Part shown: piece by piece, positions 1-64,000 of the stretch
How positions within the stretch are numbered: position 1 is the stretch's first letter
How the letters are laid out: each line of letters opens with the position of its first letter
Assembly (NCBI RefSeq): GCF_003991155.1
Contig: NZ_CP031293.1
Direction: 5' to 3' (one strand)
Source: Escherichia coli
GTDB taxonomy: Bacteria > Pseudomonadota > Gammaproteobacteria > Enterobacterales > Enterobacteriaceae
Length of the DNA stretch: 64,000 nucleotides
Made by a program: the position numbers and the translations under genes
The notes under the pieces: model-generated
The model's input: only the letters and a program-made list of their open reading frames with translations
The model's database searches: none
What the model was told of the DNA's origin: nothing

Positions 1-153
1 CAGTAAATCGATAAACACATCTTCACTATCCAGCAGGAACGGGTTCATGCCGGCTTTAATAATTGCTTCTTCACGATAAGCGCGAGTGGTACGTTTTACT
101 GGCTCAATAACACGAATGCGGAACGGTTCAGGGAGATGTTTAAAGTTTTCCAT
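1..153 (-). CDS. tnaA: tryptophanase, N-terminal 51 codons only (gene runs off the window start)
   Basis: Minus-strand translation from ATG at 151-153 gives [51 protein letters not shown], the TnaA N-terminus with one substitution versus the K-12 protein as recalled; an in-frame ATG also lies 15 nt upstream. Confidence 0.85.
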
Positions 154-359
154 TACGTAATCCTTCATTTATTTTAAGGACAGAAAATTACGGAGATATT
201 GCAAATGCAATACCCGATAGTTCGCTAAAATATTTGCAAGAGACATCATTTATAAAAATGAATGATAGTCTTTACAAAAGCAGAAATAAGATATGCCAAA
301 CAGACAGGTTAGATGGAATTCAATCTATTTGACAAAAATGATGGTTACAGAAAGGCAAG

Positions 360-434
360 TTAAGGGTGGTGTTCAACAATCTTGTTGTCGATATTGAACC
401 ATTTTGAGGTCACACATATATGTAAGATATTCAT
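360..434 (-). CDS. tnaC: tna operon leader peptide (24 aa, MNILHICVTSKWFNIDNKIVEHHP)
   Basis: Own translation of minus strand; W12, D16 and terminal P24 are conserved; positions 21 and 23 differ from K-12 TnaC as recalled (DHRP); ~206 nt spacer to tnaA start. Confidence 0.8.
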   Translation of the reverse strand: MNILHICVTSKWFNIDNKIVEHHP

Positions 435-509
435 AATGCACTTATCCTCGAAAGACACGAGGTTACAGTATAATACTCAAGAAATTTGTCTATCCTGAAA
501 TTGTTTAAA

Positions 510-525
510 TGTGAATCGAATCACA
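510..525 (-). promoter_or_regulatory. CRP site TGTGAATCGAATCACA upstream of tnaC, with candidate -10 (TATACT/TATTAT) near 463-478
   Basis: Perfect TGTGA-N6-TCACA palindrome about 75-90 nt upstream of the tnaC ATG; the tna operon is known to be CRP-dependent. Confidence 0.6.
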
Positions 526-1488
526 GTTGGTTATTAGTGATATAAAATGACAATGATTTTGCATCATTAAAAATATTTATCAATTACGTTGATAAAACTA
601 TTACATGCAGGTGTTAATAAATGGTGATAAAAATGGTAAATGACAGAGATGTAATGTTGAAGATGATTCCTTGATGAGAATTATGTTCTACGGAAGTGGT
701 ACATCAACTTTTTGGGAAGGTATATAAATAAAGCAGAATAGATCACGTTTGGCACACATCTGATTACTCATGTAATTAACTAATTTCAGCACGGTTTTTC
801 TTGCTTTTTTAGAGTAATTAATATACCGATGCCCAAGATGAATATCATAAGAAATACTATCAAAATAATGTCTGGAATGAAATATTATACAGATGAATGA
901 TTGCGGTTACCTGATGATTTAAATAATGAATATGTGATTTGCTTGTTATATAAGAAAATTTAAATATTGCCGATAGTGTATTGAATAGTGCCTGCTTAAC
1001 GGGGTCCCCTGTTAAGTTGTCAAGCATGTTTATGAGACTGCTGGGGGATAAAAAGTCCCGGCACACATCCTGCTAACAGGACATCACTGCACTGTCTGAG
1101 CGATAAACGCTTGGTTGTGTCGTATTCCACGGCTCATTTTACGTGTGTAGTACGTTTGGGTATTGGTTTTCGGAGAGCAGCAAAGGCTGACAGGAACAAT
1201 GCCCGTTTGATGAGTTTATTGTCTCGTCTTGGCGGATGTTCGCCACATATTGATGAACCGTAACGCTAGGTAAAAAGGGGAAGCAAGACCCCACTGTTTC
1301 ACTTCAAAAGCCTTGCTTATGTAGAGTGATGAGATGGAGTGCCAGAAGGCCTGGAGTGGCAGAATAACGACTGCGGCATGCGTACCGGGAGCGATCATGG
1401 TTTGTTGTACCAGTGCCTGAGTGATGTCTGCCGCGGGGCGTTTTTCAAGATGAGGCTCAAGCTTGCAGGGCTGCCAGCTTCTTTTCAC

Positions 1489-2883
1489 TTAGCGAAGCCA
1501 GTTTTTCCGGCCTACGGCTACTCCCCGTAAGGCGTTCTCTGCGATGTTGTTGTCGATTTCCACCCAGCCATTGCTGCAGTACACGTTCAGGCCATCCCAC
1601 TGTTTCAGCAGGTATGCGAACGCTTTTGCCGTATCTGAGTGACGCGACAGTGTTTTCATCTGTTGCTGTATCCAGTCATACAGTGACTGCATCAGTGGCG
1701 CGGCTCTGGCTTTTCTTGCCGCCAGACGCTGTTCTGCTGAACAGCCCCGGACCTCTGCCTCGATGGCATACAGTTCACCGATACGCTGCAGGGCTTCCGT
1801 GGTGATGTAGGTGGGCGCTCTTGCATGCACATCGTGGATTTTTCTCCGGGCATGAGCCATACACGCGGCTTCCGTTATTCTGCCGGATTCGTATAACGCC
1901 CGGTAACCACCGTAAGCATCGGCCTGAAGCACACCGCTGTAACCGGCCAGGTGATTTTGTGGATGGATACCTTTCCGGTCCGGACTGTACGCGAACCAGA
2001 CCGCCGGGGGCATCTGTGAACCGGCGTTACGGTCATCACGGACGTAGACCCACAGCCGGGCTGTCCGGGTTTTACCGCTGCCCGGCTCCTGGACCGGGAC
2101 GGGGATATCATCAGCATGGACTTTACCGGGCATCAGCACATACTGGCGCAGGACGTCATACAGCGGCTCCAGCAGTTCAGCAACAGCACCTGTCCAGCGC
2201 CCCAGTGTGGCACGGCTCAGCTCCACTCCCTGACGACGGTATATTTCTGACTGGCGGTATAACGGCAGATGGTCTGCATATTTCCCGGTGACAACATGGG
2301 CCAGAAGCCCCGCTCCGGCATAACTGCGTGCAATGGGTTTTGAAGGTACTGGTGCCTGCACGATATGGTCGCACCGGCAACAGGCCTGTTTCGGACGTTG
2401 TGTTTCGATAACCTTAAAGGCGCTGCTGATAAGCTCCAGTTGCTCTGACACATCACATCCCAGAGAACTGAGTTCACCACCACAGGCAGGACAGCATTCC
2501 TCTTCCGGCCGGATAACCCGGGTTTCACGGGGAAGTGAGGCCGGTAACGGTTTACGGGCTGAAGACTGGCGCAGGGCGGATGGCAGTACCGGGTCATATT
2601 GCTCACCCAGCGTTTCCGCCATTTCTTCCTGAAGTGCGCTGATTCGCTCCTGTGCTTCCTGTATCTGCCGTTCGGTTTTTGCACGAAGTTTTTCTGAGCT
2701 TTTACCGAACTGCATACGTTGCAGTTTCGCAACCAGCGCCTTCAGCCGGTTGATTTCGGAAGCATAAGCCGCCACCCGCTGTGAGAGCAGGCGGTTGTAT
2801 TCAGCCATCTGGCGGATGGTGTCCTGTTGCGTCTGCAACAGTGCCCGCAGGCGGGCGTTCTCATGAGCAAGTGAGGTGTCCAT
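1489..2883 (-). CDS. IS66-family transposase TnpC (orfC), C-terminus apparently disrupted
   Basis: 464-aa ORF with zinc-finger-like CxxC pairs and DDE-region conservation; ends at KNWLR where family members continue; a 90-aa ORF (1216..1488) lies immediately downstream in the same orientation. Confidence 0.75.
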
Positions 2884-2902
2884 ATCCTCACTTTACAACG
2901 GG

Positions 2903-3250
2903 TTATATGCGGATTCCAGCGCGTTCCGTTCGTTTCGGGTGCTTCCAGTTGATACCTTCAAGAAGCATGGATAACTGAGCCGGAGTAAGGTGCACCTTGC
3001 CGTCACGGGTGACTGGCCAGACGAAGCGGCCCCGCTCCAGGCGTTTGGTGAAGAGGCACAGTCCGTCACTGTCAGCCCACAACACTTTTATCTGGTCACC
3101 CCGGCGTCCGCGGAAGATGAACAGGTGTCCGGAGAACGGGTCATCCTTCAGGACGTTCTGAACTTTTGATGCCAGGCCGTTAAAGCCATTTCGCATATCG
3201 GTGATACCTGCAACCAGCCAGATACGCGAACCTGCAGGGAGAGATATCAT
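2903..3250 (-). CDS. IS66-family TnpB (orfB)
   Basis: 115-aa ORF MISLPAGSRIWLVAGITDMRNGFNGLA..., the characteristic IS66 Orf2 N-terminus. Confidence 0.8.
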   Translation of the reverse strand: MISLPAGSRIWLVAGITDMRNGFNGLASKVQNVLKDDPFSGHLFIFRGRRGDQIKVLWADSDGLCLFTKRLERGRFVWPVTRDGKVHLTPAQLSMLLEGINWKHPKRTERAGIRI

Positions 3251-3927
3251 CAGTGGCTGCTCCCTTTTATTTCGCGGATAAGTGTCTGTAATAACGCCGG
3301 CGTCAGTTTACCTTTAAGCCTGAGAGTTCCGGCCGGCAGAACCAGCTCACAACACAGACTGTCGGACGGTGTATTTATCTGCTCTGGTTCCTGTGCGGGG
3401 GCCGGGATTTTATTATCCGGCTCCGGCGTTAACGTCACGGGAAGCAGTGCCGGCATATTTTTTCCGGAAGGCAGCAGGCCACCTTTCCGGTATTGATGGC
3501 GCCAGTTGAAGAGCAGGTTATCGTTGATTCCGTTTTCCCGGGCGATCTGCGCCACACAGGCTCCGGGCTGCAGTGACTGCTCCACTAAGGCGATTTTAAA
3601 CTCATAAGGGAAGTTGGGCCGCCGGGGACGTTTTTTTACCACGGGGGCTTCGGATATAACGGTGCTTTCAGGACGTACGACTGGTACCGTGGAAAATTGT
3701 CCGTAAAGGCAGGCATCAAGTTCCTGCTCCGACATGCCTGCGGGCAAAGGCCACGAAAGGCCAGCTCTCCGAAAGCGCACGAACATACTACAAACTGTTG
3801 ATTTTGGTACACCCAGGCGACGCCCGGCCACAACCCGGGGTAAATGTTCTTCAAAGTGAAGACGTAAAGCTTCAGTGATCCAGGTCCGGTGTTTCATACG
3901 ATAGTGTCCATTAAAAATGATGGACAT
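3250..3927 (-). CDS. chimeric ORF: IS21-family IstA-like N-terminus (HTH + LSWPLPAGMSEQELDACLY) fused to IS66-family TnpA (orfA)
   Basis: C-terminal ~130 aa (PNFPYEFKIALVEQSLQPGACVAQIARENGINDNLLFNWR) is IS66 TnpA-like; N-terminal ~95 aa resembles IS21 IstA N-termini. Confidence 0.55.
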   Translation of the reverse strand: MSIIFNGHYRMKHRTWITEALRLHFEEHLPRVVAGRRLGVPKSTVCSMFVRFRRAGLSWPLPAGMSEQELDACLYGQFSTVPVVRPESTVISEAPVVKKRPRRPNFPYEFKIALVEQSLQPGACVAQIARENGINDNLLFNWRHQYRKGGLLPSGKNMPALLPVTLTPEPDNKIPAPAQEPEQINTPSDSLCCELVLPAGTLRLKGKLTPALLQTLIREIKGSSH

Positions 3928-3976
3928 TATTTTTGTAGAGCCGGAGGAAACAGACCAGACGGTTTAAATGAGCCGG

Positions 3977-4180
3977 TTACTTTCCCTCGCGCCATTGTTG
4001 TCGCCATTTGAACAACAGATTGGCGTTAATGCCATTTTCAAGAGCAAGTTTTGAGATGGATATCCCGGGTTCACAGGAGGCAGCAACGAGCTGCTGTTTA
4101 AATTCGGGAGGATAATTAGGGCAGCCTTTTCGCCTGCCGGGAGTCACATTTTTCTGCATATCTGACACTTTGGTTCCCAC
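3977..4180 (-). pseudogene. second IS66-family tnpA-like fragment (67 aa)
   Basis: PNYPPEFKQQLVAASCEPGISISKLALENGINANLLFKWRQQW is paralogous to the TnpA segment at 3250..3650; far shorter than intact TnpA. Confidence 0.5.
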
Positions 4181-4836
4181 TACTTATTTGGTGGACACCA
4201 CTTTGTCTAATTCGTCAGATTCTGACCAGACGGTTCAGGCTGTACGCTTACGTAGAACGCAGGTTCGTTTCGGTTCAGGATCGCGACAGTGCCCCCTCAC
4301 CTTCAGCTACAGTTCCCATAGAATTTTTTTCAGGTCAGTAATACTGGCTGCTGTTGTTGTCAGGATTTGATAGCTCATAAGCCCCGTTTGTCTTATTGGT
4401 ATAAGAGCATCTTTAAAAGCACTCTTAAAAGTACTCGTGTTGAAAAAACAGCCAGAACAAATGAAGTATGGCTCTTTCCGACAACTCTCTAAAACGTTCT
4501 GTAACACATTCTGAGCGTTTTTACGTCAGTTAGGCACGCCGCTCAGTGCTTCTGAGCGGCCTTGTTGCCGCGATCTGTTGTCCTGATCTTGATAAATGAA
4601 CATCAATACGGCGTTCCGTCAGTGTTTACAATAACTCCCAATTCATAACTACTTTTAACACATTTGTGTGATTCCCCCTTTCTGCTGAAAATATAGTTAT
4701 TTCCAATATAATCAATGAGTTTTATTAATTTGTTGATTTTTTTTTTCATGTTTTTTTTGTGATAATTATCATTTGAATGTGAATGTTGCTCCTGAATAAT
4801 GTTTATCAAAGTTGTCTGGTACGAGGGAGAAATTTC

Positions 4837-6099
4837 ATGGCTATCATCATGGGGATCATCGCTGACGATTTTACTGGCGCGACTGATATTGCCTGCTTTA
4901 TGGCAGAGAATGGTTTTCGGGTTGCGCTGTTGCCCGGTTTGCATGCACTCACGCAGTCATGGGATGAAGAGGCTGATGCAATAGTCATTTCACTGAAAAG
5001 TCGTTCATTACCCGCGAATCAGGCAATTGAGCAGACTTTGCTAAGTTATCATTGGTTGCGTGACTGTGCGGGGGCGCAGCAGATCTATTTCAAATATTGC
5101 TCAACATTTGATTCCACTGCAGATGGCAATATCGGCCCGGTCAGCGATGCACTGATGAAGGTGATGGGCACACCTTATGTCGTGCATTGTCCCGCTTTGC
5201 CCCAAAATGGCCGAACAGTTATCCATGGACATCTTTTTGTTAACGGTATACCCCTTAACGAATCCGGCATGGAAAAACACCCCCTGAATCCAATGACCGA
5301 CACTAACCTGCTGCGCGTACTGGCTGCACAAACCCCCAATAGAGTTGGTAATCTTGATCTGAGGACAGTTCAACAGGGCGAGCAAGCCATCACCACCGCA
5401 CTTTCCCGTTGTCAGGCTGAAGGGAAGCAACACATTATTGTCGATACATTAACTGAAAATGATCTGCAAAGCCTGGCAAATGTATTACGCCATACACCTT
5501 TACTGGCTGGGGGATCCGGACTGGGTGGGGCGTTAGCCGCTTTTTTACAGCAACATCCTTATACGCCAGCCTCCGCGTTTCCCAATCCTGCCAGAACGGT
5601 AATCTTCTCCGGAAGTTGTTCAGTGATGAGTAATCGACAGGTGGATGCTTATAAATCGCATGCAGCCACGCAGTTGCTTGATGTTGCTCGTTGTCTGGAC
5701 GATGGCAATAGATATATCGATCAATTACTTGAATGGACAATTGCGCACATCAATGATCCGCTTGCTCCGTTGATTTACGCCACTCAACCTGCGGATGTGT
5801 TGAAATCTATACAGCAAACCTGGGGTGAACACGCGGCAAGTAAAGCCATTGAACAAACTTTTGCGCAGCTTAGCCAAAAATTGCAGGTCGCGGGTGTCAA
5901 CACTTTTATTGTTGCTGGGGGAGAAACTTCCGGGACTGTAGTGGAAGCGCTAAATGTGAAACGGCTAACAGTGGGGAGCACTATTACGCCGGGCGTACCA
6001 TGGGTTTTTTCGGCAGAACCGCCCCTGGCACTGGCGCTGAAATCTGGCAATTTTGGGGAGCCTGATTTTTTCATTAAGGCTCAGGAGCATGGATTATGA
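4837..6099 (+). CDS. four-carbon acid-sugar kinase family protein (DUF1537; OtnK/YgbK-like 3-oxo-tetronate kinase homolog)
   Basis: N-terminal IADDFTGATD motif and overall length (420 aa) typical of DUF1537 kinases; RBS GAGGGAG upstream; stop overlaps next start. Confidence 0.75.
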   Translation: MAIIMGIIADDFTGATDIACFMAENGFRVALLPGLHALTQSWDEEADAIVISLKSRSLPANQAIEQTLLSYHWLRDCAGAQQIYFKYCSTFDSTADGNIGPVSDALMKVMGTPYVVHCPALPQNGRTVIHGHLFVNGIPLNESGMEKHPLNPMTDTNLLRVLAAQTPNRVGNLDLRTVQQGEQAITTALSRCQAEGKQHIIVDTLTENDLQSLANVLRHTPLLAGGSGLGGALAAFLQQHPYTPASAFPNPARTVIFSGSCSVMSNRQVDAYKSHAATQLLDVARCLDDGNRYIDQLLEWTIAHINDPLAPLIYATQPADVLKSIQQTWGEHAASKAIEQTFAQLSQKLQVAGVNTFIVAGGETSGTVVEALNVKRLTVGSTITPGVPWVFSAEPPLALALKSGNFGEPDFFIKAQEHGL

Positions 6100-6734
6100 G
6101 TGAACTCATCGAACAAAAATTACGTGAACAACTCGTCTATTACGGGCGTTCGCTCTTTATGCGCGGTTTCAGTAGTGGCGGTTCCGGCAATATCAGCGTC
6201 AAACTGGCTGAAGACCGTTTTTTGGTCACGCCGACCAATTCCTGTCTTGGCGAGTTAGATAGTGAAAGAGTGAGTCTTATCGATATTCATGGCAACCATA
6301 TCAGTGGTGATAAGCCGTCAAAAGAGGTGCCTATGCATCTTGCCTGGTATCGACATCGTCCGAACTGTGGAGCGGTGGTACATCTGCACTCGCCATGGCT
6401 GACGGCACTTTCGTGTTTACCTTGCACAACACCAGAGAATTGCTTACCGCCGCTCACTCCCTATTACGTGATGCGTGTGGGGAAATTACCATTATTGCCT
6501 TATTTCAAACCAGGACATGAGGATATCGCTACGGCATTAAGCCATATAGCGGCCGACTCTACCGCAGCTCTGTTGGCGAATCATGGCCCCGTTGTCAGCG
6601 GAAGAACATTGCGCGAAGCGGTATTTAATGCCGAAGAGCTGGAAGACAGTGCCCGTATCTGGCTGACCTTAAAACCACTTGGCTATGTTCCTCTTTCGGC
6701 AAAAGACATCGCTGAACTGGAACAGGCCAGATGA
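6096..6734 (+). CDS. class II aldolase/adducin-family protein (OtnC/YgbL-like decarboxylase/aldolase)
   Basis: 212 aa, SGGSGNISVK and HLHSPW metal-binding-type motifs; ATGA overlap with upstream kinase gene. Confidence 0.75.
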   Translation: MSELIEQKLREQLVYYGRSLFMRGFSSGGSGNISVKLAEDRFLVTPTNSCLGELDSERVSLIDIHGNHISGDKPSKEVPMHLAWYRHRPNCGAVVHLHSPWLTALSCLPCTTPENCLPPLTPYYVMRVGKLPLLPYFKPGHEDIATALSHIAADSTAALLANHGPVVSGRTLREAVFNAEELEDSARIWLTLKPLGYVPLSAKDIAELEQAR

Positions 6735-6749
6735 TAACGAGGTGAGAGG

Positions 6750-7556
6750 ATGATACCCGAGCAAAGGCGAGACTTTATTTACCGCTATGTCCATGAGAAA
6801 AACGTTGCTTCATTTAATGAACTGGCTGAGTTGATGAGCGTTTCGCATATGACAGTGCGTCGTGATATTCAATTACTGGAAGAAGAAGGCAAAGTTATTA
6901 CCATAAATGGCGGCGTTAAGCTGAACAACCAACTTAAATTGGAGTTACCGTGGCGAGAAAAAGCTGAACTGCATCATGATATTAAGCGTGACATGGGGCA
7001 GCTTGCTGCGATGTTGATCGAACCCGGGCAGACACTCTATTTAGATGCCGGAACCTCATTATTTGAGGTCGCAAAAGCAATCGTTGCCAGCCAGTGCTTT
7101 AATCTCACTATCGTGACAAATGATTTCTCTATCAGCCATTACCTGATGGATATGCAACATATCACGCTTTACCACACCGGGGGATTGGTAGATCAACGCA
7201 ATCGTTCTTGTTTGGGGAAAAGTGCAGCTGATTTTCTGCGCACGATTAATATCGATGTTGCATTTCTTAGCTCCTCTTCATGGGATACACAAAGAGGAAT
7301 GTCAACACCAAATGAAGGTAAAGCTACAGTGAAAGAGGCGGCGCTTACGGTCTCCCGTCGCCGCGTATTAGTGTGTGATAGCAGTAAATTCGGTAAATAC
7401 GGAATGTTCCATATATGCGAGCTCAGCCAATTGACCGATATCATTTCAGATAACCAGTTGCCTTTATCGGCGCAGGAAAGCATTACACAGCTGGGCGTGA
7501 AATTACATCTGGTTAATAGCCGGGAGGGAACGCAGCATGTTGAAGCTGGCGGCTAA
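6750..7556 (+). CDS. DeoR-family transcriptional regulator
   Basis: N-terminal HTH (FNELAELMSVSHMTVRRDIQLLEEEGKV) and C-terminal sugar-phosphate-binding-like domain. Confidence 0.8.
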   Translation: MIPEQRRDFIYRYVHEKNVASFNELAELMSVSHMTVRRDIQLLEEEGKVITINGGVKLNNQLKLELPWREKAELHHDIKRDMGQLAAMLIEPGQTLYLDAGTSLFEVAKAIVASQCFNLTIVTNDFSISHYLMDMQHITLYHTGGLVDQRNRSCLGKSAADFLRTINIDVAFLSSSSWDTQRGMSTPNEGKATVKEAALTVSRRRVLVCDSSKFGKYGMFHICELSQLTDIISDNQLPLSAQESITQLGVKLHLVNSREGTQHVEAGG

Positions 7557-8313
7557 TCTCGACTGGTTGTTCACAGAACTGCCGATGTCTGCACGGTTTC
7601 ATGCAGCCAGACGGGAGGGGTTTCGTGCTGTTGAAGGAATGTTTTTCTGTCAGCATTCTCTGGATATGCTGAGAATTGCGCAGCAAGAATCGGGAATGAG
7701 CGTGGTGCTGATGAATGCTCCGGCAGGTGACTGGCTACGAGGTGAGCGTGGCCTGGCTGCACTTCCTGGCCGCGATGATGAATACCTGAACAGTTTGCTC
7801 ATTGCCCGCCGATATGCAGGGACGCTGGGATGCAGGCAGGTTCATGTTATGGCGGGCCTTCGGGATCACTCTGTGACAGAAGATGAACAACTGGAGTTAC
7901 TGGTTAATCGCTTGTGCATAGCCTGCGATGTGCTGGCGGAAAAAGATATTACAGTATTAATCGAACCCCTGAATTCTGAAGATATGCCTGGCTATATTAT
8001 TAATAGCCTTCCTCGAGCAAAAGATATTATCCGGCGGGTTTCTCACCAAAATATTGGTTTGCAGTTTGATATTTATCATTGCCAGAAAATTCATGGTAAT
8101 GTCACCCAAAATATAGATAAATATTTATCAATAGTTAAGCATTTTCAGATTGCCTCTGTGCCTGGTCGCCACGAACCAGGTTCTGGTGAGCTAAATGATA
8201 CGTGGATATTAAATTTTATTAATCAAAAAAACTTCCAGGGCTGGATTGGCTGTGAGTATAAACCTTCCACACTGACAACCGAGTCATTACGCTGGATGAA
8301 ACCATATTTATAA
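7537..8313 (+). CDS. Hyi/OtnI-like TIM-barrel isomerase (hydroxypyruvate / 2-oxo-tetronate isomerase family)
   Basis: 258 aa; strong similarity to E. coli Hyi as recalled (AGDW..GERG, LIEPLN, GW(I/V)GCEYKP, LRWM.PY). Confidence 0.8.
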   Translation: MLKLAANLDWLFTELPMSARFHAARREGFRAVEGMFFCQHSLDMLRIAQQESGMSVVLMNAPAGDWLRGERGLAALPGRDDEYLNSLLIARRYAGTLGCRQVHVMAGLRDHSVTEDEQLELLVNRLCIACDVLAEKDITVLIEPLNSEDMPGYIINSLPRAKDIIRRVSHQNIGLQFDIYHCQKIHGNVTQNIDKYLSIVKHFQIASVPGRHEPGSGELNDTWILNFINQKNFQGWIGCEYKPSTLTTESLRWMKPYL

Positions 8314-8334
8314 AATCTTTTTCTGGAGGAAAAT

Positions 8335-9147
8335 ATGTCGGATACCGTCATAATTTCGTTGGCACCTGTGGCCGCAGACTGCACCAGAGTCATACCCGAA
8401 GAATTGGCGCAGGAAATTTTGGCTTGCGTTGAATATGGAGCAGCAATTGTTCATTTACACGTTCGTGATAAGCAAGGCAAGTTAACGCCAGATACAACCG
8501 ATTTCCAGTCAACCATTGATCTCGTCAGACATCAATCAGACTTAATTATTCAGGCTTCTACGGGCGGAGTCTCTGCCATGTCAATAGCCGAGCGTTGCGC
8601 GCCTCTGGACTGCCCTGGCGTTGAAATGGCGTCGCTGAATGTAGGGTCGGTGAACCTTGGTGATGCCGTCTACGCTAATCCAACACCGGATGTCGAATAT
8701 TGTTCACAGCAAATTACCGCGCGTAGTATTGTTCCTGAATTTGAAGTGTTTGAAATTGGAATGGTTAATAATATTTTAACCCTCAATGAAAAGATAAAAT
8801 TCAGAAACCCCATGTTATTTAATATTGTACTTGGTCATAGAGGAAGTTCTCCGGCGACAATAGATGCATTAATTGCGATGCGCAGTATGATCCCGCGAGA
8901 TGCATTATGGGGTATTACTCACTTTGGCAGAAAGAATTTTGATGTTATTGCTGCTGCGGTAGCTATGGGAGCTAGCGAGGTCAGAATTGGTTTTGAAGAT
9001 AGTTATTATTTAAGTGCAGAGGAGATGGCGGAACAAAATTATCAGCAAGTTAAAAAACTCGCCAGACTTATTCGTAGTATGGATAAACAAGTGGCCTCAC
9101 CGGAAATTGCCCGACGGATATTAAATATCCCAATCCGGCAGCAATGA
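8335..9147 (+). CDS. DUF849 / BKACE-family beta-keto acid cleavage enzyme
   Basis: 270 aa with HLHVRD motif characteristic of 3-keto-5-aminohexanoate cleavage enzyme family; good RBS (GGAGGAAAA). Confidence 0.7.
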   Translation: MSDTVIISLAPVAADCTRVIPEELAQEILACVEYGAAIVHLHVRDKQGKLTPDTTDFQSTIDLVRHQSDLIIQASTGGVSAMSIAERCAPLDCPGVEMASLNVGSVNLGDAVYANPTPDVEYCSQQITARSIVPEFEVFEIGMVNNILTLNEKIKFRNPMLFNIVLGHRGSSPATIDALIAMRSMIPRDALWGITHFGRKNFDVIAAAVAMGASEVRIGFEDSYYLSAEEMAEQNYQQVKKLARLIRSMDKQVASPEIARRILNIPIRQQ

Positions 9148-9168
9148 CGACAGACAGGACATTTTACT

Positions 9169-10479
9169 ATGACTATAACAACCCTAATACAAAAAGCAGG
9201 ACTTACAATCTGTATAGCTGGCGGTGTACTCGCGGCAACAGGCGGGTTGATGCAATCCGCTGTGCTCTGGCAACCTGGATTGGTGATGCTTACTGCAGGC
9301 TTTGCCCTCGGTGCTGGTTACTGGCCGATACTTCGAAGTTATCAATTCACGTTATGGATTATCGCAGGTTTCGTGGCTGCGATGACCTGGTCGATGGATT
9401 TGATTGTCTGGGGCGGGTTTAACATTACTCACAAATGGATCGTGTTTTTAGTCATTCAGGCAACGATGTTCAGTATGGGTACCAAACTGACGATTCAGGA
9501 TTTTATCGATGTTGCCAAAATGCCATGGGCGGTGTTTATTGGCACCTTCTGCCACTTTGTGATTATGCCGTTGCTGGGGCTAACCATTACGCTGTTATTT
9601 GATTTTCCGCCAGAAGTTGCGGTGGGGATCCTGCTCATAGGTGCCTGCCCTAGCGGTTTATCATCAACTGTTATGGTTTATATCGCTAACGCGAACCTCG
9701 CGCTGGCGGTATCAATCGCCGCAGTTTCTACGCTGGCAGCAACGGTTATGACGCCGTTGTGGGTAAATTTGCTGGCTGGCTCCATGATTGACATCCAACT
9801 TACCGCAATGGTTATGGACGTGGTGAAAATTGTCCTTATACCAATTGGTGCAGCAATTTTGCATGACTACCTGAAAACGTACGCTGGAGTTCGAGGTCGA
9901 CGAACCGTGCAGCTTCTCGCCGGGATCTGCGCCCTGTGGCTAATTTACATGAGCTCTGGTGGTTGGGACTATCTCTTTGACAACGCCAGTGCAGACGTAC
10001 AAATGTATGCCGTGGTACTGAACTTTGTCACGGGTGGCATTGTATGGGCGTTGTTCTATAACTGGCTGTACAGTCGCGTGGAAGGCATTCAAAAGATTAT
10101 GCCAACCATCTCTATGATTGGGATCATCTTCTTTACCACCACCGCTGCGGCAGCTGGTCGTGATAACCTGTTGCAGGTTGGTTTCCTGCTTTGTTTCGCC
10201 ATGTTGTTGCATAACCTTGGCGGTTTCCTGATTGGCTATCTGATGAGTCGCTGGATATTCCGCATGGACGAACAATCGTCCCGTACCGTAGCCTTTGAAG
10301 TGGGATTGCAAAACGGAGGTATGGCGTCAGGTCTGGCAGCGGCAATGGGCAAACTGGCTACAGTTGGCCTTGCCTCTGCAGTCATGACACCTCTCGGCAA
10401 TGTGAGTGGTTCGCTGTTGGCAAACTACTGGCGCAAAAAAGACGCTCGTAAAGCACAGACTGCGAATAAAGACAAATAG
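9169..10479 (+). CDS. BASS-family (bile acid:sodium symporter / SBF-like) transporter with N-terminal extension
   Basis: Highly hydrophobic 436-aa ORF, GACPSGLSSTVMVYIANANLALAVS signature region; start codon uncertain. Confidence 0.65.
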   Translation: MTITTLIQKAGLTICIAGGVLAATGGLMQSAVLWQPGLVMLTAGFALGAGYWPILRSYQFTLWIIAGFVAAMTWSMDLIVWGGFNITHKWIVFLVIQATMFSMGTKLTIQDFIDVAKMPWAVFIGTFCHFVIMPLLGLTITLLFDFPPEVAVGILLIGACPSGLSSTVMVYIANANLALAVSIAAVSTLAATVMTPLWVNLLAGSMIDIQLTAMVMDVVKIVLIPIGAAILHDYLKTYAGVRGRRTVQLLAGICALWLIYMSSGGWDYLFDNASADVQMYAVVLNFVTGGIVWALFYNWLYSRVEGIQKIMPTISMIGIIFFTTTAAAAGRDNLLQVGFLLCFAMLLHNLGGFLIGYLMSRWIFRMDEQSSRTVAFEVGLQNGGMASGLAAAMGKLATVGLASAVMTPLGNVSGSLLANYWRKKDARKAQTANKDK

Positions 10480-10514
10480 TCTGCCTGTTGTAACCTTTCA
10501 AAAGGAAACTCAAT

Positions 10515-10934
10515 ATGACGACATTGACCCTGAAACAAGCATTGCTTGCAGTAGAGTATGCGCTTGATCTTGCAGTGCAACAATATGCTGGCCGTCCTTT
10601 AAGTGTGGCAGTATGCGATGTTAATGGTGAATTGCTGAGCTTTGCCCGCATGGATAGAGCCAAACTGTTAACTATTGAATTAACGCAGCGTAAAGCACGA
10701 ACCAGTAGTCGTCTGGGCTGTACGACAGCAGCATTCTTACAGCGTCTACAAAAAGAGCAACTTGATATCAGCTATTTTGGAGATCCCCGGTTTACCGCAT
10801 TACCAGGAGGGATCCCTATTCTGGTTAAAGGAAAATGCATTGGTGCTGTTGCTGTGGGGGGATTATCCGCACGAGAAGATCATGATGCGGCACAGGCTGT
10901 CGCAGATAAACTGCTTGAGGAGATGACCAAATGA
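10515..10934 (+). CDS. GlcG/DUF336 (HbpS-like) protein
   Basis: 139 aa, typical DUF336 length and GAVAVGG glycine-rich motif. Confidence 0.6.
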   Translation: MTTLTLKQALLAVEYALDLAVQQYAGRPLSVAVCDVNGELLSFARMDRAKLLTIELTQRKARTSSRLGCTTAAFLQRLQKEQLDISYFGDPRFTALPGGIPILVKGKCIGAVAVGGLSAREDHDAAQAVADKLLEEMTK

Positions 10935-11581
10935 AAAAAATAGCCATGCTTCACACCAGTTCAGCCACGCTTGCGGTGATGCAACAACTGATAGGCGATA
11001 TCATGCCTGAGGCTGAAGTGATGCATCTGGTTGAGGAGTCTATGATTAAGCAGGTGATGAAAGCGGGCGGTGTTACGCCAGATATCGCCGCACGGATCGC
11101 TGATTACATACGGATCGCTGAAAAAGCCGACTGCGATATTTTCATTACCGCTTGTTCATCAATTGGTACTGCTGTCGAACAGTGTCAATTTATGACTTCA
11201 GTACAACTGGCACGGATTGACTGTGCGATGGTGGATGAAGCAATCAACAAAGGGGAACACATTGCTGTGCTGGCAACGGTGGCCACAACGCTGAAACCGA
11301 CGCTTGATTTTGTCCGGCGAAAAGTTCAGGAAAGTGGAAAACAGCGGATTATTACACCTGTTTTAATGGAAGAAGCCTTCCATGCGTTATTGAATGGTGA
11401 TATGGGAACGCATGACCGCATTGTGAGTGAAGGATTACAAAAGGCCTTTGGGCAGGCAGATGTTATTATGTTAGCGCAGGCATCGATGGCACGGGTGCTG
11501 CAAAATATGCCTGAGCCTCCGGTTCCGGTATTAACATCGCCAGAAAGCGGTATTCGCTGGTTGAAAACATTCGCGAGTTAA
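10931..11581 (+). CDS. AroM-like / Asp-Glu-hydantoin racemase superfamily protein
   Basis: 216 aa; architecture resembles E. coli AroM as recalled; ATGA overlap with upstream gene; family assignment tentative. Confidence 0.45.
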   Translation: MKKIAMLHTSSATLAVMQQLIGDIMPEAEVMHLVEESMIKQVMKAGGVTPDIAARIADYIRIAEKADCDIFITACSSIGTAVEQCQFMTSVQLARIDCAMVDEAINKGEHIAVLATVATTLKPTLDFVRRKVQESGKQRIITPVLMEEAFHALLNGDMGTHDRIVSEGLQKAFGQADVIMLAQASMARVLQNMPEPPVPVLTSPESGIRWLKTFAS

Positions 11582-11684
11582 GTCAGGTATAGTTTCTATA
11601 TTAAAGACGTTTACACATAATGGTGTACAGGCCCATTCAGAAACGGAACTGGGAATTTATTAACGGATAATCCGGAAACGTATT

Positions 11685-11716
11685 AAATGGCAGAAGGTAA
11701 CTACTTTCTGCCATTT
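11685..11716 (+). terminator. perfect 11-bp inverted repeat (AAATGGCAGAA / TTCTGCCATTT, 10-nt loop) ~105 nt downstream of the operon
   Basis: Seen directly; no clear T-tract follows, so terminator function is uncertain. Confidence 0.35.
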
Positions 11717-12101
11717 CACAGACAGGATGTACATATTAATCGGCCATGATGGTTGACATAAAAAATGCATCGGCAGTGATGTGGCAAGTTTTTCCCGGAC
11801 AATGTTTTTCTTCATCCCACTTGCAGAAAATATATAATATTATATTTTATATAACATTTTCTAACTCATTGAATACACTTGCAAATCTTCTCATTCTTAC
11901 TTAGAAATATTATTAATTTTAACGTTCTTTGTTGAATGTTTGTTTGGTTACAGCCATCTAATTTTTTAAATGCACAGTATCTGTGGATAACTTTGCGTAA
12001 ACACTGGGGACAGAGCTCGTTGAACCAGAGAAAGCACGCATGAAAACAAAATACTCATTCTTTAACCATTCTGTATAAGATCAGATGTCAGATCTGCTCA
12101 A

Positions 12102-12157
12102 TTCCGCTTTCCCGGTCACTGACTCGCTACGCTCGATCGTTCGGTTGCGGCGAGCGG
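12102..12157. other. ~56-bp segment resembling ColE1/pMB1-type plasmid backbone sequence
   Basis: TTCCGCTTTCCCGGTCACTGACTCGCTACGCTCGATCGTTCGGTTGCGGCGAGCGG versus pBR322/pUC backbone as recalled; roughly 50 of 56 positions match. Confidence 0.4.
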
Positions 12158-12455
12158 AGTCTCCTTTCTCAAAATCAGGCTTCGTGCATCTGGTCACAAA
12201 CCCGTATATCAATCATCATTGATGAGAAATTATCTTTATGAGGGCGTTTTTTTGGTTTCAGTTTTGCACGGAACCAGGAGATTTTTGGGAGTTGTTTTAT
12301 GTATGTTGTAAATAAAATTTTAATATTGACATCTACTGTACGTGCATAGAGTACGCCGGTGACCAACGTCAGCATTCCACTGTTCCAGTAACTAATTAAC
12401 GTAAGTGAAGTTATCGAGGAAGCAATACTGGATGGAGAAGTCGTCCTTGAGGTAT

Positions 12456-12737
12456 TCACTTTCCTTTCGTTCTGCCCATTAGTGGACAGCTAACTAGTGG
12501 CAGGACATCGGAGTACAGCACCTTCCCGTTGTTATTTATCAGCACGGCAGCTTTCTGGTTATTGACGAGCACAGTTTTCACGCCGCCGCCAAAGTTGTGG
12601 AAGACTCGCACCAGTGACTCATGGGTATGTTCAGCATCCTGTATGGGGCAGCAAAGAGATAGAAGCGACGTGAGAACCCCCTGCGTATTAGTCGCGAAGT
12701 TAATGCAGCATCGTTGTCTGACCAGTACCCCAGTCAT
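12456..12737 (-). pseudogene. IS21-family transposase IstA fragment (central DDE region, truncated)
   Basis: Translation ...QDAEHTHESLVRVFHNFGGGVKTVLVNNQKAAVLINNNGKV...GRTKGK closely parallels IS21 IstA and stops inside the TKGK(V)E motif; flanking frames 12738..13143 look like further degenerate remains. Confidence 0.6.
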
Positions 12738-13219
12738 GCTGGAGCTGGTAATCCGGCTGAGTTTTGAAGCGAACCGTTTTCTTCGATTTCCGTCTGGGAA
12801 GTAATCAGACTCAGCACGGACAAAAATTGCAGCGCCCGGATGGCACGGGTAATGGTCAGATTACCGGATGCGGATTAGGTGCCGCGTAGTGAAGCGCGCC
12901 GGATTCAGAGTCGCTAGTATGGTCATACAGCGAAGGAAAGCCGCCAATTTTTGTGCCGGACGTGGAATATACAGCGAATGCTGATGTAAAAGGCGCTCGT
13001 AATATTTTAGCTGCGGGACATACTGTGCTTGCCAGGGAAGGGATGGTGCAGTCAGACCACCCGTTGAAGCGAAATGAACCTGAACCATACGACAACCTGA
13101 AAGTAGCAGGAATCCACGCCCTGAAGGACGTGGAGGAAGTCAAATCGATGGTAGGTTGTAGGTTTATGGCAACATCTGCTTCATTAGATACATGTCGATA
13201 TACAGAACATATATCACAT

Positions 13220-13903
13220 TTATGAATTTTCTTTTATCCTGCTATTTTGGGGTTTATTGTGAAAGTAACTTTCAAGAACAGGCAGATAGTACCAGGATTC
13301 AGGATGTTTTTTCAGGAATTCATTTAAAAATGATTGCATTGTTAAATATAAATCTTTGTTATTTCCTTTATGTATAAAATCATAAATCCACACGTAATTA
13401 CTGTAATTAGAATCAAAGTATGATGCAATAAAATACGCATTAGCACCTGCGCGTCTTACAATATATTCCCAACCACCGTGCAACCATGCTTTCTTATTCA
13501 GTAGACAAGCTTCTCTTACAGAACCATAGTTTTCGCTACTATACACTGAGGGTATATCTGGTAATATAATCAAATTAGCTCCGTTTTTTACAAGCTTAAT
13601 CATGGCCTTTATTTCTGTAATGCCATTTTTTTCGAAAACAGTAATCTGATGCCCAAGTCCAGAAAGTGAATGTATTAATTCCAACTCATTGAGACCATTT
13701 ACAGAACTTCTATAAAAAATAAAATGTGAGTTAGATTTATATGAAAGTAGAATTTTATGAATGGCTGTCCAGTATTCACCAGAATGTAAAACTACAAACA
13801 CAGAATTATTAAGTGTTTTATGTAATGCATCCAAAAAACAGTCTTCATATATAAATTTTGTACGGTGTGCATACTCATGAAGGGTATTCATAGACACAAT
13901 CAT
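13220..13903 (-). CDS. hypothetical AT-rich protein with LpxL/LpxM-like (lipid A late acyltransferase family) features, lacking the usual N-terminal region
   Basis: 227 aa; H-S-G-E-Y-W and ILPDIP motifs resemble HxGxWE and LPDQD motifs of LpxL-family enzymes; markedly AT-rich. Confidence 0.35.
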   Translation of the reverse strand: MIVSMNTLHEYAHRTKFIYEDCFLDALHKTLNNSVFVVLHSGEYWTAIHKILLSYKSNSHFIFYRSSVNGLNELELIHSLSGLGHQITVFEKNGITEIKAMIKLVKNGANLIILPDIPSVYSSENYGSVREACLLNKKAWLHGGWEYIVRRAGANAYFIASYFDSNYSNYVWIYDFIHKGNNKDLYLTMQSFLNEFLKKHPESWYYLPVLESYFHNKPQNSRIKENS

Positions 13904-13983
13904 TTTAGCCCTATTACTGACAATAATGATAATTGATATTCTGAGCGTATCGAAAATAAGTCCGAATTATCAGAAGGTTTATT

Positions 13984-14756
13984 ATGAAAATACTCATTGC
14001 AGGGGCAACCGGAAGTATTGGTCTTCATGTCGTGAATACCGCTATTGAAATGGGTCATCAGCCCGTGGCGCTGGTCAGAAATAAACGCAAAGTAAAATCT
14101 CTTCCTCGTGGAACAGATGTTTTTTACGGCGATGTTTCAATGCCGGAAACACTCACCGAATTGCCGAAAGATATTGATGCCATCATCTTCACTCTCGGTT
14201 CTGATGGCCAGGGGCGTATTGGTGCCAGAGCGATCGATTACGGAGGAGTGCGTAATATTTTGCGAATATTCAGGGATACACCTGTTCGTATCAGCTAATG
14301 ACCACGATTGGCGTGACTGAGCGGCTCAGCACTTGGAATCAACGCACTGAGGTTCATGACAGGAAAAGACGTGCCGAGCGTCTGGTCAGGGCCAGCGGTC
14401 ATCCCTATATTATCGTCCGGCCCGGCTGGTTTGATTACAACAATGATGATGAACACAGGATCGTTATGCTTCAGGGGGATCGTCGCCATGCAGGAACACC
14501 GGAAGATGGTGTGATATCCCGGGAGCAAATCGCCCAGGTTCTGGTCAGTGCCCTGACCAACGACGAGGCAAAAAATAAAACGTTCGAGCTGGTGGCTGAA
14601 CGAGGTGAAGCACCACAGGATCTTACCCCACTGTTTGCAGAACTGCAGACTGATGATGCACAAAAAAATGATGGGGTTCTGGACATAGACAATATGCAGC
14701 TGAGAGAAGAACCGGAGTGCATTATTAACGAGCTGAACCTGTATTCAAAAAATTAA
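13984..14756 (+). pseudogene. NAD(P)H-binding NmrA/atypical-SDR-family oxidoreductase split by a frameshift at ~14296
   Basis: First ORF (104 aa) starts with Rossmann motif MKILIAGATGSIG; second ORF (152 aa) continues the family in another frame; junction AGCTAATGACC. Confidence 0.6.
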
Positions 14757-14897
14757 ACAATCTACAACCCTGACAATTTTGTCATATAGCGGTCAGCCTC
14801 ATGACAGTTTAAGTCTGTATATTTACATACACAAACGGGGATAGTTCCCTTGATACGAATCCAGTTTTAAACATAGATTTTAAAAGAGGTATTAAAT

Positions 14898-15149
14898 ATG
14901 AAAGCATTACTTATTACTACATTGGTCATGGGGTTTATTTCAGTGAATGCCGCATCTGCAGCTCAGGAAATTAACCATGCAGATGGGAAAGAAAAGATAG
15001 GTGTAGTCTCAGCCAGCAATGCCTATACGCTTGATGAATTATCGAATACGCTTTCTCGTAAGGCTGATGAACAAGGAGCAACATCGTTCAAAATTCTGTC
15101 AACCACGGGGAATAACCGGCTGCACGGGGTTGCTGAAATCTATAAGTAA
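14898..15149 (+). CDS. BhsA/YdgH/McbA-family (DUF1471) small secreted stress protein
   Basis: 83 aa with signal peptide and C-terminal ...LHGVAEIYK closely paralleling E. coli BhsA. Confidence 0.75.
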   Translation: MKALLITTLVMGFISVNAASAAQEINHADGKEKIGVVSASNAYTLDELSNTLSRKADEQGATSFKILSTTGNNRLHGVAEIYK

Positions 15150-15205
15150 ATCATTAGTATCCTGAGCAGGATGTGTCTTAACCCTCTTATAGCGAGCGTC
15201 GATTT

Positions 15206-15541
15206 ATGTTTAGAACAGAAGACATCATCGATGAGATAACCCAATGGATTGATTCAAATTTACATAAGCCGCTGAAGATAGAGGATGTTGCTGCGCGGGC
15301 AGGATACTCGAGGTGGCATCTTCAGCGGATTTTTGTGCAGGTGAGAGAAATTAGCCTTGGGAAGTACATAAGAGATACGAAACTTAGACTTGCAGCAAAA
15401 GATCTTATCGCGACTAATGAGCCAGTGATGGTTATCGCCTTTAAATATGGATTCGATTCACAACAAACTTTTACTCGGATTTTCTTTAAAAAATATAAAT
15501 TGCCACCATTGAAATATAGGGTAATGACTCCAACTTATTGA
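15206..15541 (+). CDS. MarA/SoxS/Rob-type small AraC-family regulator, 3' end replaced by IS1 sequence
   Basis: Two HTH regions (SRWHLQRIF... / ...QQTFTRIF) like SoxS; IS1 left end begins at 15520 inside the ORF so the last ~7 codons and the stop are IS1-derived. Confidence 0.7.
15511..15519. repeat. IS1 target-site duplication, left copy (GAAATATAG)
   Basis: Identical 9-mer directly flanks both IS1 ends. Confidence 0.8.
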
Positions 15542-16038
15542 TAGTGTTTTATGTTCAGATAATGCCCGATGACTTTGTCATGCAGCTCCACCGATTTTGA
15601 AAACGACAGCGACTTCCGTCCCAGCCGTGCCAGGTGCTGCCTCAGATTCAGGTTATGCCGCTCAATTCGCTGCGTATATCGCTTGCTGATTACGTGCAGC
15701 TTTCCCTTCAGGCGGGATTCATACAGCGGCCAGCCATCCGTCATCCATATCACCACGTCAAAGGGTGACAGCAGGCTCATAAGACGCCCCAGCGTCGCCA
15801 TAGTGCGTTCACCGAATACGTGCGCAACAACCGTCTTCCGGAGCCTGTCATACGCGTAAAACAGCCAGCGCTGGCGCGATTTAGCCCCGACGTATCCCCA
15901 CTGTTCGTCCATTTCCGCGCAGACGATGACGTCACTGCCCGGCTGTATGCGCGAGGTTACCGACTGCGGCCTGAGTTTTTTAAATGGCGGAAAATCGTGT
16001 TGAGGCCAACGCCCATAATGCGGGCGGTTGCCCGGCAT
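15535..16038 (-). CDS. insB: IS1 InsB (expressed as InsAB' by frameshift)
   Basis: 167-aa ORF matching IS1 InsB. Confidence 0.85.
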
Positions 16039-16232
16039 CCAACGCCATTCATGGCCATATCAATGATTTTCTGGTGCGTACCGGGTTGAGAAGCGGTGTA
16101 AGTGAACTGCAGTTGCCATGTTTTACGGCAATGAGAGCAGAGATAGCGCTGATGTCCGGCGGTGCTTTTGCCGTTACGCACCACTCCGTCAGTAGCTGAA
16201 CAGGAGGGACAGCTGATAGAAACAGAAGCCAC
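15957..16232 (-). CDS. insA: IS1 InsA
   Basis: [42 protein letters not shown]... Confidence 0.9.
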
Positions 16233-16287
16233 TGGAGCACCTCAAAAACACCATCATACACTAAATCAGTAAGTTGGCAGCATCACC

Positions 16288-16296
16288 GAAATATAG
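16288..16296. repeat. IS1 target-site duplication, right copy (GAAATATAG)
   Basis: Identical 9-mer directly flanks both IS1 ends. Confidence 0.8.
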
Positions 16297-16522
16297 AAAC
16301 GCGGAAAGGAGAAAAAAACTTCACCAGCCCATGTCTTAAGTTCTGTCAGTATGGCTACAGCCTGTTTGCTGAGTGGCACAAGGTGTGGTGTTCGAATCTT
16401 GGTTCCCCAATGAGAGTTCAGGCGGTGTGGGCAAATAAAAAAGAAAACATAAATAAAACCATCCGACCGTTGGTGGGGCTGGATGGTTATTCATTATTTC
16501 TATGTCACTGAACTTTCATTCA

Positions 16523-17704
16523 TCAGATCTGCTCAGAAAGTGAATCAATGTAGTCAGCATACCACTGCATCATTTCACGGCGACCATCCAGATACTGGGC
16601 ATGATTATAGGTACCTCTGATAGCGTTTTTATCCATATGAGCTAACTGCATTTCAATCCAGGCAGAATTAAAGCCCTGTTCGTGCAGAATTGTACTCATG
16701 GTGTGTCTGAAACCGTGCCCTGTGAGTCTTCCCTTATATCCTAGTAATTCAATGACTTGGTTTATGCTTTCCTTACTAATTGGTTTGCGAGGATCGTTCC
16801 TACCGATAAAGACCAGAGGATGATGTTTTGAGATTGGTTCAAGTTGCTTAAATAGCGCAATGACCTGCTCAGAGAGCGGCACAATATGAGGTCGCTTCAT
16901 CTTCATTACTTCTGCCGGGATCTCCCATAATTTTGTCTCAAAATCGATATCCTCCCAGCGTGCGAAACGCAATTCTTGAGTTCGTACACCAGTTAGCATA
17001 ATGATTTGAGTGGCTGTCTTAGTGATAATACTTCCGGTATAACCCGCCAGATCATTGAGGAAGTGGGGAAGTTCATTAGCAGTAAGAAAGGGAAAATGTA
17101 CTTTTTTCGGTGTAGCTAAAGCACTGGCAAGATCGGGAGCAGGGTTGTAGTTAGCCCGACCAGTAACAATTGCATAGCGGAACACCTCTCCACAGCGCTG
17201 GCGGACCTTACGCATTTTCTCCAGAGCTCCACGTTTTTCCATTTTACGCAATGCTTCCAGTAACTCCATTGGTTTGATTTCAGCAATAGGGCGTTTGCCA
17301 ATATAGGGAAAAATATCTTTTTCAAAGGTATCAATGATTTCATCACGATAGCGTAATGACCACCGATCGGCTTTTGACTGATGCCATTCTCGAGCAACGG
17401 CCTCAAATGTGTTTTTCAAACTCATTTGCAGCGCGATTTTTTCTTCTTTTTTTGTCTCACCCGGATCGCATCCTGCAGCGAGGATTTTCCTAGCTTCACT
17501 GCGTTTTTCGCGAGCGTCGGCTAGAGTTACATCGGGGTATACGCCAATAGAAAGCATCTTTTCTTTGCCAGCAAAGCGGTACTTCATACGCCAATATTTA
17601 GAACCATTAGTGTTAATGAGTAGATACATACCGCCACCATCAGACAGCTTATAGGGCTTTTCTTTTGGTTTTGCGGTTTTCACTTTAATATCAGTTAACG
17701 CCAT
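16523..17704 (-). CDS. P4-type (CP4-like) tyrosine integrase
   Basis: 393 aa, C-terminal HGFRHT...Y catalytic signature; lies beside the 3' end of selC in the same orientation. Confidence 0.85.
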   Translation of the reverse strand: MALTDIKVKTAKPKEKPYKLSDGGGMYLLINTNGSKYWRMKYRFAGKEKMLSIGVYPDVTLADAREKRSEARKILAAGCDPGETKKEEKIALQMSLKNTFEAVAREWHQSKADRWSLRYRDEIIDTFEKDIFPYIGKRPIAEIKPMELLEALRKMEKRGALEKMRKVRQRCGEVFRYAIVTGRANYNPAPDLASALATPKKVHFPFLTANELPHFLNDLAGYTGSIITKTATQIIMLTGVRTQELRFARWEDIDFETKLWEIPAEVMKMKRPHIVPLSEQVIALFKQLEPISKHHPLVFIGRNDPRKPISKESINQVIELLGYKGRLTGHGFRHTMSTILHEQGFNSAWIEMQLAHMDKNAIRGTYNHAQYLDGRREMMQWYADYIDSLSEQI

Positions 17705-17999
17705 GACATCCTCCGGATTTTGATGAATCCATGTTCCTGGACTTCTGCCAGTAACTGACCTGATATCCCCAATGCACCCCCATGTATAACAAAGATGTTG
17801 TTAAAAGCCGTTGTTATATATCACATTTTTTCCATTATGGGGGTGCTGATATTTTAAGAGAAAATAGTACCCCCTAAAGTACCCCCAAAAGCAACTTGAT
17901 ATGGGGTGATACCGGTTGACCTCGGGATACAAAGAAATCCTGATATACAATAGGTTATATGGAGATTGTTGATATAAGGAGAGTTCAGAAGAGGTTAAT

Positions 18000-18094
18000 T
18001 GGCGGAAGATCACAGGAGTCGAACCTGCCCGGGACCGCTGGCGGCCCCAACTGGATTTGAAGTCCAGCCGCCTCACCGGAGACGACGATCTTCC
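18000..18094 (-). tRNA. selC: tRNA-Sec (selenocysteine)
   Basis: Reverse complement reads GGAAGATCGTCGTCTCCGGTGAGGCGGCTGGACTTCAAATCCAGTTGGGGCCGCCAGCGGTCCCGGGCAGGTTCGACTCCTGTGATCTTCCGCCA (95 nt, CCA end), matching E. coli selC as recalled. Confidence 0.9.
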
Positions 18095-18386
18095 GCGCCT
18101 CGATTGCTACATGGAGGCGGGGCGCATTATAGCTACTTCCTTGAGTTTCTACATCCCCCAGATCAGTTTTTTCCGCCTAATACACGCAGCGTATTATCAC
18201 GAAAGCATTATAATTCATATAAAACCCATACTTTACAATGATATATGAGCGTAATTTACGCTACCACGATCACATAAAACAAGAATCATAAATTAATAAC
18301 CAGATATCGGAATATTCGCTCTCACAGGGATGGTTTACAAAATGCGTTATCGGTCTCAGCACCCCTATAGCATCAAGGAAAAGCAG

Positions 18387-19769
18387 ATGAAGAGTGAAGT
18401 GTTGTCCGTTAAAGAGAAAATTGGTTATGGCATGGGAGACGCCGCCAGCCACATTATTTTCGATAACGTAATGTTATATATGATGTTCTTTTATACCGAT
18501 ATTTTTGGCATTCCTGCCGGATTTGTCGGAACCATGTTTTTGGTCGCTCGTGCACTGGATGCGATTTCCGATCCTTGCATGGGGTTGTTGGCCGATCGAA
18601 CGCGCTCTCGCTGGGGTAAATTTCGTCCGTGGGTACTGTTTGGCGCACTGCCATTTGGGATCGTCTGTGTACTGGCCTATAGCACGCCAGATCTCAGTAT
18701 GAACGGAAAAATGATTTATGCAGCAATTACTTACACCCTACTTACCTTACTTTATACCATCGTTAATATCCCTTACTGCGCATTGGGTGGGGTAATCACC
18801 AATGACCCGACTCAGCGTATCTCGCTGCAATCCTGGCGTTTTGTGCTGGCGACCGCGGGAGGCATGCTCTCTACTGTTCTGATGATGCCACTGGTTAATT
18901 TAATTGGTGGTGATAATAAACCACTCGGTTTCCAGGGCGGAATCGCGGTCCTTTCCGTGGTGGCATTTATGATGCTGGCATTTTGTTTCTTCACCACTAA
19001 AGAACGCGTTGAAGCACCACCTACAACGACGTCTATGCGGGAAGATTTACGTGATATCTGGCAAAACGACCAGTGGCGTATTGTCGGTTTACTAACCATT
19101 TTCAATATTCTGGCGGTATGCGTACGCGGTGGGGCGATGATGTATTACGTCACATGGATTTTGGGTACGCCGGAAGTGTTTGTCGCTTTTCTTACCACTT
19201 ATTGCGTGGGTAACCTGATTGGTTCCGCACTGGCGAAACCGCTGACCGACTGGAAATGTAAAGTCACTATCTTCTGGTGGACGAACGCCCTGCTGGCAGT
19301 GATTAGCCTGGCGATGTTCTTTGTTCCTATGCAGGCCAGCATCACCATGTTTGTCTTCATCTTCGTGATTGGTGTGCTGCATCAACTGGTGACACCTATC
19401 CAGTGGGTAATGATGTCCGATACCGTCGATTACGGCGAGTGGTGCAATGGTAAACGCCTGACCGGGATCAGTTTTGCTGGCACGCTGTTTGTGCTCAAAC
19501 TGGGGTTGGCCTTCGGCGGCGCTCTTATCGGCTGGATGCTGGCTTATGGCGGATATGATGCGGCAGAAAAAGCGCAGAACAGCGCCACGATTAGCATCAT
19601 TATTGCGCTATTCACGATTGTTCCGGCGATCTGTTATTTGCTGAGCGCGATTATCGCTAAACGCTACTACTCACTCACGACGCACAATCTGAAAACCGTT
19701 ATGGAACAGCTGGCCCAGGGCAAACGCCGTTGCCAGCAACAATTCACCTCTCAAGAAGTGCAGAACTAA
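18387..19769 (+). CDS. yicJ: GPH-family glycoside-pentoside-hexuronide:cation symporter
   Basis: 460 aa from MKSEVLSVKEK...; conserved position next to yicI. Confidence 0.85.
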   Translation: MKSEVLSVKEKIGYGMGDAASHIIFDNVMLYMMFFYTDIFGIPAGFVGTMFLVARALDAISDPCMGLLADRTRSRWGKFRPWVLFGALPFGIVCVLAYSTPDLSMNGKMIYAAITYTLLTLLYTIVNIPYCALGGVITNDPTQRISLQSWRFVLATAGGMLSTVLMMPLVNLIGGDNKPLGFQGGIAVLSVVAFMMLAFCFFTTKERVEAPPTTTSMREDLRDIWQNDQWRIVGLLTIFNILAVCVRGGAMMYYVTWILGTPEVFVAFLTTYCVGNLIGSALAKPLTDWKCKVTIFWWTNALLAVISLAMFFVPMQASITMFVFIFVIGVLHQLVTPIQWVMMSDTVDYGEWCNGKRLTGISFAGTLFVLKLGLAFGGALIGWMLAYGGYDAAEKAQNSATISIIIALFTIVPAICYLLSAIIAKRYYSLTTHNLKTVMEQLAQGKRRCQQQFTSQEVQN

Positions 19770-19778
19770 GGAACGGCA

Positions 19779-22097
19779 ATGAAAATTAGCGACGGAAACT
19801 GGTTGATTCAACCTGGCCTCAATTTGATTCACCCGCTTCAGGTGTTCGAGGTTGAACAGCAGGGTAATGAAATGGTGGTCTATGCTGCCCCTCGTGATGT
19901 GCGTGAACGTACCTGGCAGCTTGATACGCCTTTATTTACGCTGCGCTTTTTCTCCCCACAGGAAGGTATTGTCGGTGTACGGATTGAGCATTTTCAGGGG
20001 GCGCTGAATAACGGTCCTCATTATCCGCTCAATATTTTGCAGGACGTGAAGGTCACAATCGAAAACACAGAACGTTACGCTGAGTTTAAAAGTGGCAACT
20101 TAAGCGCGCGTGTCAGCAAAGGTGAGTTCTGGTCACTGGATTTTCTGCGCAACGGCGAACGTATTACCGGTAGTCAGGTGAAAAATAACGGCTACGTGCA
20201 GGACACGAATAATCAACGAAATTATATGTTTGAGCGGCTGGATCTTGGCGTTGGCGAAACAGTTTACGGTCTGGGAGAGCGCTTTACTGCCCTGGTGCGC
20301 AATGGCCAGACGGTAGAGACCTGGAACCGGGACGGCGGCACAAGTACTGAACAGGCGTATAAAAATATTCCGTTCTATATGACTAACCGTGGTTATGGGG
20401 TACTGGTCAATCATCCTCAATGCGTCTCTTTTGAAGTGGGATCGGAGAAAGTCTCCAAAGTGCAGTTCAGCGTTGAGAGTGAATATCTCGAATACTTTGT
20501 TATCGACGGCCCGACGCCGAAAGCGGTACTTGATAGTTATACCCGTTTTACTGGTCGTCCGGCGCTGCCGCCCGCGTGGTCCTTCGGCCTGTGGCTAACC
20601 ACTTCATTTACCACCAACTACGACGAAGCGACGGTAAACAGCTTTATCGATGGTATGGCGGAACGCAATCTGCCGCTGCATGTTTTCCACTTTGACTGTT
20701 TCTGGATGAAAGCCTTCCAGTGGTGCGATTTTGAGTGGGACCCGCTGACTTTCCCGGACCCGGAAGGGATGATCCGCCGCCTGAAAGCGAAAGGGCTAAA
20801 AATCTGCGTCTGGATTAACCCCTATATCGGGCAAAAATCCCCTGTCTTTAAAGAGTTACAAGAGAAAGGTTATTTACTCAAACGCCCGGACGGTTCGCTG
20901 TGGCAGTGGGATAAATGGCAGCCAGGTCTGGCGATTTATGACTTTACCAATCCGGATGCCTGCAAATGGTACGCCGACAAACTGAAAGGTCTGGTCGCGA
21001 TGGGCGTTGATTGCTTTAAGACCGACTTTGGCGAACGTATTCCAACCGATGTTCAATGGTTTGATGGTTCCGATCCGCAGAAAATGCATAACCATTATGC
21101 GTACATCTACAACGAACTGGTGTGGAACGTGCTCAAGGAAACCGTTGGCGAGGAAGAAGCCGTCTTGTTTGCCCGCTCGGCCTCCGTCGGTGCGCAGAAA
21201 TTCCCGGTACATTGGGGTGGCGACTGTTACGCTAACTACGAATCAATGGCGGAAAGCCTGCGCGGTGGTTTGTCTATTGGCCTTTCTGGTTTTGGCTTCT
21301 GGAGCCACGATATCGGCGGCTTTGAGAATACCGCTCCGGCGCACGTTTACAAACGCTGGTGCGCGTTTGGTTTGCTCTCCAGCCATAGCCGTTTACACGG
21401 CAGCAAATCTTATCGTGTGCCGTGGGCCTATGATGATGAGTCCTGTGATGTGGTGCGCTTCTTCACGCAACTGAAATGCCGCATGATGCCGTATCTGTAT
21501 CGTGAAGCTGCACGTGCAAACGCCCGGGGTACCCCGATGATGCGGGCCATGATGATGGAGTTCCCGGACGATCCGGCTTGTGATTACCTTGACCGTCAAT
21601 ACATGTTAGGCGATAACGTGATGGTTGCTCCGGTGTTCACTGAAGCGGGCGATGTGCAGTTCTACCTGCCGGAAGGTCGCTGGACACACCTGTGGCACAA
21701 CGATGAACTCGACGGTAGTCGCTGGCATAAACAGCAGCACGGCTTCCTGAGTCTGCCCGTTTATGTGCGTGATAACACCCTACTGGCGCTGGGCAACAAC
21801 GAGCAACGTCCCGATTACGCGTGGCACGAAGGCACGGCATTCCAGCTCTTTAATCTGCAAGACGGGCATGAAGCCATCTGTGAAGTGCCCGCTGCCGATG
21901 GTTCCGTTCTTTTCACCCTGAAAGCGGCGCGTACTAGCAACACAATTACTGTGACTGGTGCGGGCGTGGCGAAGAACTGGACGCTGTGCTTGCGCAATGT
22001 TGTGAAAGTAAATGGTCTGCAAGGCGGTTCGCAGGCTGAAAGTGAGCAGGGGCTGGTGGTGACGCCTCAAGGGAATGCGCTGACAATTACGTTGTAA
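19779..22097 (+). CDS. yicI: alpha-xylosidase (GH31)
   Basis: 772 aa, GH31 catalytic region (WIDMNE-like / KTDFGE motifs). Confidence 0.9.
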
Positions 22098-22111
22098 TCT
22101 ATTGAAGAATG

Positions 22112-22142
22112 CCGGATACGAATGGTTTTGTGTCGTATCCGG
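22112..22142. repeat. perfect 10-bp inverted repeat (CCGGATACGA / TCGTATCCGG) downstream of yicI
   Basis: Seen directly; REP-like or terminator hairpin without T-tract. Confidence 0.4.
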
Positions 22143-22391
22143 TAAATAATCTCACATCTGGTAATAAATATTTCTTCCATCGTATTTGCGAGCATGATCA
22201 CGATTATTCATCACGAAAATGTGATCTGTGCTGAAAAATATCCCTTAACCGCCTTGCTTTGTTTTATCACTGTCCGGATTACGGACATATTTTAGTATTG
22301 TTGTGAAATTATTCTGCTTTATATTTACCCTCAGAGATGGCAACTGAAGCTCTTCCTCATAGGGCTTCTTAATCTGTGATAAGGGTAAAAA

Positions 22392-23945
22392 ATGCAAATG
22401 ATTACCTCGCGACAAAACAGATTATTACGATTCCTTTTACCTCGAAGGGAATATACGACTATTGTTACGATTGCCGGCTATTTAAATGTTTCGGAAAAAA
22501 CCATTCAACGTGATTTACGTTTACTTGAGCAATGGCTGGGGCAATGGAGAATAAATGTTGAGAAGCGTGCTGGCGCGGGTGTGATGTTAAGCGCGGAGAA
22601 TATTGCTGATTTGCTGCATCTTGATCATTTGTTGGGAGCAGAATGTGAAGAGATTGATGGTGTAATGAATAATGCCAGGCGCGTTAAAATAGCGTCGCAG
22701 TTATTAAGTGAAACACCGAATGAAACGTCGATCAGTAAATTGTCAGAACGCTACTTTATCAGCGGAGCCTCTATTGTTAATGACCTGAGAGTAATTGAGT
22801 CCTGGCTTGCGCCGTTGGGGTTATCATTGATCCGCAGCCCAAGTGGTACGCATATTGAAGGTAGTGAAGGGCAAGTCCGACAGGCAATGGCATTACTGAT
22901 TAACGGCATTATTAACCATAATGAGCCGCAAGGTGTCGTGTATTCACGTCTGGATCCCGGAAGTTATAAAGCATTAGTCCATTATTTTGGAGAAGAAGAG
23001 GTGTTATTTGTCCAGTCATTGTTACTGGATATGGAAAATGAATTAAGTTGGTCTTTGGGAGAGCCTTATTACGTTAACATTTTTACTCACATCCTTATTA
23101 TGATGTATCGCAACACGCACGGGAATGCGTTATCCAGAGAAGAAGATCAAACCAGGCAATATGATGAAAATATCTTTAATGTTGCCAGTCAGATGATTCA
23201 TAAGATAGAACAACGAATTGCACATACATTGCCCGATGATGAAGTCTGGTTTATTTATCAATATATCATTTCATCAGGTGTGGCGATTGATGGACAAAAA
23301 GATGTGAGCATTATTTCACATATGCAGGCCAGCAATGAAGCGCGTCTGATTACCTGGCGTTTAATTACGGTATTCAGTGACATCGTGGACTGCGATTTTA
23401 GTGAAGACAGCGCATTATATGATGGCTTGTTGGTTCATATTAAGCCGCTGATTAACCGACTAAATTATCGCATTCATATCCGTAATCCATTGCTGGAAGA
23501 TATTAAAGCAGAATTAGCGGATGTCTGGCGGTTGACGCAATATGTGGTGAATCAGGTATTTAAAACCTGGGGTGAGAATGCAGTGAGCGAGGATGAAGTG
23601 GGTTACCTGACCGTTCATTTTCAGGCTGCGATGGAGCGGCAAATTGCCCGTAAACGCGTATTACTGGTCTGTTCAACCGGAATCGGAACTTCGCATCTAC
23701 TGAAAAGCCGTATTCTGCGAGCGTTTCCTGAATGGACGATTGTTGATGTTATTTCAGCAGCGAATTTATCACAGGTTTTGCCTGACAATATCGAACTGAT
23801 TATTTCGACCATTAATTTGCCTACAGTCACTATGCCGGTCGCTTATGTTACCGCTTTTTTTAATGATGCCGATATTAAGCGGGTCACTGAAATGGTGATT
23901 ACGGAAAAATTACATCATGCGACGTCTCGGGTCGTTGAAATTTAA
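22392..23945 (+). CDS. PRD-containing transcriptional regulator (BglG/MtlR/LicR-type activator with EIIB/EIIA-like domains), frz-like operon
   Basis: 517 aa; N-terminal HTH, central PRD-like regions, C-terminal CSTGIGTSHLL EIIB-like motif. Confidence 0.7.
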   Translation: MQMITSRQNRLLRFLLPRREYTTIVTIAGYLNVSEKTIQRDLRLLEQWLGQWRINVEKRAGAGVMLSAENIADLLHLDHLLGAECEEIDGVMNNARRVKIASQLLSETPNETSISKLSERYFISGASIVNDLRVIESWLAPLGLSLIRSPSGTHIEGSEGQVRQAMALLINGIINHNEPQGVVYSRLDPGSYKALVHYFGEEEVLFVQSLLLDMENELSWSLGEPYYVNIFTHILIMMYRNTHGNALSREEDQTRQYDENIFNVASQMIHKIEQRIAHTLPDDEVWFIYQYIISSGVAIDGQKDVSIISHMQASNEARLITWRLITVFSDIVDCDFSEDSALYDGLLVHIKPLINRLNYRIHIRNPLLEDIKAELADVWRLTQYVVNQVFKTWGENAVSEDEVGYLTVHFQAAMERQIARKRVLLVCSTGIGTSHLLKSRILRAFPEWTIVDVISAANLSQVLPDNIELIISTINLPTVTMPVAYVTAFFNDADIKRVTEMVITEKLHHATSRVVEI

Positions 23946-23971
23946 TGTCAGAATTTTATGAGGTATGACGA

Positions 23972-24442
23972 ATGGACATAACAAAAATCCTGAATACGAA
24001 TCGCGTTATTTTAGATATGCAAGCGACGAATAAAGCGGAGGCGATTGAAGAATTAACTAATCTTCTCAAAAAAGATGGTGCGATCGATTGTCGGGAAACC
24101 TTTATTAAAGATGTCTGGCAGCGCGAAGCGGAAGGCTCGACTGGTTTTGAAAATCATATTGCGATCCCGCATGGTAAATCTTCTGCGGTAATTAATACTA
24201 CGCTGGCAATTGGCCGTACCCGCCAGGATATTCCCTGGGAAACGCTGGATGGCAGTAGCGTGCGCTGTATTATTTTATTTGCGGTACGTCTTGAAGATCA
24301 AAATACCACTCATATCCGTTTACTTTCCCAGGTCGCGGGCGCGCTGGCGGATGATGACATCATAGAACAATTGTTAGTTGAGACGAGTCCGCAAAAAATC
24401 ATTGATCTCTTTAGTCAGTATGCACAATCCGATGTCTGCTAA
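23972..24442 (+). CDS. PTS EIIA component (fructose/mannitol family)
   Basis: 156 aa with HIAIPHGK phosphorylation-site motif. Confidence 0.8.
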   Translation: MDITKILNTNRVILDMQATNKAEAIEELTNLLKKDGAIDCRETFIKDVWQREAEGSTGFENHIAIPHGKSSAVINTTLAIGRTRQDIPWETLDGSSVRCIILFAVRLEDQNTTHIRLLSQVAGALADDDIIEQLLVETSPQKIIDLFSQYAQSDVC

Positions 24443-24459
24443 ATAACAGGGAGTATGTC

Positions 24460-24774
24460 ATGAATATTGTCTGTGTTGCCGCCTGTACGGCGGGTATTGC
24501 TCATACCTATATTGCTCGTGAAAAGTTAATCAAAGGAGCAAAAGCTCTGGGCCATACCATTAAAGTTGAAACCCAGGGAACCATTGGTACAGAAAATGAA
24601 TTACAGGCGGCAGATATCTCTGCTGCTGACGTCGTGATTCTTGCTGTAGATGTGAAAATAAAAGGAGAAGAACGCTTCACCAATAAACGTATTGTGCGAG
24701 TAAAGACAGAGATCGTCATTAAATCGCCCGTTCAATTTCTTGAAAAGGTCGAAAAATCACTGGGAAACAAATGA
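24460..24774 (+). CDS. PTS EIIB component (fructose-like)
   Basis: 104 aa, N-terminal VAACTAGIAHTY cysteine phosphorylation motif. Confidence 0.8.
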   Translation: MNIVCVAACTAGIAHTYIAREKLIKGAKALGHTIKVETQGTIGTENELQAADISAADVVILAVDVKIKGEERFTNKRIVRVKTEIVIKSPVQFLEKVEKSLGNK

Positions 24775-24798
24775 TCCTTATACTGGAGGGATCTTAAT

Positions 24799-25890
24799 AT
24801 GAAAGACAATAAAATTCCGGTTTCACAGGAAATTAAAAAACATTTATTAACCGGCATCTCGTGGATGATACCCCTTATTGTGGCCGCCGGGATATGTATT
24901 GCGTTGGGGCAAGTTCTTGGCGGTACAGATGTTGGTGAAAAAACAGGAACAATCCCGTGGATGCTTAATCAGATTGGCGGCTGGGGAATGGGGCTGATTG
25001 TGCCGCTGATTAGCGCGGCAATTGCCTATTCTATTGCCGATCGTCCCGGATTTGCCCCGGGTCTGATTGTCGGCTTTCTCTGTGGGCAAATCCATACCGG
25101 ATTTATTGGCGGTATGTTGGGTGGTTTCCTGGTGGGCTACACCATTTTGCTACTTAAACGCTATATCCGCCTGCCGCAGTCGATGCAAGGACTCATGCCA
25201 ATCATGGTGTTGCCGGTATTAAGCACCATTATCGGTGGGCTGTTAATGATGACGCTGATTGGTAAACCCATCGCCTGGTTACAAGAAGCACTGATTCATT
25301 TGCTCGAGTCGATGCAGGGCGGATCGCGCTTCCTGATGGGGGCCATACTTGGCGCGATGGCAACCTTCGATTTCGGTGGTCCGGTCAACAAAACCATGTC
25401 GCTGTTTTCCGATGGCTTGCTGGTCAGTGGCGTCTACGGACCAGAAGCCGTGAAATTTGTCGGCTCAATCATCCCTCCGTTTGGCATCACACTTTCGTTC
25501 TTACTGACACGCCATAAATACACCCGTGCGGAGCGCGAGGCGCTGAAAGCCGCGTTTCCGATGGGGATCTGCATGATCACTGAAGGAGTCATTCCGATCG
25601 CCGCGCGTGACCTGCTGCGAGTAGTGGGATCTTGTGTGGTGGCATCGGCGGTCGCGGGCGGCTTAATCATGGTGTGGGGCGTGGAGAGTCCGGTTCCGCA
25701 TGGCGGCATGTTTGTTGTGCCTCTGTTCACCCATCCTCTGCTGTTTTGCCTGGCGCTGGGTATAGGCACGGTGATTTGTGGCGTGATGCTTTCACTCTGG
25801 AAGAAACCGGTAACGGAACGCGACGAAGAGTTTGACGAACTGAGCGATCAAAAGCTGAAAGATGAAGAGATCACTTTCACCCTCGAATAA
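24799..25890 (+). CDS. PTS EIIC permease (fructose-like)
   Basis: 363 aa polytopic membrane protein following EIIA/EIIB. Confidence 0.8.
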   Translation: MKDNKIPVSQEIKKHLLTGISWMIPLIVAAGICIALGQVLGGTDVGEKTGTIPWMLNQIGGWGMGLIVPLISAAIAYSIADRPGFAPGLIVGFLCGQIHTGFIGGMLGGFLVGYTILLLKRYIRLPQSMQGLMPIMVLPVLSTIIGGLLMMTLIGKPIAWLQEALIHLLESMQGGSRFLMGAILGAMATFDFGGPVNKTMSLFSDGLLVSGVYGPEAVKFVGSIIPPFGITLSFLLTRHKYTRAEREALKAAFPMGICMITEGVIPIAARDLLRVVGSCVVASAVAGGLIMVWGVESPVPHGGMFVVPLFTHPLLFCLALGIGTVICGVMLSLWKKPVTERDEEFDELSDQKLKDEEITFTLE

Positions 25891-25901
25891 CCGGAGGCCC
25901 T

Positions 25902-26753
25902 ATGTTTGCCGATATGAAAAGTATGGTGATGAAAGCCTGGCATGAACATTACGCCTTACTGGCGATCAACTGTATGAATCTGGAAAGTGCTCACGCAGCT
26001 ATCCGCGTGGCGGAGAAGAATCGCGCTCCGATCATTCTCAATCTCTATCAGGGGCATCTGGCGCATTTTCCAGCACCCGTCGCGGCGGCAGTGGTTAAAA
26101 CGCTCGCGGAATCTGCCTCAGTACCGGTCGCTCTGGCGCTTGATCATGGCAAAAATCCGGACTGTATTCGTCAGGCGTTTCGTGCTGGTTTCAGCGGATT
26201 AATGATTGATGCTTCTGCTTTTCCCCTGGAGGAAAACGTGCGCCAGACCAGGGCGGTGGTGGAACTCGCCGCCAGCGTGCAGCTCTGCGTGGAAGGCGAA
26301 CTGGGCCATCTGGCAGATGCGCCGCGTTACGACCAGGCCGCCAATGCAGACCTGATGACGCAACCCACTGATGTGGAACCGTTTATCGCGCAGACAGGCA
26401 TTGATCTACTGGCCGTCTCGGTAGGCACGGCGCACGGCATGTACGCGCCTGGTGTTGTACCTGCTATTGATTTTCAGCGTCTGGCGGAGATTTTCCACTG
26501 CTCGAGCGTGCCTCTGGCATTACATGGCGGTAGCGGTACGCCGTTCGATCAGCTCCAGCTCTGTACGACGCTGGGGGTAGCAAAAATCAACGTGGGGGCG
26601 GCCATTTTTGAACGGGGGAAATCCGCGCTCCTGCATACCCTCTGTCACGATATATCCATTGAACTGGTGGACGCGCTGAAAGCTATGGAACTGGCCTTCG
26701 AAGAAGCGATTACACCGTATTTACAGGCGAGCGGCTCTATCGGCAAAGCCTGA
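25902..26753 (+). CDS. class II ketose-bisphosphate aldolase (GatY/KbaY-like)
   Basis: 283 aa, LDHG and HGGSG motifs. Confidence 0.8.
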   Translation: MFADMKSMVMKAWHEHYALLAINCMNLESAHAAIRVAEKNRAPIILNLYQGHLAHFPAPVAAAVVKTLAESASVPVALALDHGKNPDCIRQAFRAGFSGLMIDASAFPLEENVRQTRAVVELAASVQLCVEGELGHLADAPRYDQAANADLMTQPTDVEPFIAQTGIDLLAVSVGTAHGMYAPGVVPAIDFQRLAEIFHCSSVPLALHGGSGTPFDQLQLCTTLGVAKINVGAAIFERGKSALLHTLCHDISIELVDALKAMELAFEEAITPYLQASGSIGKA

Positions 26754-26833
26754 TTCATTTTCTGTCATGGCCTTTATGCCAGTGCAATAACGCACCGGCA
26801 GGGCGGACTACACGCTGAAACTGGAGATTTAAC

Positions 26834-27694
26834 ATGTTAGTTTCGATGAAAGAATTACTGCAACCTACCCGCCAGCACGGCTTTGCCATTGGCGCATTTA
26901 ATGTGGCGGATAACTGTTTCCTTCGCGCAGTCGTGGATGAAGCAGAAGCGACAAATACTCCGGCGATTATTGCCATCCATCCCAGCGAACATGATTTTGT
27001 GGGCGATGCCTTTTTCGCTCACGTTCGCGAAATTACCCAGCGTAGTCCGGTCCCGTTTGTACTGCACCTCGATCATGGTGCCTCTGTAGAGCATGTTTTG
27101 CGTGCGATTCGCTGCGGATTTACCTCAGTAATGATCGACGGTTCGCTGCTGCCGTATGAAGAAAACGTGGCGCTGACCGCAGAAGTGGTTCGCCTCGCTC
27201 ACGCGGTTGGAGTGTCGGTTGAGGGTGAACTGGGAACCATCGGACAAACAGGAACGTCGGTAGAAGGTGGTGTTTCACAAGTGACCTACACAGATCCGGC
27301 GCAGGCCGCCGATTTTATTGCTCGTACAGGTGCCGACACTCTGGCTGTGGCGATTGGTACAGCACATGGCATCTATCCAAAAGGGATGCAGCCGAAGCTG
27401 CAAATGGACATTTTGCGCGACATTGCCGGACGTATTGATATTCCGCTGGTGCTACACGGTGGTTCGGCAAACCCGGACGCGGAGATTGCTGAATCAGTTA
27501 CGCTCGGCGTCGGCAAAATCAATATCTCCAGCGATATGAAATACGCCTATTTCCAGAAAGTGCGTGAAATTCTCGCTAAAGAGAGCTGGTGGGACCCGAA
27601 CGTCATCTATCCGGATGCGATTAACGCGGCGCGGGAAGTCATTCGCCACAAAATGAAACTGTTCGGTTCGCTCGGTAAAGCATCACTGTACTAA
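26834..27694 (+). CDS. class II ketose-bisphosphate aldolase, second copy
   Basis: 286 aa, same family motifs (HLDHG, LHGGS). Confidence 0.8.
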   Translation: MLVSMKELLQPTRQHGFAIGAFNVADNCFLRAVVDEAEATNTPAIIAIHPSEHDFVGDAFFAHVREITQRSPVPFVLHLDHGASVEHVLRAIRCGFTSVMIDGSLLPYEENVALTAEVVRLAHAVGVSVEGELGTIGQTGTSVEGGVSQVTYTDPAQAADFIARTGADTLAVAIGTAHGIYPKGMQPKLQMDILRDIAGRIDIPLVLHGGSANPDAEIAESVTLGVGKINISSDMKYAYFQKVREILAKESWWDPNVIYPDAINAAREVIRHKMKLFGSLGKASLY

Positions 27695-27708
27695 GCCAGA
27701 AGGGCGGG

Positions 27709-28674
27709 GTGACCCGCCTTTTACGCAACAAGGAACGAGAAATGCACTATCTGGGGTTGGATATTGGTGGGACCAAAATCGCCGCCGTCGTCATGGATGC
27801 GCATGGCTGGGAGATTCGCCGTTACCGCTGCCCGACGCAAAAGTCGACATATCAACAATTTGTCTCATGTGTTGTGGCGCTTATCGAGCAGATTAGGCGG
27901 GACGTTCAACGACCGATGCTGACAGGGATCGCCTTACCCGGCAGTATCTCGCCACTCACTGGCCTGATTAAAAACGCGAATATTCAGGTGATTAACGGTC
28001 ATGCGTTACAGGCTGATTTGCAGCAATTGCTTGGGCAACCGGTGGTGATAGCCAATGATGGTAACTGTTTCGCGCTATCAGAAGCTTGCGACGGTGCCGG
28101 GCAAGATTATGACGTGGTATTTGGTATTACGCTTGGTACGGGCTGCGGCGGTGGCATTGCCATCAAGCAACGACCGTTTATAGGGGCCTGGGGAAATGCT
28201 GCCGAATGCGGTCATATCACGTTGCCAGGCTATACGGAGCAGGAAGATGGTCCATCAGTCAGTTGCTATTGCGGCAAACACAACTGCGTGGAGTCGTTTG
28301 TTTCCGGCAGCGGTTTTAGTGAACGCTATCAACAGATGACTGGTAACTTGCTCACTCCTGCGGCGATTGTCACCCTGGCACAACGTGGTGATGCTGGTGC
28401 CATGCAGCAGGTGGCACGTTTTCGCCAACAGCTTGCCCGCACGCTGGCAACCATCGTTAATGTTGTTGACCCTGGCGTGATTGTGATCGGCGGCGGGCTT
28501 TCGAATGTGGAACTGCTTATCACCGATCTGAACGCAGAAGTTGCTCCACTGGTTTTCACCGATCAATTCACCACTCCCATTGTAAAAGCACAGCACGGCG
28601 ACAGTAGCGGAATGCGTGGCGCTGCCTGGCTTGCTATGCGCAACGGAGAAGCCAATGAAACGTTCACAAATTAA
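27709..28674 (+). CDS. ROK-family sugar kinase
   Basis: LGLDIGGTKI ATP motif and CxCGxxxC zinc motif; start may be the internal ATG at 27742. Confidence 0.8.
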   Translation: MTRLLRNKEREMHYLGLDIGGTKIAAVVMDAHGWEIRRYRCPTQKSTYQQFVSCVVALIEQIRRDVQRPMLTGIALPGSISPLTGLIKNANIQVINGHALQADLQQLLGQPVVIANDGNCFALSEACDGAGQDYDVVFGITLGTGCGGGIAIKQRPFIGAWGNAAECGHITLPGYTEQEDGPSVSCYCGKHNCVESFVSGSGFSERYQQMTGNLLTPAAIVTLAQRGDAGAMQQVARFRQQLARTLATIVNVVDPGVIVIGGGLSNVELLITDLNAEVAPLVFTDQFTTPIVKAQHGDSSGMRGAAWLAMRNGEANETFTN

Positions 28675-29335
28675 TTATGTTATTGATAAAGCACATGCCA
28701 TTGCGCAGACCTTCCGCGTTTGTTTGCCAGAGTTCGCCTATTTTACGGTGGATGACTGGCTGCAGCGGGAACGGGATAACTGGCAAGAAGTGGTCGACTT
28801 ACAGCTCGGTTGGGATATCACCGATTTTGGTCGTGGTGATTTCAACCAAACGGGACTAACACTGCTAACGATGCGCAACGGCGCGCTGGGGTCGGCGGCA
28901 TATCCAAAACCGTATGCTGAGAAAATGTTGCAGATCCAACAAGATCAGCAGACTCCCTGGCATTTTCACACCCACAAAATGGAAGATATCCTCAATCGGG
29001 GCGGTGGAGACTTATGCATGCAGTTGGCCTGGGCCAACGAAGCCAATCTCTGTGATGATCAACGAGTCATTACCGTGAGTGTTGATGGTCAGCGGCGTAC
29101 CATGAAACCTGGTGAAACGCTGGTGCTAAAGCCGGGGCAGGGCATTTGCCTGCCGCCGCGTCTGTATCATCGCTTCTGGGCGGAAAAAGCGTTTGTTCTC
29201 GGCTGGGAAATTTCGATGGTAAATGATGACCAACACGATAATTATTTTCTTGAGCCGGGAGGACGTTTTCCGGCGATAGAAGAAGATGAACCGGTGAAAT
29301 GGTTATTGTGCAGTGAGTATGGAATTTTGCGCTAA
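28655..29335 (+). CDS. cupin-superfamily sugar isomerase (D-lyxose/D-mannose isomerase-like)
   Basis: Histidine cluster WHFHTHKMEDI; start taken at ATG 28655 with RBS GGAGAA, overlapping the kinase stop. Confidence 0.65.
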   Translation: MKRSQINYVIDKAHAIAQTFRVCLPEFAYFTVDDWLQRERDNWQEVVDLQLGWDITDFGRGDFNQTGLTLLTMRNGALGSAAYPKPYAEKMLQIQQDQQTPWHFHTHKMEDILNRGGGDLCMQLAWANEANLCDDQRVITVSVDGQRRTMKPGETLVLKPGQGICLPPRLYHRFWAEKAFVLGWEISMVNDDQHDNYFLEPGGRFPAIEEDEPVKWLLCSEYGILR

Positions 29336-29344
29336 TAACGGGGA

Positions 29345-29372
29345 ACGCTAGCGCTGATATCCGCTAGCGTCC
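29345..29372. terminator. hairpin between convergent cupin gene and yicH
   Basis: GAACGCTAGCG...CGCTAGCGTCC imperfect inverted repeat followed by TTATTTTT. Confidence 0.5.
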
Positions 29373-29378
29373 TTATTT

Positions 29379-31088
29379 TTACTGCACCGGCTCCGTCGAC
29401 GTAACTTCACCACTGGAAACGACGCCCGCATTTATGGTTTGAGTCACTTGCTGCTTTGCGGCATTCACGGCATGCAATTGCCCGCTAACCGTAGGTTTCA
29501 GCGGGACATTGGCCTGAATATCGCCACTGGCGGTAAGCTGAATATTGCCGTCGCCAGTCAACGGTAATTCAGGCCATCCCCAATGTTGCAAAATATTCAC
29601 CGGCACACCGCGTCCATTCAGGCTGATATGGGTCTGACGTTGTGGCGTTTGTGAAACACTGGCGGTGGCTTCCAGAATGCCTTTTTCAGTAAATGCACTC
29701 AGTTCGCTGATATTCACCGTGCTGCTGTTGGCGGTCAGCGCCAGCGATGGGCGACGAACATCAACACGATTGAATGTCGCGGCGGCGGCATTCAGATTCG
29801 CCGAACCACTCCAGACGCCCCATTTATGATCGGTAACCAGCGTCAGGTTGGCACCGTAACCATCGAGCGCGGTGAGCTGCCACGGGAAGTCAGGGTCGAT
29901 ATCAATGATCAGATTGCGGCTGGCGCTAAATCTCTTCAGTTGCAGGCTGTTTAACCAACCGGGTGTCGTTTCCATCCACAACTGTTGCCAGTTTTTTGGC
30001 AAGGTATATTCCAGTCCGGCAATTGCCGCATCATCGAGGATCAACATTTTCCCGTCACGCAACCAGTTCCCTGACGTTCTGACCATGCCCCCTTCCCAGC
30101 GGCTGGTGAACTGGCGCAGTGCTACGCCCTGCGGGGAAAATTCCGCGTTTATAATCGGGTCAAATAAATGCAGCGAACCATAAATGAACTCGCTGGCGTT
30201 CATCGACAGTTTGCCTTCCTGTGTCTGCCAGTCATCTTTACTGAAGGTCATGTTGCGCAAGCTGAGATCGAGGTCGGTCACCGCCCAGTCCGGACCTTGC
30301 AAACGAGCATCGATCACTTCCAGGCGACCAATCTGCAACGACGGGACAGAGCGTAATGGCGCAAAGAAGTCGGTTAGCGATTTTTCGCTTTGTAGACGGA
30401 TATCCGCCATGCGCAGATTTTCCACTTGCCAGCTGCCGTCGGCGTTACGCTGCGCGTTTCCGGTTAATGTCCCGCGGGCGATGTCGGCACCCAGGTTAGT
30501 CAGCGTAACGCGATCGTTATCAATACTGCCTTCAATCAGTACATTGGTGGCAGGAACATCATTGAGCGAAAGCGATCCGGCACTAAACTGAATCTGCGCC
30601 TTCGTACCCAGCACTTTACCGGCTTCTGGTGACCACGGAACCACGCCGCCATTTACCCGCTGCGCGCTCAGTTTCCATTCGCTATTCGGGCTATTAAACG
30701 CCATATTACGCAGTTGCAGACGATCGGCTTTGAACGGTAGCGGCGCGGTCTGGTCGGTGAGATTCAGCGTCCCGTTTTCCAGCAGGATGGTATCGACATG
30801 GCGTGGTTCGGTCAGTTGCCGACTGCTTAGCGCAATGTCGACACTTTTTGCCACCAGGGTCGCGGGCTGGCCATCACGACCAAACGTGACGTTCTCCAGC
30901 ACGATATGAGATGGCGCGGAAAAACGGTGATCCATCGCCCCGAAGGCCAGATGATAGTCGCTATTCTCGGAAACCCATGCGCTGATATGTTCTGCTCCCC
31001 AGCGAGTTTGCAGAAGAAAATAGAGGCCAGCGATCACCACTAACAGAGCGATGAGAATGTAGAGAAGCAGCTTCCCAATAAATTTCAT
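29379..31088 (-). CDS. yicH: AsmA-family protein
   Basis: 569 aa from MKFIGKLLLYILIALL... Confidence 0.9.
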   Translation of the reverse strand: MKFIGKLLLYILIALLVVIAGLYFLLQTRWGAEHISAWVSENSDYHLAFGAMDHRFSAPSHIVLENVTFGRDGQPATLVAKSVDIALSSRQLTEPRHVDTILLENGTLNLTDQTAPLPFKADRLQLRNMAFNSPNSEWKLSAQRVNGGVVPWSPEAGKVLGTKAQIQFSAGSLSLNDVPATNVLIEGSIDNDRVTLTNLGADIARGTLTGNAQRNADGSWQVENLRMADIRLQSEKSLTDFFAPLRSVPSLQIGRLEVIDARLQGPDWAVTDLDLSLRNMTFSKDDWQTQEGKLSMNASEFIYGSLHLFDPIINAEFSPQGVALRQFTSRWEGGMVRTSGNWLRDGKMLILDDAAIAGLEYTLPKNWQQLWMETTPGWLNSLQLKRFSASRNLIIDIDPDFPWQLTALDGYGANLTLVTDHKWGVWSGSANLNAAAATFNRVDVRRPSLALTANSSTVNISELSAFTEKGILEATASVSQTPQRQTHISLNGRGVPVNILQHWGWPELPLTGDGNIQLTASGDIQANVPLKPTVSGQLHAVNAAKQQVTQTINAGVVSSGEVTSTEPVQ

Positions 31089-31208
31089 GGTCTTCCATCC
31101 CGTGAAATGCACATAAGGGAGTTATGCACGATTTACGCGCAATCCTCAAGGCGGGAATGGTGAAAGAGGTGAGACTGCGGCGGTAATTATCTTACCGCCG
31201 CCAGTGAA

Positions 31209-32600
31209 TTACTGTTTTTCTGGTGGGAAAATCAGATTCAGCACGATGGCAGTAATACCGCCCGCGGCGATCCCGGAGGAGAGCAGGTTTTTCAGCCATT
31301 CAGGGGCAAACTGCAAAATCAGCGGCTGCTGAGACACGCCCAGACCGACCGCCAGCGACAGCGCGATAATCAGAATCGCCCGGCGGTTCAGCGGCTCACG
31401 AGAAACGATACGCACACCGGAGGCGGCGATGGTGCCAAACATTACAAGCGTTGCGCCGCCCAGAACCGGTTCTGGAATGTGTTGTACAAAACCGCTCACT
31501 GCCGGGAACAGACCCAGCACGATCAACATCAGCGCGACGACAAAACCGACATAGCGGCTGGCAACACCGGTTAACTGGATCACCCCGTTGTTCTGCCCGA
31601 AGCAGGAGTTCGGGAAGGTATTAAATACCGCCGAGACAAACGAGTTCAGGCCGTTTGCCAGCACGCCGCCTTTCAGGCGTTTCATGTACAGCGGACCGGA
31701 AACCGGCTGTTCGGAAACGTCAGAGGTCGCCGTGATATCGCCAATGGTTTCCAGCGAAGTGATCATAAAGACCAGCATCAGCGGCAGCAGCAGACTCCAT
31801 TCAATGCCAAGACCGTAATAGAGCGGCGTTGGCACCATAATCAGTTCTTGCGTCATCGGTTCGTTGCTTTCTGGCAACATGTCCATAAACCACGCCAGCG
31901 CATATCCAGCCGCCATCGCAATCACCAGTGAGGCCACGCGTAAGTAAGGGTTACGTTGACGGTTAAGCAGGATAATTAAGGCTAAGACCACGCCTGCCAG
32001 CAGCAGATTTTTCGGTGCGCCGAAGGTGTTATCGCTCATGGCTGCGTAACCGCCGCCAATGGAGGTCAGTCCAACCTGAATTAGCGACAGGCCGATAATC
32101 ATCACCACAACGCCAGAAACCAGCGGCGTAATAATGCGGCGTGCCAGATGCAGAACGCGGGAGATCACCATCTCGGTACAACTTGCCAGCATCAACGTGC
32201 CGAACAAAGCCGCCATCATGGTAGGAACATCAGCACCACCGGTCTTCAGCGCTGTGCCGCCCATAATCAGCGGAGCAACAAAGTTGAAGCTGGTGCCCTG
32301 AATAGACAACAACCCGGAGCCAACCGGACCCCAGGCCTTAATTTGAATAATCGATGCCACACCGGAGGCAAACAGCGACATACTAATAATGTGTTGCGTG
32401 TCTTGTGCCGGTAAACCCAGCGCCTGGCAGATTAATAGCGCTGGCGTGATCACCGCAACGAACATCGCCAGCAAATGCTGACAGGCGGCAAACAGGGTTT
32501 GAGGAAGCGGCGGACGATCTTCAAGACGGTAAATCAGTTCGCTGTTTTGAGTCTGCGCAACCGGTTGCGCATTTTCTGACTCGAGGGTGGAAACAGACAT
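31209..32600 (-). CDS. xanP: xanthine permease (NCS2 family)
   Basis: 463 aa from [16 protein letters not shown]... Confidence 0.9.
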
Positions 32601-32879
32601 CGAAAACAATCCCGTGGTAGCAAAGCGGGCATTTTAGCTGACCGAAAGAGAAAAGCAAACGTTTGCCACATCCTCATCTAAATATTTAAATGAGATAAAT
32701 GTACTTTTTTATATAACTTTTAGTTGTTTTCTGCTTAAAATCCATGCCATTTTTCTAGTTTCAGCTAAGAATTCGAACCAGGAAAGCATGACTCGATACT
32801 CGTCATATTTCGCCTTACTGCAAATGCGCGATGAAGTATGACGAGTATGAAAGAGTGATGCGGACACAAAGGAGTAACT

Positions 32880-34085
32880 ATGTTTCATCTCGATACTTTA
32901 GCAACGCTTGTTGCCGCAACGCTGACGTTGCTGCTCGGGCGCAAGTTGGTCCATTCCGTCTCCTTTTTGAAGAAATACACCATACCGGAACCTGTTGCGG
33001 GTGGTTTATTAGTGGCGCTGGCGCTGCTGATACTGAAAAAAAGCATGGGCTGGGAAGTCAACTTTGATATGTCCCTGCGCGATCCGTTGATGCTGGCTTT
33101 CTTCGCCACCATTGGCCTGAACGCCAACCTTGCCAGTTTGCGTGCCGGTGGGCGTGTGGTTGGCATCTTCTTGATTGTGGTTGTTGGTCTGTTGGTGATG
33201 CAAAATGCCATTGGCATTGGTATGGCTAGCCTGTTAGGGCTTGATCCGCTGATGGGGCTGTTGGCCGGTTCTATTACGCTTTCCGGCGGTCACGGTACGG
33301 GCGCTGCGTGGAGTAAATTGTTCATTGAACGTTATGGCTTCACCAATGCGACAGAAGTGGCGATGGCCTGTGCAACGTTCGGTTTGGTGCTGGGCGGCTT
33401 GATTGGCGGTCCGGTGGCACGCTATCTGGTGAAACACTCTACCACACCGAACGGTATTCCGGATGACCAGGAAGTTCCGACCGCGTTCGAAAAGCCGGAT
33501 GTGGGCCGCATGATCACCTCGCTGGTGTTGATTGAAACTATCGCGCTGATTGCTATCTGCCTGACGGTGGGGAAAATTGTTGCGCAACTTTTGGCTGGTA
33601 CTGCTTTTGAACTACCGACCTTCGTCTGTGTACTATTTGTTGGCGTGATTCTGAGCAACGGTCTGTCAATGATGGGCTTTTACCGCGTCTTTGAGCGAGC
33701 GGTATCCGTGCTGGGTAACGTAAGCCTGTCGTTGTTCCTGGCGATGGCGTTGATGGGGCTGAAACTGTGGGAGCTGGCTTCGCTGGCGCTGCCGATGCTG
33801 GCGATTCTGGTGGTACAGACCATCTTCATGGCGTTGTATGCCATCTTCGTTACCTGGCGCATGATGGGCAAAAACTACGATGCGGCAGTGCTGGCTGCGG
33901 GTCACTGTGGCTTTGGCCTTGGCGCAACGCCAACAGCAATCGCCAACATGCAGGCGATCACTGAACGCTTTGGCCCGTCGCACATGGCGTTCCTGGTAGT
34001 GCCGATGGTCGGTGCGTTCTTTATCGATATCGTCAATGCGCTGGTGATTAAGCTGTATTTGATGTTGCCGATTTTTGCCGGTTAA
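32880..34085 (+). CDS. gltS: sodium/glutamate symporter
   Basis: 401 aa polytopic protein; conserved position between xanP and recG. Confidence 0.9.
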   Translation: MFHLDTLATLVAATLTLLLGRKLVHSVSFLKKYTIPEPVAGGLLVALALLILKKSMGWEVNFDMSLRDPLMLAFFATIGLNANLASLRAGGRVVGIFLIVVVGLLVMQNAIGIGMASLLGLDPLMGLLAGSITLSGGHGTGAAWSKLFIERYGFTNATEVAMACATFGLVLGGLIGGPVARYLVKHSTTPNGIPDDQEVPTAFEKPDVGRMITSLVLIETIALIAICLTVGKIVAQLLAGTAFELPTFVCVLFVGVILSNGLSMMGFYRVFERAVSVLGNVSLSLFLAMALMGLKLWELASLALPMLAILVVQTIFMALYAIFVTWRMMGKNYDAAVLAAGHCGFGLGATPTAIANMQAITERFGPSHMAFLVVPMVGAFFIDIVNALVIKLYLMLPIFAG

Positions 34086-34091
34086 CCGATG

Positions 34092-34118
34092 AAGCGGCGG
34101 TATTCTCACCGCCGCCTT
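34092..34118. terminator. hairpin between convergent gltS and recG
   Basis: AAGCGGCGGT...ACCGCCGCCTT inverted repeat followed by TTTAC. Confidence 0.55.
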
Positions 34119-36200
34119 TTACGCATTCGAGTAACGTTCCGTCTCCGGCATCCAGCGTTCTATCAGGGCTTTTGCCTGTTGTGGGTAACGTTCGTGAATA
34201 TGTCGCGCCAGGCGCTGAACTTCCGGGATCATCGCCTGATCGCGCAGTAAATCCGCCACTTTAAATTCAGCATTACCCGTCTGACGCGTACCTAACAGTT
34301 CACCCGGTCCGCGAATCTCTAAGTCTTTCTGTGCAATCACAAAACCGTCGTTGCTGTCGCGCAGCACTTGCAGCCGAATTTGCGCGGTTTTGGAGAGCGG
34401 CGTTTTGTAGAGCAGCACGCAGTGAGAAGCCACCGCACCACGACCTACACGCCCGCGAAGCTGGTGTAACTGCGCCAGACCCAGACGCTCAGGGTTTTCG
34501 ATAATCATCAGACTGGCGTTAGGCACATCAACACCGACTTCAATAACGGTAGTGGCAACCAGCAGGTGTAACTCGCCTTGTTTAAATGATGCCATGACGG
34601 CCTGCTTCTCGGCTGGTTTCATCCGTCCGTGTACCAGACCAACATTCAACTCTGGTAGCGCCAGTTTCAACTCTTCCCAGGTAGCTTCCGCCGCCTGTGC
34701 TTCCAGTAATTCTGATTCTTCAATGAGTGTGCACACCCAGTACGCCTGACGCCCTTCAGTCATACAGGCGTGGCGCACGCGGTCGATAATGTCGTTGCGG
34801 CGGGTATCCGGGATTGCCACTGTCGTCACTGGCGTGCGGCCTGGCGGCAGCTCATCTATCACCGAGGTATCGAGATCGGCATATGCAGTCATTGCCAGCG
34901 TGCGGGGGATCGGCGTGGCGGTCATGATCAACTGATGCGGATGGAAGCCCTGCTGCTGGCCTTTCTCCCATAACGCCAGACGCTGATGCACGCCAAAACG
35001 ATGCTGTTCGTCGATAATCACCAGCGCCAGGCCGTTAAACTGCACCTGTTCCTGGAAGATGGCGTGTGTACCGACAATCATCTGCACCTGACCGCTGGCG
35101 ATGGCTTCCTGCTGTGCCAGTCGTGCTTTACCTTTCTGTTTACCGGCGAGCCAGCCCACTTCGATACCGAGCGGAGCAAACCAGTTACGGAAGTTATTGG
35201 CGTGCTGCTCGGCGAGTAATTCGGTTGGTGCCATCAATGCCACCTGTTTGCCGTGCGCAATCGCACGCAACGCGGCGAGGGCGGCGACCAGCGTTTTACC
35301 GGAACCTACATCGCCCTGCACCAGGCGCATCATTGGCACATCCAGCGCCATATCGCGCTCGATCTCCGCCACTACGCGTGCCTGTGCGCCCGTTGGTTTG
35401 AACGGTAAGGCGGCGAGGAGTTTATTTTTCAGCGCGTCATTGGCGCTCAGCGGCTGGGCATGAAAACGCTGTGCTCCGGCACGTAAGGCTAACATGCTGA
35501 GGTTGTGCGCCAGCAACTCTTCCAGAATCAGCCGGCGTTGTGCCGGATGCTGCCCGGTTTCGAGATCGCTAAGCTGTAGCGTCGGCGGCGGGCGGTGCAA
35601 AGTGCGCAACGCTTCCGGTAGCGTCATCATTCCTTGTGACAGTTCCGGCGGCAGGAGTTCTTCAATGGCGCATGTGTCGAGCAGATCCAGCGCCTGGTCG
35701 GTTAATTTACGCAGCGTAGCCTGCTTTACGCCTTCCGTAGTTGGATAAACCGGTGTAAGCGTTTCCTGCAACTCTGGCGTACTGAGATCGCCCTGCACGC
35801 GGTATTCCGGGTGGATCATCTCCGCACCATATTTGCCGCGCTTTGCTTCTCCATAGGCCAGCACGCGGCGGCCCGTCGCCAGGCTATTTTTCATTGCCGC
35901 GTTGAAGTTGAAAAAGCGCATGGTGAGAATGCCGGAACCGTCGCTGATCTGGCAGGTCATCATCCGCCGACCGCCGAAGGAGATATTGCAGTTCAGCACT
36001 TCGCCTTCCACCGTGGCATAAACACCCGGCAGTAGTTCACCGATGGGGTAGAGATGGGTGCGATCTTCGTAGCGCAGAGGAAGGTGTAAGAGCAAATCCT
36101 GTACGGTATGCAGGTTGATTTTCGCCAGCTTGTTACTAAGCGCTGCGCCAACGCCCGTTAGGGAACTGAGCGGGACAGCATCTAACAGGCGACCTTTCAT
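34119..36200 (-). CDS. recG: ATP-dependent DNA helicase RecG
   Basis: 693 aa from MKGRLLDAVPLSSLTGVGAA...; Walker A GDVGSGKT; DEQH box. Confidence 0.95.
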   Translation of the reverse strand: MKGRLLDAVPLSSLTGVGAALSNKLAKINLHTVQDLLLHLPLRYEDRTHLYPIGELLPGVYATVEGEVLNCNISFGGRRMMTCQISDGSGILTMRFFNFNAAMKNSLATGRRVLAYGEAKRGKYGAEMIHPEYRVQGDLSTPELQETLTPVYPTTEGVKQATLRKLTDQALDLLDTCAIEELLPPELSQGMMTLPEALRTLHRPPPTLQLSDLETGQHPAQRRLILEELLAHNLSMLALRAGAQRFHAQPLSANDALKNKLLAALPFKPTGAQARVVAEIERDMALDVPMMRLVQGDVGSGKTLVAALAALRAIAHGKQVALMAPTELLAEQHANNFRNWFAPLGIEVGWLAGKQKGKARLAQQEAIASGQVQMIVGTHAIFQEQVQFNGLALVIIDEQHRFGVHQRLALWEKGQQQGFHPHQLIMTATPIPRTLAMTAYADLDTSVIDELPPGRTPVTTVAIPDTRRNDIIDRVRHACMTEGRQAYWVCTLIEESELLEAQAAEATWEELKLALPELNVGLVHGRMKPAEKQAVMASFKQGELHLLVATTVIEVGVDVPNASLMIIENPERLGLAQLHQLRGRVGRGAVASHCVLLYKTPLSKTAQIRLQVLRDSNDGFVIAQKDLEIRGPGELLGTRQTGNAEFKVADLLRDQAMIPEVQRLARHIHERYPQQAKALIERWMPETERYSNA

Positions 36201-36205
36201 GGCAC

Positions 36206-36895
36206 TTATCCTGCAGCCTGCATGGTAGCCCACCAGTCGGCATCAGCTTCAATTTCGCCCTGCTGATTGACGTGGGGGTAAGGCAGGCCTTTGCGTTTTG
36301 CGACTTTCGCCAGCACCGGATAGCCGCCTTCAAACAACAGGCGTTGTTGCTCTGCTTCCGGCAACATGCTGTTTTCACGCAGGTACATGCCCGCATTTTG
36401 CCGCTGGCGCTGGGCTTCGTAAAGAATGAGGGCTGAGGCAACGGAAACATTCAGCGATTGCACCATGCCAATCATCGGAATGATGATGTCCCGATCCGCC
36501 AGGGCCAACGCTTCCTGCGTGATGCCTGTTTTCTCCTGTCCCATCAAAATACAGGTCGGGCGAGTGTAATCAATTTCGCGGAAATCGACAGCGTTATCAG
36601 AAAGATGGGTTGCCAGAATCTGCATGCCCTGGCCTTTCAGATGAGCGACGGCATCGCCAATGGTGCGGTGCGTTTTCACCTGTACCCAGCTGTTACTACC
36701 CGCAGCTGCCGAAGCCATGGTGCGCATCCGGCTACCAGGCCAGACAGCATGAACTTCATGTACACCAACGGCATCTGCGGTACGAATAATCGCAGAAACG
36801 TTATGAGGTTTGTGGACCTGCTCCATGCAGACGGTCAGATCAGGCTGCCGCCTGGCGAGCATTTCGCAGATACGTGCATAACGTGTTGGGTTCAT
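36206..36895 (-). CDS. trmH: tRNA (Gm18) 2'-O-methyltransferase
   Basis: 229 aa SpoU-family methyltransferase between spoT and recG. Confidence 0.9.
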   Translation of the reverse strand: MNPTRYARICEMLARRQPDLTVCMEQVHKPHNVSAIIRTADAVGVHEVHAVWPGSRMRTMASAAAGSNSWVQVKTHRTIGDAVAHLKGQGMQILATHLSDNAVDFREIDYTRPTCILMGQEKTGITQEALALADRDIIIPMIGMVQSLNVSVASALILYEAQRQRQNAGMYLRENSMLPEAEQQRLLFEGGYPVLAKVAKRKGLPYPHVNQQGEIEADADWWATMQAAG

Positions 36896-36901
36896 AAAAC
36901 A

Positions 36902-39010
36902 TTAATTTCGGTTTCGGGTGACTTTAATCACGTCTGGCATCACGCGGATTTTGCGCATGATATTCGCCAGATGCACACGGTCACGGGCGGTCAGACGAAT
37001 AAAGGCGCTGTAGACGCGACCATCTTTCTCTTCCGTATTCAAACTTTGAATATTCGAGGTCGTGGTGTTAATTGCCGCTGTCAGGTTTGCCAGCGCGCCC
37101 TGATGATTGAACATCTCCACCTTGATTTCGGTGATGAACTCCTGCGCCGTCTCTTTATCCCATTCCACAGCCATAAACTTCTCTGGCTCTTTCTGGTAGC
37201 CACGGATGTTACGGCAGGATTCATGGTGGATCACCAGACCTTTACCGGGGCTCACGTGGGCGATAATCGGGTCGCCAGGAATAGGGCGGCAGCATTTCGC
37301 AAAGGTGATCAGCACGCCATCGGCACCTTTAATGGGCAGATGTCCGTGACTTTGGGTTGCCGGTGGAATGGAGGCGTCCCCATGTTGCAGATTTTTCGCG
37401 ACCACCACGCTCATTGCGTTACCAAGGCCGATTTCAGCCAGCAGATCGTCAAGCGTTGCCAGCTTCATGCGGTCCAGCTCGCGCTGAATATTTTCCTGCG
37501 GGATTTCATTGAGCTTACGGCTACCACCCAACGCATGGTTGAGCAGACGACGTCCCAGGCTTACAGAATCATCACGCTTGAGGTTTTTCAGCAACTGACG
37601 AATTTTGGCGCGCGCTTTCGAGCTGACGACAAAGTTCAGCCACGCGGCATTCGGGCGAGCGCCCGGTGCGGTAATGATTTCAACGGTTTGACCGCTGGTA
37701 AGCGGCTGCGACAGCGGGTAAGGCTGACGGTCGACACGCGCGCCCACGCAGGCATGACCGATATCGGTATGCACCGCATAAGCGAAGTCGACGGGCGTTG
37801 CACCGGCAGGCAGTTCGACAATGCGCCCTTCCGGTGTGAAAACGTAAATCTCATCCGGGAAGAGATCGGATTTAACGCTCTCGATAAATTCAAACGAGCT
37901 ACCGGCACTCTGTTGCAGCTCCAGCAGGCTTTGCATCCAGCGCTGGGCGCGGATTTGCGCGGTGGTGCTGGTTTCGCCGTGCTCTTTATAAGCCCAGTGC
38001 GCGGCAACACCCATCTCCGCCATCTGATCCATATCTTCGGTACGGATTTGGACCTCAACCGGCACGCCGTGCGGGCCAATCATCGAGGTGTGCAAAGACT
38101 GATAGCCGTTCGCTTTTGGAATGGCGATGTAGTCTTTCACGCGACCCGGACGCGGCTTGTACAGGCTATGCATTTGCCCGAGCACGCGATAACAGGTGTC
38201 GGAATCATTGACGATCACGCGGAAAGCGTAGATGTCCATGATTGAGTGAAAACGCTGCTCTTTGAGCACCATTTTGCAGTAGATCGAATAAAGATGCTTC
38301 TCGCGACCACTGACGCGGCACGGTATTCCCGCTTCCTGCAAACGCCCTTCGATTTCAGAGAGGATTTTTTGGATCATCTCTTTACGGTTGCCGCGTGCGG
38401 CTTTCACCACTTCTTTGATTACGCGGTAACGGTTGGGATACAGCGCCTCAAAACCCAGCTCTTCGAGTTCGGTTTTAATGTGGTGGATACCTAAACGGTG
38501 CGCCAGCGGGCTGTAAATTTCGAGTGTTTCACGGGCGATGCGGCGACGTTTGTCCGGGCGAAGTGAGCCCAGCGTGCGCATGTTGTGGGTACGGTCGGCA
38601 AGTTTGATGAGAATGACGCGGATATCCTGCACCATCGCCATAATCATCTTGCGAAAGTTTTCGGCCTGCGCCTCTTTCTTATCGCGGAACTTGAGCTTAT
38701 CAAGTTTCGACACCCCCTCTACCAGCTCGGCGACGCTTTTACCAAAAAGCTGTTCCATGTCCTGGTAGGTGGCGGGAGTATCTTCAATCACGTCATGCAG
38801 CAGCGCCGCCATCAGCGTTTCATAGTCGAGTTTCATCTCGGCCAGAATGCAGGCAACCGCCACCGGGTGCGTGATATAGGGTTCACCGCTTGAACGTGTT
38901 TGCCCCTCGTGAGCATCACGTGCAACGAGATACGCCTGCCGCAGACGCTTGATTTGGTCTTCCGGCAGGTAGGTTTGAATCAGTTGATTCAGGCTTTCAA
39001 ACAGATACAA
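36902..39010 (-). CDS. spoT: bifunctional (p)ppGpp synthetase/hydrolase
   Basis: 702 aa; HD domain, synthetase domain, TGS and ACT regions. Confidence 0.95.
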   Translation of the reverse strand: MYLFESLNQLIQTYLPEDQIKRLRQAYLVARDAHEGQTRSSGEPYITHPVAVACILAEMKLDYETLMAALLHDVIEDTPATYQDMEQLFGKSVAELVEGVSKLDKLKFRDKKEAQAENFRKMIMAMVQDIRVILIKLADRTHNMRTLGSLRPDKRRRIARETLEIYSPLAHRLGIHHIKTELEELGFEALYPNRYRVIKEVVKAARGNRKEMIQKILSEIEGRLQEAGIPCRVSGREKHLYSIYCKMVLKEQRFHSIMDIYAFRVIVNDSDTCYRVLGQMHSLYKPRPGRVKDYIAIPKANGYQSLHTSMIGPHGVPVEVQIRTEDMDQMAEMGVAAHWAYKEHGETSTTAQIRAQRWMQSLLELQQSAGSSFEFIESVKSDLFPDEIYVFTPEGRIVELPAGATPVDFAYAVHTDIGHACVGARVDRQPYPLSQPLTSGQTVEIITAPGARPNAAWLNFVVSSKARAKIRQLLKNLKRDDSVSLGRRLLNHALGGSRKLNEIPQENIQRELDRMKLATLDDLLAEIGLGNAMSVVVAKNLQHGDASIPPATQSHGHLPIKGADGVLITFAKCCRPIPGDPIIAHVSPGKGLVIHHESCRNIRGYQKEPEKFMAVEWDKETAQEFITEIKVEMFNHQGALANLTAAINTTTSNIQSLNTEEKDGRVYSAFIRLTARDRVHLANIMRKIRVMPDVIKVTRNRN

Positions 39011-39028
39011 GGGCGACCCGCTTTGTGA

Positions 39029-39304
39029 TTAACGACGACCTTCAGCAATAGCGGTAACGGCTTGTAATTCAGCGGCTTCCTGCTCTTGCTGTTCCTGGCG
39101 TTCACGAACGTCGAGGATCTGGTTGTTGATCAGACCTTCTTCGATTTCGCGCAGCGCGATTACAGTGGTTTTATCGTTTTCTTCCGGTACCAGCGGATCC
39201 TTTCCGCCTACCTGCATCTGACGAGCGCGACGCGCGGCGACCAGTACCAGGTCAAAACGGTTACCAATTTTCTCTACAGCGTCCTGAACAGTTACGCGTG
39301 CCAT
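39029..39304 (-). CDS. rpoZ: RNA polymerase omega subunit
   Basis: 91 aa [29 protein letters not shown]... Confidence 0.95.
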
Positions 39305-39358
39305 ACTTAAAAAGCTCCACAGGTGAAGAAATGACTGGGCATGATACTGAAATCAGGT

Positions 39359-40146
<788 letters not shown>

Positions 40147-40147
40147 C

Positions 40148-42536
<2,389 letters not shown>

Positions 42537-42826
42537 GGTTCTCTCCCTAAAAATCTGTCTGGCAGGGTAGCGATTTGTGCGTATTGTCACGATTGAGATT
42601 TTTTAAGGTGAGAGGAAATTGATAACTTTTAGTTATGTGAAATCGCTATTTTCTGTAGCGTAGATGTATTCTTCTGACTTCTTGTCTGAGAAAATGCATA
42701 AGAAAAAATAGGTTAAAATTGAGGGTGGAAAAGAAAGGTGCAATGTTTAGCCATTGTGTTCACCGCACCTGGACTTTGGCTTACGCATCGGGTATCTCAA
42801 TCAACAAAAAGAGTTTTTAGTTTCTG

Positions 42827-43651
42827 CTATTTCTTCTCTGTAATTTTTACACTGTTTTCCAACTGCTTGATGCTGACCTGCGGGGTCGGCAACTCTTCAG
42901 GCATGGTTCCGCCAAGTTCCTGAATGGTTTGCCTCACCTTGCTACCCACGTCAAAGTGTGTGGTATTAGCTTGCTGTTTTGAATTCACGCCATCCCGCTT
43001 GAGTTTTTCTTCTGTTTGGGTAGCTCGAAAGAGATTAGCCGCCAGTTCTGTTGAACCCATATGATCCAGGATCTTCTGACTCTTTTTCAGCCCCTTCCGC
43101 TGATGGATGGCTTTCTGATCTAATCCACCATACAGTCCCCGGTAACCATGATTCTGAAATATGGCGAAATCGGTAGCTGTCGCTACCCCAGCTTGCTGCG
43201 CTGCCTCAACTAATTGTTTGTTATGTTCTTTCAACTCATTTCTCAGAAAAAGACGCTTTTCGTCTTCACGAAGTTGCCTGAAAGCTTCATCGTCAGCCAG
43301 CTCCTGCCGTCGGGTCTGGATAGCAAAATAAGTTTGCCCTGCCGCAATAACCGGTTTCGCAGGGTCGCCGTTTTGTACTACCAGGTAACAGGCATAGCGG
43401 GAGAGATGAACATCTTCAAGTTCTCGTTGAGCCCCTGAACCTAATACAACCATTTTGGTGGTTTCAACGAAATGGTCAGATGCAGCTTGATTGCTGGCTT
43501 CGCACGCTTGAGTCGCGCGGGCCAGTACCTTTTGAAAATTGCGCCAGTCCCGATAATCCAGTAACGGAGCCAATTCTCTCGCTGACCAAAATTCTTGCCC
43601 TTCAGTGCCATAATGCCGTATTTCTTCAAAAGGTTGATGATGTTCGTTCAT
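42827..43651 (-). CDS. dinD: DNA damage-inducible protein D
   Basis: 274 aa from MNEHHQPFEEIRHYG...; LexA box upstream. Confidence 0.85.
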   Translation of the reverse strand: MNEHHQPFEEIRHYGTEGQEFWSARELAPLLDYRDWRNFQKVLARATQACEASNQAASDHFVETTKMVVLGSGAQRELEDVHLSRYACYLVVQNGDPAKPVIAAGQTYFAIQTRRQELADDEAFRQLREDEKRLFLRNELKEHNKQLVEAAQQAGVATATDFAIFQNHGYRGLYGGLDQKAIHQRKGLKKSQKILDHMGSTELAANLFRATQTEEKLKRDGVNSKQQANTTHFDVGSKVRQTIQELGGTMPEELPTPQVSIKQLENSVKITEKK

Positions 43652-43694
43652 TGCCCACTCCATGTGATATCGATTGCAAGGAAAGTAAGTTTAC

Positions 43695-43714
43695 AACTGT
43701 GTTTATATACAGTT
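43695..43714 (-). promoter_or_regulatory. LexA (SOS) box AACTGTGTTTATATACAGTT upstream of dinD
   Basis: CTGT-N8-ACAG palindrome 44-63 nt upstream of the dinD start. Confidence 0.75.
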
Positions 43715-43872
43715 GTGAGTATCTCACGTTCTCACTGCGCTGGGCAAAAAAACATCGCAAAATCTGGAGCAGGCACGCAAAACAGAATTGAATGTTGCGG
43801 GGAGGAAAAATGCCGCTCTGTTTGAGTGGGCGGCATTTGTGAAGGCTGAAAAGGAAGAATTGGCGTTACGAG

Positions 43873-44736
43873 TTATTCAATGTTCTGAATCTGCTCGCGC
43901 ATCTGCTCAATCAACACTTTCAGCTCAATCGCGGAGTTTGTCACTTCGGCATTGATAGACTTCGAAGCAAGAGTGTTCGACTCGCGGTTGAACTCCTGCA
44001 TCATAAAGTCCAGACGACGGCCAACCGCTTCTTTTTTCTTCAGAATGTTGTAGGTCTCTTTGACATGCGCTTCGAGGCGATCCAGTTCTTCGGCAACGTC
44101 AATTCGTTGTGCCAGCAGAACCAACTCCTGCTCCAGACGGTTGTTTTCCAGTTGCACCTGAGCATCTTCCAGCTTCGCGACCAGACGCTCACGCTGCCAT
44201 TGCAGGATTTCCGGCATATGGGCGCGGACTTTGACCACTTCGGCGCTGACGCCTTCCAGACGCTGCTCAATCAACACTTTCAGCGCCTGACCTTCGGTTT
44301 CACGTGCGATGATAAAGTCGTCCAGCGTACCATCCAACGCCGCGAGAATTTCAGCGGCAATCGCGTCGAGATCCTGCTCCTGGGCTGCCATCACGCCCGG
44401 CCAGCGTAGAATATCAACCGGATTGATTTCCCCTTCGTCACTCTGCATTTTTACCCAGTTCGCGGCAGTTACCAGCTGTTTAGCCAGTTTTTCGTTGAGG
44501 ATCAGCTCACCTTGCGCGCTAACATCTGGCTCATAGCGCAGGGTACATTCCACTTTACCGCGCGTCAGGCGAGAACGAATACGCTCACGAACGACAGGTT
44601 CAAGGCTACGGAACTGCTCCGGCAGACGAAAGTAAGTTTCCAGATAACGCTGGTTTACCGAGCGCATTTCCCAGGTTGCGCTCCCCCATTCACCCTTGAT
44701 TTCACGCCGGGCGTAGGCGGTCATACTGCGGATCAT
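43873..44736 (-). CDS. yicC: YicC-family stress-induced protein
   Basis: 287 aa MIRSMTAYARREIKGEWGSATWEMRSVNQRYLE... Confidence 0.9.
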   Translation of the reverse strand: MIRSMTAYARREIKGEWGSATWEMRSVNQRYLETYFRLPEQFRSLEPVVRERIRSRLTRGKVECTLRYEPDVSAQGELILNEKLAKQLVTAANWVKMQSDEGEINPVDILRWPGVMAAQEQDLDAIAAEILAALDGTLDDFIIARETEGQALKVLIEQRLEGVSAEVVKVRAHMPEILQWQRERLVAKLEDAQVQLENNRLEQELVLLAQRIDVAEELDRLEAHVKETYNILKKKEAVGRRLDFMMQEFNRESNTLASKSINAEVTNSAIELKVLIEQMREQIQNIE

Positions 44737-44862
44737 AGACGTTCCTGTTTATAAAAGGAGAGGTGGAAGGATTATAGCCATCGATGCCTTGTCAGGATAG
44801 GAATAACCGCCGGAAGTCCGTATAATGCGCAGCCACATTTGTTTCAAGCCGGAGATTTCAAT

Positions 44863-45579
44863 ATGCGTCCAGCAGGCCGTAGCAATAATCAGGTGCGTCC
44901 CGTTACCCTGACTCGTAACTATACAAAACATGCAGAAGGCTCGGTGCTGGTCGAATTTGGCGATACCAAAGTATTGTGTACCGCCTCTATTGAAGAAGGC
45001 GTGCCGCGCTTCCTGAAAGGTCAGGGCCAGGGCTGGATCACCGCAGAGTACGGCATGCTGCCACGTTCTACCCACACCCGTAACGCGCGTGAAGCAGCGA
45101 AAGGTAAGCAGGGTGGGCGCACAATGGAAATCCAGCGTCTGATCGCCCGTGCTCTTCGCGCAGCAGTAGATTTGAAAGCGCTGGGTGAGTTCACTATTAC
45201 GCTGGACTGCGACGTGCTTCAGGCTGATGGTGGCACGCGTACCGCGTCGATTACGGGTGCCTGCGTGGCGCTGGCAGATGCGCTACAGAAGCTGGTGGAA
45301 AACGGCAAGCTGAAAACCAACCCGATGAAAGGGATGGTAGCCGCAGTTTCTGTCGGCATTGTCAACGGCGAAGCGGTTTGCGATCTGGAATACGTTGAAG
45401 ACTCAGCCGCAGAGACCGACATGAACGTAGTGATGACCGAAGACGGGCGCATCATTGAAGTGCAGGGGACGGCAGAAGGCGAACCGTTCACCCACGAAGA
45501 ATTACTCACCTTGTTGGCGCTGGCCCGAGGGGGAATCGAATCCATTGTAGCGACGCAGAAGGCGGCGCTGGCAAACTGA
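44863..45579 (+). CDS. rph: ribonuclease PH (intact 238-aa form)
   Basis: From [16 protein letters not shown]... to ...ATQKAALAN; no rph-1-type frameshift. Confidence 0.95.
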
Positions 45580-45585
45580 TTTTTA

Positions 45586-45612
45586 AGGCGACTGATGAGT
45601 CGCCTTTTTTTT
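45586..45612 (+). terminator. pyrE attenuator (intrinsic terminator between rph and pyrE)
   Basis: GGCGACT-GATG-AGTCGCC hairpin followed by T8. Confidence 0.8.
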
Positions 45613-45644
45613 GTCTGTAGAAAAGTAAGATGAGGAGCGAAGGC

Positions 45645-46286
45645 ATGAAACCATATCAGCGCCAGTTTATTGAATTTGCGCTTAGCAAGCAGGTGTTAAA
45701 GTTTGGCGAGTTTACGTTGAAGTCCGGGCGCAAAAGCCCCTATTTCTTCAACGCCGGGCTGTTTAATACCGGGCGCGATCTGGCACTGTTAGGCCGTTTT
45801 TACGCTGAAGCATTGGTGGATTCCGGCATTGAGTTCGATCTGCTGTTTGGCCCTGCTTACAAAGGGATCCCGATTGCCACCACAACTGCCGTGGCGCTGG
45901 CGGAGCATCATGACCTGGACCTGCCGTACTGCTTTAACCGCAAAGAAGCAAAAGACCATGGTGAAGGTGGCAATCTGGTCGGTAGCGCGTTACAAGGACG
46001 CGTAATGCTGGTGGATGATGTGATCACCGCCGGAACGGCGATCCGCGAGTCGATGGAAATTATTCAGGCCAATGGCGCGACGCTTGCTGGCGTATTGATT
46101 TCGCTCGATCGTCAGGAACGGGGGCGCGGCGAGATTTCGGCAATTCAGGAAGTTGAGCGTGATTACAACTGCAAAGTGATCTCTATCATCACCCTGAAAG
46201 ACCTGATTGCTTACCTGGAAGAGAAGCCGGAAATGGCGGAACATCTGGCGGCGGTTAAGGCCTATCGCGAAGAGTTTGGTGTTTGA
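45645..46286 (+). CDS. pyrE: orotate phosphoribosyltransferase
   Basis: 213 aa from [23 protein letters not shown]... Confidence 0.95.
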
Positions 46287-46290
46287 TAAA

Positions 46291-46318
46291 AAACGCCGGA
46301 TGGTAAATCATCCGGCGT
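46291..46318. terminator. hairpin between convergent pyrE and slmA
   Basis: CGCCGGATGG...ATCCGGCG inverted repeat. Confidence 0.5.
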
Positions 46319-46322
46319 CATC

Positions 46323-46919
46323 TTACTGCAACTGCGCAGCAATCAGTGGCCAGCGGGCGTCAAAATCATCCGTCGGGCGGTATTTAAATTCGCTGCGGAC
46401 AAAGCGTGACAGCATACCTTCACAAAATGCCAGCAACTGGCTTGCCAGCAGCGTTTCATCGGTGGTGTAACCTTCACCCTCACGCATTCTCTTTTCACGC
46501 AATACCTGACGCAACTGCGCCTCAATACGCTCGAACAGCTGGTTGATGCGCCCTTGCAGGCGATCCTGTTCAAACATTAGCGCATGACCAGTGAGGATGC
46601 GGGTCAGGCCAGGATTACGCTCACCAAAACCGAGAAGCAGCAACACAATCAGACGCAGGCGCGCTGTGGTGTCCTTCTCATCTTTCAGAATCAGATTGAT
46701 GCGAGTAATCAGGCTATCTTCGATAAACTCAATCAGGCTATCGAACATGCGGGTCTTACTGGGGAAGTGGCGATACAGTGCCGCTTCGGAAACGCCGACA
46801 GAGGCGGCCAGTTTTGCCGTCGTGATACGTTGGCTTCCATCGCTGGATTCCAGCATCAGCGCCAGAGACTGAAGTATTTCCTCGCGACGGTTCCTTTTCG
46901 CAGTTTGTTTTTCTGCCAT
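46323..46919 (-). CDS. slmA: nucleoid occlusion factor SlmA (TetR family)
   Basis: 198 aa from [20 protein letters not shown]... Confidence 0.95.
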
Positions 46920-47025
46920 GTTACAAAATACCCCTGAAAATAAGCACTTGCCAGGCGGCACCCACGCTATGACCGCAAACGAAATGTTTGCGGCTATGTT
47001 ATGACGTTATTCGGATGCGTATGTG

Positions 47026-47481
47026 TTACTGACGACCAGAGTGACCAAAGCCGCCTTCACCGCGGTCGGTGGCGTCGAAATCTTCCACCAGATTAAATTC
47101 AGCCTGTACTACCGGAACAAAAATCATCTGGGCGATGCGTTCGCCTGGTTGAATGGTGAAGCTGTCCTGACCACGGTTCCACACGGAAATCATCAACTGG
47201 CCCTGATAGTCAGAATCGATCAATCCTACCAGGTTACCAAGCACGATACCGTGCTTATGTCCCAATCCGGAGCGCGGCAGCATCATTGCCGCCAGTGAAG
47301 GATCGGCAATATGAATCGCCAGCCCGGTCGGAACCAGCGTAGTGTCACCCGGAGCCAGTTCTACGGCGTCGTCGAGACAGGCACGCAGGTCAAGTCCGGC
47401 AGAGCCAGAGGTGGCATAAGTCGGGAGCGGAAATTCCTTCCCAACGCGCGGGTCCAGAATCTTAACGTCGATTTTTTTCAT
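47026..47481 (-). CDS. dut: dUTP diphosphatase
   Basis: [34 protein letters not shown]... Confidence 0.95.
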
Positions 47482-48682
47482 CATAACGGGTCACGATCTC
47501 GTCGAGTAATAATTGGCCAAGGAGCTCTTTGCGCTCAAGCGGTAAGACTTTATCTCCGTCCTGCCAGAAAAGGTGTAATGCGTTGTTGTCGCTGTTAAAT
47601 CCTTGAGTTGGCTGGGAAACATCGTTCGCGCAGATCAGATCAAGGTTTTTACGGATACGTTTTTGCCGAGCGTATTCTTCCACATTATTTGTTTCGGCGG
47701 CAAATCCAACGACGTAGGGTCGATGGTCTTTTAGTGCGGCAACGCCTGCGACGATATCGGGGTTTTTAACCATTTTTATTGTTAATTCATCACCCTGCGT
47801 GGCCTGCTTTTTGATTTTCTCTGGGGCCACGGTAGCTGCGCGATAATCCGCCACGGCGGCGCAACCGATAAAAATATTTTGCTGCTGTACAGATGCATTC
47901 ACGGCGGCTTCCATTTCCAGCGCGGTCATCACATCAACACGGTTAACAAACGGTGGCGTCGGTAGTGAAACCGGACCTGATACCAGCGTGACGTTCGCGC
48001 CACGACGGGCTGCGGCGGCGGCGATAGCAAAACCCATCTTGCCGGAGCTGTGATTAGAGATATAACGCACGGGATCGAGCGGTTCACGCGTCGGACCGGC
48101 GGTAATCATAATGTTCAGATGTTTCAGGTCGTTGACGGGCGAAAAATGCGCCACCGCCATATCCACAATGGTTAACGGATCGAGCATTCGCCCTGGGCCG
48201 ATATCACCACAAGCCTGACTGCCGCTGTCTGGCCCCCAGATGAGCAAACCACGGGAAGCAAGCACCTCTAAATTATGCTGCGTGGCAGCGGCACGGTACA
48301 TCTGCTGGTTCATGGCGGGGAGCACGGCTACAGGCGCAGGTGTAGCCAGACAAATCGTCGATACCAGGTCATTCGCCATTCCGGCAGCAACACGGGCAAT
48401 CAAATCTGCCGTGGCAGGGGCGAGAATCACTAAATCAGCCCATTTACCCAGCTCAATATGGCCCATAGCGGCTTCGGCTGCCGGGTCCAGCAGACTGTCG
48501 GAAACGGGATAACCAGAAACCGCCTGCAAGCTAAGTGGGGTGATAAAGGCTTTTGCCGCTTCGGTCATGGCTACGCGGACGTCGGCCCCGCGATCGCGCA
48601 AACGACGCACCAGTTCAGGGGTTTTATAGGCAGCAATACCGCCGCTGACGCCGAGAACGATTTTTTTACCGGCCAGGCTCAT
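47462..48682 (-). CDS. coaBC: phosphopantothenoylcysteine decarboxylase / phosphopantothenate-cysteine ligase
   Basis: 406 aa from [20 protein letters not shown]... Confidence 0.95.
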
Positions 48683-48847
48683 GATGATTTTTCCTGTTGG
48701 GTGACACCAGAAGTTGGCGATTTTATCACAATACTTTTGTTGTCGTGCCTTCACCTGAGAATCACTTTGCGAGGCGCTTTCCAGGATTGAAAACTGGCCG
48801 TCGATTTAACGGAACGGCTATGACAGGATGCGAGCACCACAAAGGAG

Positions 48848-49522
48848 GTGAAGGTGAAAAACAATGCACAGCTGTTGATGCCGCGCGAAAAAATGCTGAA
48901 GTTTGGTATTAGCGCCTTAACGGATGTCGAGCTGCTGGCGCTATTTCTGCGTACCGGAACGCGCGGTAAAGATGTATTAACCCTGGCAAAAGAGATGCTG
49001 GAGAATTTCGGCTCTCTTTATGGCTTGTTAACCTCTGAATATGAACAGTTTAGTGGCGTTCATGGAATTGGCGTGGCGAAATTCGCCCAGTTAAAGGGGA
49101 TTGCCGAACTGGCGCGGCGTTACTACAACGTGCGGATGCGTGAAGAAAGCCCTTTACTCAGCCCGGAGATGACGAGGGAATTTTTACAAAGCCAGCTTAC
49201 GGGCGAGGAGCGGGAGATCTTTATGGTGATCTTTCTCGACTCACAACACCGGGTTATAACGCATAGCCGTCTTTTTTCCGGCACGCTAAACCATGTTGAA
49301 GTCCATCCTCGGGAAATTATCCGCGAAGCGATAAAAATAAATGCCTCGGCGCTGATCCTTGCACATAATCACCCTTCGGGTTGTGCTGAACCCAGTAAAG
49401 CGGATAAACTCATTACTGAACGGATAATAAAGAGTTGTCAGTTCATGGATTTACGCGTGCTCGACCATATCGTGATTGGGCGTGGAGAGTATGTTTCTTT
49501 TGCCGAACGCGGCTGGATTTAA
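48848..49522 (+). CDS. yicR: RadC-family (JAB/MPN domain) protein
   Basis: HNHPSG JAMM-like motif; GTG start at 48848 or 48854. Confidence 0.85.
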
Positions 49523-49717
49523 CCCGCTATGCGCGATCCTTCGGGATCTTTGTCTGTTCGGGACTTGAGCACATCGCTGAGTCAGCGTATACTACGCCAC
49601 CTTTGAGAATCTCGGGTTTGGCATTTGGGCCTGGCAATCGAGAGTTCACATAGAACTGCGATGACCGGGCTGTAAAGCCTGACGAGGCGCCAATACCCCA
49701 TACGAAGCTCGAGCTAA

Positions 49718-49975
<258 letters not shown>

Positions 49976-49992
49976 GTACTTAGAGGAAATAA

Positions 49993-50163
<171 letters not shown>

Positions 50164-50185
50164 TTCTCGCTTTGATGTAACGAAA

Positions 50186-50211
50186 AACCTCGCTCCGGCG
50201 GGGTTTTTTGT
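50186..50211 (+). terminator. intrinsic terminator after rpmG
   Basis: GC-rich hairpin CTCGCTCCGGCGGGG followed by TTTTTTG. Confidence 0.6.
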
Positions 50212-50260
50212 TATCTGCTTGCCCCCATATTGACTGCATCTGTTCATTCCTGGAGATGCT

Positions 50261-51070
50261 ATGCCTGAATTACCCGAAGTTGAAACCAGCCGTCGCGGCA
50301 TAGAACCGCATCTCGTTGGTGCAACCATTCTTCATGCGGTGGTGCGCAACGGACGCTTGCGCTGGCCGGTTTCAGAAGAGATCTACCGTTTAAGCGACCA
50401 ACCAGTGCTTAGCGTGCAGCGCCGGGCTAAATATCTGCTGCTGGAGCTGCCTGAGGGCTGGATTATCATTCATTTGGGGATGTCTGGCAGCCTGCGCATC
50501 CTTCCAGAAGAACTTCCCCCTGAAAAGCATGACCATGTGGATTTGGTGATGAGCAACGGCAAAGTGCTGCGCTACACCGATCCGCGCCGCTTTGGTGCCT
50601 GGCTATGGACCAAAGAGCTGGAAGGGCACAACGTTCTGGCCCATCTTGGACCGGAGCCGCTTAGTGACGATTTCAACGGTGAGTACCTGCATCAGAAGTG
50701 CGCGAAGAAAAAAACGGCGATTAAACCGTGGCTGATGGATAACAAGCTGGTGGTAGGGGTAGGGAATATCTATGCCAGCGAATCTCTGTTTGCGGCGGGG
50801 ATCCATCCGGATCGGCTGGCGTCATCACTGTCGCTGGCAGAGTGTGAATTGTTAGCTCGGGTGATTAAAGCGGTGTTGCTGCGTTCGATTGAGCAGGGTG
50901 GTACAACGCTGAAAGATTTTCTGCAAAGTGATGGTAAACCGGGCTATTTCGCGCAGGAATTGCAGGTTTACGGGCGAAAAGGCGAGCCGTGTCGGGTGTG
51001 CGGTACGCCGATTGTGGCGACTAAACATGCGCAGCGGGCAACGTTTTATTGTCGGCAGTGCCAGAAGTAA
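50261..51070 (+). CDS. mutM: formamidopyrimidine-DNA glycosylase
   Basis: 269 aa [16 protein letters not shown]..., C-terminal zinc finger CRVCGTPI...CRQC. Confidence 0.95.
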
Positions 51071-51077
51071 TTGATGC

Positions 51078-51099
51078 GAGCCGGATGGCATACCATCCG
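51078..51099. terminator. hairpin between convergent mutM and coaD
   Basis: GCCGGATGG...CCATCCGGC inverted repeat. Confidence 0.5.
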
Positions 51100-51108
51100 G
51101 CATAAACG

Positions 51109-52873
<1,765 letters not shown>

Positions 52874-53224
52874 AGTAAATAGCTGACTTATGGATGTGCT
52901 GGGGATTCTATGTATTTAGCTGTGGCTTTACCATTACTTTTCCCGTTTTTGACTTAAATAGCAATTTACCCGCCAATTCTTGCTGAACATCTATACTTTT
53001 TTTGTATTTTTATGCGATTCATTGATTTCTGCAGTACGTGCAGGAAGGAATCGCAGAGCAACAGTAAAAGAATATGGTTGCTAATGATTTTATTTGATTG
53101 ATTTCTTTATTGAAAATCAACAATGTGCTTAAAAATCATTCGGGTCGGATTGCCGCGAAAGAAGTGATACACTAGCGCGTCAATATCAGTGCGGTATCAG
53201 TATTCAGGTAGCTGTTGAGCCTGG

Positions 53225-53236
53225 GGCGGTAGCGTG
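53225..53236 (+). promoter_or_regulatory. ops element GGCGGTAGCGTG in the waaQ operon leader (RfaH recruitment site)
   Basis: Exact 12-mer ~50 nt upstream of waaQ start on the coding strand. Confidence 0.8.
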
Positions 53237-53285
53237 CTTTTTCTGCTTCACCTTAATCGGATAATCTCAACAAAAAGAGTTACTT

Positions 53286-54344
53286 GTGGATAAGCCATTT
53301 CGAAGAATTTTGCTCATTAAGATGCGTTTTCATGGGGATATGTTATTAACTACTCCCGTCATTAGTTCGCTGAAAAAAAATTACCCTGACGCAAAAATCG
53401 ATGTGCTGCTTTATCAGGACACCATCCCGATCCTGTCTGAAAATCCAGAGATTAACGCGCTCTACGGCATAAAAAATAAAAAAGCAAAAGCCTCAGAAAA
53501 AATTGCCAACTTTTTCCATCTCATCAAGATATTACGTGCCAATAAGTATGACCTTATCGTTAATCTTACCGATCAATGGATGGTTGCTATACTGGTTCGC
53601 TTATTAAATGCCCGTGTGAAAATTTCCCAGGATTATCATCATCGGCAGTCTGCTTTTTGGCGTAATAGTTTCACTCATTTGGTGCCGTTGCAGGGTGGAA
53701 ATGTGGTGGAAAGTAACTTATCCGTGCTGACGCCATTGGGACTTGAATCGTTGGTGAAGCAGACAACCATGAGTTACCCGCCTGCAAGCTGGAAACGTAT
53801 GCGTCGCGAACTTGATCACGCTGGTGTTGGACAAAATTATGTGGTTATCCAACCTACGGCGCGGCAAATCTTCAAATGCTGGGACAACGCCAAGTTTTCC
53901 GCTGTGATTGATGCCTTACATGCTCGTGGTTATGAAGTCGTTCTGACGTCCGGCCCAGATAAAGACGATCTGGCCTGCGTCAATGAAATTGCGCAGGGAT
54001 GCCAGACGCCACCAGTAACGGCGCTGGCCGGAAAGGTGACCTTCCCGGAACTTGGTGCGTTAATCGATCATGCGCAGCTGTTTATTGGCGTTGATTCCGC
54101 ACCGGCGCATATTGCCGCTGCAGTTAATACGCCGCTGATATCGCTGTTTGGTGCGACAGACCATATTTTCTGGCGTCCCTGGTCAAATAACATGATTCAA
54201 TTCTGGGCGGGAGATTACCGGGAAATGCCAACGCGCGATCAGCGTGACCGAAATGAGATGTATCTTTCGGTTATTCCGGCGGCAGATGTCATTGCAGCTG
54301 TCGATAAATTACTTCCCTCCTCCACGACAGGTACGTCGTTATGA
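53286..54344 (+). CDS. waaQ: LPS heptosyltransferase III (GT9)
   Basis: First gene after ops; GTG at 53286 or internal ATG as start. Confidence 0.85.
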   Translation: MDKPFRRILLIKMRFHGDMLLTTPVISSLKKNYPDAKIDVLLYQDTIPILSENPEINALYGIKNKKAKASEKIANFFHLIKILRANKYDLIVNLTDQWMVAILVRLLNARVKISQDYHHRQSAFWRNSFTHLVPLQGGNVVESNLSVLTPLGLESLVKQTTMSYPPASWKRMRRELDHAGVGQNYVVIQPTARQIFKCWDNAKFSAVIDALHARGYEVVLTSGPDKDDLACVNEIAQGCQTPPVTALAGKVTFPELGALIDHAQLFIGVDSAPAHIAAAVNTPLISLFGATDHIFWRPWSNNMIQFWAGDYREMPTRDQRDRNEMYLSVIPAADVIAAVDKLLPSSTTGTSL

Positions 54345-55465
54345 TCGTTGCTTTTTGTTTATATAAATATTTTCCCTTTGGCGGTTTGCAGCGCGATTTT
54401 ATGCGCATTGCTCAGACAGTTGCCGCCCGAGGTCATCATGTTCGGGTTTATACCCAGTCGTGGGAAGGCGAATGCCCTGATGTATTTGAACTGATCAAAG
54501 TGCCGGTTAAATCGCATACCAATCACGGGCGCAATGCGGAATATTTTGCCTGGGTGCAAAAACATTTACGTGAACACCCCGTCGATAGAGTCGTTGGATT
54601 TAATAAAATGCCGGGGCTGGACGTTTATTATGCCGCTGATGTTTGTTATGCCGAGAAAGTAGCGCAGGAGAAAGGCTTTTTCTATCGCCTGACGTCACGT
54701 TATCGCCATTATGCCGCCTTTGAGCGGGCAACCTTCGAACAGGGCAAGCCGACACAGCTGCTGATGCTGACAGATAAGCAAATCGCCGATTTCCAGAAAC
54801 ATTATCAGACTGAGGCGGAGCGTTTTCATATTCTGCCACCGGGGATTTATCCTGATCGTAAATATAGCCAGCAACCAGCGAATAGCCGTGAAATCTTCCG
54901 TAAGAAGAATGGAATAACCGAACAACAATATTTATTGTTGCAGGTCGGTTCAGACTTCACGCGTAAAGGTGTCGATCGTTCCATTGAAGCACTTGCTTCG
55001 TTACCGGATTCGCTGCGCCACAACACATTACTATATGTTGTTGGGCAGGATAAACCGCGAAAATTTGAGGCGCTGGCAGAAAAACGCGGCGTGCGCAGTA
55101 ATGTTCACTTCTTCTCGGGGCGCAACGATGTCTCGGAATTAATGGCGGCGGCGGATTTATTACTTCATCCTGCCTACCAGGAAGCGGCGGGAATTGTGTT
55201 GCTGGAAGCGATAACTGCAGGATTACCGGTACTAACAACAGCCGTTTGTGGCTATGCGCATTATATTGTCGACGCCAATTGCGGCGAGGCTATTGCTGAG
55301 CCATTCCGCCAGGAAACATTGAATGAGATTTTACGCAAAGCGTTAACGCAATCTTCATTGCGCCAGGCCTGGGCGGAAAATGCGCGACATTATGCTGATA
55401 CACAAGATTTATACAGTCTGCCAGAGAAAGCGGCGGACATCATAACGGGTGGTCTGGATGGTTGA
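54341..55465 (+). CDS. waaG: LPS glucosyltransferase I (GT4)
   Basis: 374 aa; conserved position and GT4 features. Confidence 0.9.
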
Positions 55466-56255
55466 ACTTAAAGAGCCGTTTGCCACGTTATGGCGCGGTA
55501 AAGATCCTTTTGAGGAAGTTAAAACCTTGCAGGGTGAGGTATTTCGTGAACTGGAAACTCGCCGCACTCTGCGCTTTGAAATGGCGGGCAAAAGCTATTT
55601 TCTCAAATGGCATCGCGGCACGACCCTGAAAGAGATAATCAAAAATTTACTCTCATTGCGGATGCCAATATTAGGCGCAGACCGCGAATGGAATGCGATT
55701 CATCGACTGCGGGATGTCGGCGTTGATACTATGTATGGGGTGGCATTCGGCGAAAAAGGCATTAATCCGCTGACCAGAACCTCGTTTATTATTACCGAAG
55801 ATCTGACACCAACCATCAGTCTGGAAGATTACTGTGCTGACTGGGCGACCAACCCACCAGATGTTCGCGTAAAGCGTATGCTTATTAAGCGTGTCGCGAC
55901 GATGGTGCGCGATATGCATGCTGCGGGCATTAACCACCGTGACTGTTATATCTGTCATTTCCTGCTGCACTTGCCTTTTTCCGGTAAGGAAGAGGAGTTA
56001 AAAATTTCAGTAATTGACCTGCACCGGGCGCAGCTTCGCACGCGCGTTCCACGTCGTTGGCGCGATAAAGATCTTATTGGACTTTATTTTTCTTCGATGA
56101 ATATTGGCCTGACTCAACGGGATATCTGGCGGTTTATGAAAGTGTATTTTGTCGCCCCGCTTAAAGACATTCTCAAGCAGGAACAAGGGCTGCTGTCGCA
56201 AGCAGAAGAAAAAGCCACAAAAATCAGGGAAAGAACGATTCGAAAATCGTTGTAA
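55458..56255 (+). CDS. waaP: LPS core heptose(I) kinase
   Basis: 265 aa from [21 protein letters not shown]... Confidence 0.9.
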
Positions 56256-56270
56256 TTTCCGGAGAGAAAT

Positions 56271-57287
56271 ATGAGTGCCCACTATTTTAATCCACAAGAG
56301 ATGATCAATAAGACAATCATCTTCGATGAAAGGCCAGAGGCGTCAGTGGCATCATCATTCCATGTTGCTTATGGCATTGATCAGAACTTTCTTTTTGGTT
56401 GTGGTGTTTCAATCACGTCAGTTTTGTTACATAACAACGACGTGAGTTTTGTCTTCCACGTTTTTATTGATGATATCCCTGACGCCGATATCCAGCGTTT
56501 ATCCCAATTGGCGAAAAGCTATCATACCTGTATCCAGATCCATCTGGTAAATTGTGAACGGCTTAAGGTATTACCGACGACCAAAAATTGGTCTATTGCC
56601 ATGTATTTCCGTTTTGTAATTGCAGATTACTTTATTGATCAACAAGATAAGATCCTGTACCTGGATGCTGATATCGCCTGTCAGGGAACCTTAAAACCGC
56701 TGATAACAATGGATCTTGCCAATAGCGTTGCTGCTGTTGTTACTGAACGCGATGCTAACTGGTGGTCGTTACGGGCTCAAAGTCTGCAGTGTAATGAACT
56801 TGAAAAGGGTTACTTTAATTCAGGTGTCCTGTTAATTAATACACCTGCGTGGGCGCAGGAGTCCGTTTCTGCTAAAGCGATGTCGATGCTTGCTGATAAA
56901 GCCGTCGTTTCCCGTTTAACCTATATGGATCAAGATATACTAAATCTTATCCTGTTAGGGAAAGTTAAATTCATTGATGCTAAATACAATACGCAATTTA
57001 GTTTAAATTATGAATTAAAAAAATCATTTATTTGTCCAATTAATGATGAAACCGTATTAATTCATTATGTCGGCCCGACAAAACCCTGGCATTACTGGGC
57101 CGGTTATCCAAGCGCGCAGCCATTTATCAAAGCCAAAGAAGCATCGCCCTGGAAAAATGAACAGTTAATGCGGCCAATTAACTCAAATTATGCTCGTTAT
57201 TGCGCCAAGCATAATTTTAAACAAAATAAACCAATTAACGGGATAATGAATTATATTTATTATTTTTATTTAAAGATAATAAAATGA
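56271..57287 (+). CDS. waaO: GT8 LPS core alpha-1,3-glucosyltransferase (R1-type waaO position)
   Basis: 338-aa GT8 protein directly after waaP; gene order fits R1/R4 core types. Confidence 0.6.
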   Translation: MSAHYFNPQEMINKTIIFDERPEASVASSFHVAYGIDQNFLFGCGVSITSVLLHNNDVSFVFHVFIDDIPDADIQRLSQLAKSYHTCIQIHLVNCERLKVLPTTKNWSIAMYFRFVIADYFIDQQDKILYLDADIACQGTLKPLITMDLANSVAAVVTERDANWWSLRAQSLQCNELEKGYFNSGVLLINTPAWAQESVSAKAMSMLADKAVVSRLTYMDQDILNLILLGKVKFIDAKYNTQFSLNYELKKSFICPINDETVLIHYVGPTKPWHYWAGYPSAQPFIKAKEASPWKNEQLMRPINSNYARYCAKHNFKQNKPINGIMNYIYYFYLKIIK

Positions 57288-57303
57288 CATTGAGAAAAGT
57301 TAA

Positions 57304-58299
57304 ATGAATGAATTTATAAAAGAACGGTTTTCGTATTTAGCAGATAATAAAAAAGAAAACGTCCCAGAGCTAAATGTTTCCTACGGTATCGATAAGAATT
57401 TTTTGTATGGTGCTGGCGTTTCAATTTCTTCCGTTTTGATTAATAATTCAGATATTAATTTTGTCTTTCATGTTTTCACTGATTATGTGGATGATGATTA
57501 TTTAAAGTCATTTAATGAAACAGCAAAACAATTTAATACCTCAATTATTGTATATTTAATTGACCCAAAATACTTTGCTGATCTGCCGACGTCACAGTTT
57601 TGGTCGTACGCGACATACTTCAGGGTATTGTCCTTTGAATATCTGAGTGAAAGTATTTCCACACTGCTGTATCTGGATGCCGATGTCGTTTGTAAAGGAA
57701 GTCTGAAACCTCTCACAAAAATTATATTTAAAGATGAGTTTGCTGCGGTTATTCCTGACAATGATAGTACTCAGGCGGCATGTGCAAAACGTCTTAACAT
57801 TCCCGAAATGAATGGACGTTATTTCAATGCAGGCGTTATCTATGTCAATCTTAAAAAATGGCATGAAGCAAATTTGACACCGTATTTACTCACGCTTTTA
57901 CGAGGGGAAACTAAATATGGCTCTCTTAAATATTTAGATCAGGATGCGTTGAATATCGCATTTAATATGAATAATATCTACCTCGCGAAGGATTTTGATA
58001 CTATTTATACCCTGAAAAACGAACTTCATGATCGTAGTCATCGAAAGTATCAGCAAACCATTACCGATAAAACAGTATTGATTCACTATACAGGGATAAC
58101 TAAACCATGGCATAGCTGGGCTGGATATCCGTCTGCATCATACTTTAATATCGCGCGTGAACAATCTCCCTGGAAGAAATATCCTCTTAAAGAGGCGCGG
58201 ACTGTTGCAGAAATGCAGAAACAATATAAGCATCTGTTTGCCCATGGTGAGTATATAAAAGGCATAACTTCATTAATTAAGTACAAGCTTAAGAAATAA
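57304..58299 (+). CDS. waaT: GT8 LPS core alpha-1,2-galactosyltransferase (R1-type waaT position)
   Basis: 331-aa GT8 protein second after waaP, before waaY. Confidence 0.55.
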   Translation: MNEFIKERFSYLADNKKENVPELNVSYGIDKNFLYGAGVSISSVLINNSDINFVFHVFTDYVDDDYLKSFNETAKQFNTSIIVYLIDPKYFADLPTSQFWSYATYFRVLSFEYLSESISTLLYLDADVVCKGSLKPLTKIIFKDEFAAVIPDNDSTQAACAKRLNIPEMNGRYFNAGVIYVNLKKWHEANLTPYLLTLLRGETKYGSLKYLDQDALNIAFNMNNIYLAKDFDTIYTLKNELHDRSHRKYQQTITDKTVLIHYTGITKPWHSWAGYPSASYFNIAREQSPWKKYPLKEARTVAEMQKQYKHLFAHGEYIKGITSLIKYKLKK

Positions 58300-58308
58300 A
58301 TTACTCTT

Positions 58309-59001
58309 ATGATTACAAGTATACGTTACCGCGGCTTCTCATTTTATTACAAAAATAATGATAATAAATATAAAGAAATCTTTGATGAAATACTGGCCTA
58401 TAATTTTAAAACAGTAAAAGTATTACGTAATATTGATGATACCAAAGTATCGTTGATTGATACGAAATATGGTCGCTATGTTTTTAAAGTCTTTGCTCCG
58501 AAAACGAAAAGGAATGAACGTTTTTTAAAATCTTTTGTAAAAGGTGACTACTATCAGAATTTGATCGTTGAAACCGATCGTGTCAGAAGTGCAGGTCTTA
58601 CTTTTCCTAATGATTTTTATTTTCTGGCTGAGCGTAAAATTTTCAATTATGCCAGTGTTTTTATCATGCTTATCGAGTATGTCGAGGGCGTAGAGCTCAA
58701 TGATATGCCGATTATTCCAGAAGATGTTAAAGCAGAAATTAAGGCTTCAATGGAAAAATTGCATGCCTTAAATATGCTATCGGGCGACCCACACCGGGGT
58801 AACTTTATCGTTAGTAAAGATGGTGTCAGGATAATTGACCTATCCGGTAAAAGCTGTACGGCAGAGCGTAAAGCTCGTGATCGTCTGGCCATGGAACGTC
58901 ACCTGGGTATTGCCAACGAAATAAAAGATTATGGCTACTATTCAGTAATCTACAGAACCAAACTACGCAAATTTATTAAAAAATTAAAAGGCAAAGCGTA
59001 A
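58309..59001 (+). CDS. waaY: LPS core heptose(II) kinase
   Basis: 230 aa, WaaY-like kinase (MITSIRYRGFSFYYKNND...). Confidence 0.75.
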   Translation: MITSIRYRGFSFYYKNNDNKYKEIFDEILAYNFKTVKVLRNIDDTKVSLIDTKYGRYVFKVFAPKTKRNERFLKSFVKGDYYQNLIVETDRVRSAGLTFPNDFYFLAERKIFNYASVFIMLIEYVEGVELNDMPIIPEDVKAEIKASMEKLHALNMLSGDPHRGNFIVSKDGVRIIDLSGKSCTAERKARDRLAMERHLGIANEIKDYGYYSVIYRTKLRKFIKKLKGKA

Positions 59002-59026
59002 ACCACACAGTCAAAACGGAACCAAC

Positions 59027-60055
59027 ATGGATTTATTAGCTGAGAGTATTACTGAAGTCGCTGTCTCTGGGGAAATTGCTAACACCGATCGTGTGTTAAA
59101 TATCGCTTACGGTATTGACCGCAACTTTTTATTTGGTGCAGCAGTATCTATGCAATCAGTTGTTATGCATAACCCGGATCTTGCGGTTAAGTTTCATCTC
59201 TTTACTGACTACATTGATGAAGATTATCTACAACGTGTTAATGCTTTTACCAGCAAAAATGCTAACGTTGAAGTAAGAATTTATAAAGTATCCAGTGCCT
59301 TTATTGATATCTTCCCCAGCCTGAAACAGTGGTCTTATGCAACATTCTTCCGTTTAGTTGCGTTCCAGTATCTGAGTGAAACTATTGAAAATCTGTTATA
59401 TATCGATGCTGATGTCATCTGTAAAGGCTCATTAGCTGGATTGCTTGATATTAATTTTGATGGCGATAAATTCGCAGCTGTTATTAAAGATGTGCCTTTT
59501 ATGCAGGAAAAACCAGCGAAGCGTCTGGCTATAGAGGGGCTTCCAGGGAATTATTTCAACGCCGGTGTAGTATATCTGCAGCTTGAAGCGTGGGCGAAAA
59601 ATGATTTTATGAATAAAGCCATTGCTATGCTGGCAAGTGACCCGCAGCACACGAAGTATAAATGCCTTGATCAGGATATTTTAAATATTCTGTTCTTTGG
59701 TCATTGTATTTTTATTAGCGGCGATTATGATTGCTTTTATGGCATTGACTATGAGTTAAAAAATAAAAGCGATGAAGATTATAAAAAGACCATTACCGAT
59801 GATACTAAGCTGATTCATTATGTTGGCGTAACGAAGCCCTGGAACGACTGGACGAATTATCCCTGCCAGAAGTATTTTAATGAGGCTTATCAGGCTTCTT
59901 GCTGGAATGATGTGGCGTTTATTCCAGCCACGAATGAAAAGCAGTATCAAGTGAAATACCAACATGCAAAGAAAAATGGTGATACGTTTAACGCTTTTAT
60001 TTACTTCATTAAATTCAAATTAAATAAGTATAAAAGAAAACTATTTAGGCAATAA
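59027..60055 (+). CDS. waaW: GT8 LPS core glycosyltransferase (R1-type waaW position)
   Basis: 342-aa GT8 protein after waaY. Confidence 0.55.
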   Translation: MDLLAESITEVAVSGEIANTDRVLNIAYGIDRNFLFGAAVSMQSVVMHNPDLAVKFHLFTDYIDEDYLQRVNAFTSKNANVEVRIYKVSSAFIDIFPSLKQWSYATFFRLVAFQYLSETIENLLYIDADVICKGSLAGLLDINFDGDKFAAVIKDVPFMQEKPAKRLAIEGLPGNYFNAGVVYLQLEAWAKNDFMNKAIAMLASDPQHTKYKCLDQDILNILFFGHCIFISGDYDCFYGIDYELKNKSDEDYKKTITDDTKLIHYVGVTKPWNDWTNYPCQKYFNEAYQASCWNDVAFIPATNEKQYQVKYQHAKKNGDTFNAFIYFIKFKLNKYKRKLFRQ

Positions 60056-60136
60056 TAAAAATTATGGATGTCTAAGTTACAATAATAATTAAGGATGAGT
60101 CCTATCATATTTTATTAGTTCAGGCAAGAGAACACG

Positions 60137-61120
60137 ATGAGCAATGATTACCCTTTAGTATCCATAATAATACCGACGTATAATTCATCTGATTACATTA
60201 CTGAAACTCTAACGAAATTAGAAAAACAAACTTACCCAAATTTTGAAATTGTTATTGTTAATGATGGTTCTAAAGATAACACATCAAATGTTTTGAGAGA
60301 GTATGGGTTAACCCACTCTCGATTAATTATTATCAATAAAGAAAATGGCGGTGTTTCGTCTGCCAGGAATACAGGTATCCGCAAGGCGCAAGGACAGTTT
60401 ATATGTTTTATGGATGATGATGATGAGATAGATCCTAACTATCTGCTGAAGATGTATTCCAGACAACATGAGACGGGAGGGGATGCGATTTATTGTGGGC
60501 TTTATGGACATCATATAAAAAATGGTGTTACTTACTCACCTATAAATACAGATTTTAATGAAGGGTCTTTACTTTTCGATTTTTTTTATAAAAAGGTCAG
60601 ATTCCATATAGGGTGCTTGTTTATAAGAAAACAACTCCTGGAAGATAATAATCTTTTTTTTGATGAAGATTTACGACTAGGAGAAGATCTGGATTTTATC
60701 TATCGACTGCTAATTACATGCGATATGTATGCGGTTCCATATTATATGTATAAGCATAACTATAGAGAAAATTCCCTAATGAACTCATGTAGAACCATCA
60801 CTCATTATCGACATGAGTCATTTGCGCACGAAAGAATCTACTCTTCTGTGATGCAGTTATACAAAGGTAACCGGAAAGAAGAAATTCATACATTATTGAG
60901 TAAAAATAGAACTTATCATAAAACTCGTTATTTATGGAATGTTCTACTTAATGGCGATTTTGAATTATTAAATCAATTAGTTGAAAGCAATGAAAAAGAA
61001 TTGAAAGATTGTAATCTTCTTGGCAAGAGAGATAAGAGGCGAGCAAAAATATTAGCATCAAAAAACTATATTCTCTGGAGGATGGTAAGACTGGTAAATA
61101 GAAAAAAGAATAAACGTTAG
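60137..61120 (+). CDS. waaV: GT2 LPS outer-core beta-glycosyltransferase (R1-type waaV position)
   Basis: 327 aa with GT2 motifs (IIIPTYNSSDYI, VNDGSKDNT, DDDDEID). Confidence 0.5.
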   Translation: MSNDYPLVSIIIPTYNSSDYITETLTKLEKQTYPNFEIVIVNDGSKDNTSNVLREYGLTHSRLIIINKENGGVSSARNTGIRKAQGQFICFMDDDDEIDPNYLLKMYSRQHETGGDAIYCGLYGHHIKNGVTYSPINTDFNEGSLLFDFFYKKVRFHIGCLFIRKQLLEDNNLFFDEDLRLGEDLDFIYRLLITCDMYAVPYYMYKHNYRENSLMNSCRTITHYRHESFAHERIYSSVMQLYKGNRKEEIHTLLSKNRTYHKTRYLWNVLLNGDFELLNQLVESNEKELKDCNLLGKRDKRRAKILASKNYILWRMVRLVNRKKNKR

Positions 61121-61165
61121 GTCTTGCATTAAATAACCCATCCTCGTAGCATAGGTTGAAATTAT

Positions 61166-62419
61166 ATGTCGTTTTGTTGGAAAGAAATTAACTCTGGTGT
61201 CAAGTCTTTAATTCTCATATTATGTATGTTGTCTTTAATGACTTTGTCTTTGTGGGATGATGTTGCAACAAAGTTTCTTCATGCAGCTGGAATTATATCT
61301 GCATTATATTTTCTAGCGACAGCAAAAAAAACAATAACTAATAATCCTACTTTGTTAATTTTTATCTCATTATGTCTTTTGGGTATCGTTAATATCATCT
61401 GGTATTCACATTATAAAGTTTCAGGCTCGGTTTATACCAATGCATATCGTGGCCCAATGGAAACTGGAAAAATTGCCTTGTGTAGTGCTTTTATTTTCTT
61501 AGTTCTTTTTGCTAAAGATGAGATGAGAACAAAAATAAAATTTGGGAAACTAATTCTGTTCGCATCCCTGGCAACGCAGTTACTTTTTTTTGCGCATGCC
61601 ATGTGGCAACATTTCTATTTAAACGTAGACCGTGTTGCATTATCAGCTTCCCACGCTACAACAGCAGGCTACATCATCCTTTTCCCTTCTTTACTGGCAT
61701 CAATTCTCATTTTAAAATGCGACTTTAGACATAAAACAACATTATATACAATTAACTTCATGCTTAGCTTATGTGCTGTCATAGTAACTGAAACGCGTGC
61801 AGCCATATTAGTGTTTCCATTCTTTGCGTTACTATTAATCGTAATGGATAGTTATATTAATAAGCGAATTAATTATAAGTTATATTGTTTTATTGCGATT
61901 GCATTATTAGCAGGTGTGTTTTCTTTTAAAGATACATTGCTTATGAGAATGAATGACTTAAATAACGATTTAGTTAATTATTCGCATGATAACACCAGAA
62001 CTTCAGTCGGTGCCCGTCTGGCAATGTATGAAGTTGGTTTAAAAACATATTCTCCAATAGGACAATCACTGGAAAAACGCGCGGAAAAAATACATGAACT
62101 AGAAGAGAAAGAGCCTAGATTAAGTGGCGCTTTACCCTTTGTAGATTCTCATTTGCATAACGATCTCATAGATACGTTATCAACGCGTGGTATTCCTGGA
62201 GTAGTATTAACAATTTTAGCCTTTTCAGCAATATTCATATATGCCTTAAGAACTGCTAAAGAACCTTATATTTTAATCTTGCTTTTTTCACTACTGGTAG
62301 TAGGCCTAAGTGATGTAATACTCTTTTCTAAACCGGTTCCGACTGCTGTGTTTGTCACCATAATATTGCTTTGTGCTTATTTTAAAGCACAATCGGACCA
62401 ATGTTTATTAGATAAGTAA
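61166..62419 (+). CDS. waaL: O-antigen ligase
   Basis: 417-aa polytopic membrane protein at the end of the waaQ-direction gene string. Confidence 0.75.
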   Translation: MSFCWKEINSGVKSLILILCMLSLMTLSLWDDVATKFLHAAGIISALYFLATAKKTITNNPTLLIFISLCLLGIVNIIWYSHYKVSGSVYTNAYRGPMETGKIALCSAFIFLVLFAKDEMRTKIKFGKLILFASLATQLLFFAHAMWQHFYLNVDRVALSASHATTAGYIILFPSLLASILILKCDFRHKTTLYTINFMLSLCAVIVTETRAAILVFPFFALLLIVMDSYINKRINYKLYCFIAIALLAGVFSFKDTLLMRMNDLNNDLVNYSHDNTRTSVGARLAMYEVGLKTYSPIGQSLEKRAEKIHELEEKEPRLSGALPFVDSHLHNDLIDTLSTRGIPGVVLTILAFSAIFIYALRTAKEPYILILLFSLLVVGLSDVILFSKPVPTAVFVTIILLCAYFKAQSDQCLLDK

Positions 62420-62429
62420 TGAATATGTG

Positions 62430-62461
62430 AAATAAAATCAGCAAGGAAGCTGATTTTATTT
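62430..62461. terminator. perfect 13-bp inverted repeat between convergent waaL and waaC (bidirectional terminator candidate)
   Basis: AAATAAAATCAGC-AAGGAA-GCTGATTTTATTT, A/T runs on both sides. Confidence 0.7.
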
Positions 62462-62488
62462 CAAAATTATCTATTAAAGAGTTGTAAT

Positions 62489-63469
62489 TTAAATCATGGC
62501 AGCTTTTTCAGCGTTTTCTTCAATGAATTGCTTAACAGCATTTGCTGTCAATTGAGACAACTCATTCCCCGGAGCCCTACAAACCATCTGATTCTTCCCA
62601 TACCCGCCAATTAATCCCGGATCGGTAGGTCCATAAACCGTGATATTGGGTCTATCCAGTGCCGCCGTTAAATGGCTTAACCCCGTATCCACCGACACTA
62701 CAAATTTAGCTCCGGCCAGCACGCGGGCAACGCCTTCCAGACTCATCTTCGGCAATACTTCAACATAAGCAAATCCTTCCGCCAGTCGTTTCGCCCGTTC
62801 TTCCTCATGCGGCGCGCCCCACGGAAGTTTAATCCGTATTCCTGAATCAGCCAGTAAACCAATCAATTCTCGCCAGTGTTCTTCCGGCCAGTGTTTATCA
62901 TCACGGGTCGTCGCATGAAGAAATACGGCATATTCGCCAGCATCTGTAGGCCGGTTCGTCAGGAAATGCTGTGCGATAGCATAATCGCCCTGGGTTTGCG
63001 GTTTGCTATAGCCCAGACTTTTGGCAAACAGTTCGCGGGTGCGTTCTACGGCGTGCTGCTGTTTTGCAATATGATGCTTACGATTGTAAAACAGGCTGGC
63101 TAAAGGTTCGCGAGCGGTTTGCCAGTCCATGCCATGCTTTACGCCATGCGCCAGACGCGTCACCAGCGCCGCGCTTTTTACCAGCCCCTGAGCATCGATA
63201 ACTGCGTCATAGTTCTCTGCTTGTAGCGCTTCACGAAACGCTTTGCGTTCAGCTTTTATGGGGGCCGAGAACCAGGCTTTACGCCAGCGACGTATTGCCA
63301 CAGGAATAACTCGCTCAACGGCAGCGTGCCAGGAAGGAATCTGTGCGAACCCTTCTTCCACCACCCAGTCAAACTTAATTCCTGGGATTGCCTGCTGGGC
63401 ATCAGTGAGTGCGGGCAACGTATGGAGAACATCGCCCATCGACGATGTTTTAACGATCAAAACCCGCAT
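62489..63469 (-). CDS. waaC: LPS heptosyltransferase I
   Basis: MRVLIVKTSSMGDVLHTLPALTDAQQAIPGIKFDWVVEEGF... Confidence 0.95.
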   Translation of the reverse strand: MRVLIVKTSSMGDVLHTLPALTDAQQAIPGIKFDWVVEEGFAQIPSWHAAVERVIPVAIRRWRKAWFSAPIKAERKAFREALQAENYDAVIDAQGLVKSAALVTRLAHGVKHGMDWQTAREPLASLFYNRKHHIAKQQHAVERTRELFAKSLGYSKPQTQGDYAIAQHFLTNRPTDAGEYAVFLHATTRDDKHWPEEHWRELIGLLADSGIRIKLPWGAPHEEERAKRLAEGFAYVEVLPKMSLEGVARVLAGAKFVVSVDTGLSHLTAALDRPNITVYGPTDPGLIGGYGKNQMVCRAPGNELSQLTANAVKQFIEENAEKAAMI

Positions 63470-63472
63470 CCG

Positions 63473-64000
63473 TCAGGCTTCCTCTTGTAACAATAGCGCG
63501 TTGAGTTCTTCCAGTACGCGCTGGGGAGTAATGTCGATCAAGCTCTGGTGATAACCCTCCGCAGCGTCACCTTTACGCACTTTGTGATAGCCGGTAATCA
63601 GGCGGATCACGCGCGCTTTATGGGATAGCGGCGGTGTGAAGTCTGGGCTACTCGGACCATACAGGGCAACCAGCGGACGATTGAGCGCCGCCGCAACGTG
63701 CATCAGGCCAGAATCGTTAGTGACAATGGCTTTACAGGCTGCAATCAGGATAACCGCTTGATCAAGCTGTGTTTCCCCCGCCAGGTTACGACACCATGCC
63801 TGCTGCTCGGTATTCAAAGCGGCAAGAATCTCATTGCCCGCTTCATGATCTTTCGCCGAGCCAAACAGAACCACCTGATAACCTTCATCAATCAGCTGCT
63901 TTGCCAGCTCCGCATAGTGGTAGTGTGGCCAGCGTTTTGCCGGACCAAACTCCGCTCCGGGGCAAAAGCCAATCATCGGACGTTCTGATGAGAGCGAAAA
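63473..64000 (-). CDS. waaF: LPS heptosyltransferase II, C-terminal part only (gene runs off the window end)
   Basis: GT9 C-terminal region immediately upstream of waaC on the same strand. Confidence 0.85.
   Translation of the reverse strand, partial: FSLSSERPMIGFCPGAEFGPAKRWPHYHYAELAKQLIDEGYQVVLFGSAKDHEAGNEILAALNTEQQAWCRNLAGETQLDQAVILIAACKAIVTNDSGLMHVAAALNRPLVALYGPSSPDFTPPLSHKARVIRLITGYHKVRKGDAAEGYHQSLIDITPQRVLEELNALLLQEEA

Follow-up and report, generated by a model that had tools for sequence, protein, structure and literature searches.

The first 18,094 bp of the window, by which we mean the whole 64,000-nucleotide stretch of Escherichia coli DNA analysed here, are the integrase-proximal ~40% of a ~45-kb genomic island at selC. 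We give a probability of roughly 0.88 to the reading that this is an integrative island with its own P4-family integrase, inserted at the selC 3' end, with a CP4-like backbone, IS-loaded metabolic cargo and a recent history of movement. The island is an unnamed and apparently recently mobile addition to the well-known class of selC islands, its cargo is metabolic and regulatory rather than virulence-related, and in our literature search no publication reported such a combination of cargo.

Integration site and island boundaries

The features at the integrase end are as follows.
16523..17704, minus strand: P4-family tyrosine integrase, intact, 393 aa (Pfam, NCBIfam, P4 Int alignment)
17776..17893, no strand: putative arm-type integrase-binding repeats, four ACCCCC/GGGGGT motifs
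18000..18023, no strand: attachment core TGGCGGAAGATCACAGGAGTCGAA, 24 bp, selC 3' end, int-proximal copy of the direct repeat
18000..18094, minus strand: selC (tRNA-Sec, anticodon UCA), intact, the integration target (ARAGORN, Rfam)

A preliminary description of this DNA had placed selC and, beside its 3' end, a P4-type integrase at these positions, and both assignments hold. The tRNA gene gives a full-length match to Rfam RF01852 (83.8 bits, gathering score 47) and has no differences from K-12 selC, and the integrase ORF lies 295 bp from the selC 3' end. The description had also given the region as absent from K-12; the K-12 MG1655 locus indeed reads selC-yicT'-setC without an insertion, and window positions 1..17999 have zero sequence aligned to it. 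Nor do island-free strains carry the same genes at selC, the sites of both K-12 and strain E50 being precisely empty.

The proposed search to the left for a direct repeat of the selC 3' end was productive. In strain 2016C-3878, a second, perfect copy of the 24-bp core is found 44,349 bp away, followed directly by K-12-type sequence. Relatives that lack the IS1 described below have an island of 44,349 bp, with perfect 24-bp repeats at both ends and no internal degenerate copy of the core; its far end coincides exactly with the point at which the K-12 sequence picks up again ahead of setC. The empty K-12 site consists of the far flank, one core and selC, so the insertion is exact. A 24-bp selC repeat has been reported for other selC islands (PMC6174562). 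As had been predicted, the far boundary lies beyond the window, ~27 kb further left; this distal part and the second repeat are read from relatives whose shared 17.3 kb has 100% identity to the window, and the island of the window strain would be ~45.1 kb long if it is otherwise the same as in these relatives. The GC content is 45.9% in the island part of the window, 46.8% in the whole island and 49.0% in the remaining window; an ST457 genome has ~50.5% GC (PMC9860340).

Integrase and putative attachment repeats

The integrase has the Pfam domains Arm-DNA-bind_3, Phage_int_M and Phage_integrase, scores 318 bits against the NCBIfam model PRK09692, and aligns over its full length with phage P4 Int (43% identity, E 1e-113), R...HxxR...Y motifs included. 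Its nearest phage matches are integrases of the IntS/Sf6/HK620 type, at 48-50% identity. Related integrases (at least ~87% DNA identity) adjoin selC in 1,510 of 5,426 genomes, O157:H7 included.

Between integrase and selC, a tandem pair of putative arm repeats in a 12-bp register, GTACCCCCTAAA GTACCCCCAAAA, occupies 17866..17889. The ACCCCC/GGGGGT hexamers occur 10 times in the whole 64-kb window, and four of these fall in 17776..17893. At its other end the island has a matching tandem pair 55 bp inward, and in phage P4 attP, likewise, tandem 12-bp TTGGGGGCA-type arm repeats, also with a G5 run, flank the core on both sides. The distal part of the island, outside the window, also contains a candidate gene for an AlpA-family excisionase. 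Int and AlpA would both be active.

Integration would have proceeded by site-specific recombination, carried out by the island's own P4-family tyrosine integrase, between an attP on the island and the final 24 bp of selC, which would regenerate an intact selC and leave the core duplicated at both island ends. The junctions display both the duplicated core and the intact selC; the chemistry is that expected of the integrase family.

Distribution and apparent recent movement

The full island is present in 21 of the 5,426 complete E. coli genomes (0.4%), 100% identical over the part in the window, a count that says little about spread because all 21 may be one clone. Within one clone, ST457, the island is present or absent with perfectly clean junctions. 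The island-free clonal sister strain E50 has a single core and matches the flanks with 0 mismatches over 6,000 bp on the left and 4,126 bp on the right, and several island-free sister genomes show a coordinate shift of exactly 44,349 bp. The island-positive MRY15-117 and MRY15-131 and the island-negative CREC-544 all belong to ST457 (PMC5430464; PMC9860340), and the window strain is of the ST457 type.

Evidence from other backgrounds comes from the right-hand junction of two draft assemblies, L007 and L010, in which the stretch from int through att to selC is 100% identical to the window, and all 37 differences begin 119 bp beyond selC. Over 1,900 bp of right flank, L007 and L010 have 15 and 4 differences from K-12, and 36 and 37 from the window. 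An identical integrase/att end is thus found in three chromosomal backgrounds, K-12-like ones included, and this, together with the island-free sisters within the clone, indicates that the movement of the island is recent.

The same patchiness could in principle come from an immobile remnant, carried between strains by RecA-dependent homologous recombination of large selC-spanning segments (through transduction or conjugational import) with the integrase uninvolved. The annotation lists no genes for transfer or packaging, the extent of IS decay points to an element that is growing old, crossovers could occur in selC or its neighbours, all of them conserved, and the other backgrounds are known from one junction. 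Even so, we regard this explanation as improbable, roughly a one-in-eight prospect. Other lineages differ by ~2% in flanks where E50 shows zero differences over more than 10 kb, so allelic replacement would need a donor belonging to that very clone. Background-specific polymorphism in L007 and L010 sets in no further than 119 bp from selC, which leaves only ~200 bp for the crossover, and this in two separate backgrounds. Moreover, the element has an intact integrase, two perfect cores and putative arm-type repeats on both arms.

Metabolic cargo

The preliminary description had noted a metabolic operon, which proves to comprise eight genes.
4837..11581, plus strand: catabolic operon, eight genes (NCBIfam, Pfam, synteny)
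4837..6099, plus strand: OtnK (NCBIfam 510 bits, above the cutoff of 350)
6096..6734, plus strand: OtnC (NCBIfam 289 bits, above the cutoff of 250)
6750..7556, plus strand: YgbI-like DeoR repressor (NCBIfam YgbI 261 bits, under the cutoff of 400)
7537..8313, plus strand: OtnI-like isomerase (NCBIfam OtnI 282 bits, under the cutoff of 325)
8335..9147, plus strand: BKACE/DUF849 enzyme (top NCBIfam model KCE, 243 bits, under the cutoff of 382)
9169..10479, plus strand: BASS-family transporter
10515..10934, plus strand: GlcG/HbpS-like protein
10931..11581, plus strand: Asp/Glu-racemase-family protein (Pfam)

The closest characterised relative is the four-carbon acid-sugar pathway of E. coli ygbI-ygbJKLMN (ltnD-otnK-otnC-otnI), with which the island operon shares OtnK and OtnC, both above equivalog cutoffs, an OtnI-like isomerase and a YgbI-like DeoR repressor. 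The OtnI-like protein, OtnK and OtnC should turn a 2-/3-oxo acid sugar into DHAP and CO2 (for Otn enzymology, see bioRxiv 10.1101/2025.05.18.654769 and PMC12994016), with the BKACE, GlcG-like, racemase-like and BASS transporter genes presumably providing feeder steps. In contrast to that pathway, the island operon lacks the GntP-type transporter and the LtnD/DenD-type dehydrogenase, the dehydrogenase of characterised Otn pathways, and instead has the BKACE/DUF849, BASS transporter, GlcG-like and racemase-family genes. This unit is kept across at least eight genera, the same eight genes being found in the same order in Citrobacter, Klebsiella, Raoultella, Trabulsiella, Atlantibacter, Enterobacter, Yersinia and Edaphovirga. 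Among complete E. coli genomes the operon occurs only in the 21 island-bearing ones; in E. coli SCPM-O-B-8794, a copy with 91% identity, located between glnH and dps, sets the module boundaries at 4753..11565.

The window begins inside a second tryptophanase operon, which the preliminary description did not mention.
1..525, minus strand: start of the island-borne second tryptophanase operon, tnaCAB (annotation of identical sequence)
1..153, minus strand: tnaA 5' end
360..434, minus strand: tnaC leader peptide, plus 91 bp upstream
526..1083: AT-rich spacer, unannotated

Strain 2016C-3878 retains its native tnaCAB between mnmE and mdtL besides the island copy; the two are 94.9% identical in DNA, and the TnaA proteins agree at 470 of 471 residues. 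Alleles at least 99% identical to the island copy are confined to the 21 island genomes, the next best among 5,424 genomes being 95.2% identical, and by this comparison the island allele is from outside the sampled E. coli diversity.

Further genes lie between the operon and the integrase.
13220..13903, minus strand: AT-rich hypothetical, 227 aa, GC 34%, with weak similarity to the lipid A acyltransferase family
13984..14756, plus strand: NmrA/SDR-like oxidoreductase pseudogene, two abutting ORFs, frameshift at ~14298
14898..15149, plus strand: DUF1471 (YdgH/BhsA/McbA family) small periplasmic stress-family protein (NCBIfam, Pfam)

Stress- or envelope-related genes had been proposed here. The stress part stands with the BhsA/DUF1471 gene (Pfam YdgH_BhsA-like; NCBIfam BhsA model 80.9 bits, under the cutoff of 90), whereas the envelope part comes down to the 227-aa hypothetical, whose matches are weak (Pfam Lip_A_acyltrans, E 7e-4; NCBIfam PRK08419, E 2.8e-6) and which has no PHROG or PADLOC match. 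RefSeq labels the pseudogene as a frameshifted SDR family oxidoreductase (Pfam NAD_binding_10/NmrA). The trio of SDR, DUF1471 and regulator genes occurs at other chromosomal sites in a few E. coli, at ~90-92% identity. The cargo also includes psuK/psuG/nupC, and the distal island, outside the window, carries YfjJ/Gp2-type genes (one of them labelled 'inovirus Gp2 family'), a GTPase, an antirestriction gene, RadC and a YeeU/CbtA toxin-antitoxin pair. Annotation of the full 44-kb island yielded no virulence, resistance, conjugation, mobilisation, packaging or phage-structural genes.

Mobile-element debris

Truncated elements separate these blocks.
1084..1510, minus strand: IS110-family transposase fragment, abutting the truncated ISCro1 (RefSeq annotation of identical sequence)
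1489..3927, minus strand: ISCro1 (IS66 family) genes, the 3'-truncated element spanning ~1495..3930 (NCBIfam, RefSeq)
1489..2883, minus strand: ISCro1 tnpC, 464 aa, C-terminus missing (RefSeq: incomplete)
2903..3250, minus strand: ISCro1 tnpB
3250..3927, minus strand: ISCro1 tnpA
3977..4159, minus strand: transposase N-terminal fragment, 60 aa, HTH_Tnp_1 (PHROG transposase, E 7e-28; Pfam)
12175..13084, no strand: mobile-element debris block (RefSeq annotation, identical sequence in WW2 and 2016C-3878)
12175..12375, minus strand: hypothetical, 66 aa, within the debris block (RefSeq)
~12354..12798, minus strand: IS21 istA fragment (RefSeq; blastn)
12782..12874, minus strand: IncFII RepA fragment (RefSeq)
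12921..13084, plus strand: InsQ/TnpB fragment (RefSeq)

The ISCro1 element scores 421 bits against NCBIfam transpos_IS66 and, from position 1498 on, has 99% identity with ISCro1 copies on plasmids and chromosomes. A 90-aa ORF inside the IS110 fragment has no NCBIfam match. IS-related sequence reaches ~4265, with 4200..4265 matching many chromosomes and plasmids, and an IS3-like fragment is counted among the IS debris of the island. By blastn, 12354..12787 is 73% identical to ISEc62 istA.

The backbone would be CP4-like, with the integrase at one end, an AlpA-family excisionase candidate, and the YfjJ/Gp2-to-YeeU/CbtA genes at the far end. Cargo would have been loaded onto it by IS-mediated, possibly plasmid-mediated, events, since IS66, IS110, IS3-like, IS21, IncFII RepA and TnpB debris flanks each cargo block. 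This resembles the IS-rich stepwise assembly of SHI-2 (PMC7545054).

Comparison with known elements

LEE/SpLE4 (O157:H7), SHI-2 (Shigella flexneri), PAI I-536, the tia PAI (ETEC) and GIselC17584/1 (STEC O91:H21) likewise sit at the selC 3' end beside a P4-like integrase (for the O157:H7 copy, DNA identity to the island integrase is 89.5%), and share direct repeats of the tRNA end (24 bp in GIselC17584/1), sizes of tens of kb and a stepwise, IS-rich assembly. Unlike them, the island lacks genes for a T3SS, toxins, adhesins, siderophores and proteases, and carries instead the second tnaCAB, the Otn/BKACE operon, psuK/psuG/nupC and a RamA-like regulator. AGI-3 of APEC BEN2908, the subject of work by Chouikha et al. 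in 2006, is reportedly a selC island that serves the uptake and metabolism of carbohydrates and not virulence in the classical sense; we liken it to the present island by description only.

The K-12 elements CP4-6, CP4-44 and CP4-57 also pair a P4-like integrase with a tRNA or tmRNA gene, and share the GTPase, antirestriction, RadC, YeeU/CbtA and DUF4942 module and the AlpA-type and YfjJ-type genes. The island differs from them in its selC site and in a central cargo that is different and much larger.

Phage P4 itself has the same integrase domain architecture and targets a tRNA 3' end. The 43% identity to P4 Int, the P4-like att architecture, the IntS/Sf6/HK620-type phage matches, the AlpA-type candidate and the inovirus Gp2 gene would fit a cryptic prophage or a phage satellite of the P4 kind, in place of an island that carries cargo. 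We hold this to be very unlikely: the annotation of the full 44 kb contains no primase/helicase (P4 alpha), sid/psu/delta, capsid, tail or lysis genes, none of the hypothetical proteins matched a structural PHROG, metabolic cargo and IS debris make up most of the length, and no P4 gene is present beyond the integration module. P4 targets a leucine tRNA gene, and its core and target differ from those of the island.

That the region is ancestral E. coli DNA deleted from K-12 and most strains is already effectively refuted, despite the chromosomal homologues elsewhere of tnaCAB, the operon (glnH-dps, in one Escherichia genome) and the SDR-DUF1471-regulator trio, by the integrase and duplicated tRNA 3' end that bound it, its presence in only 0.4% of complete genomes, exact empty sites with a single core, low GC, IS debris at every module junction, and a tna allele from outside E. 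coli diversity.

IS1 insertion in the RamA-like regulator

Two features remain next to the integrase.
15206..15541, plus strand: MarA/SoxS/RamA-family small AraC activator, cut by IS1 (NCBIfam RamA)
15520..16287, minus strand: IS1, complete, 768 bp (comparison with strain 2016C-3878)

Remains of IS1, IS21 and IS66 had been reported; the last two are an IS21 fragment and the truncated IS66-family ISCro1, whereas the IS1 is complete and not a remnant. It is a recent insertion, flanked by a 9-bp target-site duplication, GAAATATAG, at 15511..15519 and 16288..16296, and is the sole difference between window 1..18094 and strain 2016C-3878. The regulator has 118 aa in IS1-free relatives (the intact allele lies at 30206..30562 of L001), and the window copy is cut after ~codon 104. 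Its top NCBIfam model is RamA, at 151.9 bits, under the cutoff of 180; homologues in Klebsiella, Enterobacter, Raoultella and Citrobacter are 83-86% identical, and proteins annotated as RamA family ~57-63%. The same insertion is found in assembly GCA_028736835.1 (L009). IS1 and IS5 hits are still accumulating in the island, with two IS1 in L009, an IS1 in deoR of L010 and an IS5-like element in CDE6306.

The selC insertion site and the extent of the island

The features of the integrase-proximal part of the island that lies in the window are listed here by coordinates, with the strand where one was assigned.

Features of the selC island in the window
4837..11581, eight-gene operon
15520..16287, complete IS1 of 768 bp, with a 9-bp target duplication, GAAATATAG
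16523..17704, minus strand, intact tyrosine integrase of 393 aa, 295 bp beyond the 3' end of the tRNA gene
18000..18094, minus strand, selC (tRNA-Sec), the sole tRNA in the window according to ARAGORN

The tRNA gene remains intact after the insertion at its 3' end, i.e., its sequence is identical to that of K-12 selC, it scores 83.8 bits over the whole of the Rfam tRNA-Sec model, and foreign DNA begins directly at its 3' end. In K-12 MG1655, an island-free reference, selC is followed by a rhuM fragment, annotated as the yicT pseudogene, and then by setC, and no part of window positions 1..17999 aligns to that locus, in line with the preliminary description. The yicT/rhuM remnant beside setC may itself have been left by an older selC island, as a scar of its integrase-proximal end. 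When positions 1..18094 were compared by megablast to 5,426 complete E. coli genomes, the whole stretch was retrieved at 100% identity, bar one 777-bp gap, in 21 of them, a count dominated by one clone. The GC content of the window part is 45.9% (43.8% without IS), compared to 49.0% in the remainder of the window and a reported ~50.5% for an ST457 genome (PMC9860340).

A second selC-derived repeat was sought within the window and not found, consistent with the earlier claim that the far boundary lies outside it. In 2016C-3878, a relative bearing an IS1-free copy of the island, the foreign DNA runs on for ~27 kb more to the left of the window-equivalent part, and the leftward search proposed in that description recovers TGGCGGAAGATCACAGGAGTCGAA, which makes up the final 24 nt of selC, a second time and without mismatch at the far island end, 44,349 bp away. 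The island sequence at this end is TATGAGAGTTAATG, and beyond the repeat lies the K-12 sequence that normally follows selC. From such identical relatives, we infer that the second repeat and the far island end of the present copy are likewise positioned outside the window. In 2016C-3878, the island measures 44,349 bp with one repeat counted, has a GC content of 46.8%, and contains two core copies only. A search of the full island for degenerate internal att copies, with up to 5 substitutions allowed, found none, and the island is thus not a tandem array. For another selC island, too, a selC repeat of 24 bp has been described (PMC6174562). Insertion at a tRNA 3' end, flanking repeats, an integrase, an empty site in relatives, and a distinct composition and IS content, i.e., all the marks of a tRNA-associated genomic island, are present here, and the reading given in the preliminary description is supported. 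We would also like to note that ~20 bp on the island side of the integrase-proximal core (GAGAGTTCAGAAGAGGTTAAT, within window 17960..17999) resemble the chromosomal sequence GAGAACGTCAGAAGAGGCATTT that follows selC at the empty sites of K-12 and E50, an island-free clonal sister.

The integrase and its putative attachment arms

The P4-type integrase that had been placed directly beside the selC 3' end is borne out by the 393-aa ORF 295 bp away, which can be aligned with phage P4 Int over its whole length (43% identity, E 1e-113). Pfam assigns it the domains PF13356 (Arm-DNA-bind_3), PF22022 (Phage_int_M) and PF00589 (Phage_integrase), and the catalytic Arg, His-x-x-Arg and Tyr are in register with P4 Int (VRTQELR, HGFRH and GTYNH aligned). 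The protein thereby shows the N-terminal arm-binding domain and the C-terminal R..HxxR..Y catalytic domain that define the P4-like (Arm-DNA-bind_3 / DUF4102) family, and it scores 318 bits against the NCBIfam model PRK09692, below the cutoff of 434. A phage search with the integrase retrieved no close phage relative, the best phage matches being of the IntS/Sf6/HK620 type at 48-50% identity. Integrases of the same family (at least ~87% DNA identity) adjoin selC in 1,510 of the 5,426 genomes, O157:H7 among them.

Both island arms contain putative arm repeats, which are tandem, spaced by 12 bp and contain ACCCCC; four of the ten ACCCCC-type hexamers of the window fall within 120 bp beside the integrase gene, a strong enrichment. 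These candidate repeats appear similar to the annotated arm repeats of phage P4 attP. Additionally, an AlpA-family gene is found in the distal part of the island. On sequence grounds, the parts needed for site-specific recombination (integrase, perfect 24-bp cores, AlpA-family gene and tandem arm repeats) look intact. The island annotation contains no conjugation or packaging genes.

Presence and absence of the island among relatives

The yicJ-yicI flank is 100% identical to the window in 46 complete genomes, 21 with the island and 25 without, and in several of the island-free genomes the coordinates are offset by precisely 44,349 bp. The empty site of E50 contains one core copy, and its flanks match without a single mismatch for 6,000 bp on the left and 4,126 bp on the right. 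The same gene content at this position in island-free strains was the finding that the preliminary description had named as fatal to its reading, and the sites of both K-12 and E50 are empty. The island-positive MRY15-117 and MRY15-131 and the island-negative CREC-544 all belong to ST457, phylogroup F (PMC5430464; PMC9860340). As far as such genome comparisons can speak, the evidence of recent gain or loss of the island is unusually clean.

Two draft assemblies with the same integrase/att end (L007 and L010) extend this comparison to other backgrounds. The stretch from the integrase through att to selC is 100% identical to the window in both, and all 37 differences start 119 bp past selC. Over 1,900 bp of right flank, L007 has 15 differences from K-12 and 36 from the window, and L010 has 4 and 37, respectively. 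The carriers with K-12-like flanks are GCA_964048855.1 and GCA_974490525.1. Because these flanks are K-12-like beside an identical int-att-selC stretch, the same island end is present in three chromosomal backgrounds, as judged in L007 and L010 by the right-hand junction. When far-end junctions in other backgrounds were sought via the DUF4942 protein, the ST457-type context alone was retrieved. The island copies in these other backgrounds are structural variants, with an IS1 in deoR, a different IS66 and a sulfatase gene, or a truncated operon.

Insertion sequences, regulator and hypothetical genes

Reading leftward from selC, the island contains the integrase, an activator gene cut by IS1, a DUF1471/BhsA-like gene, an SDR-like gene, a 227-aa ORF, a patch of debris, the eight-gene operon, IS fragments, a spacer, tnaC and tnaA. 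The mobile elements in the window part are of the IS1, IS66, IS110, IS21 and IS3-like types. The IS1, IS21 and IS66 remains described earlier are all present, but IS1 is a whole element of 768 bp and not a remnant. It is the only difference between window 1..18094 and the 100%-identical relatives, it cuts an AraC-type gene encoding 118 aa, past about codon 104, and the same insertion is also found in GCA_028736835.1. The IS66-family element, ISCro1, is truncated at its 3' end, with an IS3-like transposase fragment and an IS110 fragment in the same region, and the debris patch holds an InsQ/TnpB fragment, an IncFII RepA fragment and an IS21 istA fragment 73% identical to ISEc62. In a plasmid search for the island, the IS elements alone produced matches, and the cargo was found on no plasmid.

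Further insertions were seen in other island copies: an IS5-like ISKpn26 in the operon region of CDE6306 (NZ_CP191552.1, 100200..108900), a second IS1 in the DUF1471 region of GCA_028736835.1 (L009, 16696..17393), and an IS1 in the DeoR gene of L010 (7705..8473). The island is an active IS target. This matters in that an IS1 is already in place, and selC islands are reported landing sites of IS1-bounded blaOXA-244 resistance transposons (PMC12611639).

The activator cut by IS1 is of the MarA/SoxS/RamA family. Among NCBIfam models, RamA matches it best, with a score of 151.9 bits that falls short of the cutoff of 180 for a RamA equivalog; RamA-family-annotated proteins are ~57-63% identical to it, and unnamed AraC-type proteins of Klebsiella, Enterobacter, Raoultella and Citrobacter come closest, at 83-86%. 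In Atlantibacter hermannii and A. subterranea (stretches L025 and L027, ~5106), a homologue of this activator (57% identity) sits directly upstream of the same eight-gene operon, an adjacency which may be coincidence or a regulatory link. The DUF1471/BhsA-like gene, which lies between the activator and the SDR-like gene, upholds the earlier mention of stress-related genes. The NmrA/SDR-like gene is frameshifted, and the AT-rich 227-aa ORF retrieved weak lipid A acyltransferase similarity only. Searches of the hypothetical proteins against PADLOC and PHROG yielded no defence system and no phage structural function.

The eight-gene Otn/BKACE operon

The metabolic operon noted in the preliminary description is confirmed as eight genes. 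OtnK (510 bits, cutoff 350) and OtnC (289 bits, cutoff 250) both score above their NCBIfam equivalog cutoffs, and Pfam detects SBD_N/NBD_C and Aldolase_II domains. Assignments for the other genes are less specific: the OtnI-like isomerase scores 282 bits against the OtnI cutoff of 325, with hydroxypyruvate isomerase nearly equal at 275, and the YgbI-like repressor scores 261 bits against a cutoff of 400. The rest of the operon encodes a BKACE/DUF849 enzyme, a BASS-family transporter, a GlcG/HbpS-like protein and an Asp/Glu-racemase-family protein. A PDB search with the BKACE protein retrieved Kce, uncharacterised DUF849 structures and, more distantly, cis-epoxysuccinate hydrolase, and yields no substrate assignment; a PDB search with the racemase-like protein retrieved no solved relative.

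A four-step pathway leads from L-threonate to DHAP via LtnD, OtnI, OtnK and OtnC (bioRxiv 10.1101/2025.05.18.654769; also PMC12994016). In contrast to this L-threonate/D-erythronate pathway, the island operon contains no LtnD/DenD acid-sugar 2-dehydrogenase, and none was found in the syntenic eight-gene blocks of other genera. The last steps of the operon would funnel a 2-/3-oxo acid sugar to DHAP and CO2.

In a synteny scan covering one genome per bacterial species, the same eight genes were found in the same order in Citrobacter, Klebsiella, Raoultella, Trabulsiella, Atlantibacter, Enterobacter, Yersinia and Edaphovirga, with the Citrobacter BKACE 84-87% identical to that of the island. The operon flanks are highly conserved in Citrobacter and Klebsiella, where these look like core genes, and no conserved extra flanking gene was found beyond these two genera. 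Additionally, a 91%-identical copy between glnH and dps in Escherichia SCPM-O-B-8794 delimits the module to window 4753..11565. Because the syntenic block recurs across genera and the module is bounded by the SCPM-O-B-8794 copy, the operon is a coherent, conserved catabolic unit captured by the island. A literature search retrieved no description of an Otn+BKACE operon.

A second tna operon

The left end of the window consists of an AT-rich spacer, followed by tnaC and the first 153 nt of tnaA. The native tnaCAB is retained between mnmE and mdtL in 2016C-3878, and the island and native copies share 94.9% DNA identity over 3.2 kb and 470 of 471 TnaA residues. Their homology extends 91 bp upstream of tnaC and stops at window position 525. 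At 99% identity or more, the island tna allele was found only in the 21 island carriers, and as the next best match among 5,424 genomes is 95.2%, this copy came from outside the sampled E. coli diversity. A search for the donor by exact TnaB matches retrieved island contexts only.

Classification and significance

The selC gene is a classic hot spot for large foreign DNA blocks in E. coli and the documented site of LEE, SHI-2, PAI I-536, the tia PAI, LAA variants and GIselC17584/1 (PMC7545054; PMC6174562). The present island is a new, unnamed member of this very well-known class; what is new is the cargo combination, and a literature search retrieved no description of the island or of that combination. 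Its distal module (GTPase, antirestriction, RadC, YeeU/CbtA and DUF4942) is the usual CP4-type backbone.

Three other classifications were rejected. By content, the island is not a pathogenicity island, as no virulence determinants were found: neither the 44-kb annotation nor family searches of the window part contain toxin, adhesin, secretion-system, siderophore or invasin genes. A P4-like satellite is contradicted by the full island, where no primase/helicase (alpha), sid/psu/delta or cos site is annotated, and an ICE or mobilisable element by the 44 kb, where no relaxase, type IV secretion or coupling protein is annotated.

The selC integrase/att platform here carries, by predicted function, purely metabolic and regulatory cargo in ST457, which has been described as an emerging extraintestinal pathogen (PMC9860340). 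One could go further and propose that this is a currently active element, spreading a non-E. coli tna operon and a new-route Otn/BKACE operon between phylogroups, ST457 included, for a niche-specific fitness gain. We consider this proposal unlikely, at roughly one chance in five. If it were true, the extra tryptophanase operon would raise or re-regulate indole production, and the Otn/BKACE operon would lead to DHAP, from an acid sugar or a beta-keto acid, by a new route. The finding of the island overturns nothing in current understanding. Both operons are concrete, testable candidates for new physiology, and the within-clone polymorphism together with the K-12-like copies offers a convenient natural system in which to measure excision and transfer of a P4-type island with no obvious transfer genes.

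Other variable loci nearby

A 7.3-kb cluster between yicI and yicH (window 22121..29377) is also absent from K-12 MG1655. It contains a BglG-family antiterminator, PTS fructose-type IIA/IIB/IIC, two class II aldolases, a ROK-family gene and a D-lyxose/D-mannose isomerase, with no integrase or IS annotated alongside. Apart from the IS1, the window matches 2016C-3878 at 100% identity as far as ~43.9 kb. There, 2016C-3878 has a ~17-kb integrase-bearing element between yicC and dinD (stretch L037, 3088..19728) that the window does not have (~43873..43881), and which constitutes a second presence/absence polymorphism in the same clone; its genes include a tyrosine integrase, DUF5906, an "ash family" gene, a "phage DNA ejection protein" and a PerC-family regulator.

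Outside the window, and beyond setC, yicL, nlpA and yicS, 2016C-3878 has a separate insertion between yicS and nepI (stretch L002, 17959..34959), absent there from K-12. It encodes a T3SS chaperone, SipB/SipD-like translocators, the HilA-family EilA and the 9.9-kb inverse autotransporter iatC, and these eip/eilA/iatC genes, located past nlpA and yicS, are not part of the att-bounded selC island. Lastly, the AT-rich region at window ~53000..62500 (31-43% GC) is, per the annotation of an identical relative, an ordinary waa LPS core-biosynthesis cluster, with rfaQ, waaG, rfaP, waaO, rfaY, a UDP-galactose:(galactosyl) LPS alpha1,2-galactosyltransferase, an O-antigen ligase, rfaC and rfaF.

Follow-up and report, generated by a model that had tools for sequence, protein, structure and literature searches.

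The window, a stretch of 64,000 nucleotides of Escherichia coli DNA, opens with the start of a tryptophanase operon on the minus strand. As the original prediction had stated, a CRP site, a promoter, the leader gene tnaC and the first 51 codons of tnaA all lie within its first 525 nucleotides. The A+T-rich DNA and IS66 element that had been described beyond the promoter are likewise present (68% A+T, followed by an IS110 remnant and a truncated IS66/ISCro1 element), and the proximity to selC is genuine, since tRNA-Sec is encoded on the minus strand at 18000-18094. The features are listed below, with positions marked L001 referring to the corresponding locus of a genome that carries the same operon.

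1..153, minus strand: 5' end of tnaA, codons 1-51, from the translation; the rest of the 471-codon gene lies past the window start
L001 4739-6154: full tnaA gene in the carrier locus, annotated by RefSeq; S34A is its sole substitution and the PLP lysine K270 is kept
154..359, minus strand: tnaC-tnaA spacer of 206 nt, the presumed rut/Rho-termination region, with the tnaA Shine-Dalgarno sequence at its 3' end
183..392, minus strand: highly diverged block that starts at tnaC codon 15 and stops about 30 nt short of the tnaA ATG, delimited by comparison with other alleles
360..434, minus strand: tnaC, 24 codons and a TAA stop, encoding MNILHICVTSKWFNIDNKIVEHHP; Pfam Tna_leader is matched by the identical product
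435..509, minus strand: tna promoter and 5' UTR, from near-identity to canonical alleles
510..525, minus strand: CRP-binding site TGTGATTCGATTCACA, the same as the canonical site at 16 of 16 positions
526..1083, no strand: A+T-rich (68%) DNA between the tna promoter and the IS remnants, restricted to one lineage
1084..1510, minus strand: IS110-family transposase remnant, frameshifted and truncated, from the RefSeq annotation of the identical sequence (L001 7085-7511)
1489..4159, minus strand: IS66-family element, from window ORFs and annotation (L001 7496-10160)
16523..17704, minus strand: tyrosine integrase of the island, adjoining selC (L001 21747-22928, shifted by +777 by the IS1 in the window)
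18000..18094, minus strand: selC (tRNA-Sec), where the island is integrated; from here it extends on the 3' side of the gene, in the direction of window position 1

In 21 independent complete genomes the three genes bear the annotation of leader, tnaA and tnaB, and their products match the Pfam families PF08053 (Tna_leader), PF01212 (Beta_elim_lyase) and PF03222 (Trp_Tyr_perm), which together rule out a chance pattern. The sole difference between the window and all 21 of these carriers is an extra IS1 at 15520-16287, flanked by a 9-bp target duplication. Homology to other tna operons stops at the CRP site, at about window position 525-528, in every species compared; mnmE is missing upstream, as had been noted, and at the other end homology runs to about 110 nt past the tnaB stop. 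Except for the final ~100 bp, where it matches IS110-family elements, the A+T-rich segment at 526-1083 has no relative in the 5,405 other complete E. coli genomes, in plasmids or in the tna-upstream DNA of 44 other species. The IS66-family element beyond it consists of an ISCro1-like tnpC with a truncated C-terminus, tnpB, tnpA and a small transposase ORF. The promoter upstream of tnaC is predicted to be CRP-dependent, and the transcription start is presumed to lie where it does in K-12. A simple sigma-70 scan calls the tna promoter in neither the island allele nor the canonical one; as it misses this CRP-dependent promoter in both, the scan is uninformative here.

A megablast search with window positions 1-1000 against 5,426 complete E. 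coli genomes returned two kinds of match. Full-length matches at 100% identity were found in 21 genomes, while 5,371 genomes match positions 1-535 only, at about 86% identity. Each of the 21 has two tna places. One of them, AR Bank #0349, has a complete tnaC-tnaA-tnaB between setC and selC, and a search of the same chromosome for a second copy next to mnmE, which the original prediction had proposed, found an intact canonical tnaC-tnaA-tnaB between mnmE and mdtL, towards the opposite end of the record. The carriers, 21 independently assembled genomes, come from cattle, pigs, sheep, dogs, mink, wastewater and patients. Their sequences are 100% identical over 25 kb, which suggests that they represent a single lineage; two of them, MRY15-117 and MRY15-131, have been typed as ST457 (PMC5430464). 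ST457 is a multidrug-resistant lineage from livestock, wildlife, wastewater and patients, the kinds of source recorded for the carriers. The exact TnaB sequence occurs in 349 assembly-index blocks and the exact TnaC sequence in 349 contigs, with the same context at every place examined. In one draft assembly tnaA contains a gap or deletion. Because the 21 copies are identical, their conservation since capture says little about selection. Window positions 1-525 are thus confirmed as the start of a second, island-borne tnaCAB operon that exists beside the normal mnmE-linked copy.

The island itself occupies about 44 kb between setC and tRNA-Sec in AR Bank #0349. Next to the 3' end of tRNA-Sec is a tyrosine integrase, and an exact 25-bp direct repeat of that end, TTGGCGGAAGATCACAGGAGTCGAA, recurs some 44 kb away near setC, outside the window. 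The earlier suggestion of an island-borne second tryptophanase operon is therefore borne out by an element with integrase and repeat in a genome whose canonical tnaCAB is intact too. Presence of the island is variable: it is found in 21 of the 5,426 complete genomes, and in other strains other cargo is found at selC. Besides the tna operon it carries an otnK-type acid-sugar cluster, pseudouridine and nucleoside genes, CP4-type accessory genes (YeeU/CbtA, RadC, antirestriction) and IS debris. Immediately past tnaB there are a fragment of a bgl-PTS gene and a 660-bp piece sharing 97% identity with the E. coli core melR-melA region, so that this part of the island is a patchwork of captured E. 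coli-type chromosomal fragments. Since the tna module, which begins at the CRP site and ends about 110 nt beyond tnaB, sits among IS66/IS110 remnants and these other core-gene fragments (melR-melA', bgl PTS), IS-mediated events most likely brought it in from an E. coli-like chromosome. A plasmid origin was considered and rejected, as the plasmid matches consisted only of mislabelled chromosomes and a Salmonella plasmid tnaAB of about 81% identity, with none matching the spacer or the A+T-rich flank.

The coding regions of the island operon are ordinary. TnaA (471 aa) differs from the canonical protein of the same lineage by one substitution, S34A, which falls within the first 51 residues, where at least one change had been predicted; it retains the catalytic PLP lysine K270 in its SAKKD motif. 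With 99.8% identity in protein and 98.2% in DNA, TnaA does not merit the description of the tnaC-tnaA start as divergent, which holds instead for the 3' end of tnaC and the spacer (at most 72.8% identity). TnaB (415 aa), whose gene lies outside the window, has ten substitutions relative to the canonical protein (97.6% protein identity, 96.2% DNA), and dN/dS is 0.011 for tnaA and 0.077 for tnaB. Over tnaA/tnaB the island copy is 96.7-97.3% identical to six canonical E. coli alleles, which are 96.4-98.5% identical among themselves, whereas other Escherichia species give 91.7-94.3% and other genera about 81-88%. Compared segment by segment, the island tnaA differs from the canonical alleles no more than those differ from each other; only nucleotides 1-600 of tnaB are moderately raised, at 4-7% difference. 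By these measures the island coding sequences fall within ordinary E. coli allelic diversity, and the identities reject an origin of the coding regions in a foreign genus. Recent gene conversion from the resident ST457 copy finds no support either, since the island tnaA is not closer to the resident allele than to those of other lineages.

The real peculiarity of the operon is a block of about 210 nt comprising the 3' end of tnaC and the spacer. The leader peptide, MNILHICVTSKWFNIDNKIVEHHP, is followed by a stop directly after Pro24, with W12, D16 and P24 at canonical spacing and with K11, F13, N14, I15, I19 and H22 also kept. Its ending had been read as KIVEHHP and the K-12 ending given as KIVDHRP. 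Both are correct: the translation agrees with the former, and the canonical allele of the same lineage has the latter, so that D21E and R23H are real changes. To these must be added a difference absent from the original prediction, namely that the tnaC stop is TAA rather than the canonical TGA, as well as synonymous changes in codons 15 and 20. Mismatches within tnaC are concentrated in the block, at 5 of 33 positions as against 0 of 42 in the 5' part of the gene (Fisher p = 0.014). Over the 98 columns that run from the CRP site through tnaC codon 14, the island differs from the resident ST457 canonical allele at one position; four of the five other canonical alleles show two differences over this stretch and that of isolate 103 shows ten. 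The individual leader changes have natural counterparts. E21 and the HHP ending occur in other Enterobacterales, where HHP is common, and in most Enterobacterales other than E. coli and E. albertii, E. marmotae and E. whittamii among them, tnaC normally ends in UAA.

The spacer is 206 nt long as compared with 220 nt in the canonical operon, has a 13-nt deletion and is 67-71% identical to its canonical counterparts. A sensitive blastn search for the block in the 5,426 complete E. coli genomes found 21 at 100% identity, 5,375 at 72.8% or less and none between. The canonical spacer is normally more conserved than synonymous sites, as judged from ten mnmE-linked alleles that included five further E. 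coli, E. marmotae, E. whittamii and representatives of two other Escherichia species. The ratio of spacer distance to the mean synonymous distance of tnaA and tnaB is 0.12-0.76 for these ten alleles and 2.58 for the island, whose dS values of 0.08 and 0.14 are no higher than those seen within E. coli. The contrast is sharpest in the first 75 nt after the stop, which are 92-100% conserved across the ten canonical alleles and of canonical type also in E. albertii, and of which the island differs at 29%. These 22 mismatches compare with 3.9 expected (Poisson p = 2.5e-10) from the island-private changes in coding sequence, a generous neutral yardstick. Along the operon as a whole, divergence is about 1-2% in tnaA, 4-7% in tnaB nucleotides 1-600 and about 26% in the block.

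In the 75 nt at and beyond the stop, C and G make up 27% and 11% in the island and 28% and 17% in the canonical allele, a composition that lends no support to a weakened rut site as the cause of the divergence. Within the block, transitions and transversions stand at 39:21, and G has decreased on balance (16 lost against 5 gained). The RNA of the island spacer folds better than its shuffles (z = -4.27, with 0 of 200 shuffles as good), while the canonical spacer is not outstanding in this respect (z = -1.45). The block is 49-57% identical to the spacers of other genera, the corresponding range for the canonical spacer being 51-59%, so that it is no closer to them. No donor of the block was found in E. 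marmotae, E. whittamii, E. albertii, the two other Escherichia representatives or 38 other Enterobacterales, in a genome-collection scan that returned neither the E. coli type strain nor E. fergusonii. Nor was one found in two scans of JGI metagenomes (with an exact 24-mer and with a degenerate WFNIDNKIVEHHP-stop pattern), in two scans of IMG/VR, in plasmids or among the 5,426 complete E. coli genomes.

The CRP site, promoter, key TnaC residues, stop, C-rich stretch, spacer, Shine-Dalgarno sequence and tnaA/tnaB are all present, and the default expectation is thus that the island operon would be expressed in the standard way, being sensitive to catabolites, induced by tryptophan and attenuated by Rho. 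CRP-cAMP would activate the island tna promoter, and a ribosome translating tnaC would stall at Pro24 and the stop codon when free tryptophan is bound. The stalled ribosome would mask the C-rich, G-poor RNA that follows the stop and so block the loading of Rho; transcription would then proceed into tnaA, which encodes the indole-producing tryptophanase, and tnaB, which encodes a tryptophan permease. The cell would probably thereby possess two tryptophanase operons with different tryptophan thresholds, together with a higher gene dose. Expression of the island operon, its induction by tryptophan and its dependence on Rho are predictions from its sequence, and its threshold could be shifted in either direction.

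A shift in the set point is probably to be expected from three features: R23H, the UAA stop and the rebuilt Rho-loading region. In the K-12 leader, R23H, a substitution that Cruz-Vera and colleagues isolated, increases basal reporter expression by more than 20-fold and reduces the tryptophan needed for half-maximal stalling about 3-fold (PMC8429421; PMC10941005); D21E is not among the changes covered in those two papers. UAA, in contrast to the RF2-specific UGA, is readable by RF1 as well as by RF2. It is RF2 that is preferentially blocked by TnaC, while RF1 reportedly releases the peptide efficiently (discussion in PMC8450073). Release by RF1 at UAA could thus weaken induction and offset R23H. 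The loading of Rho could be altered or lost, given the extent of change in the 75 rut-proximal nucleotides. Thus E21, UAA and the diverged spacer could each modify the effect of R23H in the island leader.

Judged by its leader, CRP site and promoter, tnaA and tnaB, the island operon belongs to the tnaCAB family, and the selC island that carries it is typical. The best explanation, which can be held with considerable confidence, is that it is a complete and apparently functional second tnaCAB, carried as selC-island cargo in one lineage with at least two members typed as ST457, and that it most likely works by standard attenuation with a shifted threshold. A rearrangement junction, which had been put forward as the other possibility, or a misassembly that places a single tna locus near selC, has only the unusual proximity of the two loci in its favour. 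This reading can practically be dismissed. Two tna places are present in all 21 complete genomes that carry the sequence, each of which retains an intact mnmE-linked canonical tnaCAB; an assembly artefact common to 21 genomes is unlikely given the different laboratories and platforms involved; and both the leader allele, which is distinct from the canonical one, and an island with an att repeat and an integrase speak against it. It is also improbable that the operon is a decaying passenger, a tnaCAB fragment swept in with core-gene debris that is not properly regulated or expressed any more and whose spacer has diverged through loss of constraint. Such a view draws on the flanks, which consist of IS66/IS110 remnants and of melA' and bgl-PTS' pseudogene fragments, on a spacer far more diverged than that of any canonical allele, and on the interruption of tnaA in one draft assembly. 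However, every complete genome has the three ORFs, the CRP site, the promoter, the Shine-Dalgarno sequence and the essential TnaC residues in intact form; relaxed constraint alone does not explain why 75 nt contain 22 mismatches when about 3.9 would be expected; and the spacer retains its bias of C over G and folds better than shuffled sequences.

How the block arose is a separate question, for which two explanations have been weighed. According to the favoured one, which has about an even chance of being right, the operon is a mosaic whose flanking promoter and coding parts are of E. coli type: the block was imported by recombination from an unsampled leader well outside known Escherichia diversity, or is an unconverted relic of one. 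The strong heterogeneity of divergence along the operon, low in tnaA and about 26% in the block, is consistent with this, as are the sharp left edge inside tnaC, which includes synonymous changes, and the lack of intermediate alleles among the 5,426 genomes. Against an import stand the failure to find a donor in the Escherichia relatives, the 38 Enterobacterales, JGI metagenomes, IMG/VR or plasmids, the fact that the block is no closer than the canonical spacer to any other genus, and a ratio of transitions to transversions that gives no sign of saturation; moreover, the edges of the block are also the limits of functional constraint. The alternative, which is somewhat unlikely, is that the block changed in place once the operon had been captured, driven by positive selection for a re-tuned attenuator or by local hypermutation. 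Change in the block is about 5-fold above the island-private change in coding sequence, the net loss of G keeps or strengthens the bias of C over G that Rho prefers, the RNA is more structured relative to shuffles than its canonical counterpart, and R23H, a functionally potent change, is included, all of which would fit divergence in place. Yet the 21 identical copies leave no intermediates to record such a process, the synonymous changes in tnaC codons 15 and 20 suggest a regional rather than a selective cause, and about 60 substitutions plus indels are much for a recently captured segment of 210 nt.

A bolder proposal, which is tentative and rather doubtful, is that selection maintains the island operon as a re-tuned tryptophan sensor, given a threshold or basal level unlike that of the resident operon by His23, UAA and a rebuilt rut/spacer region, the divergence of the block being adaptive or also serving to prevent gene conversion with the resident copy. 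If it were true, ST457 would respond across a wider range of tryptophan concentrations, or would make indole constitutively under catabolite derepression, and paralogous arrest-peptide attenuators with distinct set points would occur naturally in one genome.

TnaC is a textbook example of a ligand-sensing arrest peptide, and indole is a major signal in the gut and between bacteria. The locus provides a natural experiment on the setting of the tryptophan threshold, on the importance of the RF2-specific UGA and on how much of the spacer sequence is required, and it may be of relevance to the physiology of ST457. Its value lies in a natural attenuator with R23H, UAA and a diverged rut region beside a canonical one, and in a regulatory block of ~210 nt whose excess divergence still calls for an explanation. 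A search of the literature found nothing on a second, island-borne tna operon in E. coli, on this TnaC variant or on tna among the features of ST457. The locus is visible in public data and its genes are correctly named by RefSeq, yet it appears to be undescribed.

The closest known system is the canonical tnaCAB operon of E. coli, arranged as mnmE-tnaC-tnaA-tnaB-mdtL, with which the island operon shares a CRP site, a promoter, a 24-codon leader containing W12, D16 and P24, a spacer of about 200 nt, tnaA and tnaB. It differs from the canonical operon in its location at selC, in D21E and R23H, in having UAA rather than UGA as the tnaC stop, in its shorter spacer and in its unrelated flanks. The laboratory TnaC mutants R23H and R23F, which are hypersensitive to tryptophan, are comparable in that the island has His23 in an otherwise E. 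coli-type TnaC (PMC8429421, PMC10941005). Those mutants, however, have the K-12 leader with its UGA stop, to which the island adds E21, UAA and a different rut/spacer region.

Islands integrated at selC are known from E. coli and Shigella, among them LEE, PAI I-536 and SHI-2. Like them, the present element is integrated at the 3' end of tRNA-Sec and has a tyrosine integrase, a repeat at its far border, IS debris and CP4-type genes; in contrast to theirs, its cargo is metabolic and does not consist of type III secretion, haemolysin or aerobactin genes. Horizontally carried tna genes also have precedents. One is the tna cluster of Haemophilus influenzae. Another is the tnaCAB found on Salmonella enterica plasmids, whose tnaAB is about 81% identical to the island copy and which sets a precedent for a mobile tna operon outside its usual chromosomal site. 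Whereas the plasmid operon confers indole production on a species that lacks tna, the island copy is an E. coli-type paralogous duplicate in a recipient that is already tna+.

The transcribed interval between tnaC and tnaA of the island operon (window 154-362, minus strand) is predicted to fold with a minimum free energy of -45.2 kcal/mol, markedly more structured than shuffled versions of the same sequence (z = -4.27). The spacer RNA of the canonical operon, which lies between mnmE and mdtL, does not stand out from its shuffles, its predicted folding z-score being -1.45. A predicted hairpin some 40-60 nt 5' of tnaA is common to both spacers, and in the island copy it is followed by a U-rich tract and is flagged by prediction as terminator-like.

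The operon sits in an element of mixed content, part of which is given here in coordinates of L001, the complete-genome locus (AR Bank #0349) that holds the whole island tna operon. Features of the island and of a second element, situated further along the window, are as follows.

L001 1965-2979 region (outside the window, just past island tnaB): melR-melA-like fragment of 660 bp, with 97% identity to the E. coli core melR-melA
Window 4837-11581: cargo cluster encoding OtnK (3-oxo-tetronate kinase), an aldolase, a DeoR regulator, a hydroxypyruvate isomerase-family protein, a 3-keto-5-aminohexanoate cleavage-family protein, a bile acid:Na+ symporter-family transporter, GlcG and an Asp/Glu racemase-family protein
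Window 12780-13085 (L001 18783-19085): an IncFII RepA gene and an InsQ/TnpB-family gene, surviving as short remnants within the island
Window 15520-16287: IS1 of 768 bp, whose target duplication is 9 bp long, GAAATATAG
Window ~44000-61100: small prophage- or satellite-like element of ~17 kb between dinD and yicC
Window 53198-53236, plus strand: JUMPstart RNA match (RF01707; 55 bits, E = 6e-10)

The same L001 1965-2979 region includes a pseudogene fragment of a bgl-type PTS, which adjoins island tnaB; the island is thus one that has gathered pieces of E. coli-type core chromosome. Its cargo cluster is presumably an acid-sugar catabolic module, and the RepA and InsQ/TnpB remnants point to earlier traffic of plasmids and insertion sequences. 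The IS1 has inserted close to the 3' end of a small HTH gene adjoining the island integrase, and none of the 21 complete genomes whose match to the window is otherwise 100% has it.

The element between dinD and yicC encodes a PerC-family regulator, a phage DNA ejection protein, a DUF5906 primase, an Ash-family protein and an AntA/AntB antirepressor, with its own tyrosine integrase adjoining yicC. The RF01707 match lies within the primase-like gene, in antisense orientation.

Other genomes show further variation around tna. In E. coli O157:H7 NE 1092-2 (L057 1-480), the place immediately upstream of the promoter of canonical tna is taken by a frameshifted gene for an ShET2/EspL2-family effector and not by mnmE. 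Assemblies labelled Proteus mirabilis carry a tnaCAB operon away from mnmE (L059 3246-6248), with a PAPS-reductase/DUF3440 gene on one side and a fimbrial operon on the other; here TnaC reads MNALYTYVNLKWFNVDNRIVEHRP, the spacer is 173 nt long and tnaA has 81% DNA identity to that of E. coli. Escherichia albertii TW07627 (L065 1427-2501) has a leader of the canonical type, with TnaC ending in KIVDHRP and a UGA stop, and its tnaC-tnaA spacer is interrupted by IS1. The contig of the E. albertii species representative breaks at the same spot, and it is plausible that this IS1 is the cause of indole-negativity.

The tnaC stop codon was compared across L004, L005, L037, L064 and 20 other loci. Both E. 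coli and E. albertii end tnaC with UGA, whereas UAA is the stop in E. marmotae, in E. whittamii, in two further representatives of Escherichia species and in most of the other Enterobacterales sampled, a distribution relevant to the RF2-specific model for stalling by TnaC.

Follow-up and report, generated by a model that had tools for sequence, protein, structure and literature searches.

The IS66 family of insertion sequences, reportedly defined with IS679 by Han et al. in 2001, is said to combine the gene order tnpA-tnpB-tnpC with inverted repeats of ~20-30 bp that start with GTAA and with 8-bp target duplications. The reference copies used here show all of these traits. The ISCro1 reference is an intact copy of 2699 bp (L002) with two GTAA-type inverted repeats, the right one (IRR) reading GTAAGCGACTCGTCAGAACCGT, and with the 8-bp target duplication TATTATCC. 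The ISEc8 reference, from E. coli O157:H7 where this IS66-family element is common, has 2442 bp and GTAAGCG inverted repeats (L003), and PGAP labels its transposase 'IS66-like element ISEc8 family'. ISCro1 was first named in Citrobacter rodentium, where there are 24 copies (PMC3072379). Complete ISCro1 elements nested in ISEc8, with 8-bp duplications, are found in strain 203740 (L004), OkiPb01717 (L005), E24377A (L006) and plasmid pPRO_A-1443-6M-A_1 (L007).

We analysed a stretch of 64,000 nucleotides of E. coli DNA (the window), in which positions 1040-4251 are, with a probability of about 93%, a decayed and immobile stack of three known insertion sequences: ISEc8, ISCro1 and an IS110-family element. 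The ISCro1 copy in the window has the same left inverted repeat (IRL) as the known element, identical TnpA and TnpB proteins and the order tnpA-tnpB-tnpC, but it lacks the last 216 bp, IRR and TnpC residues 463-523 and is thus a dead copy. From ISEc8 the window has the GTAAGCG IRL and TnpA codons 1-60; the element is preserved over its first 11% only, without tnpB, tnpC and IRR. The four nestings elsewhere involve the same elements in the same relative orientation, with ISCro1 likewise inserted in the left part of ISEc8; however, they are complete and lie at ISEc8 nt 63-70, 260-267, 286-293 and 449-456, whereas the insertion in the window follows nt 271/272. The latter is an event independent of the other four, and was truncated later.

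The ISEc8 and ISCro1 remnants

The features are collected in Table 1. The DNA of the ISEc8 and ISCro1 segments matches catalogued IS elements at 99.6-99.7% identity, so these features are not a chance pattern, and the PGAP annotation labels the same parts as found here. The names ISCro1 and ISEc8 are assigned from PGAP family labels together with structural criteria.

Table 1. Insertion sequence features in the window (all on the minus strand)
Feature	Position	Strand	Description
IS110-family remnant, degenerate	1040..1497	-	3' half of transposase gene; frameshifts and ~138 bp internal deletion
ISCro1, truncated	1498..3980	-	nt 1-2483 of 2699; last 216 bp including IRR missing
ISCro1 tnpC (DDE transposase), truncated	1489..2883	-	464 aa: 462 native codons of 523, 2 foreign codons and stop
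ISCro1 tnpB, intact	2903..3250	-	115 aa; PF05717 E 4.7e-40; NF033819 E 5e-38
ISCro1 tnpA, intact	3250..3927	-	225 aa; native long-form IS66 accessory protein TnpA
ISCro1 left inverted repeat (IRL)	3955..3980	-	GTAACCGGCTCATTTAAACCGTCTGG; outer end 3980
ISEc8 remnant	3981..4251	-	nt 1-271/272 of 2442-bp element; base 3980 ambiguous, shared with ISCro1 nt 1
ISEc8 tnpA, truncated	3977..4159	-	codons 1-60 of 126; ATG 4159
ISEc8 left inverted repeat	4222..4251	-	GTAAGCGTACAGCCTGAACCGTCTGGTCAG; outer end 4251, read from sequence

Window positions 4251-3980 correspond to nt 1-272 of the intact ISEc8 of O157:H7 with 99.6% identity. Independent ISEc8 copies from many genomes match 3980-4251 only, their matches ending at 4251-4253, and the left inverted repeat agrees with the IRR of the intact element at 22 of 30 positions. 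Within the remnant, a 67-aa ORF (3977-4180, minus strand) is a fragment of ISEc8 tnpA: its GTG at 4180 lies upstream of the ATG, and its stop codon, TAA at 3977-3979, is contributed by the GTAAC terminus of ISCro1. The fragment aligns to residues 1-60 of ISEc8 TnpA (a 60-aa 'transposase' for PGAP, WP_032165252.1) and matches HTH_Tnp_1 and IS66 TnpA model positions 73-133, with NF047595 and NF038385 matched in part. The full ISEc8 TnpA reaches 97.7 bits on NF047595, the short-type model (cutoff 74), and matches NF038385 at positions 82-189 only. Sequence identity, the GTAAGCG repeat and the short TnpA all place this segment in ISEc8, of which it is a left-end remnant only.

The ISCro1 copy (window 3980-1498) shares 99.7% identity with nt 1-2483 of the intact reference over 2483 bp, and in copies 99.7% identical to the window element PGAP names the transposase 'IS66-like element ISCro1 family'. 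Divergence from the reference starts directly beyond ...CCGGTTAC (plus strand). Pfam and NCBIfam recognize tnpA, tnpB (PF05717) and tnpC (DDE_Tnp_IS66) in three consecutive minus-strand ORFs, in agreement with PGAP. As to the pair of 5'-GTAA terminal repeats, IRL is present (GTAACCGGCTC..., outer end 3980) and IRR is absent, since the sequence of the element breaks off after nt 2483 of its 2699; the copy is therefore a remnant of an IS66 member and not a complete member. The tnpB gene is identical to that of the reference copy and, as read from the sequence, its start and the stop of tnpA overlap (TGATG). In TnpC, identity to the reference ends past residue 462, compared with 523 residues in the intact copy. 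In the intact protein, Pfam finds the domain DDE_Tnp_IS66 at residues 186-472 and, behind it, DDE_Tnp_IS66_C at 479-516; the window TnpC is entirely devoid of the latter and of the last ~10 residues of the former, and PGAP describes its gene as 'incomplete; missing C-terminus'.

Each element has kept a single inverted repeat and the transposase has lost its C-terminal domain, so that neither ISCro1 nor ISEc8 can transpose. A reading made from the letters of the window and their ORFs (the sequence-only reading) had already pointed to a disrupted tnpC 3' end in a probably immobile element, to a GTAAGCG terminus (the reverse complement of 4245-4251) and to a second, 67-aa TnpA-like fragment beside an IS66-type terminus; all of these are found, the TnpC having 464 aa instead of 523 and the fragment being the truncated ISEc8 tnpA. 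The orphan tnpA and tnpB genes, intact and apparently translationally coupled, could still be expressed; a promoter scan of 3200-4400 found no sigma-70 promoter-like sites, which makes their expression uncertain.

The N-terminal module of ISCro1 TnpA and IS21-family IstA

Residues 13-76 of the 225-aa TnpA (window 3700-3891), with the motif ...AGLSWPLPAGMS..., form an IstA-like N-terminal module. The N-termini of IS21-family IstA proteins from ISSso4 and Bradyrhizobium align with these residues without gaps over 62 columns, which include the SWPLP motif and the next helix, and have a G-L-S-W-P-L-P motif in common with them. In tblastn against plasmids, annotated istA genes were matched at E-values of 5e-7, 1e-3 and 4e-4. 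BLASTP gave 38% identity to the Bradyrhizobium IstA over 93 aa (E 5e-12) and 36% to the ISSso4 IstA over 55 aa (E 4e-9). In the reverse direction, the first 100 aa of IstA matched positions 5-88 of NF038385, the long-form TnpA profile, at E 4e-14 and 3.6e-16. An exhaustive search of protein representatives with the module returned 512 clusters, and the listed matches of at least 150 aa were long TnpAs and IstA-like proteins with overlapping E-values.

A word-indexed protein search with the module yielded nothing beyond close fragments from E. coli and Shigella and was uninformative on distant relatives, and a PDB sequence search with TnpA gave nothing significant. A PDB profile search found only generic SorC/DeoR-type and IS3-type (2jn6) helix-turn-helix (HTH) proteins, the solved IstA going undetected. 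A Foldseek comparison of the TnpA model with the PDB had no match at E<=0.001, with IstA structures 8b4h and 8q4d ranked third and eighth at E 0.5-0.8. This non-significant structural result, together with weak matches of the module to sigma-70 region 4 and SorC/DeoR-type HTH domains, is what one might expect if the likeness reflected generic HTH similarity or convergence. We regard this as very improbable, because the likeness, in the gap-free alignment, is not confined to the HTH but takes in the SWPLP motif and the next helix, because the TnpA model is matched by IstA N-termini at 1e-14 to 1e-16 but by sigma factors at 1e-7 or worse, and because long TnpAs and IstA-like proteins are intermingled in the cluster search. 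As judged from these alignments, the resemblance is a real and old homology at the level of the module (about 36-42% identity), which is family-wide and not the product of a recent local event.

The module is the only part of IS21 that was found. The IS21 model NF033546, which would report the rve-type DDE domain of IstA, had no match at E<=10 in the 225-aa ORF or in the first 101 aa of that ORF. There is no istA catalytic ORF in the ORF list for window positions 1-9000, PGAP annotates no IS21 feature, and a gene for the helper ATPase IstB is absent from both the ORF list and the PGAP annotation. Unlike IstA, ISCro1 TnpA lacks a DDE catalytic domain and comes without an IstB partner, and the identity between the two is only 36-42%. 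Since the N-terminal module is common to the whole IS66 subfamily with long TnpAs, it does not make this locus an IS21 element.

How the module came to be in both families is a matter on which we advance a tentative suggestion only: the long-form TnpA of the ISCro1/NF038385 group may stem from an exchange of a ~65-residue HTH-SWPLP module with an IS21-family IstA. If so, we would conjecture that this module, and not the canonical HTH_Tnp_1, might give the protein an IstA-like recognition of the element's own ends. A search of the accessible literature found no paper linking IS66 TnpA with IstA; that the homology is undescribed, or that it is functionally relevant, is likewise conjecture. In practice, IstA N-termini score higher on NF038385 than on NF033546, so that short fragments of either protein are open to misnaming.

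The junction at 3980 and the origin of the 225-residue ORF

At window position 3980 the terminal base of ISCro1 adjoins ISEc8 nt 272, cutting ISEc8 tnpA past codon 60. Break points were read from 60 sampled records out of the 5609 that match region 3100-4400: the sampled matches either break at 3980-3985, the end of ISCro1, or span only 3980-4251, the left end of ISEc8. Independent ISCro1 copies from many records also stop at 3980-3985. By these matches, the nested pair is a truncated ISCro1 within the left end of ISEc8, both of the IS66 family. As the four complete nestings elsewhere show, it is nothing unusual for ISCro1 to transpose into ISEc8, and this has happened repeatedly. The right junction of the window insertion is deleted; 8-bp duplications are known from the intact copies (L002 and L004-L007).

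The two elements are 71-78% identical across parts of tnpB and tnpC, and recombination between such related IS66-family elements could in principle join them, all the more so as a target duplication is not readable at 3980 with the right junction gone. We nevertheless hold recombination to be very unlikely. The break falls on the exact terminal nucleotide of ISCro1 (the outer end of IRL), which is a signature of transposition; no similarity is detectable at the junction between ISEc8 around nt 272 and ISCro1 nt 1; and complete ISCro1 insertions in ISEc8 carry 8-bp duplications. Transposition of ISCro1 into ISEc8 remains the preferred reading of the junction.

A few BLAST matches run over 3980 in a single piece (H226, which is L005; H228, which is L007; and H230) and were considered as a natural continuous element. 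For H226 and H228 this was dismissed, as their ISCro1 insertion points in ISEc8 differ from that in the window by 5 bp and 21 bp and the alignments are gapped.

The 225-aa ORF itself is residue for residue the TnpA (WP_001339397.1) of the intact 2699-bp ISCro1, and PGAP gives it the same name. It matches NF038385 with E 1.1e-88 and 295.8 bits (curated cutoff 150), the alignment covering profile positions 1-189 of 190 and protein residues 13-206; both the score and the full-length coverage are those of a long-form TnpA. A canonical short module occupies residues ~96-225 (window 3253-3642), with boundaries taken from the alignments; HTH_Tnp_1 lies at residues ~102-159 and the C-terminal part matches IS66 TnpA models. 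The AlphaFold model confidently shows two separate three-helix HTH units (mean pLDDT 79.7). The two-module architecture is kept in homologues whose N-terminal modules are only 38-47% identical and which pass the NF038385 cutoff (P0117, P0128, P0168 and P0170). The long-form TnpA subfamily is therefore made up of an HTH-SWPLP N-module followed by a canonical short TnpA, with HTH_Tnp_1, a C-terminal beta-hairpin and a helix. Matches to region 3100-4400 come from 5609 E. coli records, with an identity of >=99% in 4417 of these. On this evidence, the ORF is an ordinary intact ISCro1 TnpA and not a chimera born at this locus.

The sequence-only reading had located the ORF correctly (3250-3927, minus strand) and had recognized its IstA-like HTH and SWPLP N-terminus, which the significant tblastn and BLASTP matches to IstA bear out, but it took the ORF for an IS21 IstA N-terminus fused in frame to an IS66 TnpA by successive insertions. 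Nested IS remnants there are, although both are of the IS66 family, ISCro1 in ISEc8, with no IS21 DNA. The fusion was to be abandoned if an intact reference IS had a TnpA with the same N-terminal extension, and the intact ISCro1 has one. We give next to no credence to a locus-specific chimera, arisen by insertion of IS66 into IS21 or the reverse: true as the resemblance of residues 13-76 to IstA is, down to the SWPLP motif, the identical ORF lies inside an ISCro1 that is intact, has its two inverted repeats and is flanked by a target duplication, it recurs in thousands of records, the curated equivalog spans its full length, distant homologues have the same architecture, the best IstA matches are too dissimilar (~36-42% at the protein level) for a recent DNA exchange, and the ORF list and the PGAP annotation contain neither an istA catalytic region nor istB. 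More generally, a protein with the N-terminus of one family and the C-terminus of another is not necessarily a local fusion; in the present case this is normal for a whole IS66 subfamily.

The proposed deletion, the IS110-family remnant and the genomic setting

The truncated end of ISCro1 adjoins the IS110-family remnant at 1497/1498. PGAP annotates the remnant as an IS110-family pseudogene, 'missing N-terminus'. In blastn its nucleotide identity to transposase genes of the IS110 family, carried by plasmids of Salmonella and Shigella, is 73-74%, and the match, which takes in only ~600 bp at the 3' end of an intact gene of 1197 bp, reaches window position 1498-1499. The similarity to the transposase gene assigns the remnant to the IS110 family at the DNA level; Pfam and NCBIfam scans of its frameshifted translations had no matches, and DNA-level blastn was needed.

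We propose the following order of events. ISEc8 (IS66 family, 2442 bp) was there first, and ISCro1 (2699 bp) then transposed into it in the same orientation, two steps that we regard as established. A later deletion with its junction at 1497/1498 would have taken ISCro1 nt 2484-2699, that is, IRR and the last 61 TnpC codons, along with what was left of ISEc8 (~2170 bp) and the IS110-family element's 5' half. The deletion is suggested by its end points, both partners being cut internally.

An inverted-repeat pair at 1130-1157 and 3948-3975 (28 nt, 71% complementary) was considered as a displaced ISCro1 IRR and dismissed: it has no GTAA terminus, lies inside IS110-like sequence and is at chance level.

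The biology of the locus is ordinary; its insertion sequences are catalogued ones, present as dead copies, and correct labels for them are already given by PGAP as standard annotation. The cluster is located close to the tna-proximal edge of an E. coli genomic island that is rare, being present in only 21 of 5426 complete E. coli genomes, and, marking the tna-proximal side of this island, it may serve as a lineage marker.

TnpA of ISCro1 and the N-terminal extension

All of the features listed in the sequence-only reading are present in the window (see table). An IS66 TnpB of 115 aa (PF05717, E 4.7e-40) and an IS66 TnpC ORF of 464 aa lie downstream of the 225-aa ORF, and the plus strand ...ctgtacgcttac finishes at 4251, which corresponds to GTAAGCGTACAG on the minus strand.

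Features in and around the IS cluster
Feature	Window position	Strand	Source or placement
tnaCAB operon, tnaC	~360-434	minus	one side of the IS cluster
Degenerate IS110-family remnant	1040-1497		directly beyond 1498; nucleotide match and PGAP
225-aa ORF	3250-3927	minus	ORF listing
67-aa GTG ORF	3977-4180	minus	ORF listing
otnK, aldolase, DeoR regulator and hydroxypyruvate isomerase cluster	4260-8260		other side of the IS cluster

The 225-aa ORF had been read as an IS21 IstA N-terminus fused to IS66 TnpA. Its residues 13-206 match the curated NCBIfam equivalog NF038385 ('IS66-like element accessory protein TnpA') from profile position 1 to 189 of 190 (E 1.1e-88, 295.8 bits; curated cutoff 150 bits). 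The N-terminal 101 residues by themselves hit this model at positions 1-83 (E 1.6e-28), and a profile search with them gave no IS21 transposase match at E<=10. In the PGAP annotation the ORF is an intact tnpA whose product, WP_001339397.1, is also that of an intact ISCro1 lying between ybbP and rhsD of strain ETEC6. This reference element measures 2699 bp, with inverted repeats GTAACCGGCTCATTTAAACCGT... and GTAAGCGACTCGTCAGAACCGT... and an 8-bp flanking duplication TATTATCC, and its TnpA and TnpB are residue-identical to those in the window. Four diverged homologues from the exhaustive search (clusters P0117, P0128, P0168 and P0170) have N-terminal modules that are 38-47% identical, keep the two-module layout and score 174-279 bits with NF038385, above the cutoff. 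Since the intact ISCro1, the full-length NF038385 match and the diverged homologues all carry the N-terminal extension, TnpA has it naturally, and the proposal of an IS21 element with a chimeric ORF falls. Window 3100-4400 is matched in 5609 E. coli records, at >=99% identity in 4417 of them.

A module common to IS66 TnpA and IS21 IstA

The resemblance to IstA was itself correctly seen. A tblastn search of plasmids with TnpA residues 11-90 retrieved annotated IS21-family istA genes from Bradyrhizobium (E 5e-7, 41.7% identity) and ISSso4 (E 4e-4), and a Deinococcus ORF whose only annotation is 'integrase' (E 6e-5); pairwise BLASTP of TnpA with two IstA proteins gave E values of 5e-12 and 4e-9. 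For two genuine IstA proteins (L008:2471-2770 and L009:2480-2779), the N-terminal 100 aa match NF038385 positions 5-88 with E values of 4e-14 and 3.6e-16, whereas their matches to the IS21 model NF033546 are weaker (8e-7 and 4e-6). Because IstA N-termini score better on the TnpA model than on their own, truncated IstA fragments could receive a wrong IS66 TnpA name in automatic annotation.

The exhaustive search with the module yielded 512 clusters at E<=1e-3; among the matches listed, those of >=150 aa carried either the TnpA C-module or IstA downstream sequence, and none carried both. The TnpA and IstA groups align gap-free over 62 columns, covering the HTH, the G-L-S-W-P-L-P motif and the next helix, and of ISCro1 TnpA only residues ~96-225 have a counterpart in the short ISEc8 TnpA. 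The AlphaFold model of ISCro1 TnpA (mean pLDDT 79.7) predicts two separate three-helix units, one at residues 16-54 plus helix 67-75 and the other at residues 108-147, after which come a flexible linker and, at the C-terminus, a beta-hairpin with a helix; fold and sequence searches with this protein returned no informative match among solved structures. The similarity is thus that of an old module common to the two IS families, at ~36-42% identity, and is no evidence for an IS21 element at this locus. Discussion of this homology between long IS66 TnpA and IS21 IstA was not found in the searchable literature, and it is the sole mildly new angle of the analysis; the IS cluster is ordinary and already annotated correctly by standard pipelines. 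In several NCBI records, TnpA N-module fragments (P0021, P0023, P0024, P0031, P0037, P0041 and others) are named 'IS66 family insertion sequence element accessory protein TnpB, partial'; this seems to be a misnomer, as the fragments show 80-89% identity to TnpA residues 11-101.

Insertion of ISCro1 into ISEc8

The successive insertions proposed earlier are borne out, including the truncated second tnpA, with ISCro1 and ISEc8 (both already catalogued) as the partners instead of IS21; the interpretation as a whole is therefore partly supported, being right on nested remnants and immobility and wrong on IS21 and the chimeric ORF. In BLAST comparisons with the reference elements, ISCro1 nt 1-2483 correspond to window 3980-1498 (99.7%) and ISEc8 nt 1-272 to window 4251-3980 (99.6%), base 3980 being ambiguous. 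ISCro1 begins at its nt 1 and ISEc8 is broken at nt 272, which makes ISCro1 the incoming element and ISEc8 its target. Independent copies bear out these ends: among 60 sampled records (of the 5609), the majority of matches belong to ISCro1 copies and end at 3980-3985, or belong to ISEc8 copies and span 3980-4251 only. The reference ISEc8 of O157:H7 has 2442 bp, GTAAGCG inverted repeats and a short 126-aa TnpA; the 67-aa fragment contains codons 1-60 of this TnpA, with ATG at 4159, and its stop is a TAA within the ISCro1 GTAAC terminus. The IS66 family was reportedly defined by Han et al. in 2001 by tnpA-tnpB-tnpC, GTAA termini and 8-bp duplications.

Four other loci (L004-L007) hold a complete ISCro1 in ISEc8, flanked by duplications of 8 bp; the ISEc8 positions are nt 63-70, 260-267, 286-293 and 449-456. 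Together with window 3980, at least five different sites are seen (L004:1684-4381, L005, L006 and L007), in the same orientation and none beyond the first ~460 bp of ISEc8; no obvious consensus is seen among the 8-bp targets. ISCro1 could prefer the left part of ISEc8, subject to strong ascertainment bias from a query made of ISCro1 IRL and the ISEc8 left end. In Citrobacter rodentium, ISCro1 is an expanding element with 24 copies (PMC3072379).

Truncation and the surrounding island

The window TnpC follows the 523-aa reference to residue 462 and then reads L-R-stop, in agreement with the disrupted 3' end noted earlier; the last ~10 residues of DDE_Tnp_IS66, the entire DDE_Tnp_IS66_C domain and the ISCro1 IRR are lost. 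The adjoining IS110 remnant aligns, at 73-74% nt identity and with an internal gap of ~138 bp, to IS110-family transposase genes carried by plasmids of Salmonella and Shigella; of these intact 1197-bp genes it matches the 3' ~600 bp. PGAP calls it a frameshifted pseudogene with a missing N-terminus. It has no close match in complete E. coli genomes other than the island carriers and gives the impression of an old IS fragment of foreign origin that came with the island. Since ISCro1 and the IS110 element are both cut internally at the junction, a deletion would have removed the right end of ISCro1, together with the other ~2170 bp of ISEc8 and the IS110 element's 5' half. The cluster is immobile, as had been suspected, since each element keeps a single inverted repeat and the transposase is truncated. 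No further ISCro1 or ISEc8 sequence occurs elsewhere in the 64-kb window, and the 2016C-3878 chromosome has a single place matching 3100-4400. The tnpA and tnpB genes are intact and share a TGATG overlap, and no sigma-70-like site turned up in window 3200-4400 in a simple promoter scan.

Window 1-6000 is found at 100% identity in the E. coli 2016C-3878 chromosome and in 20 further complete genomes of the species. Window ~530-1497 and the otnK side are present only in the same 21 of 5426 complete genomes, always upstream of tnaC. The DNA on both flanks is thus a rare lineage-specific island, with the IS cluster near its tna-proximal edge and a right extent probably beyond 8260. One of the 21 carriers, strain CDE6306 (NZ_CP191552.1), has an additional ~1.2-kb ISKpn26 (IS5-like) in the otnK (four-carbon acid sugar kinase) region, equivalent to window ~4260-8260.

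Follow-up and report, generated by a model that had tools for sequence, protein, structure and literature searches.

An eight-gene island operon of Escherichia coli as a candidate catabolic system for a branched acid sugar of the plant cell wall

Organisation of the operon and its flanking DNA

The window analysed is a stretch of 64,000 nucleotides from the E. coli contig NZ_CP031293.1. Between positions 4837 and 11581, the ORF calls and translations showed eight closely coupled reading frames, all on the plus strand and running in one direction, at 4837(4783)–6099, 6096–6734, 6750–7556, 7537–8313, 8335–9147, 9169–10479, 10515–10934 and 10931–11581. Four-nucleotide ATGA overlaps were observed at 6096–6099, where the kinase stop codon meets the decarboxylase start, and at 10931–10934, together with a 20-nt overlap at 7537–7556, and the remaining intergenic gaps measured 15–35 nt. 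The identical eight CDS are annotated in RefSeq with the kinase start at 4837, and the co-directional, coupled frames and overlaps of the original prediction are all present in sequence and annotation alike. The motifs IADDFTGA and HLHVRD were found in the translations.

The operon is hosted by a mosaic tRNA-Sec island, which 21 of 5,426 complete E. coli genomes carry. The eight genes recur in identical order in Klebsiella, Yersinia, Budvicia and a second E. coli allele and, because of this recurrence, the arrangement is, as judged from gene order, not one of chance. It is highly improbable that two unrelated modules lie side by side by accident in a patchwork island and form no single pathway. 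The island is rich in IS and plasmid fragments, and minimal loci with only the BKACE, GlcG and racemase genes exist; however, all junctions of the operon are translationally coupled, the order is kept in four enterobacterial genera at 63–85% identity in chromosomal contexts outside islands, and an alphaproteobacterial MAG carries a shuffled version with seven of the eight genes (GlcG missing).

The 676-bp stretch upstream had a GC content of ~40% against 47–50% in the operon, which agrees with the AT-richness of the ~600-bp leader predicted originally. As only its last ~90 nt were conserved across genera and no Rfam match was obtained within the 676 bp, this stretch is more likely to be junction DNA with a promoter than a transcribed leader. 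A conserved block at 4756–4800 (plus strand), 37–81 nt 5' of the start codon, comprises TGTGA-N6-TCAT followed by a promoter-like match at 4773–4800 (TTGAAT-16 nt-AATAAT). It was kept in both E. coli alleles, Klebsiella, Yersinia and Budvicia, and its flanks were not conserved; TGTGA-N6-TCAT resembles a CRP-like element and the block would have a control function. About 105 nt past the last stop codon, a 14-bp hairpin at 11685–11716 (plus strand; RNA fold −18.8 kcal/mol, z = −5.6) is a candidate intrinsic terminator, a weak one since a long U tract is absent.

Families of the encoded proteins

The K-12 ygbI–ygbN locus (LtnD/DenD, OtnI, OtnK, OtnC) serves L-threonate/D-erythronate catabolism, a pathway reportedly described by Zhang et al. 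in 2016, and has DHAP and CO2 as its predicted end products. Its kinase, decarboxylase, isomerase and DeoR repressor are paralogous to four products of the present operon, whose OtnK, OtnC, OtnI, Hyi and DeoR assignments were judged against the cut-offs of NCBI curated models. The DUF1537 kinase (4837–6099, plus strand) is of the OtnK type, scoring 510 bits with NF043035 (cut-off 350) and 134 with OiaK, and is 48% identical to YgbK; its orthologues carry PF07005 and PF17042. The class II aldolase-fold protein (6096–6734, plus strand) is an OtnC-type 3-oxo-tetronate-4-phosphate decarboxylase by its NF043034 score of 289 bits (cut-off 250) and 52% identity to YgbL. The YgbI-like DeoR/GlpR-family regulator (6750–7556, plus strand; 44% identity to YgbI) reached 261 bits with NF040890, below the cut-off of 400. 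The Hyi/OtnI-like TIM-barrel isomerase (7537–8313, plus strand), of uncertain substrate, failed both the OtnI (282, cut-off 325) and the Hyi (275, cut-off 353) cut-offs and is only 38% identical to YgbM.

Since the OtnK and OtnC cut-offs were passed at 48–52% identity to YgbK and YgbL, the sequences argue for a C4 3-oxo-tetronate end-game. OtnK/OtnC-type enzymes are described as taking C4–C6 3-oxo acid sugars (PMC12994016), and C–C cleavage could fall to the class II aldolase-fold protein itself, the BKACE then having another role. Compared with ygbI–ygbN, the operon lacks the HIBADH dehydrogenase and the GntP permease, as had been predicted, and its additional members are the BKACE, the GlcG-like and racemase-fold proteins and the long BASS transporter. 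In Paracoccus litorisediminis, the Ltn3D bypass cluster (Watanabe et al., 2026; PMC12994016) likewise feeds OtnK/OtnC-type enzymes from a non-canonical upstream step; however, it employs a dehydrogenase of the SDR type and the present operon has none, and that paper makes no mention of a BKACE, racemase, BASS or GlcG protein.

The fifth gene (8335–9147, plus strand) encodes a BKACE (DUF849, PF05853), a Zn TIM-barrel enzyme with a proposed role in C–C cleavage. Its closest match was the Kce structure 2y7d (E = 4.7e-39); in the alignment the HxH and GFED motifs, Zn ligands and catalytic Glu coincide. Fold, metal ligands and a predicted beta-keto acid substrate are shared with Kce of lysine fermentation and the deoxyribonate cleavage enzyme. 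The closeness to Kce and the retained residues favour canonical chemistry, in which a 3-keto acid such as a deoxy-keto sugar acid and acetyl-CoA would give acetoacetate and an acyl-CoA, as in deoxyribonate catabolism, and the Otn-type enzymes would form a parallel or downstream branch. In the deoxyribonate pathway proposed in PMC6365646, BKACEs have 3-keto sugar acids as substrates, and one CoA-transferase gene lies ~2 kb from the operon of an anaerobe (locus L095), on the opposite strand. We nevertheless regard this chemistry as quite unlikely: unlike canonical BKACE pathways, operons of this BKACE type hold no CoA-handling gene, including any for acetoacetate or acyl-CoA; a dehydrogenase that would make the 3-keto acid is absent; the cut-offs of all four NCBIfam BKACE equivalogs were missed (Kce model 243, cut-off 382); and a CoA-independent cis-epoxysuccinate hydrolase shares the DUF849 fold.

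The sixth gene (9169–10479, plus strand) encodes a long (436 aa) BASS-family transporter (PF01758, E = 5.7e-29), a proposed acid-sugar importer with PanS as its best NCBIfam match. It is followed by a small GlcG/HbpS-like (DUF336) protein, presumed accessory (10515–10934, plus strand), whose orthologues carry PF03928 and whose PDB sequence matches were NahX, a haem-binding protein and EfgA (E about 1e-10). Gene 8 (10931–11581, plus strand) had been called AroM-like; the Pfam scan returned PF01177 (Asp/Glu/hydantoin racemase, E = 3.7e-16) only, with no AroM match. The family assignments of the other seven genes were upheld by profile or structure-sequence matches. The AlphaFold model of gene 8 (pLDDT 93.8) gave TM-scores of 0.72–0.79 to Asp/Glu racemases at ~15% identity. 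Its single catalytic cysteine is Cys75, the second position being an invariant Gln183 that aligns with the catalytic Cys of allantoin racemase, and the protein is a proposed isomerase.

Conserved relatives and their RG-II neighbourhoods

At least 560 relatives of the racemase-fold gene occur in species-representative genomes; in Bacteroidota, Verrucomicrobiota, Planctomycetota and Chloroflexota, at least 60 species retain its pairing with the long BASS transporter. This widespread module is an RLP–kinase–racemase–BASS operon, DUF1537 occurring in 75, the long BASS in 66 and a RuBisCO-like protein (RLP) in 61 of 90 loci. Minimal loci consist of transporter, racemase and BKACE alone, with or without GlcG, and a natural racemase–DUF1537 fusion protein adjoins a BKACE gene. 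In every sampled member of the BKACE subfamily, across all nine neighbourhood types sampled, a racemase-fold gene lies within 5 kb. The transporter and gene 8, treated as accessory in the original prediction, were instead the most widely conserved core, and we propose the racemase-fold enzyme as the universal core of the system.

L-Aceric acid (3-C-carboxy-5-deoxy-L-xylose) is a rare sugar of the pectin rhamnogalacturonan-II (RG-II). The RG-II utilisation loci of Bacteroides thetaiotaomicron were reportedly described by Ndeh et al. in 2017, and their BT1003, a GH127 enzyme, is a characterised aceric acid hydrolase (PMC10850190). GH127 genes were found within 10 kb of the module in about 21 loci from four phyla, and 8 of the 11 GH127 proteins scanned from module loci passed the NCBIfam aceric acid hydrolase cut-off of 950; orthologues of the hydrolase flank the module in many Bacteroidota, Verrucomicrobiota, Chloroflexota and Planctomycetota, the two being neighbours within loci for RG-II pectin. 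A compact Aurantibacter locus reads SusC–SusD–aceric acid hydrolase–RLP–kinase–racemase–BASS, with the hydrolase as sole glycosidase, and its transporter is 45% identical to that of the operon over 408 aa (full length). The operon BKACE is 53% identical to that of a Lachnospiraceae operon arranged racemase–GH127–DUF1537–BKACE, whose GH127 is aceric-acid-hydrolase-like (731 bits). Other neighbours of the module were GH78 rhamnosidases, a BT0996-like enzyme, a GH140 apiosidase and apiose-type transketolase genes, and the Firmicutes BKACE orthologue adjoins the same RG-II glycosidases.

As aceric acid hydrolase and other RG-II glycosidases recur beside the core of transporter and racemase-fold enzyme, the evidence suggests a branched aldose-acid for which isomerisation, and not an earlier oxidation step, gives access to the beta-keto level. 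The premise of the original prediction that the substrate would need no oxidation still stands, in keeping with the absent dehydrogenase. Its substrates are another matter. A model built on them, in which a pre-oxidised C4–C6 oxo-acid such as 2-oxo-tetronate or 2,3-diketogulonate, derived from the breakdown of ascorbate or tetronate, would be imported and degraded via OtnI/OtnK/OtnC, with the BKACE, GlcG and racemase-fold proteins trimming or detoxifying side products, is quite unlikely. It would suit the missing dehydrogenase, the OtnK and OtnC scores, the retained OtnI-like isomerase and BASS relatives that transport hydroxy and keto acids. However, ascorbate, lactonase and diketogulonate genes occurred in none of ~95 related loci, the conserved core is tied to RG-II glycosidases, 2-oxo-tetronate alone would use just three of six enzymes, and the isomerase falls under the OtnI cut-off.

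The oxidative D-apiose/D-apionate pathway (ApnO, OiaK, RuBisCO-like OiaC/OiaX), reportedly described by Carter et al. in 2018, also handles a branched RG-II sugar. In common with the route proposed here, its intermediate is a beta-keto acid whose alpha-carbon is quaternary; this is phosphorylated on the CH2OH beside the ketone and then decarboxylated. The sister module has OiaK-like and OiaX-like proteins, with scores of 403 and 517 against an equivalog cut-off of 700, as would be expected for a homologous, non-identical substrate. According to PMC6302742, which cites Carter 2018, RLPs decarboxylate or transcarboxylate 3-oxo-isoapionate-4-P. The present system differs in lacking the oxidoisomerase and in having the racemase-fold enzyme and BASS as new partners, and the E. 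coli version has BKACE, OtnK and OtnC in place of the RLP. The module kinase and RLP are nearest to OiaK and OiaX, and the neighbours often include genes for an apiosidase, an apiose-type transketolase and an FGGY kinase; both would fit a different acid sugar of RG-II or of plants (D-apionate, another apiose-derived acid, Dha or Kdo) or a branched hydroxy acid unrelated to these, the hydrolase adjacency then reflecting general RG-II locus organisation. We consider this unlikely, yet somewhat less so than the pre-oxidised acid. Apionate requires oxidation by ApnO, whereas the module has no conserved dehydrogenase; apiose loci already contain a separate set of isomerase, kinase and transketolase next to the module; the hydrolase is the only glycosidase of one compact locus; and Dha and Kdo, as alpha-keto acids, would fit pyruvate aldolases rather than beta-keto-acid enzymes.

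A proposed route for L-aceric acid

We tentatively favour, at somewhat less than even chance, the view that the operon arrived by horizontal transfer and serves to catabolise a branched acid sugar of the plant cell wall; the likeliest candidate is L-aceric acid, scavenged as the free monosaccharide. The assignment of L-aceric acid or a close analogue rests on guilt by association at 40–53% identity, a range in which specificity can shift. The B. thetaiotaomicron loci serve depolymerisation, whereas the E. coli operon is glycosidase-free; no RG-II glycosidase was found near the enterobacterial operons, and cross-feeding would therefore be needed. In the literature searched, from which the primary papers Carter 2018, Zhang 2016 and Ndeh 2017 were absent, no breakdown route of released aceric acid and no description of the eight-gene operon was found, in line with its having been called undescribed.

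In the L-aceric acid route, the long BASS transporter would bring in the acid sugar, and the single-Cys racemase-fold enzyme would perform a redox-neutral aldose-to-ketose isomerisation, yielding the methyl homologue of 3-oxo-isoapionate, a beta-keto acid. The BKACE-family Zn enzyme would chelate this beta-keto acid through its metal, stabilise the alpha-carbanion and act as a retro-aldolase, giving acetaldehyde as the C2 unit and a C4 oxo-tetronate. The Kce mechanism, attributed to Bellinzoni (2011), reportedly begins at a Zn-stabilised alpha-carbanion of the beta-keto acid. The Hyi/OtnI-like isomerase may interconvert the 2-oxo and 3-oxo forms or help in the initial isomerisation. The OtnK-type kinase would form 3-oxo-tetronate 4-phosphate, either before or after cleavage, and the OtnC-type decarboxylase would release DHAP and CO2. 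The YgbI-like DeoR protein would repress the operon until substrate or an intermediate appears. The predicted carbon balance, C6 = DHAP + CO2 + acetaldehyde, would require no dehydrogenase.

Further points count against the L-aceric acid route: we know of no BKACE that acts as a CoA-independent aldolase, a retro-aldol role that would be unprecedented among known members, and the racemase fold is not known to serve in aldose–ketose isomerisation of sugars. The route also accounts unconvincingly for the Hyi-like isomerase and the GlcG-like protein. Among the 90 loci analysed, the GlcG-like gene was confined to those of the proteobacterial BKACE type (n = 11).

Operon structure and relation to the otn genes

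ORF calls and translations bore out eight plus-strand genes between 4837 and 11581 with the coupled junctions originally proposed. Neighbouring genes overlap by 4 nt (ATGA) at 6096-6099 and 10931-10934 and by 20 nt at 7537-7556, the remaining gaps being 15-35 nt, and RefSeq lists the identical eight CDS for strain 2016C-3878 of E. coli and likewise places the kinase start at 4837. A longer kinase ORF starting at 4783 was rejected, as conservation and a ribosome-binding site support the start at 4837 and the segment 4756-4800 is conserved non-coding sequence.

The region preceding the kinase had been described as a long AT-rich leader. The AT-rich character was retained (GC content of ~40% upstream of 4837 vs 47-50% within the operon), but the leader was not. 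Cross-genus conservation was limited to the last ~90 nt, and no Rfam match was found; the upstream region is therefore more likely junction DNA plus a promoter or operator. A riboswitch or leader RNA was likewise rejected, as the Rfam scan of 3900-12300 returned one sub-threshold snoRNA match, located downstream. The conserved block (4756-4800) comprises a TGTGA-N6-TCAT element and a TTGAAT-16-AATAAT promoter-like site, both kept in E. coli, Klebsiella, Yersinia and Budvicia. A second palindrome, TTCACA-N6-TGTGA, was seen near 4655-4672 in the E. coli, Klebsiella and Budvicia sequences, and the two regions are possible CRP and DeoR operator sites. Downstream of the genes, the segment 11685-11716 can form a 14-bp hairpin (-18.8 kcal/mol, z = -5.6), which is a candidate terminator.

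Equivalog profiles were used to classify the enzymes. The kinase passed the OtnK profile NF043035 (510 bits vs a cut-off of 350, residues 5-417), and its Klebsiella orthologue carries both DUF1537 domains (PF07005 and PF17042); judged by sequence, it is predicted to be an OtnK-type enzyme performing the ATP-dependent phosphorylation of 3-oxo-tetronate. The decarboxylase passed the OtnC profile NF043034 (289 bits vs 250). The isomerase fell below both OtnI NF043033 (282 vs 325) and Hyi TIGR03234 (275 vs 353), and appears classifiable only as a member of the hydroxypyruvate isomerase family. The regulator is a YgbI-like DeoR protein scoring 261 bits, below the cut-off of 400. The kinase, decarboxylase, isomerase and regulator share 48%, 52%, 38% and 44% identity with YgbK, YgbL, YgbM and YgbI of E. 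coli K-12, respectively, and are paralogues of the core otn genes. No dehydrogenase or GntP family was matched by any of the eight products, in agreement with the absence of an HIBADH-family dehydrogenase and a GntP permease that had been noted at first; the K-12 dehydrogenase YgbJ and permease YgbN are without counterparts. Given the missing dehydrogenase, the missing permease and the sub-threshold isomerase, the operon is not a canonical otn operon. It resembles the end section of the threonate/erythronate pathway, to which an entry route analogous to that of the D-apionate pathway is joined.

Putative entry enzymes, transporter and conserved neighbourhood

The eighth gene product had been labelled AroM-like, a label that was not sustained: the Pfam scan gave PF01177 only (E=3.7e-16), together with two insignificant matches. 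A single-sequence search of the PDB returned no significant match, and a profile search gave only weak matches, to allantoin and hydantoin racemases. The AlphaFold model (pLDDT 93.8) adopted the Asp/Glu racemase fold with TM-scores of 0.72-0.79 at ~15% identity; the fold search confirmed the fold itself and recovered no close relative. Across 40 homologues, the first catalytic cysteine alone is invariant (Cys75, motif CSSxG), while the second cysteine position of the Asp/Glu/hydantoin racemases, whose two catalytic cysteines face each other from opposite sides, is occupied by an invariant glutamine (Gln183, AQxSM). A two-base racemase mechanism is therefore unlikely.

The BKACE matched the structure of Kce (2y7d, E=4.7e-39), with the HLHVRD (HxH) and GFED metal motifs aligned, and its homologues carry PF05853 (DUF849). 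It failed all four named NCBIfam equivalogs (243, 180, 162 and 146 bits vs cut-offs of 382, 725, 430 and 350), the nearest being Kce (243 vs 382). Bearing indirectly on the acetyl-CoA-dependent Claisen-type cleavage to acetoacetate known for the family, CoA-related partner genes were found in none of the operons of nine BKACE neighbourhood types. A single CoA-transferase gene was seen at one related locus, L095, ~2 kb off and on the opposite strand. The deoxyribonate cluster of K. michiganensis was set aside, being a separate system without a BKACE.

The 436-aa transporter belongs to the BASS family (PF01758, E=5.7e-29) and fell below the cut-offs of PanS (172 vs 400) and TIGR00841 (171 vs 326). 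The seventh gene product matched solved DUF336 proteins, namely NahX (7e-11), 4nkp (1.5e-10) and EfgA (5e-10), and its orthologue carries PF03928. As EfgA, a formaldehyde sensor, is among the DUF336 proteins, the GlcG-like protein may be linked to the aldehyde product of the route proposed below.

When genome neighbourhoods were surveyed, the exact gene set was found to recur in other enterobacteria. All eight genes keep their order in a second E. coli allele, in Budvicia, in Yersinia frederiksenii and in the Klebsiella oxytoca complex, where the operon adjoins sucCD. An alphaproteobacterial MAG retains seven of the eight in a changed order, GlcG being missing, and in one proteobacterial MAG the BASS gene is apparently replaced by two other upstream genes. 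Every sampled BKACE homologue of at least 50% identity has a racemase-fold gene within 5 kb. These neighbourhoods read racemase-GH127-DUF1537-BKACE in Lachnospiraceae, whose BKACE is 53% identical to that of the operon; GH2, GH78, racemase-DUF1537-BKACE-apiosidase in Paenibacillus; racemase-TRAP-GntR-BKACE in Desulfovibrio; transketolase, FGGY kinase, racemase-BKACE, GH78 in Oscillospiraceae; and racemase-TRAP-GntR-cupin-BKACE-HIBADH in a further NCBI genome assembly. On metagenome contigs, a fused racemase-DUF1537 protein precedes the BKACE. This natural fusion is 696 aa long, and was seen at two loci (L092:5704-7794 and L093:4322-6412) with the BKACE gene next. In Winslowiella, Propionivibrio and Desulfovibrio the loci have BKACE and racemase but no kinase or decarboxylase of the Otn types. 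Neither the E. coli island nor the regions flanking the operon in Klebsiella and Yersinia contained a glycosidase gene.

The racemase-BASS module and a proposed aceric acid route

A survey anchored on the racemase-fold gene was performed by scanning GTDB species genomes, which yielded at least 560 relatives; 80 loci were fetched and ORF clustering covered 90 loci. The racemase-fold gene was present in 89 of these, DUF1537 in 75, a long BASS gene in 66 and a 416-aa protein encoded directly upstream in 61, followed by BKACE (15), GlcG (11) and a Hyi-like isomerase (10). The 416-aa protein is a RuBisCO-like protein (RLP) nearest to OiaX (517 bits vs a cut-off of 700), and the adjoining DUF1537 kinase is nearest to OiaK (403 vs 700), which defines the widespread module as RLP-kinase-racemase-BASS. 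The E. coli operon contains a racemase-fold gene, a long BASS gene and a DUF1537 kinase gene, as the module does. Its racemase-fold protein is 38-44% and its BASS 45% identical over the full length to Bacteroidota members, the latter value being that for the Aurantibacter transporter.

The four-gene module (L016-L090, e.g. L029:5334-11932 and L082:4797-12029) is shared by over 50 species belonging to the Bacteroidota, Verrucomicrobiota, Planctomycetota and Chloroflexota, often directly 3' of an aceric acid hydrolase gene, and looks like an undescribed RLP function. In about 21 loci, distributed over these four phyla and the Firmicutes, a GH127 gene lies within 10 kb. Of the 11 GH127 proteins scanned, eight passed the cut-off of 950 set for the NCBIfam aceric acid hydrolase, whereas scores of 839-944 were obtained for the others and 731 for the Lachnospiraceae one. 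The characterised aceric acid hydrolase is BT1003, a GH127 enzyme (PMC10850190). A compact arrangement, in Aurantibacter, is SusC-SusD-aceric acid hydrolase-RLP-kinase-racemase-BASS. Other neighbours include GH78 and GH106-type rhamnosidases, a BT0996-like enzyme, GH2, a fucose permease and apiose-type transketolase/FGGY/ABC genes. Apiose-type sets (split transketolase, FGGY kinase, ABC transporter and AGE-like isomerase) adjoin the racemase module at L036:1144-9952, L073:69-7369 and L094:2903-7293, which points to islands that combine the catabolism of several 'RG-II rare sugars'.

No plant glycan known is more complex than RG-II, whose breakdown into its component sugars by gut Bacteroides has been mapped well. 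Aceric acid, the signature sugar of RG-II, is 3-C-carboxy-5-deoxy-L-xylose. We consider it probable that the operon encodes one acid-sugar pathway which leads to DHAP through OtnK and OtnC and which is entered by non-oxidative steps of the racemase-fold and BKACE enzymes. That its substrate in E. coli is aceric acid or a close analogue is a more tentative proposal, for which the odds fall somewhat short of even. D-apionate was down-weighted as a substrate on redox grounds. Aldose-to-ketose isomerisation of aceric acid would give HOCH2-CO-C(OH)(COO-)-CH(OH)CH3, the methyl homologue of 3-oxo-isoapionate. This likeness would explain why the OiaK- and OiaX-like proteins fall below their equivalog cut-offs, why no dehydrogenase is conserved and why an anion transporter is used. 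In the passage of PMC6302742 that cites Carter 2018, RLPs are described as decarboxylating or transcarboxylating/hydrolysing 3-oxo-isoapionate-4-P. The Bacteroidota set of RLP, OiaK-like kinase and racemase would be expected to form either a 5-deoxy-pentulose-1-phosphate or 3-phosphoglycerate and lactate.

Since the OtnK and OtnC types expect a C4 substrate, a C6 acid must shed two carbons in the E. coli type of operon, and retro-aldol release of acetaldehyde from the branched beta-keto acid would yield exactly 3-oxo-tetronate. In the Kce mechanism, the beta-keto acid is chelated by Zn and its alpha-carbanion is stabilised in the BKACE active site. A lyase role for the BKACE, to our knowledge unprecedented in the family, would be chemically reasonable, as the quaternary alpha-carbon rules out canonical deprotonation. 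It fits the loci that hold a transporter, racemase and BKACE alone, the operons without CoA-handling genes (the nearby CoA-transferase gene at L095 being set apart) and cis-epoxysuccinate hydrolase, a CoA-independent DUF849 enzyme. The Hyi-like isomerase might equilibrate 2-oxo and 3-oxo forms or aid the first isomerisation. The racemase-kinase fusion suggests that in Firmicutes the kinase acts directly after the racemase, so that phosphorylation and cleavage may come in either order. OtnK and OtnC homologues take C5 and C6 3-oxo acids (PMC12994016).

A broader reading, which we regard as rather unlikely to hold in full, is that the operon and its relatives represent the first L-aceric acid catabolic routes. 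The racemase-fold protein would be a cofactor-free sugar-acid isomerase, and the branched beta-keto acid would be dismantled in at least three interchangeable ways: by an RLP with an OiaK-like kinase, by a BKACE-family enzyme whose CoA-independent retro-aldolase activity supplies OtnK and OtnC, or by a BKACE with the racemase-kinase fusion. Gut Enterobacteriaceae would then cross-feed on the rare sugar freed by RG-II-degrading Bacteroidota. The searched literature gave no description of the operon, of the racemase-BASS module or of how aceric acid is catabolised, nor any paper with both DUF1537 and BKACE or connecting RG-II to DUF1537; nothing relevant came up when the kinase, RLP and racemase were sought jointly with RG-II. 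The results provide a concrete candidate gene set for the fate of aceric acid in the genetically tractable E. coli and Klebsiella, which makes it directly testable. If true, the proposal would assign functions to a racemase-fold subfamily, of which species-representative genomes encode at least 560 relatives, and to a distinct subfamily of long BASS transporters, widen BKACE chemistry past acetyl-CoA-dependent cleavage, add one more role for RLPs and show enterobacterial scavenging of pectin-derived rare sugars. If wrong, the conserved operon is still a variant oxo-tetronate pathway that awaits characterisation, with three enzymes unexplained.

Genomic island context

The operon is located in a mosaic island at tRNA-Sec (18000-18094), which also carries an integrase and fragments of IS66, IncFII RepA and TnpB. 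Of 5,426 complete E. coli genomes, 21 carried the whole operon, and megablast found no match of the operon among 72,556 plasmids (PLSDB). Mobile debris flanks the operon, with IS66 TnpA/TnpB/transposase remnants upstream (1-3927) and IncFII RepA and InsQ/TnpB fragments downstream (12100-13150), which suggests a plasmid- or IS-borne past before capture at selC. The end of a second tnaCAB copy falls just before the start of the window.

A frameshifted SDR oxidoreductase gene (13984-14756, plus strand) lies in the same island, 2.4 kb 3' of the operon. A role as the "missing" dehydrogenase was dismissed, as the gene does not accompany the operon in Klebsiella or Yersinia; it probably represents unrelated cargo. 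An extra IS1-sized insertion of ~776 bp was observed at 15540-16310 (ORF 15535-16038, minus strand), between an HTH gene and the integrase of the island. None of the 21 complete island-bearing genomes, which cover only 90% of 12000-20000, has this insertion. A second integrase-bearing, phage-satellite-like element was located between yicC and dinD at about 43600-60300, a position mapped from NZ_CP029747.1 (4362087-4378727) that the 776-bp insertion may offset; it encodes an antirepressor, a DUF5906 primase-like protein, a DNA ejection protein and a PerC regulator.
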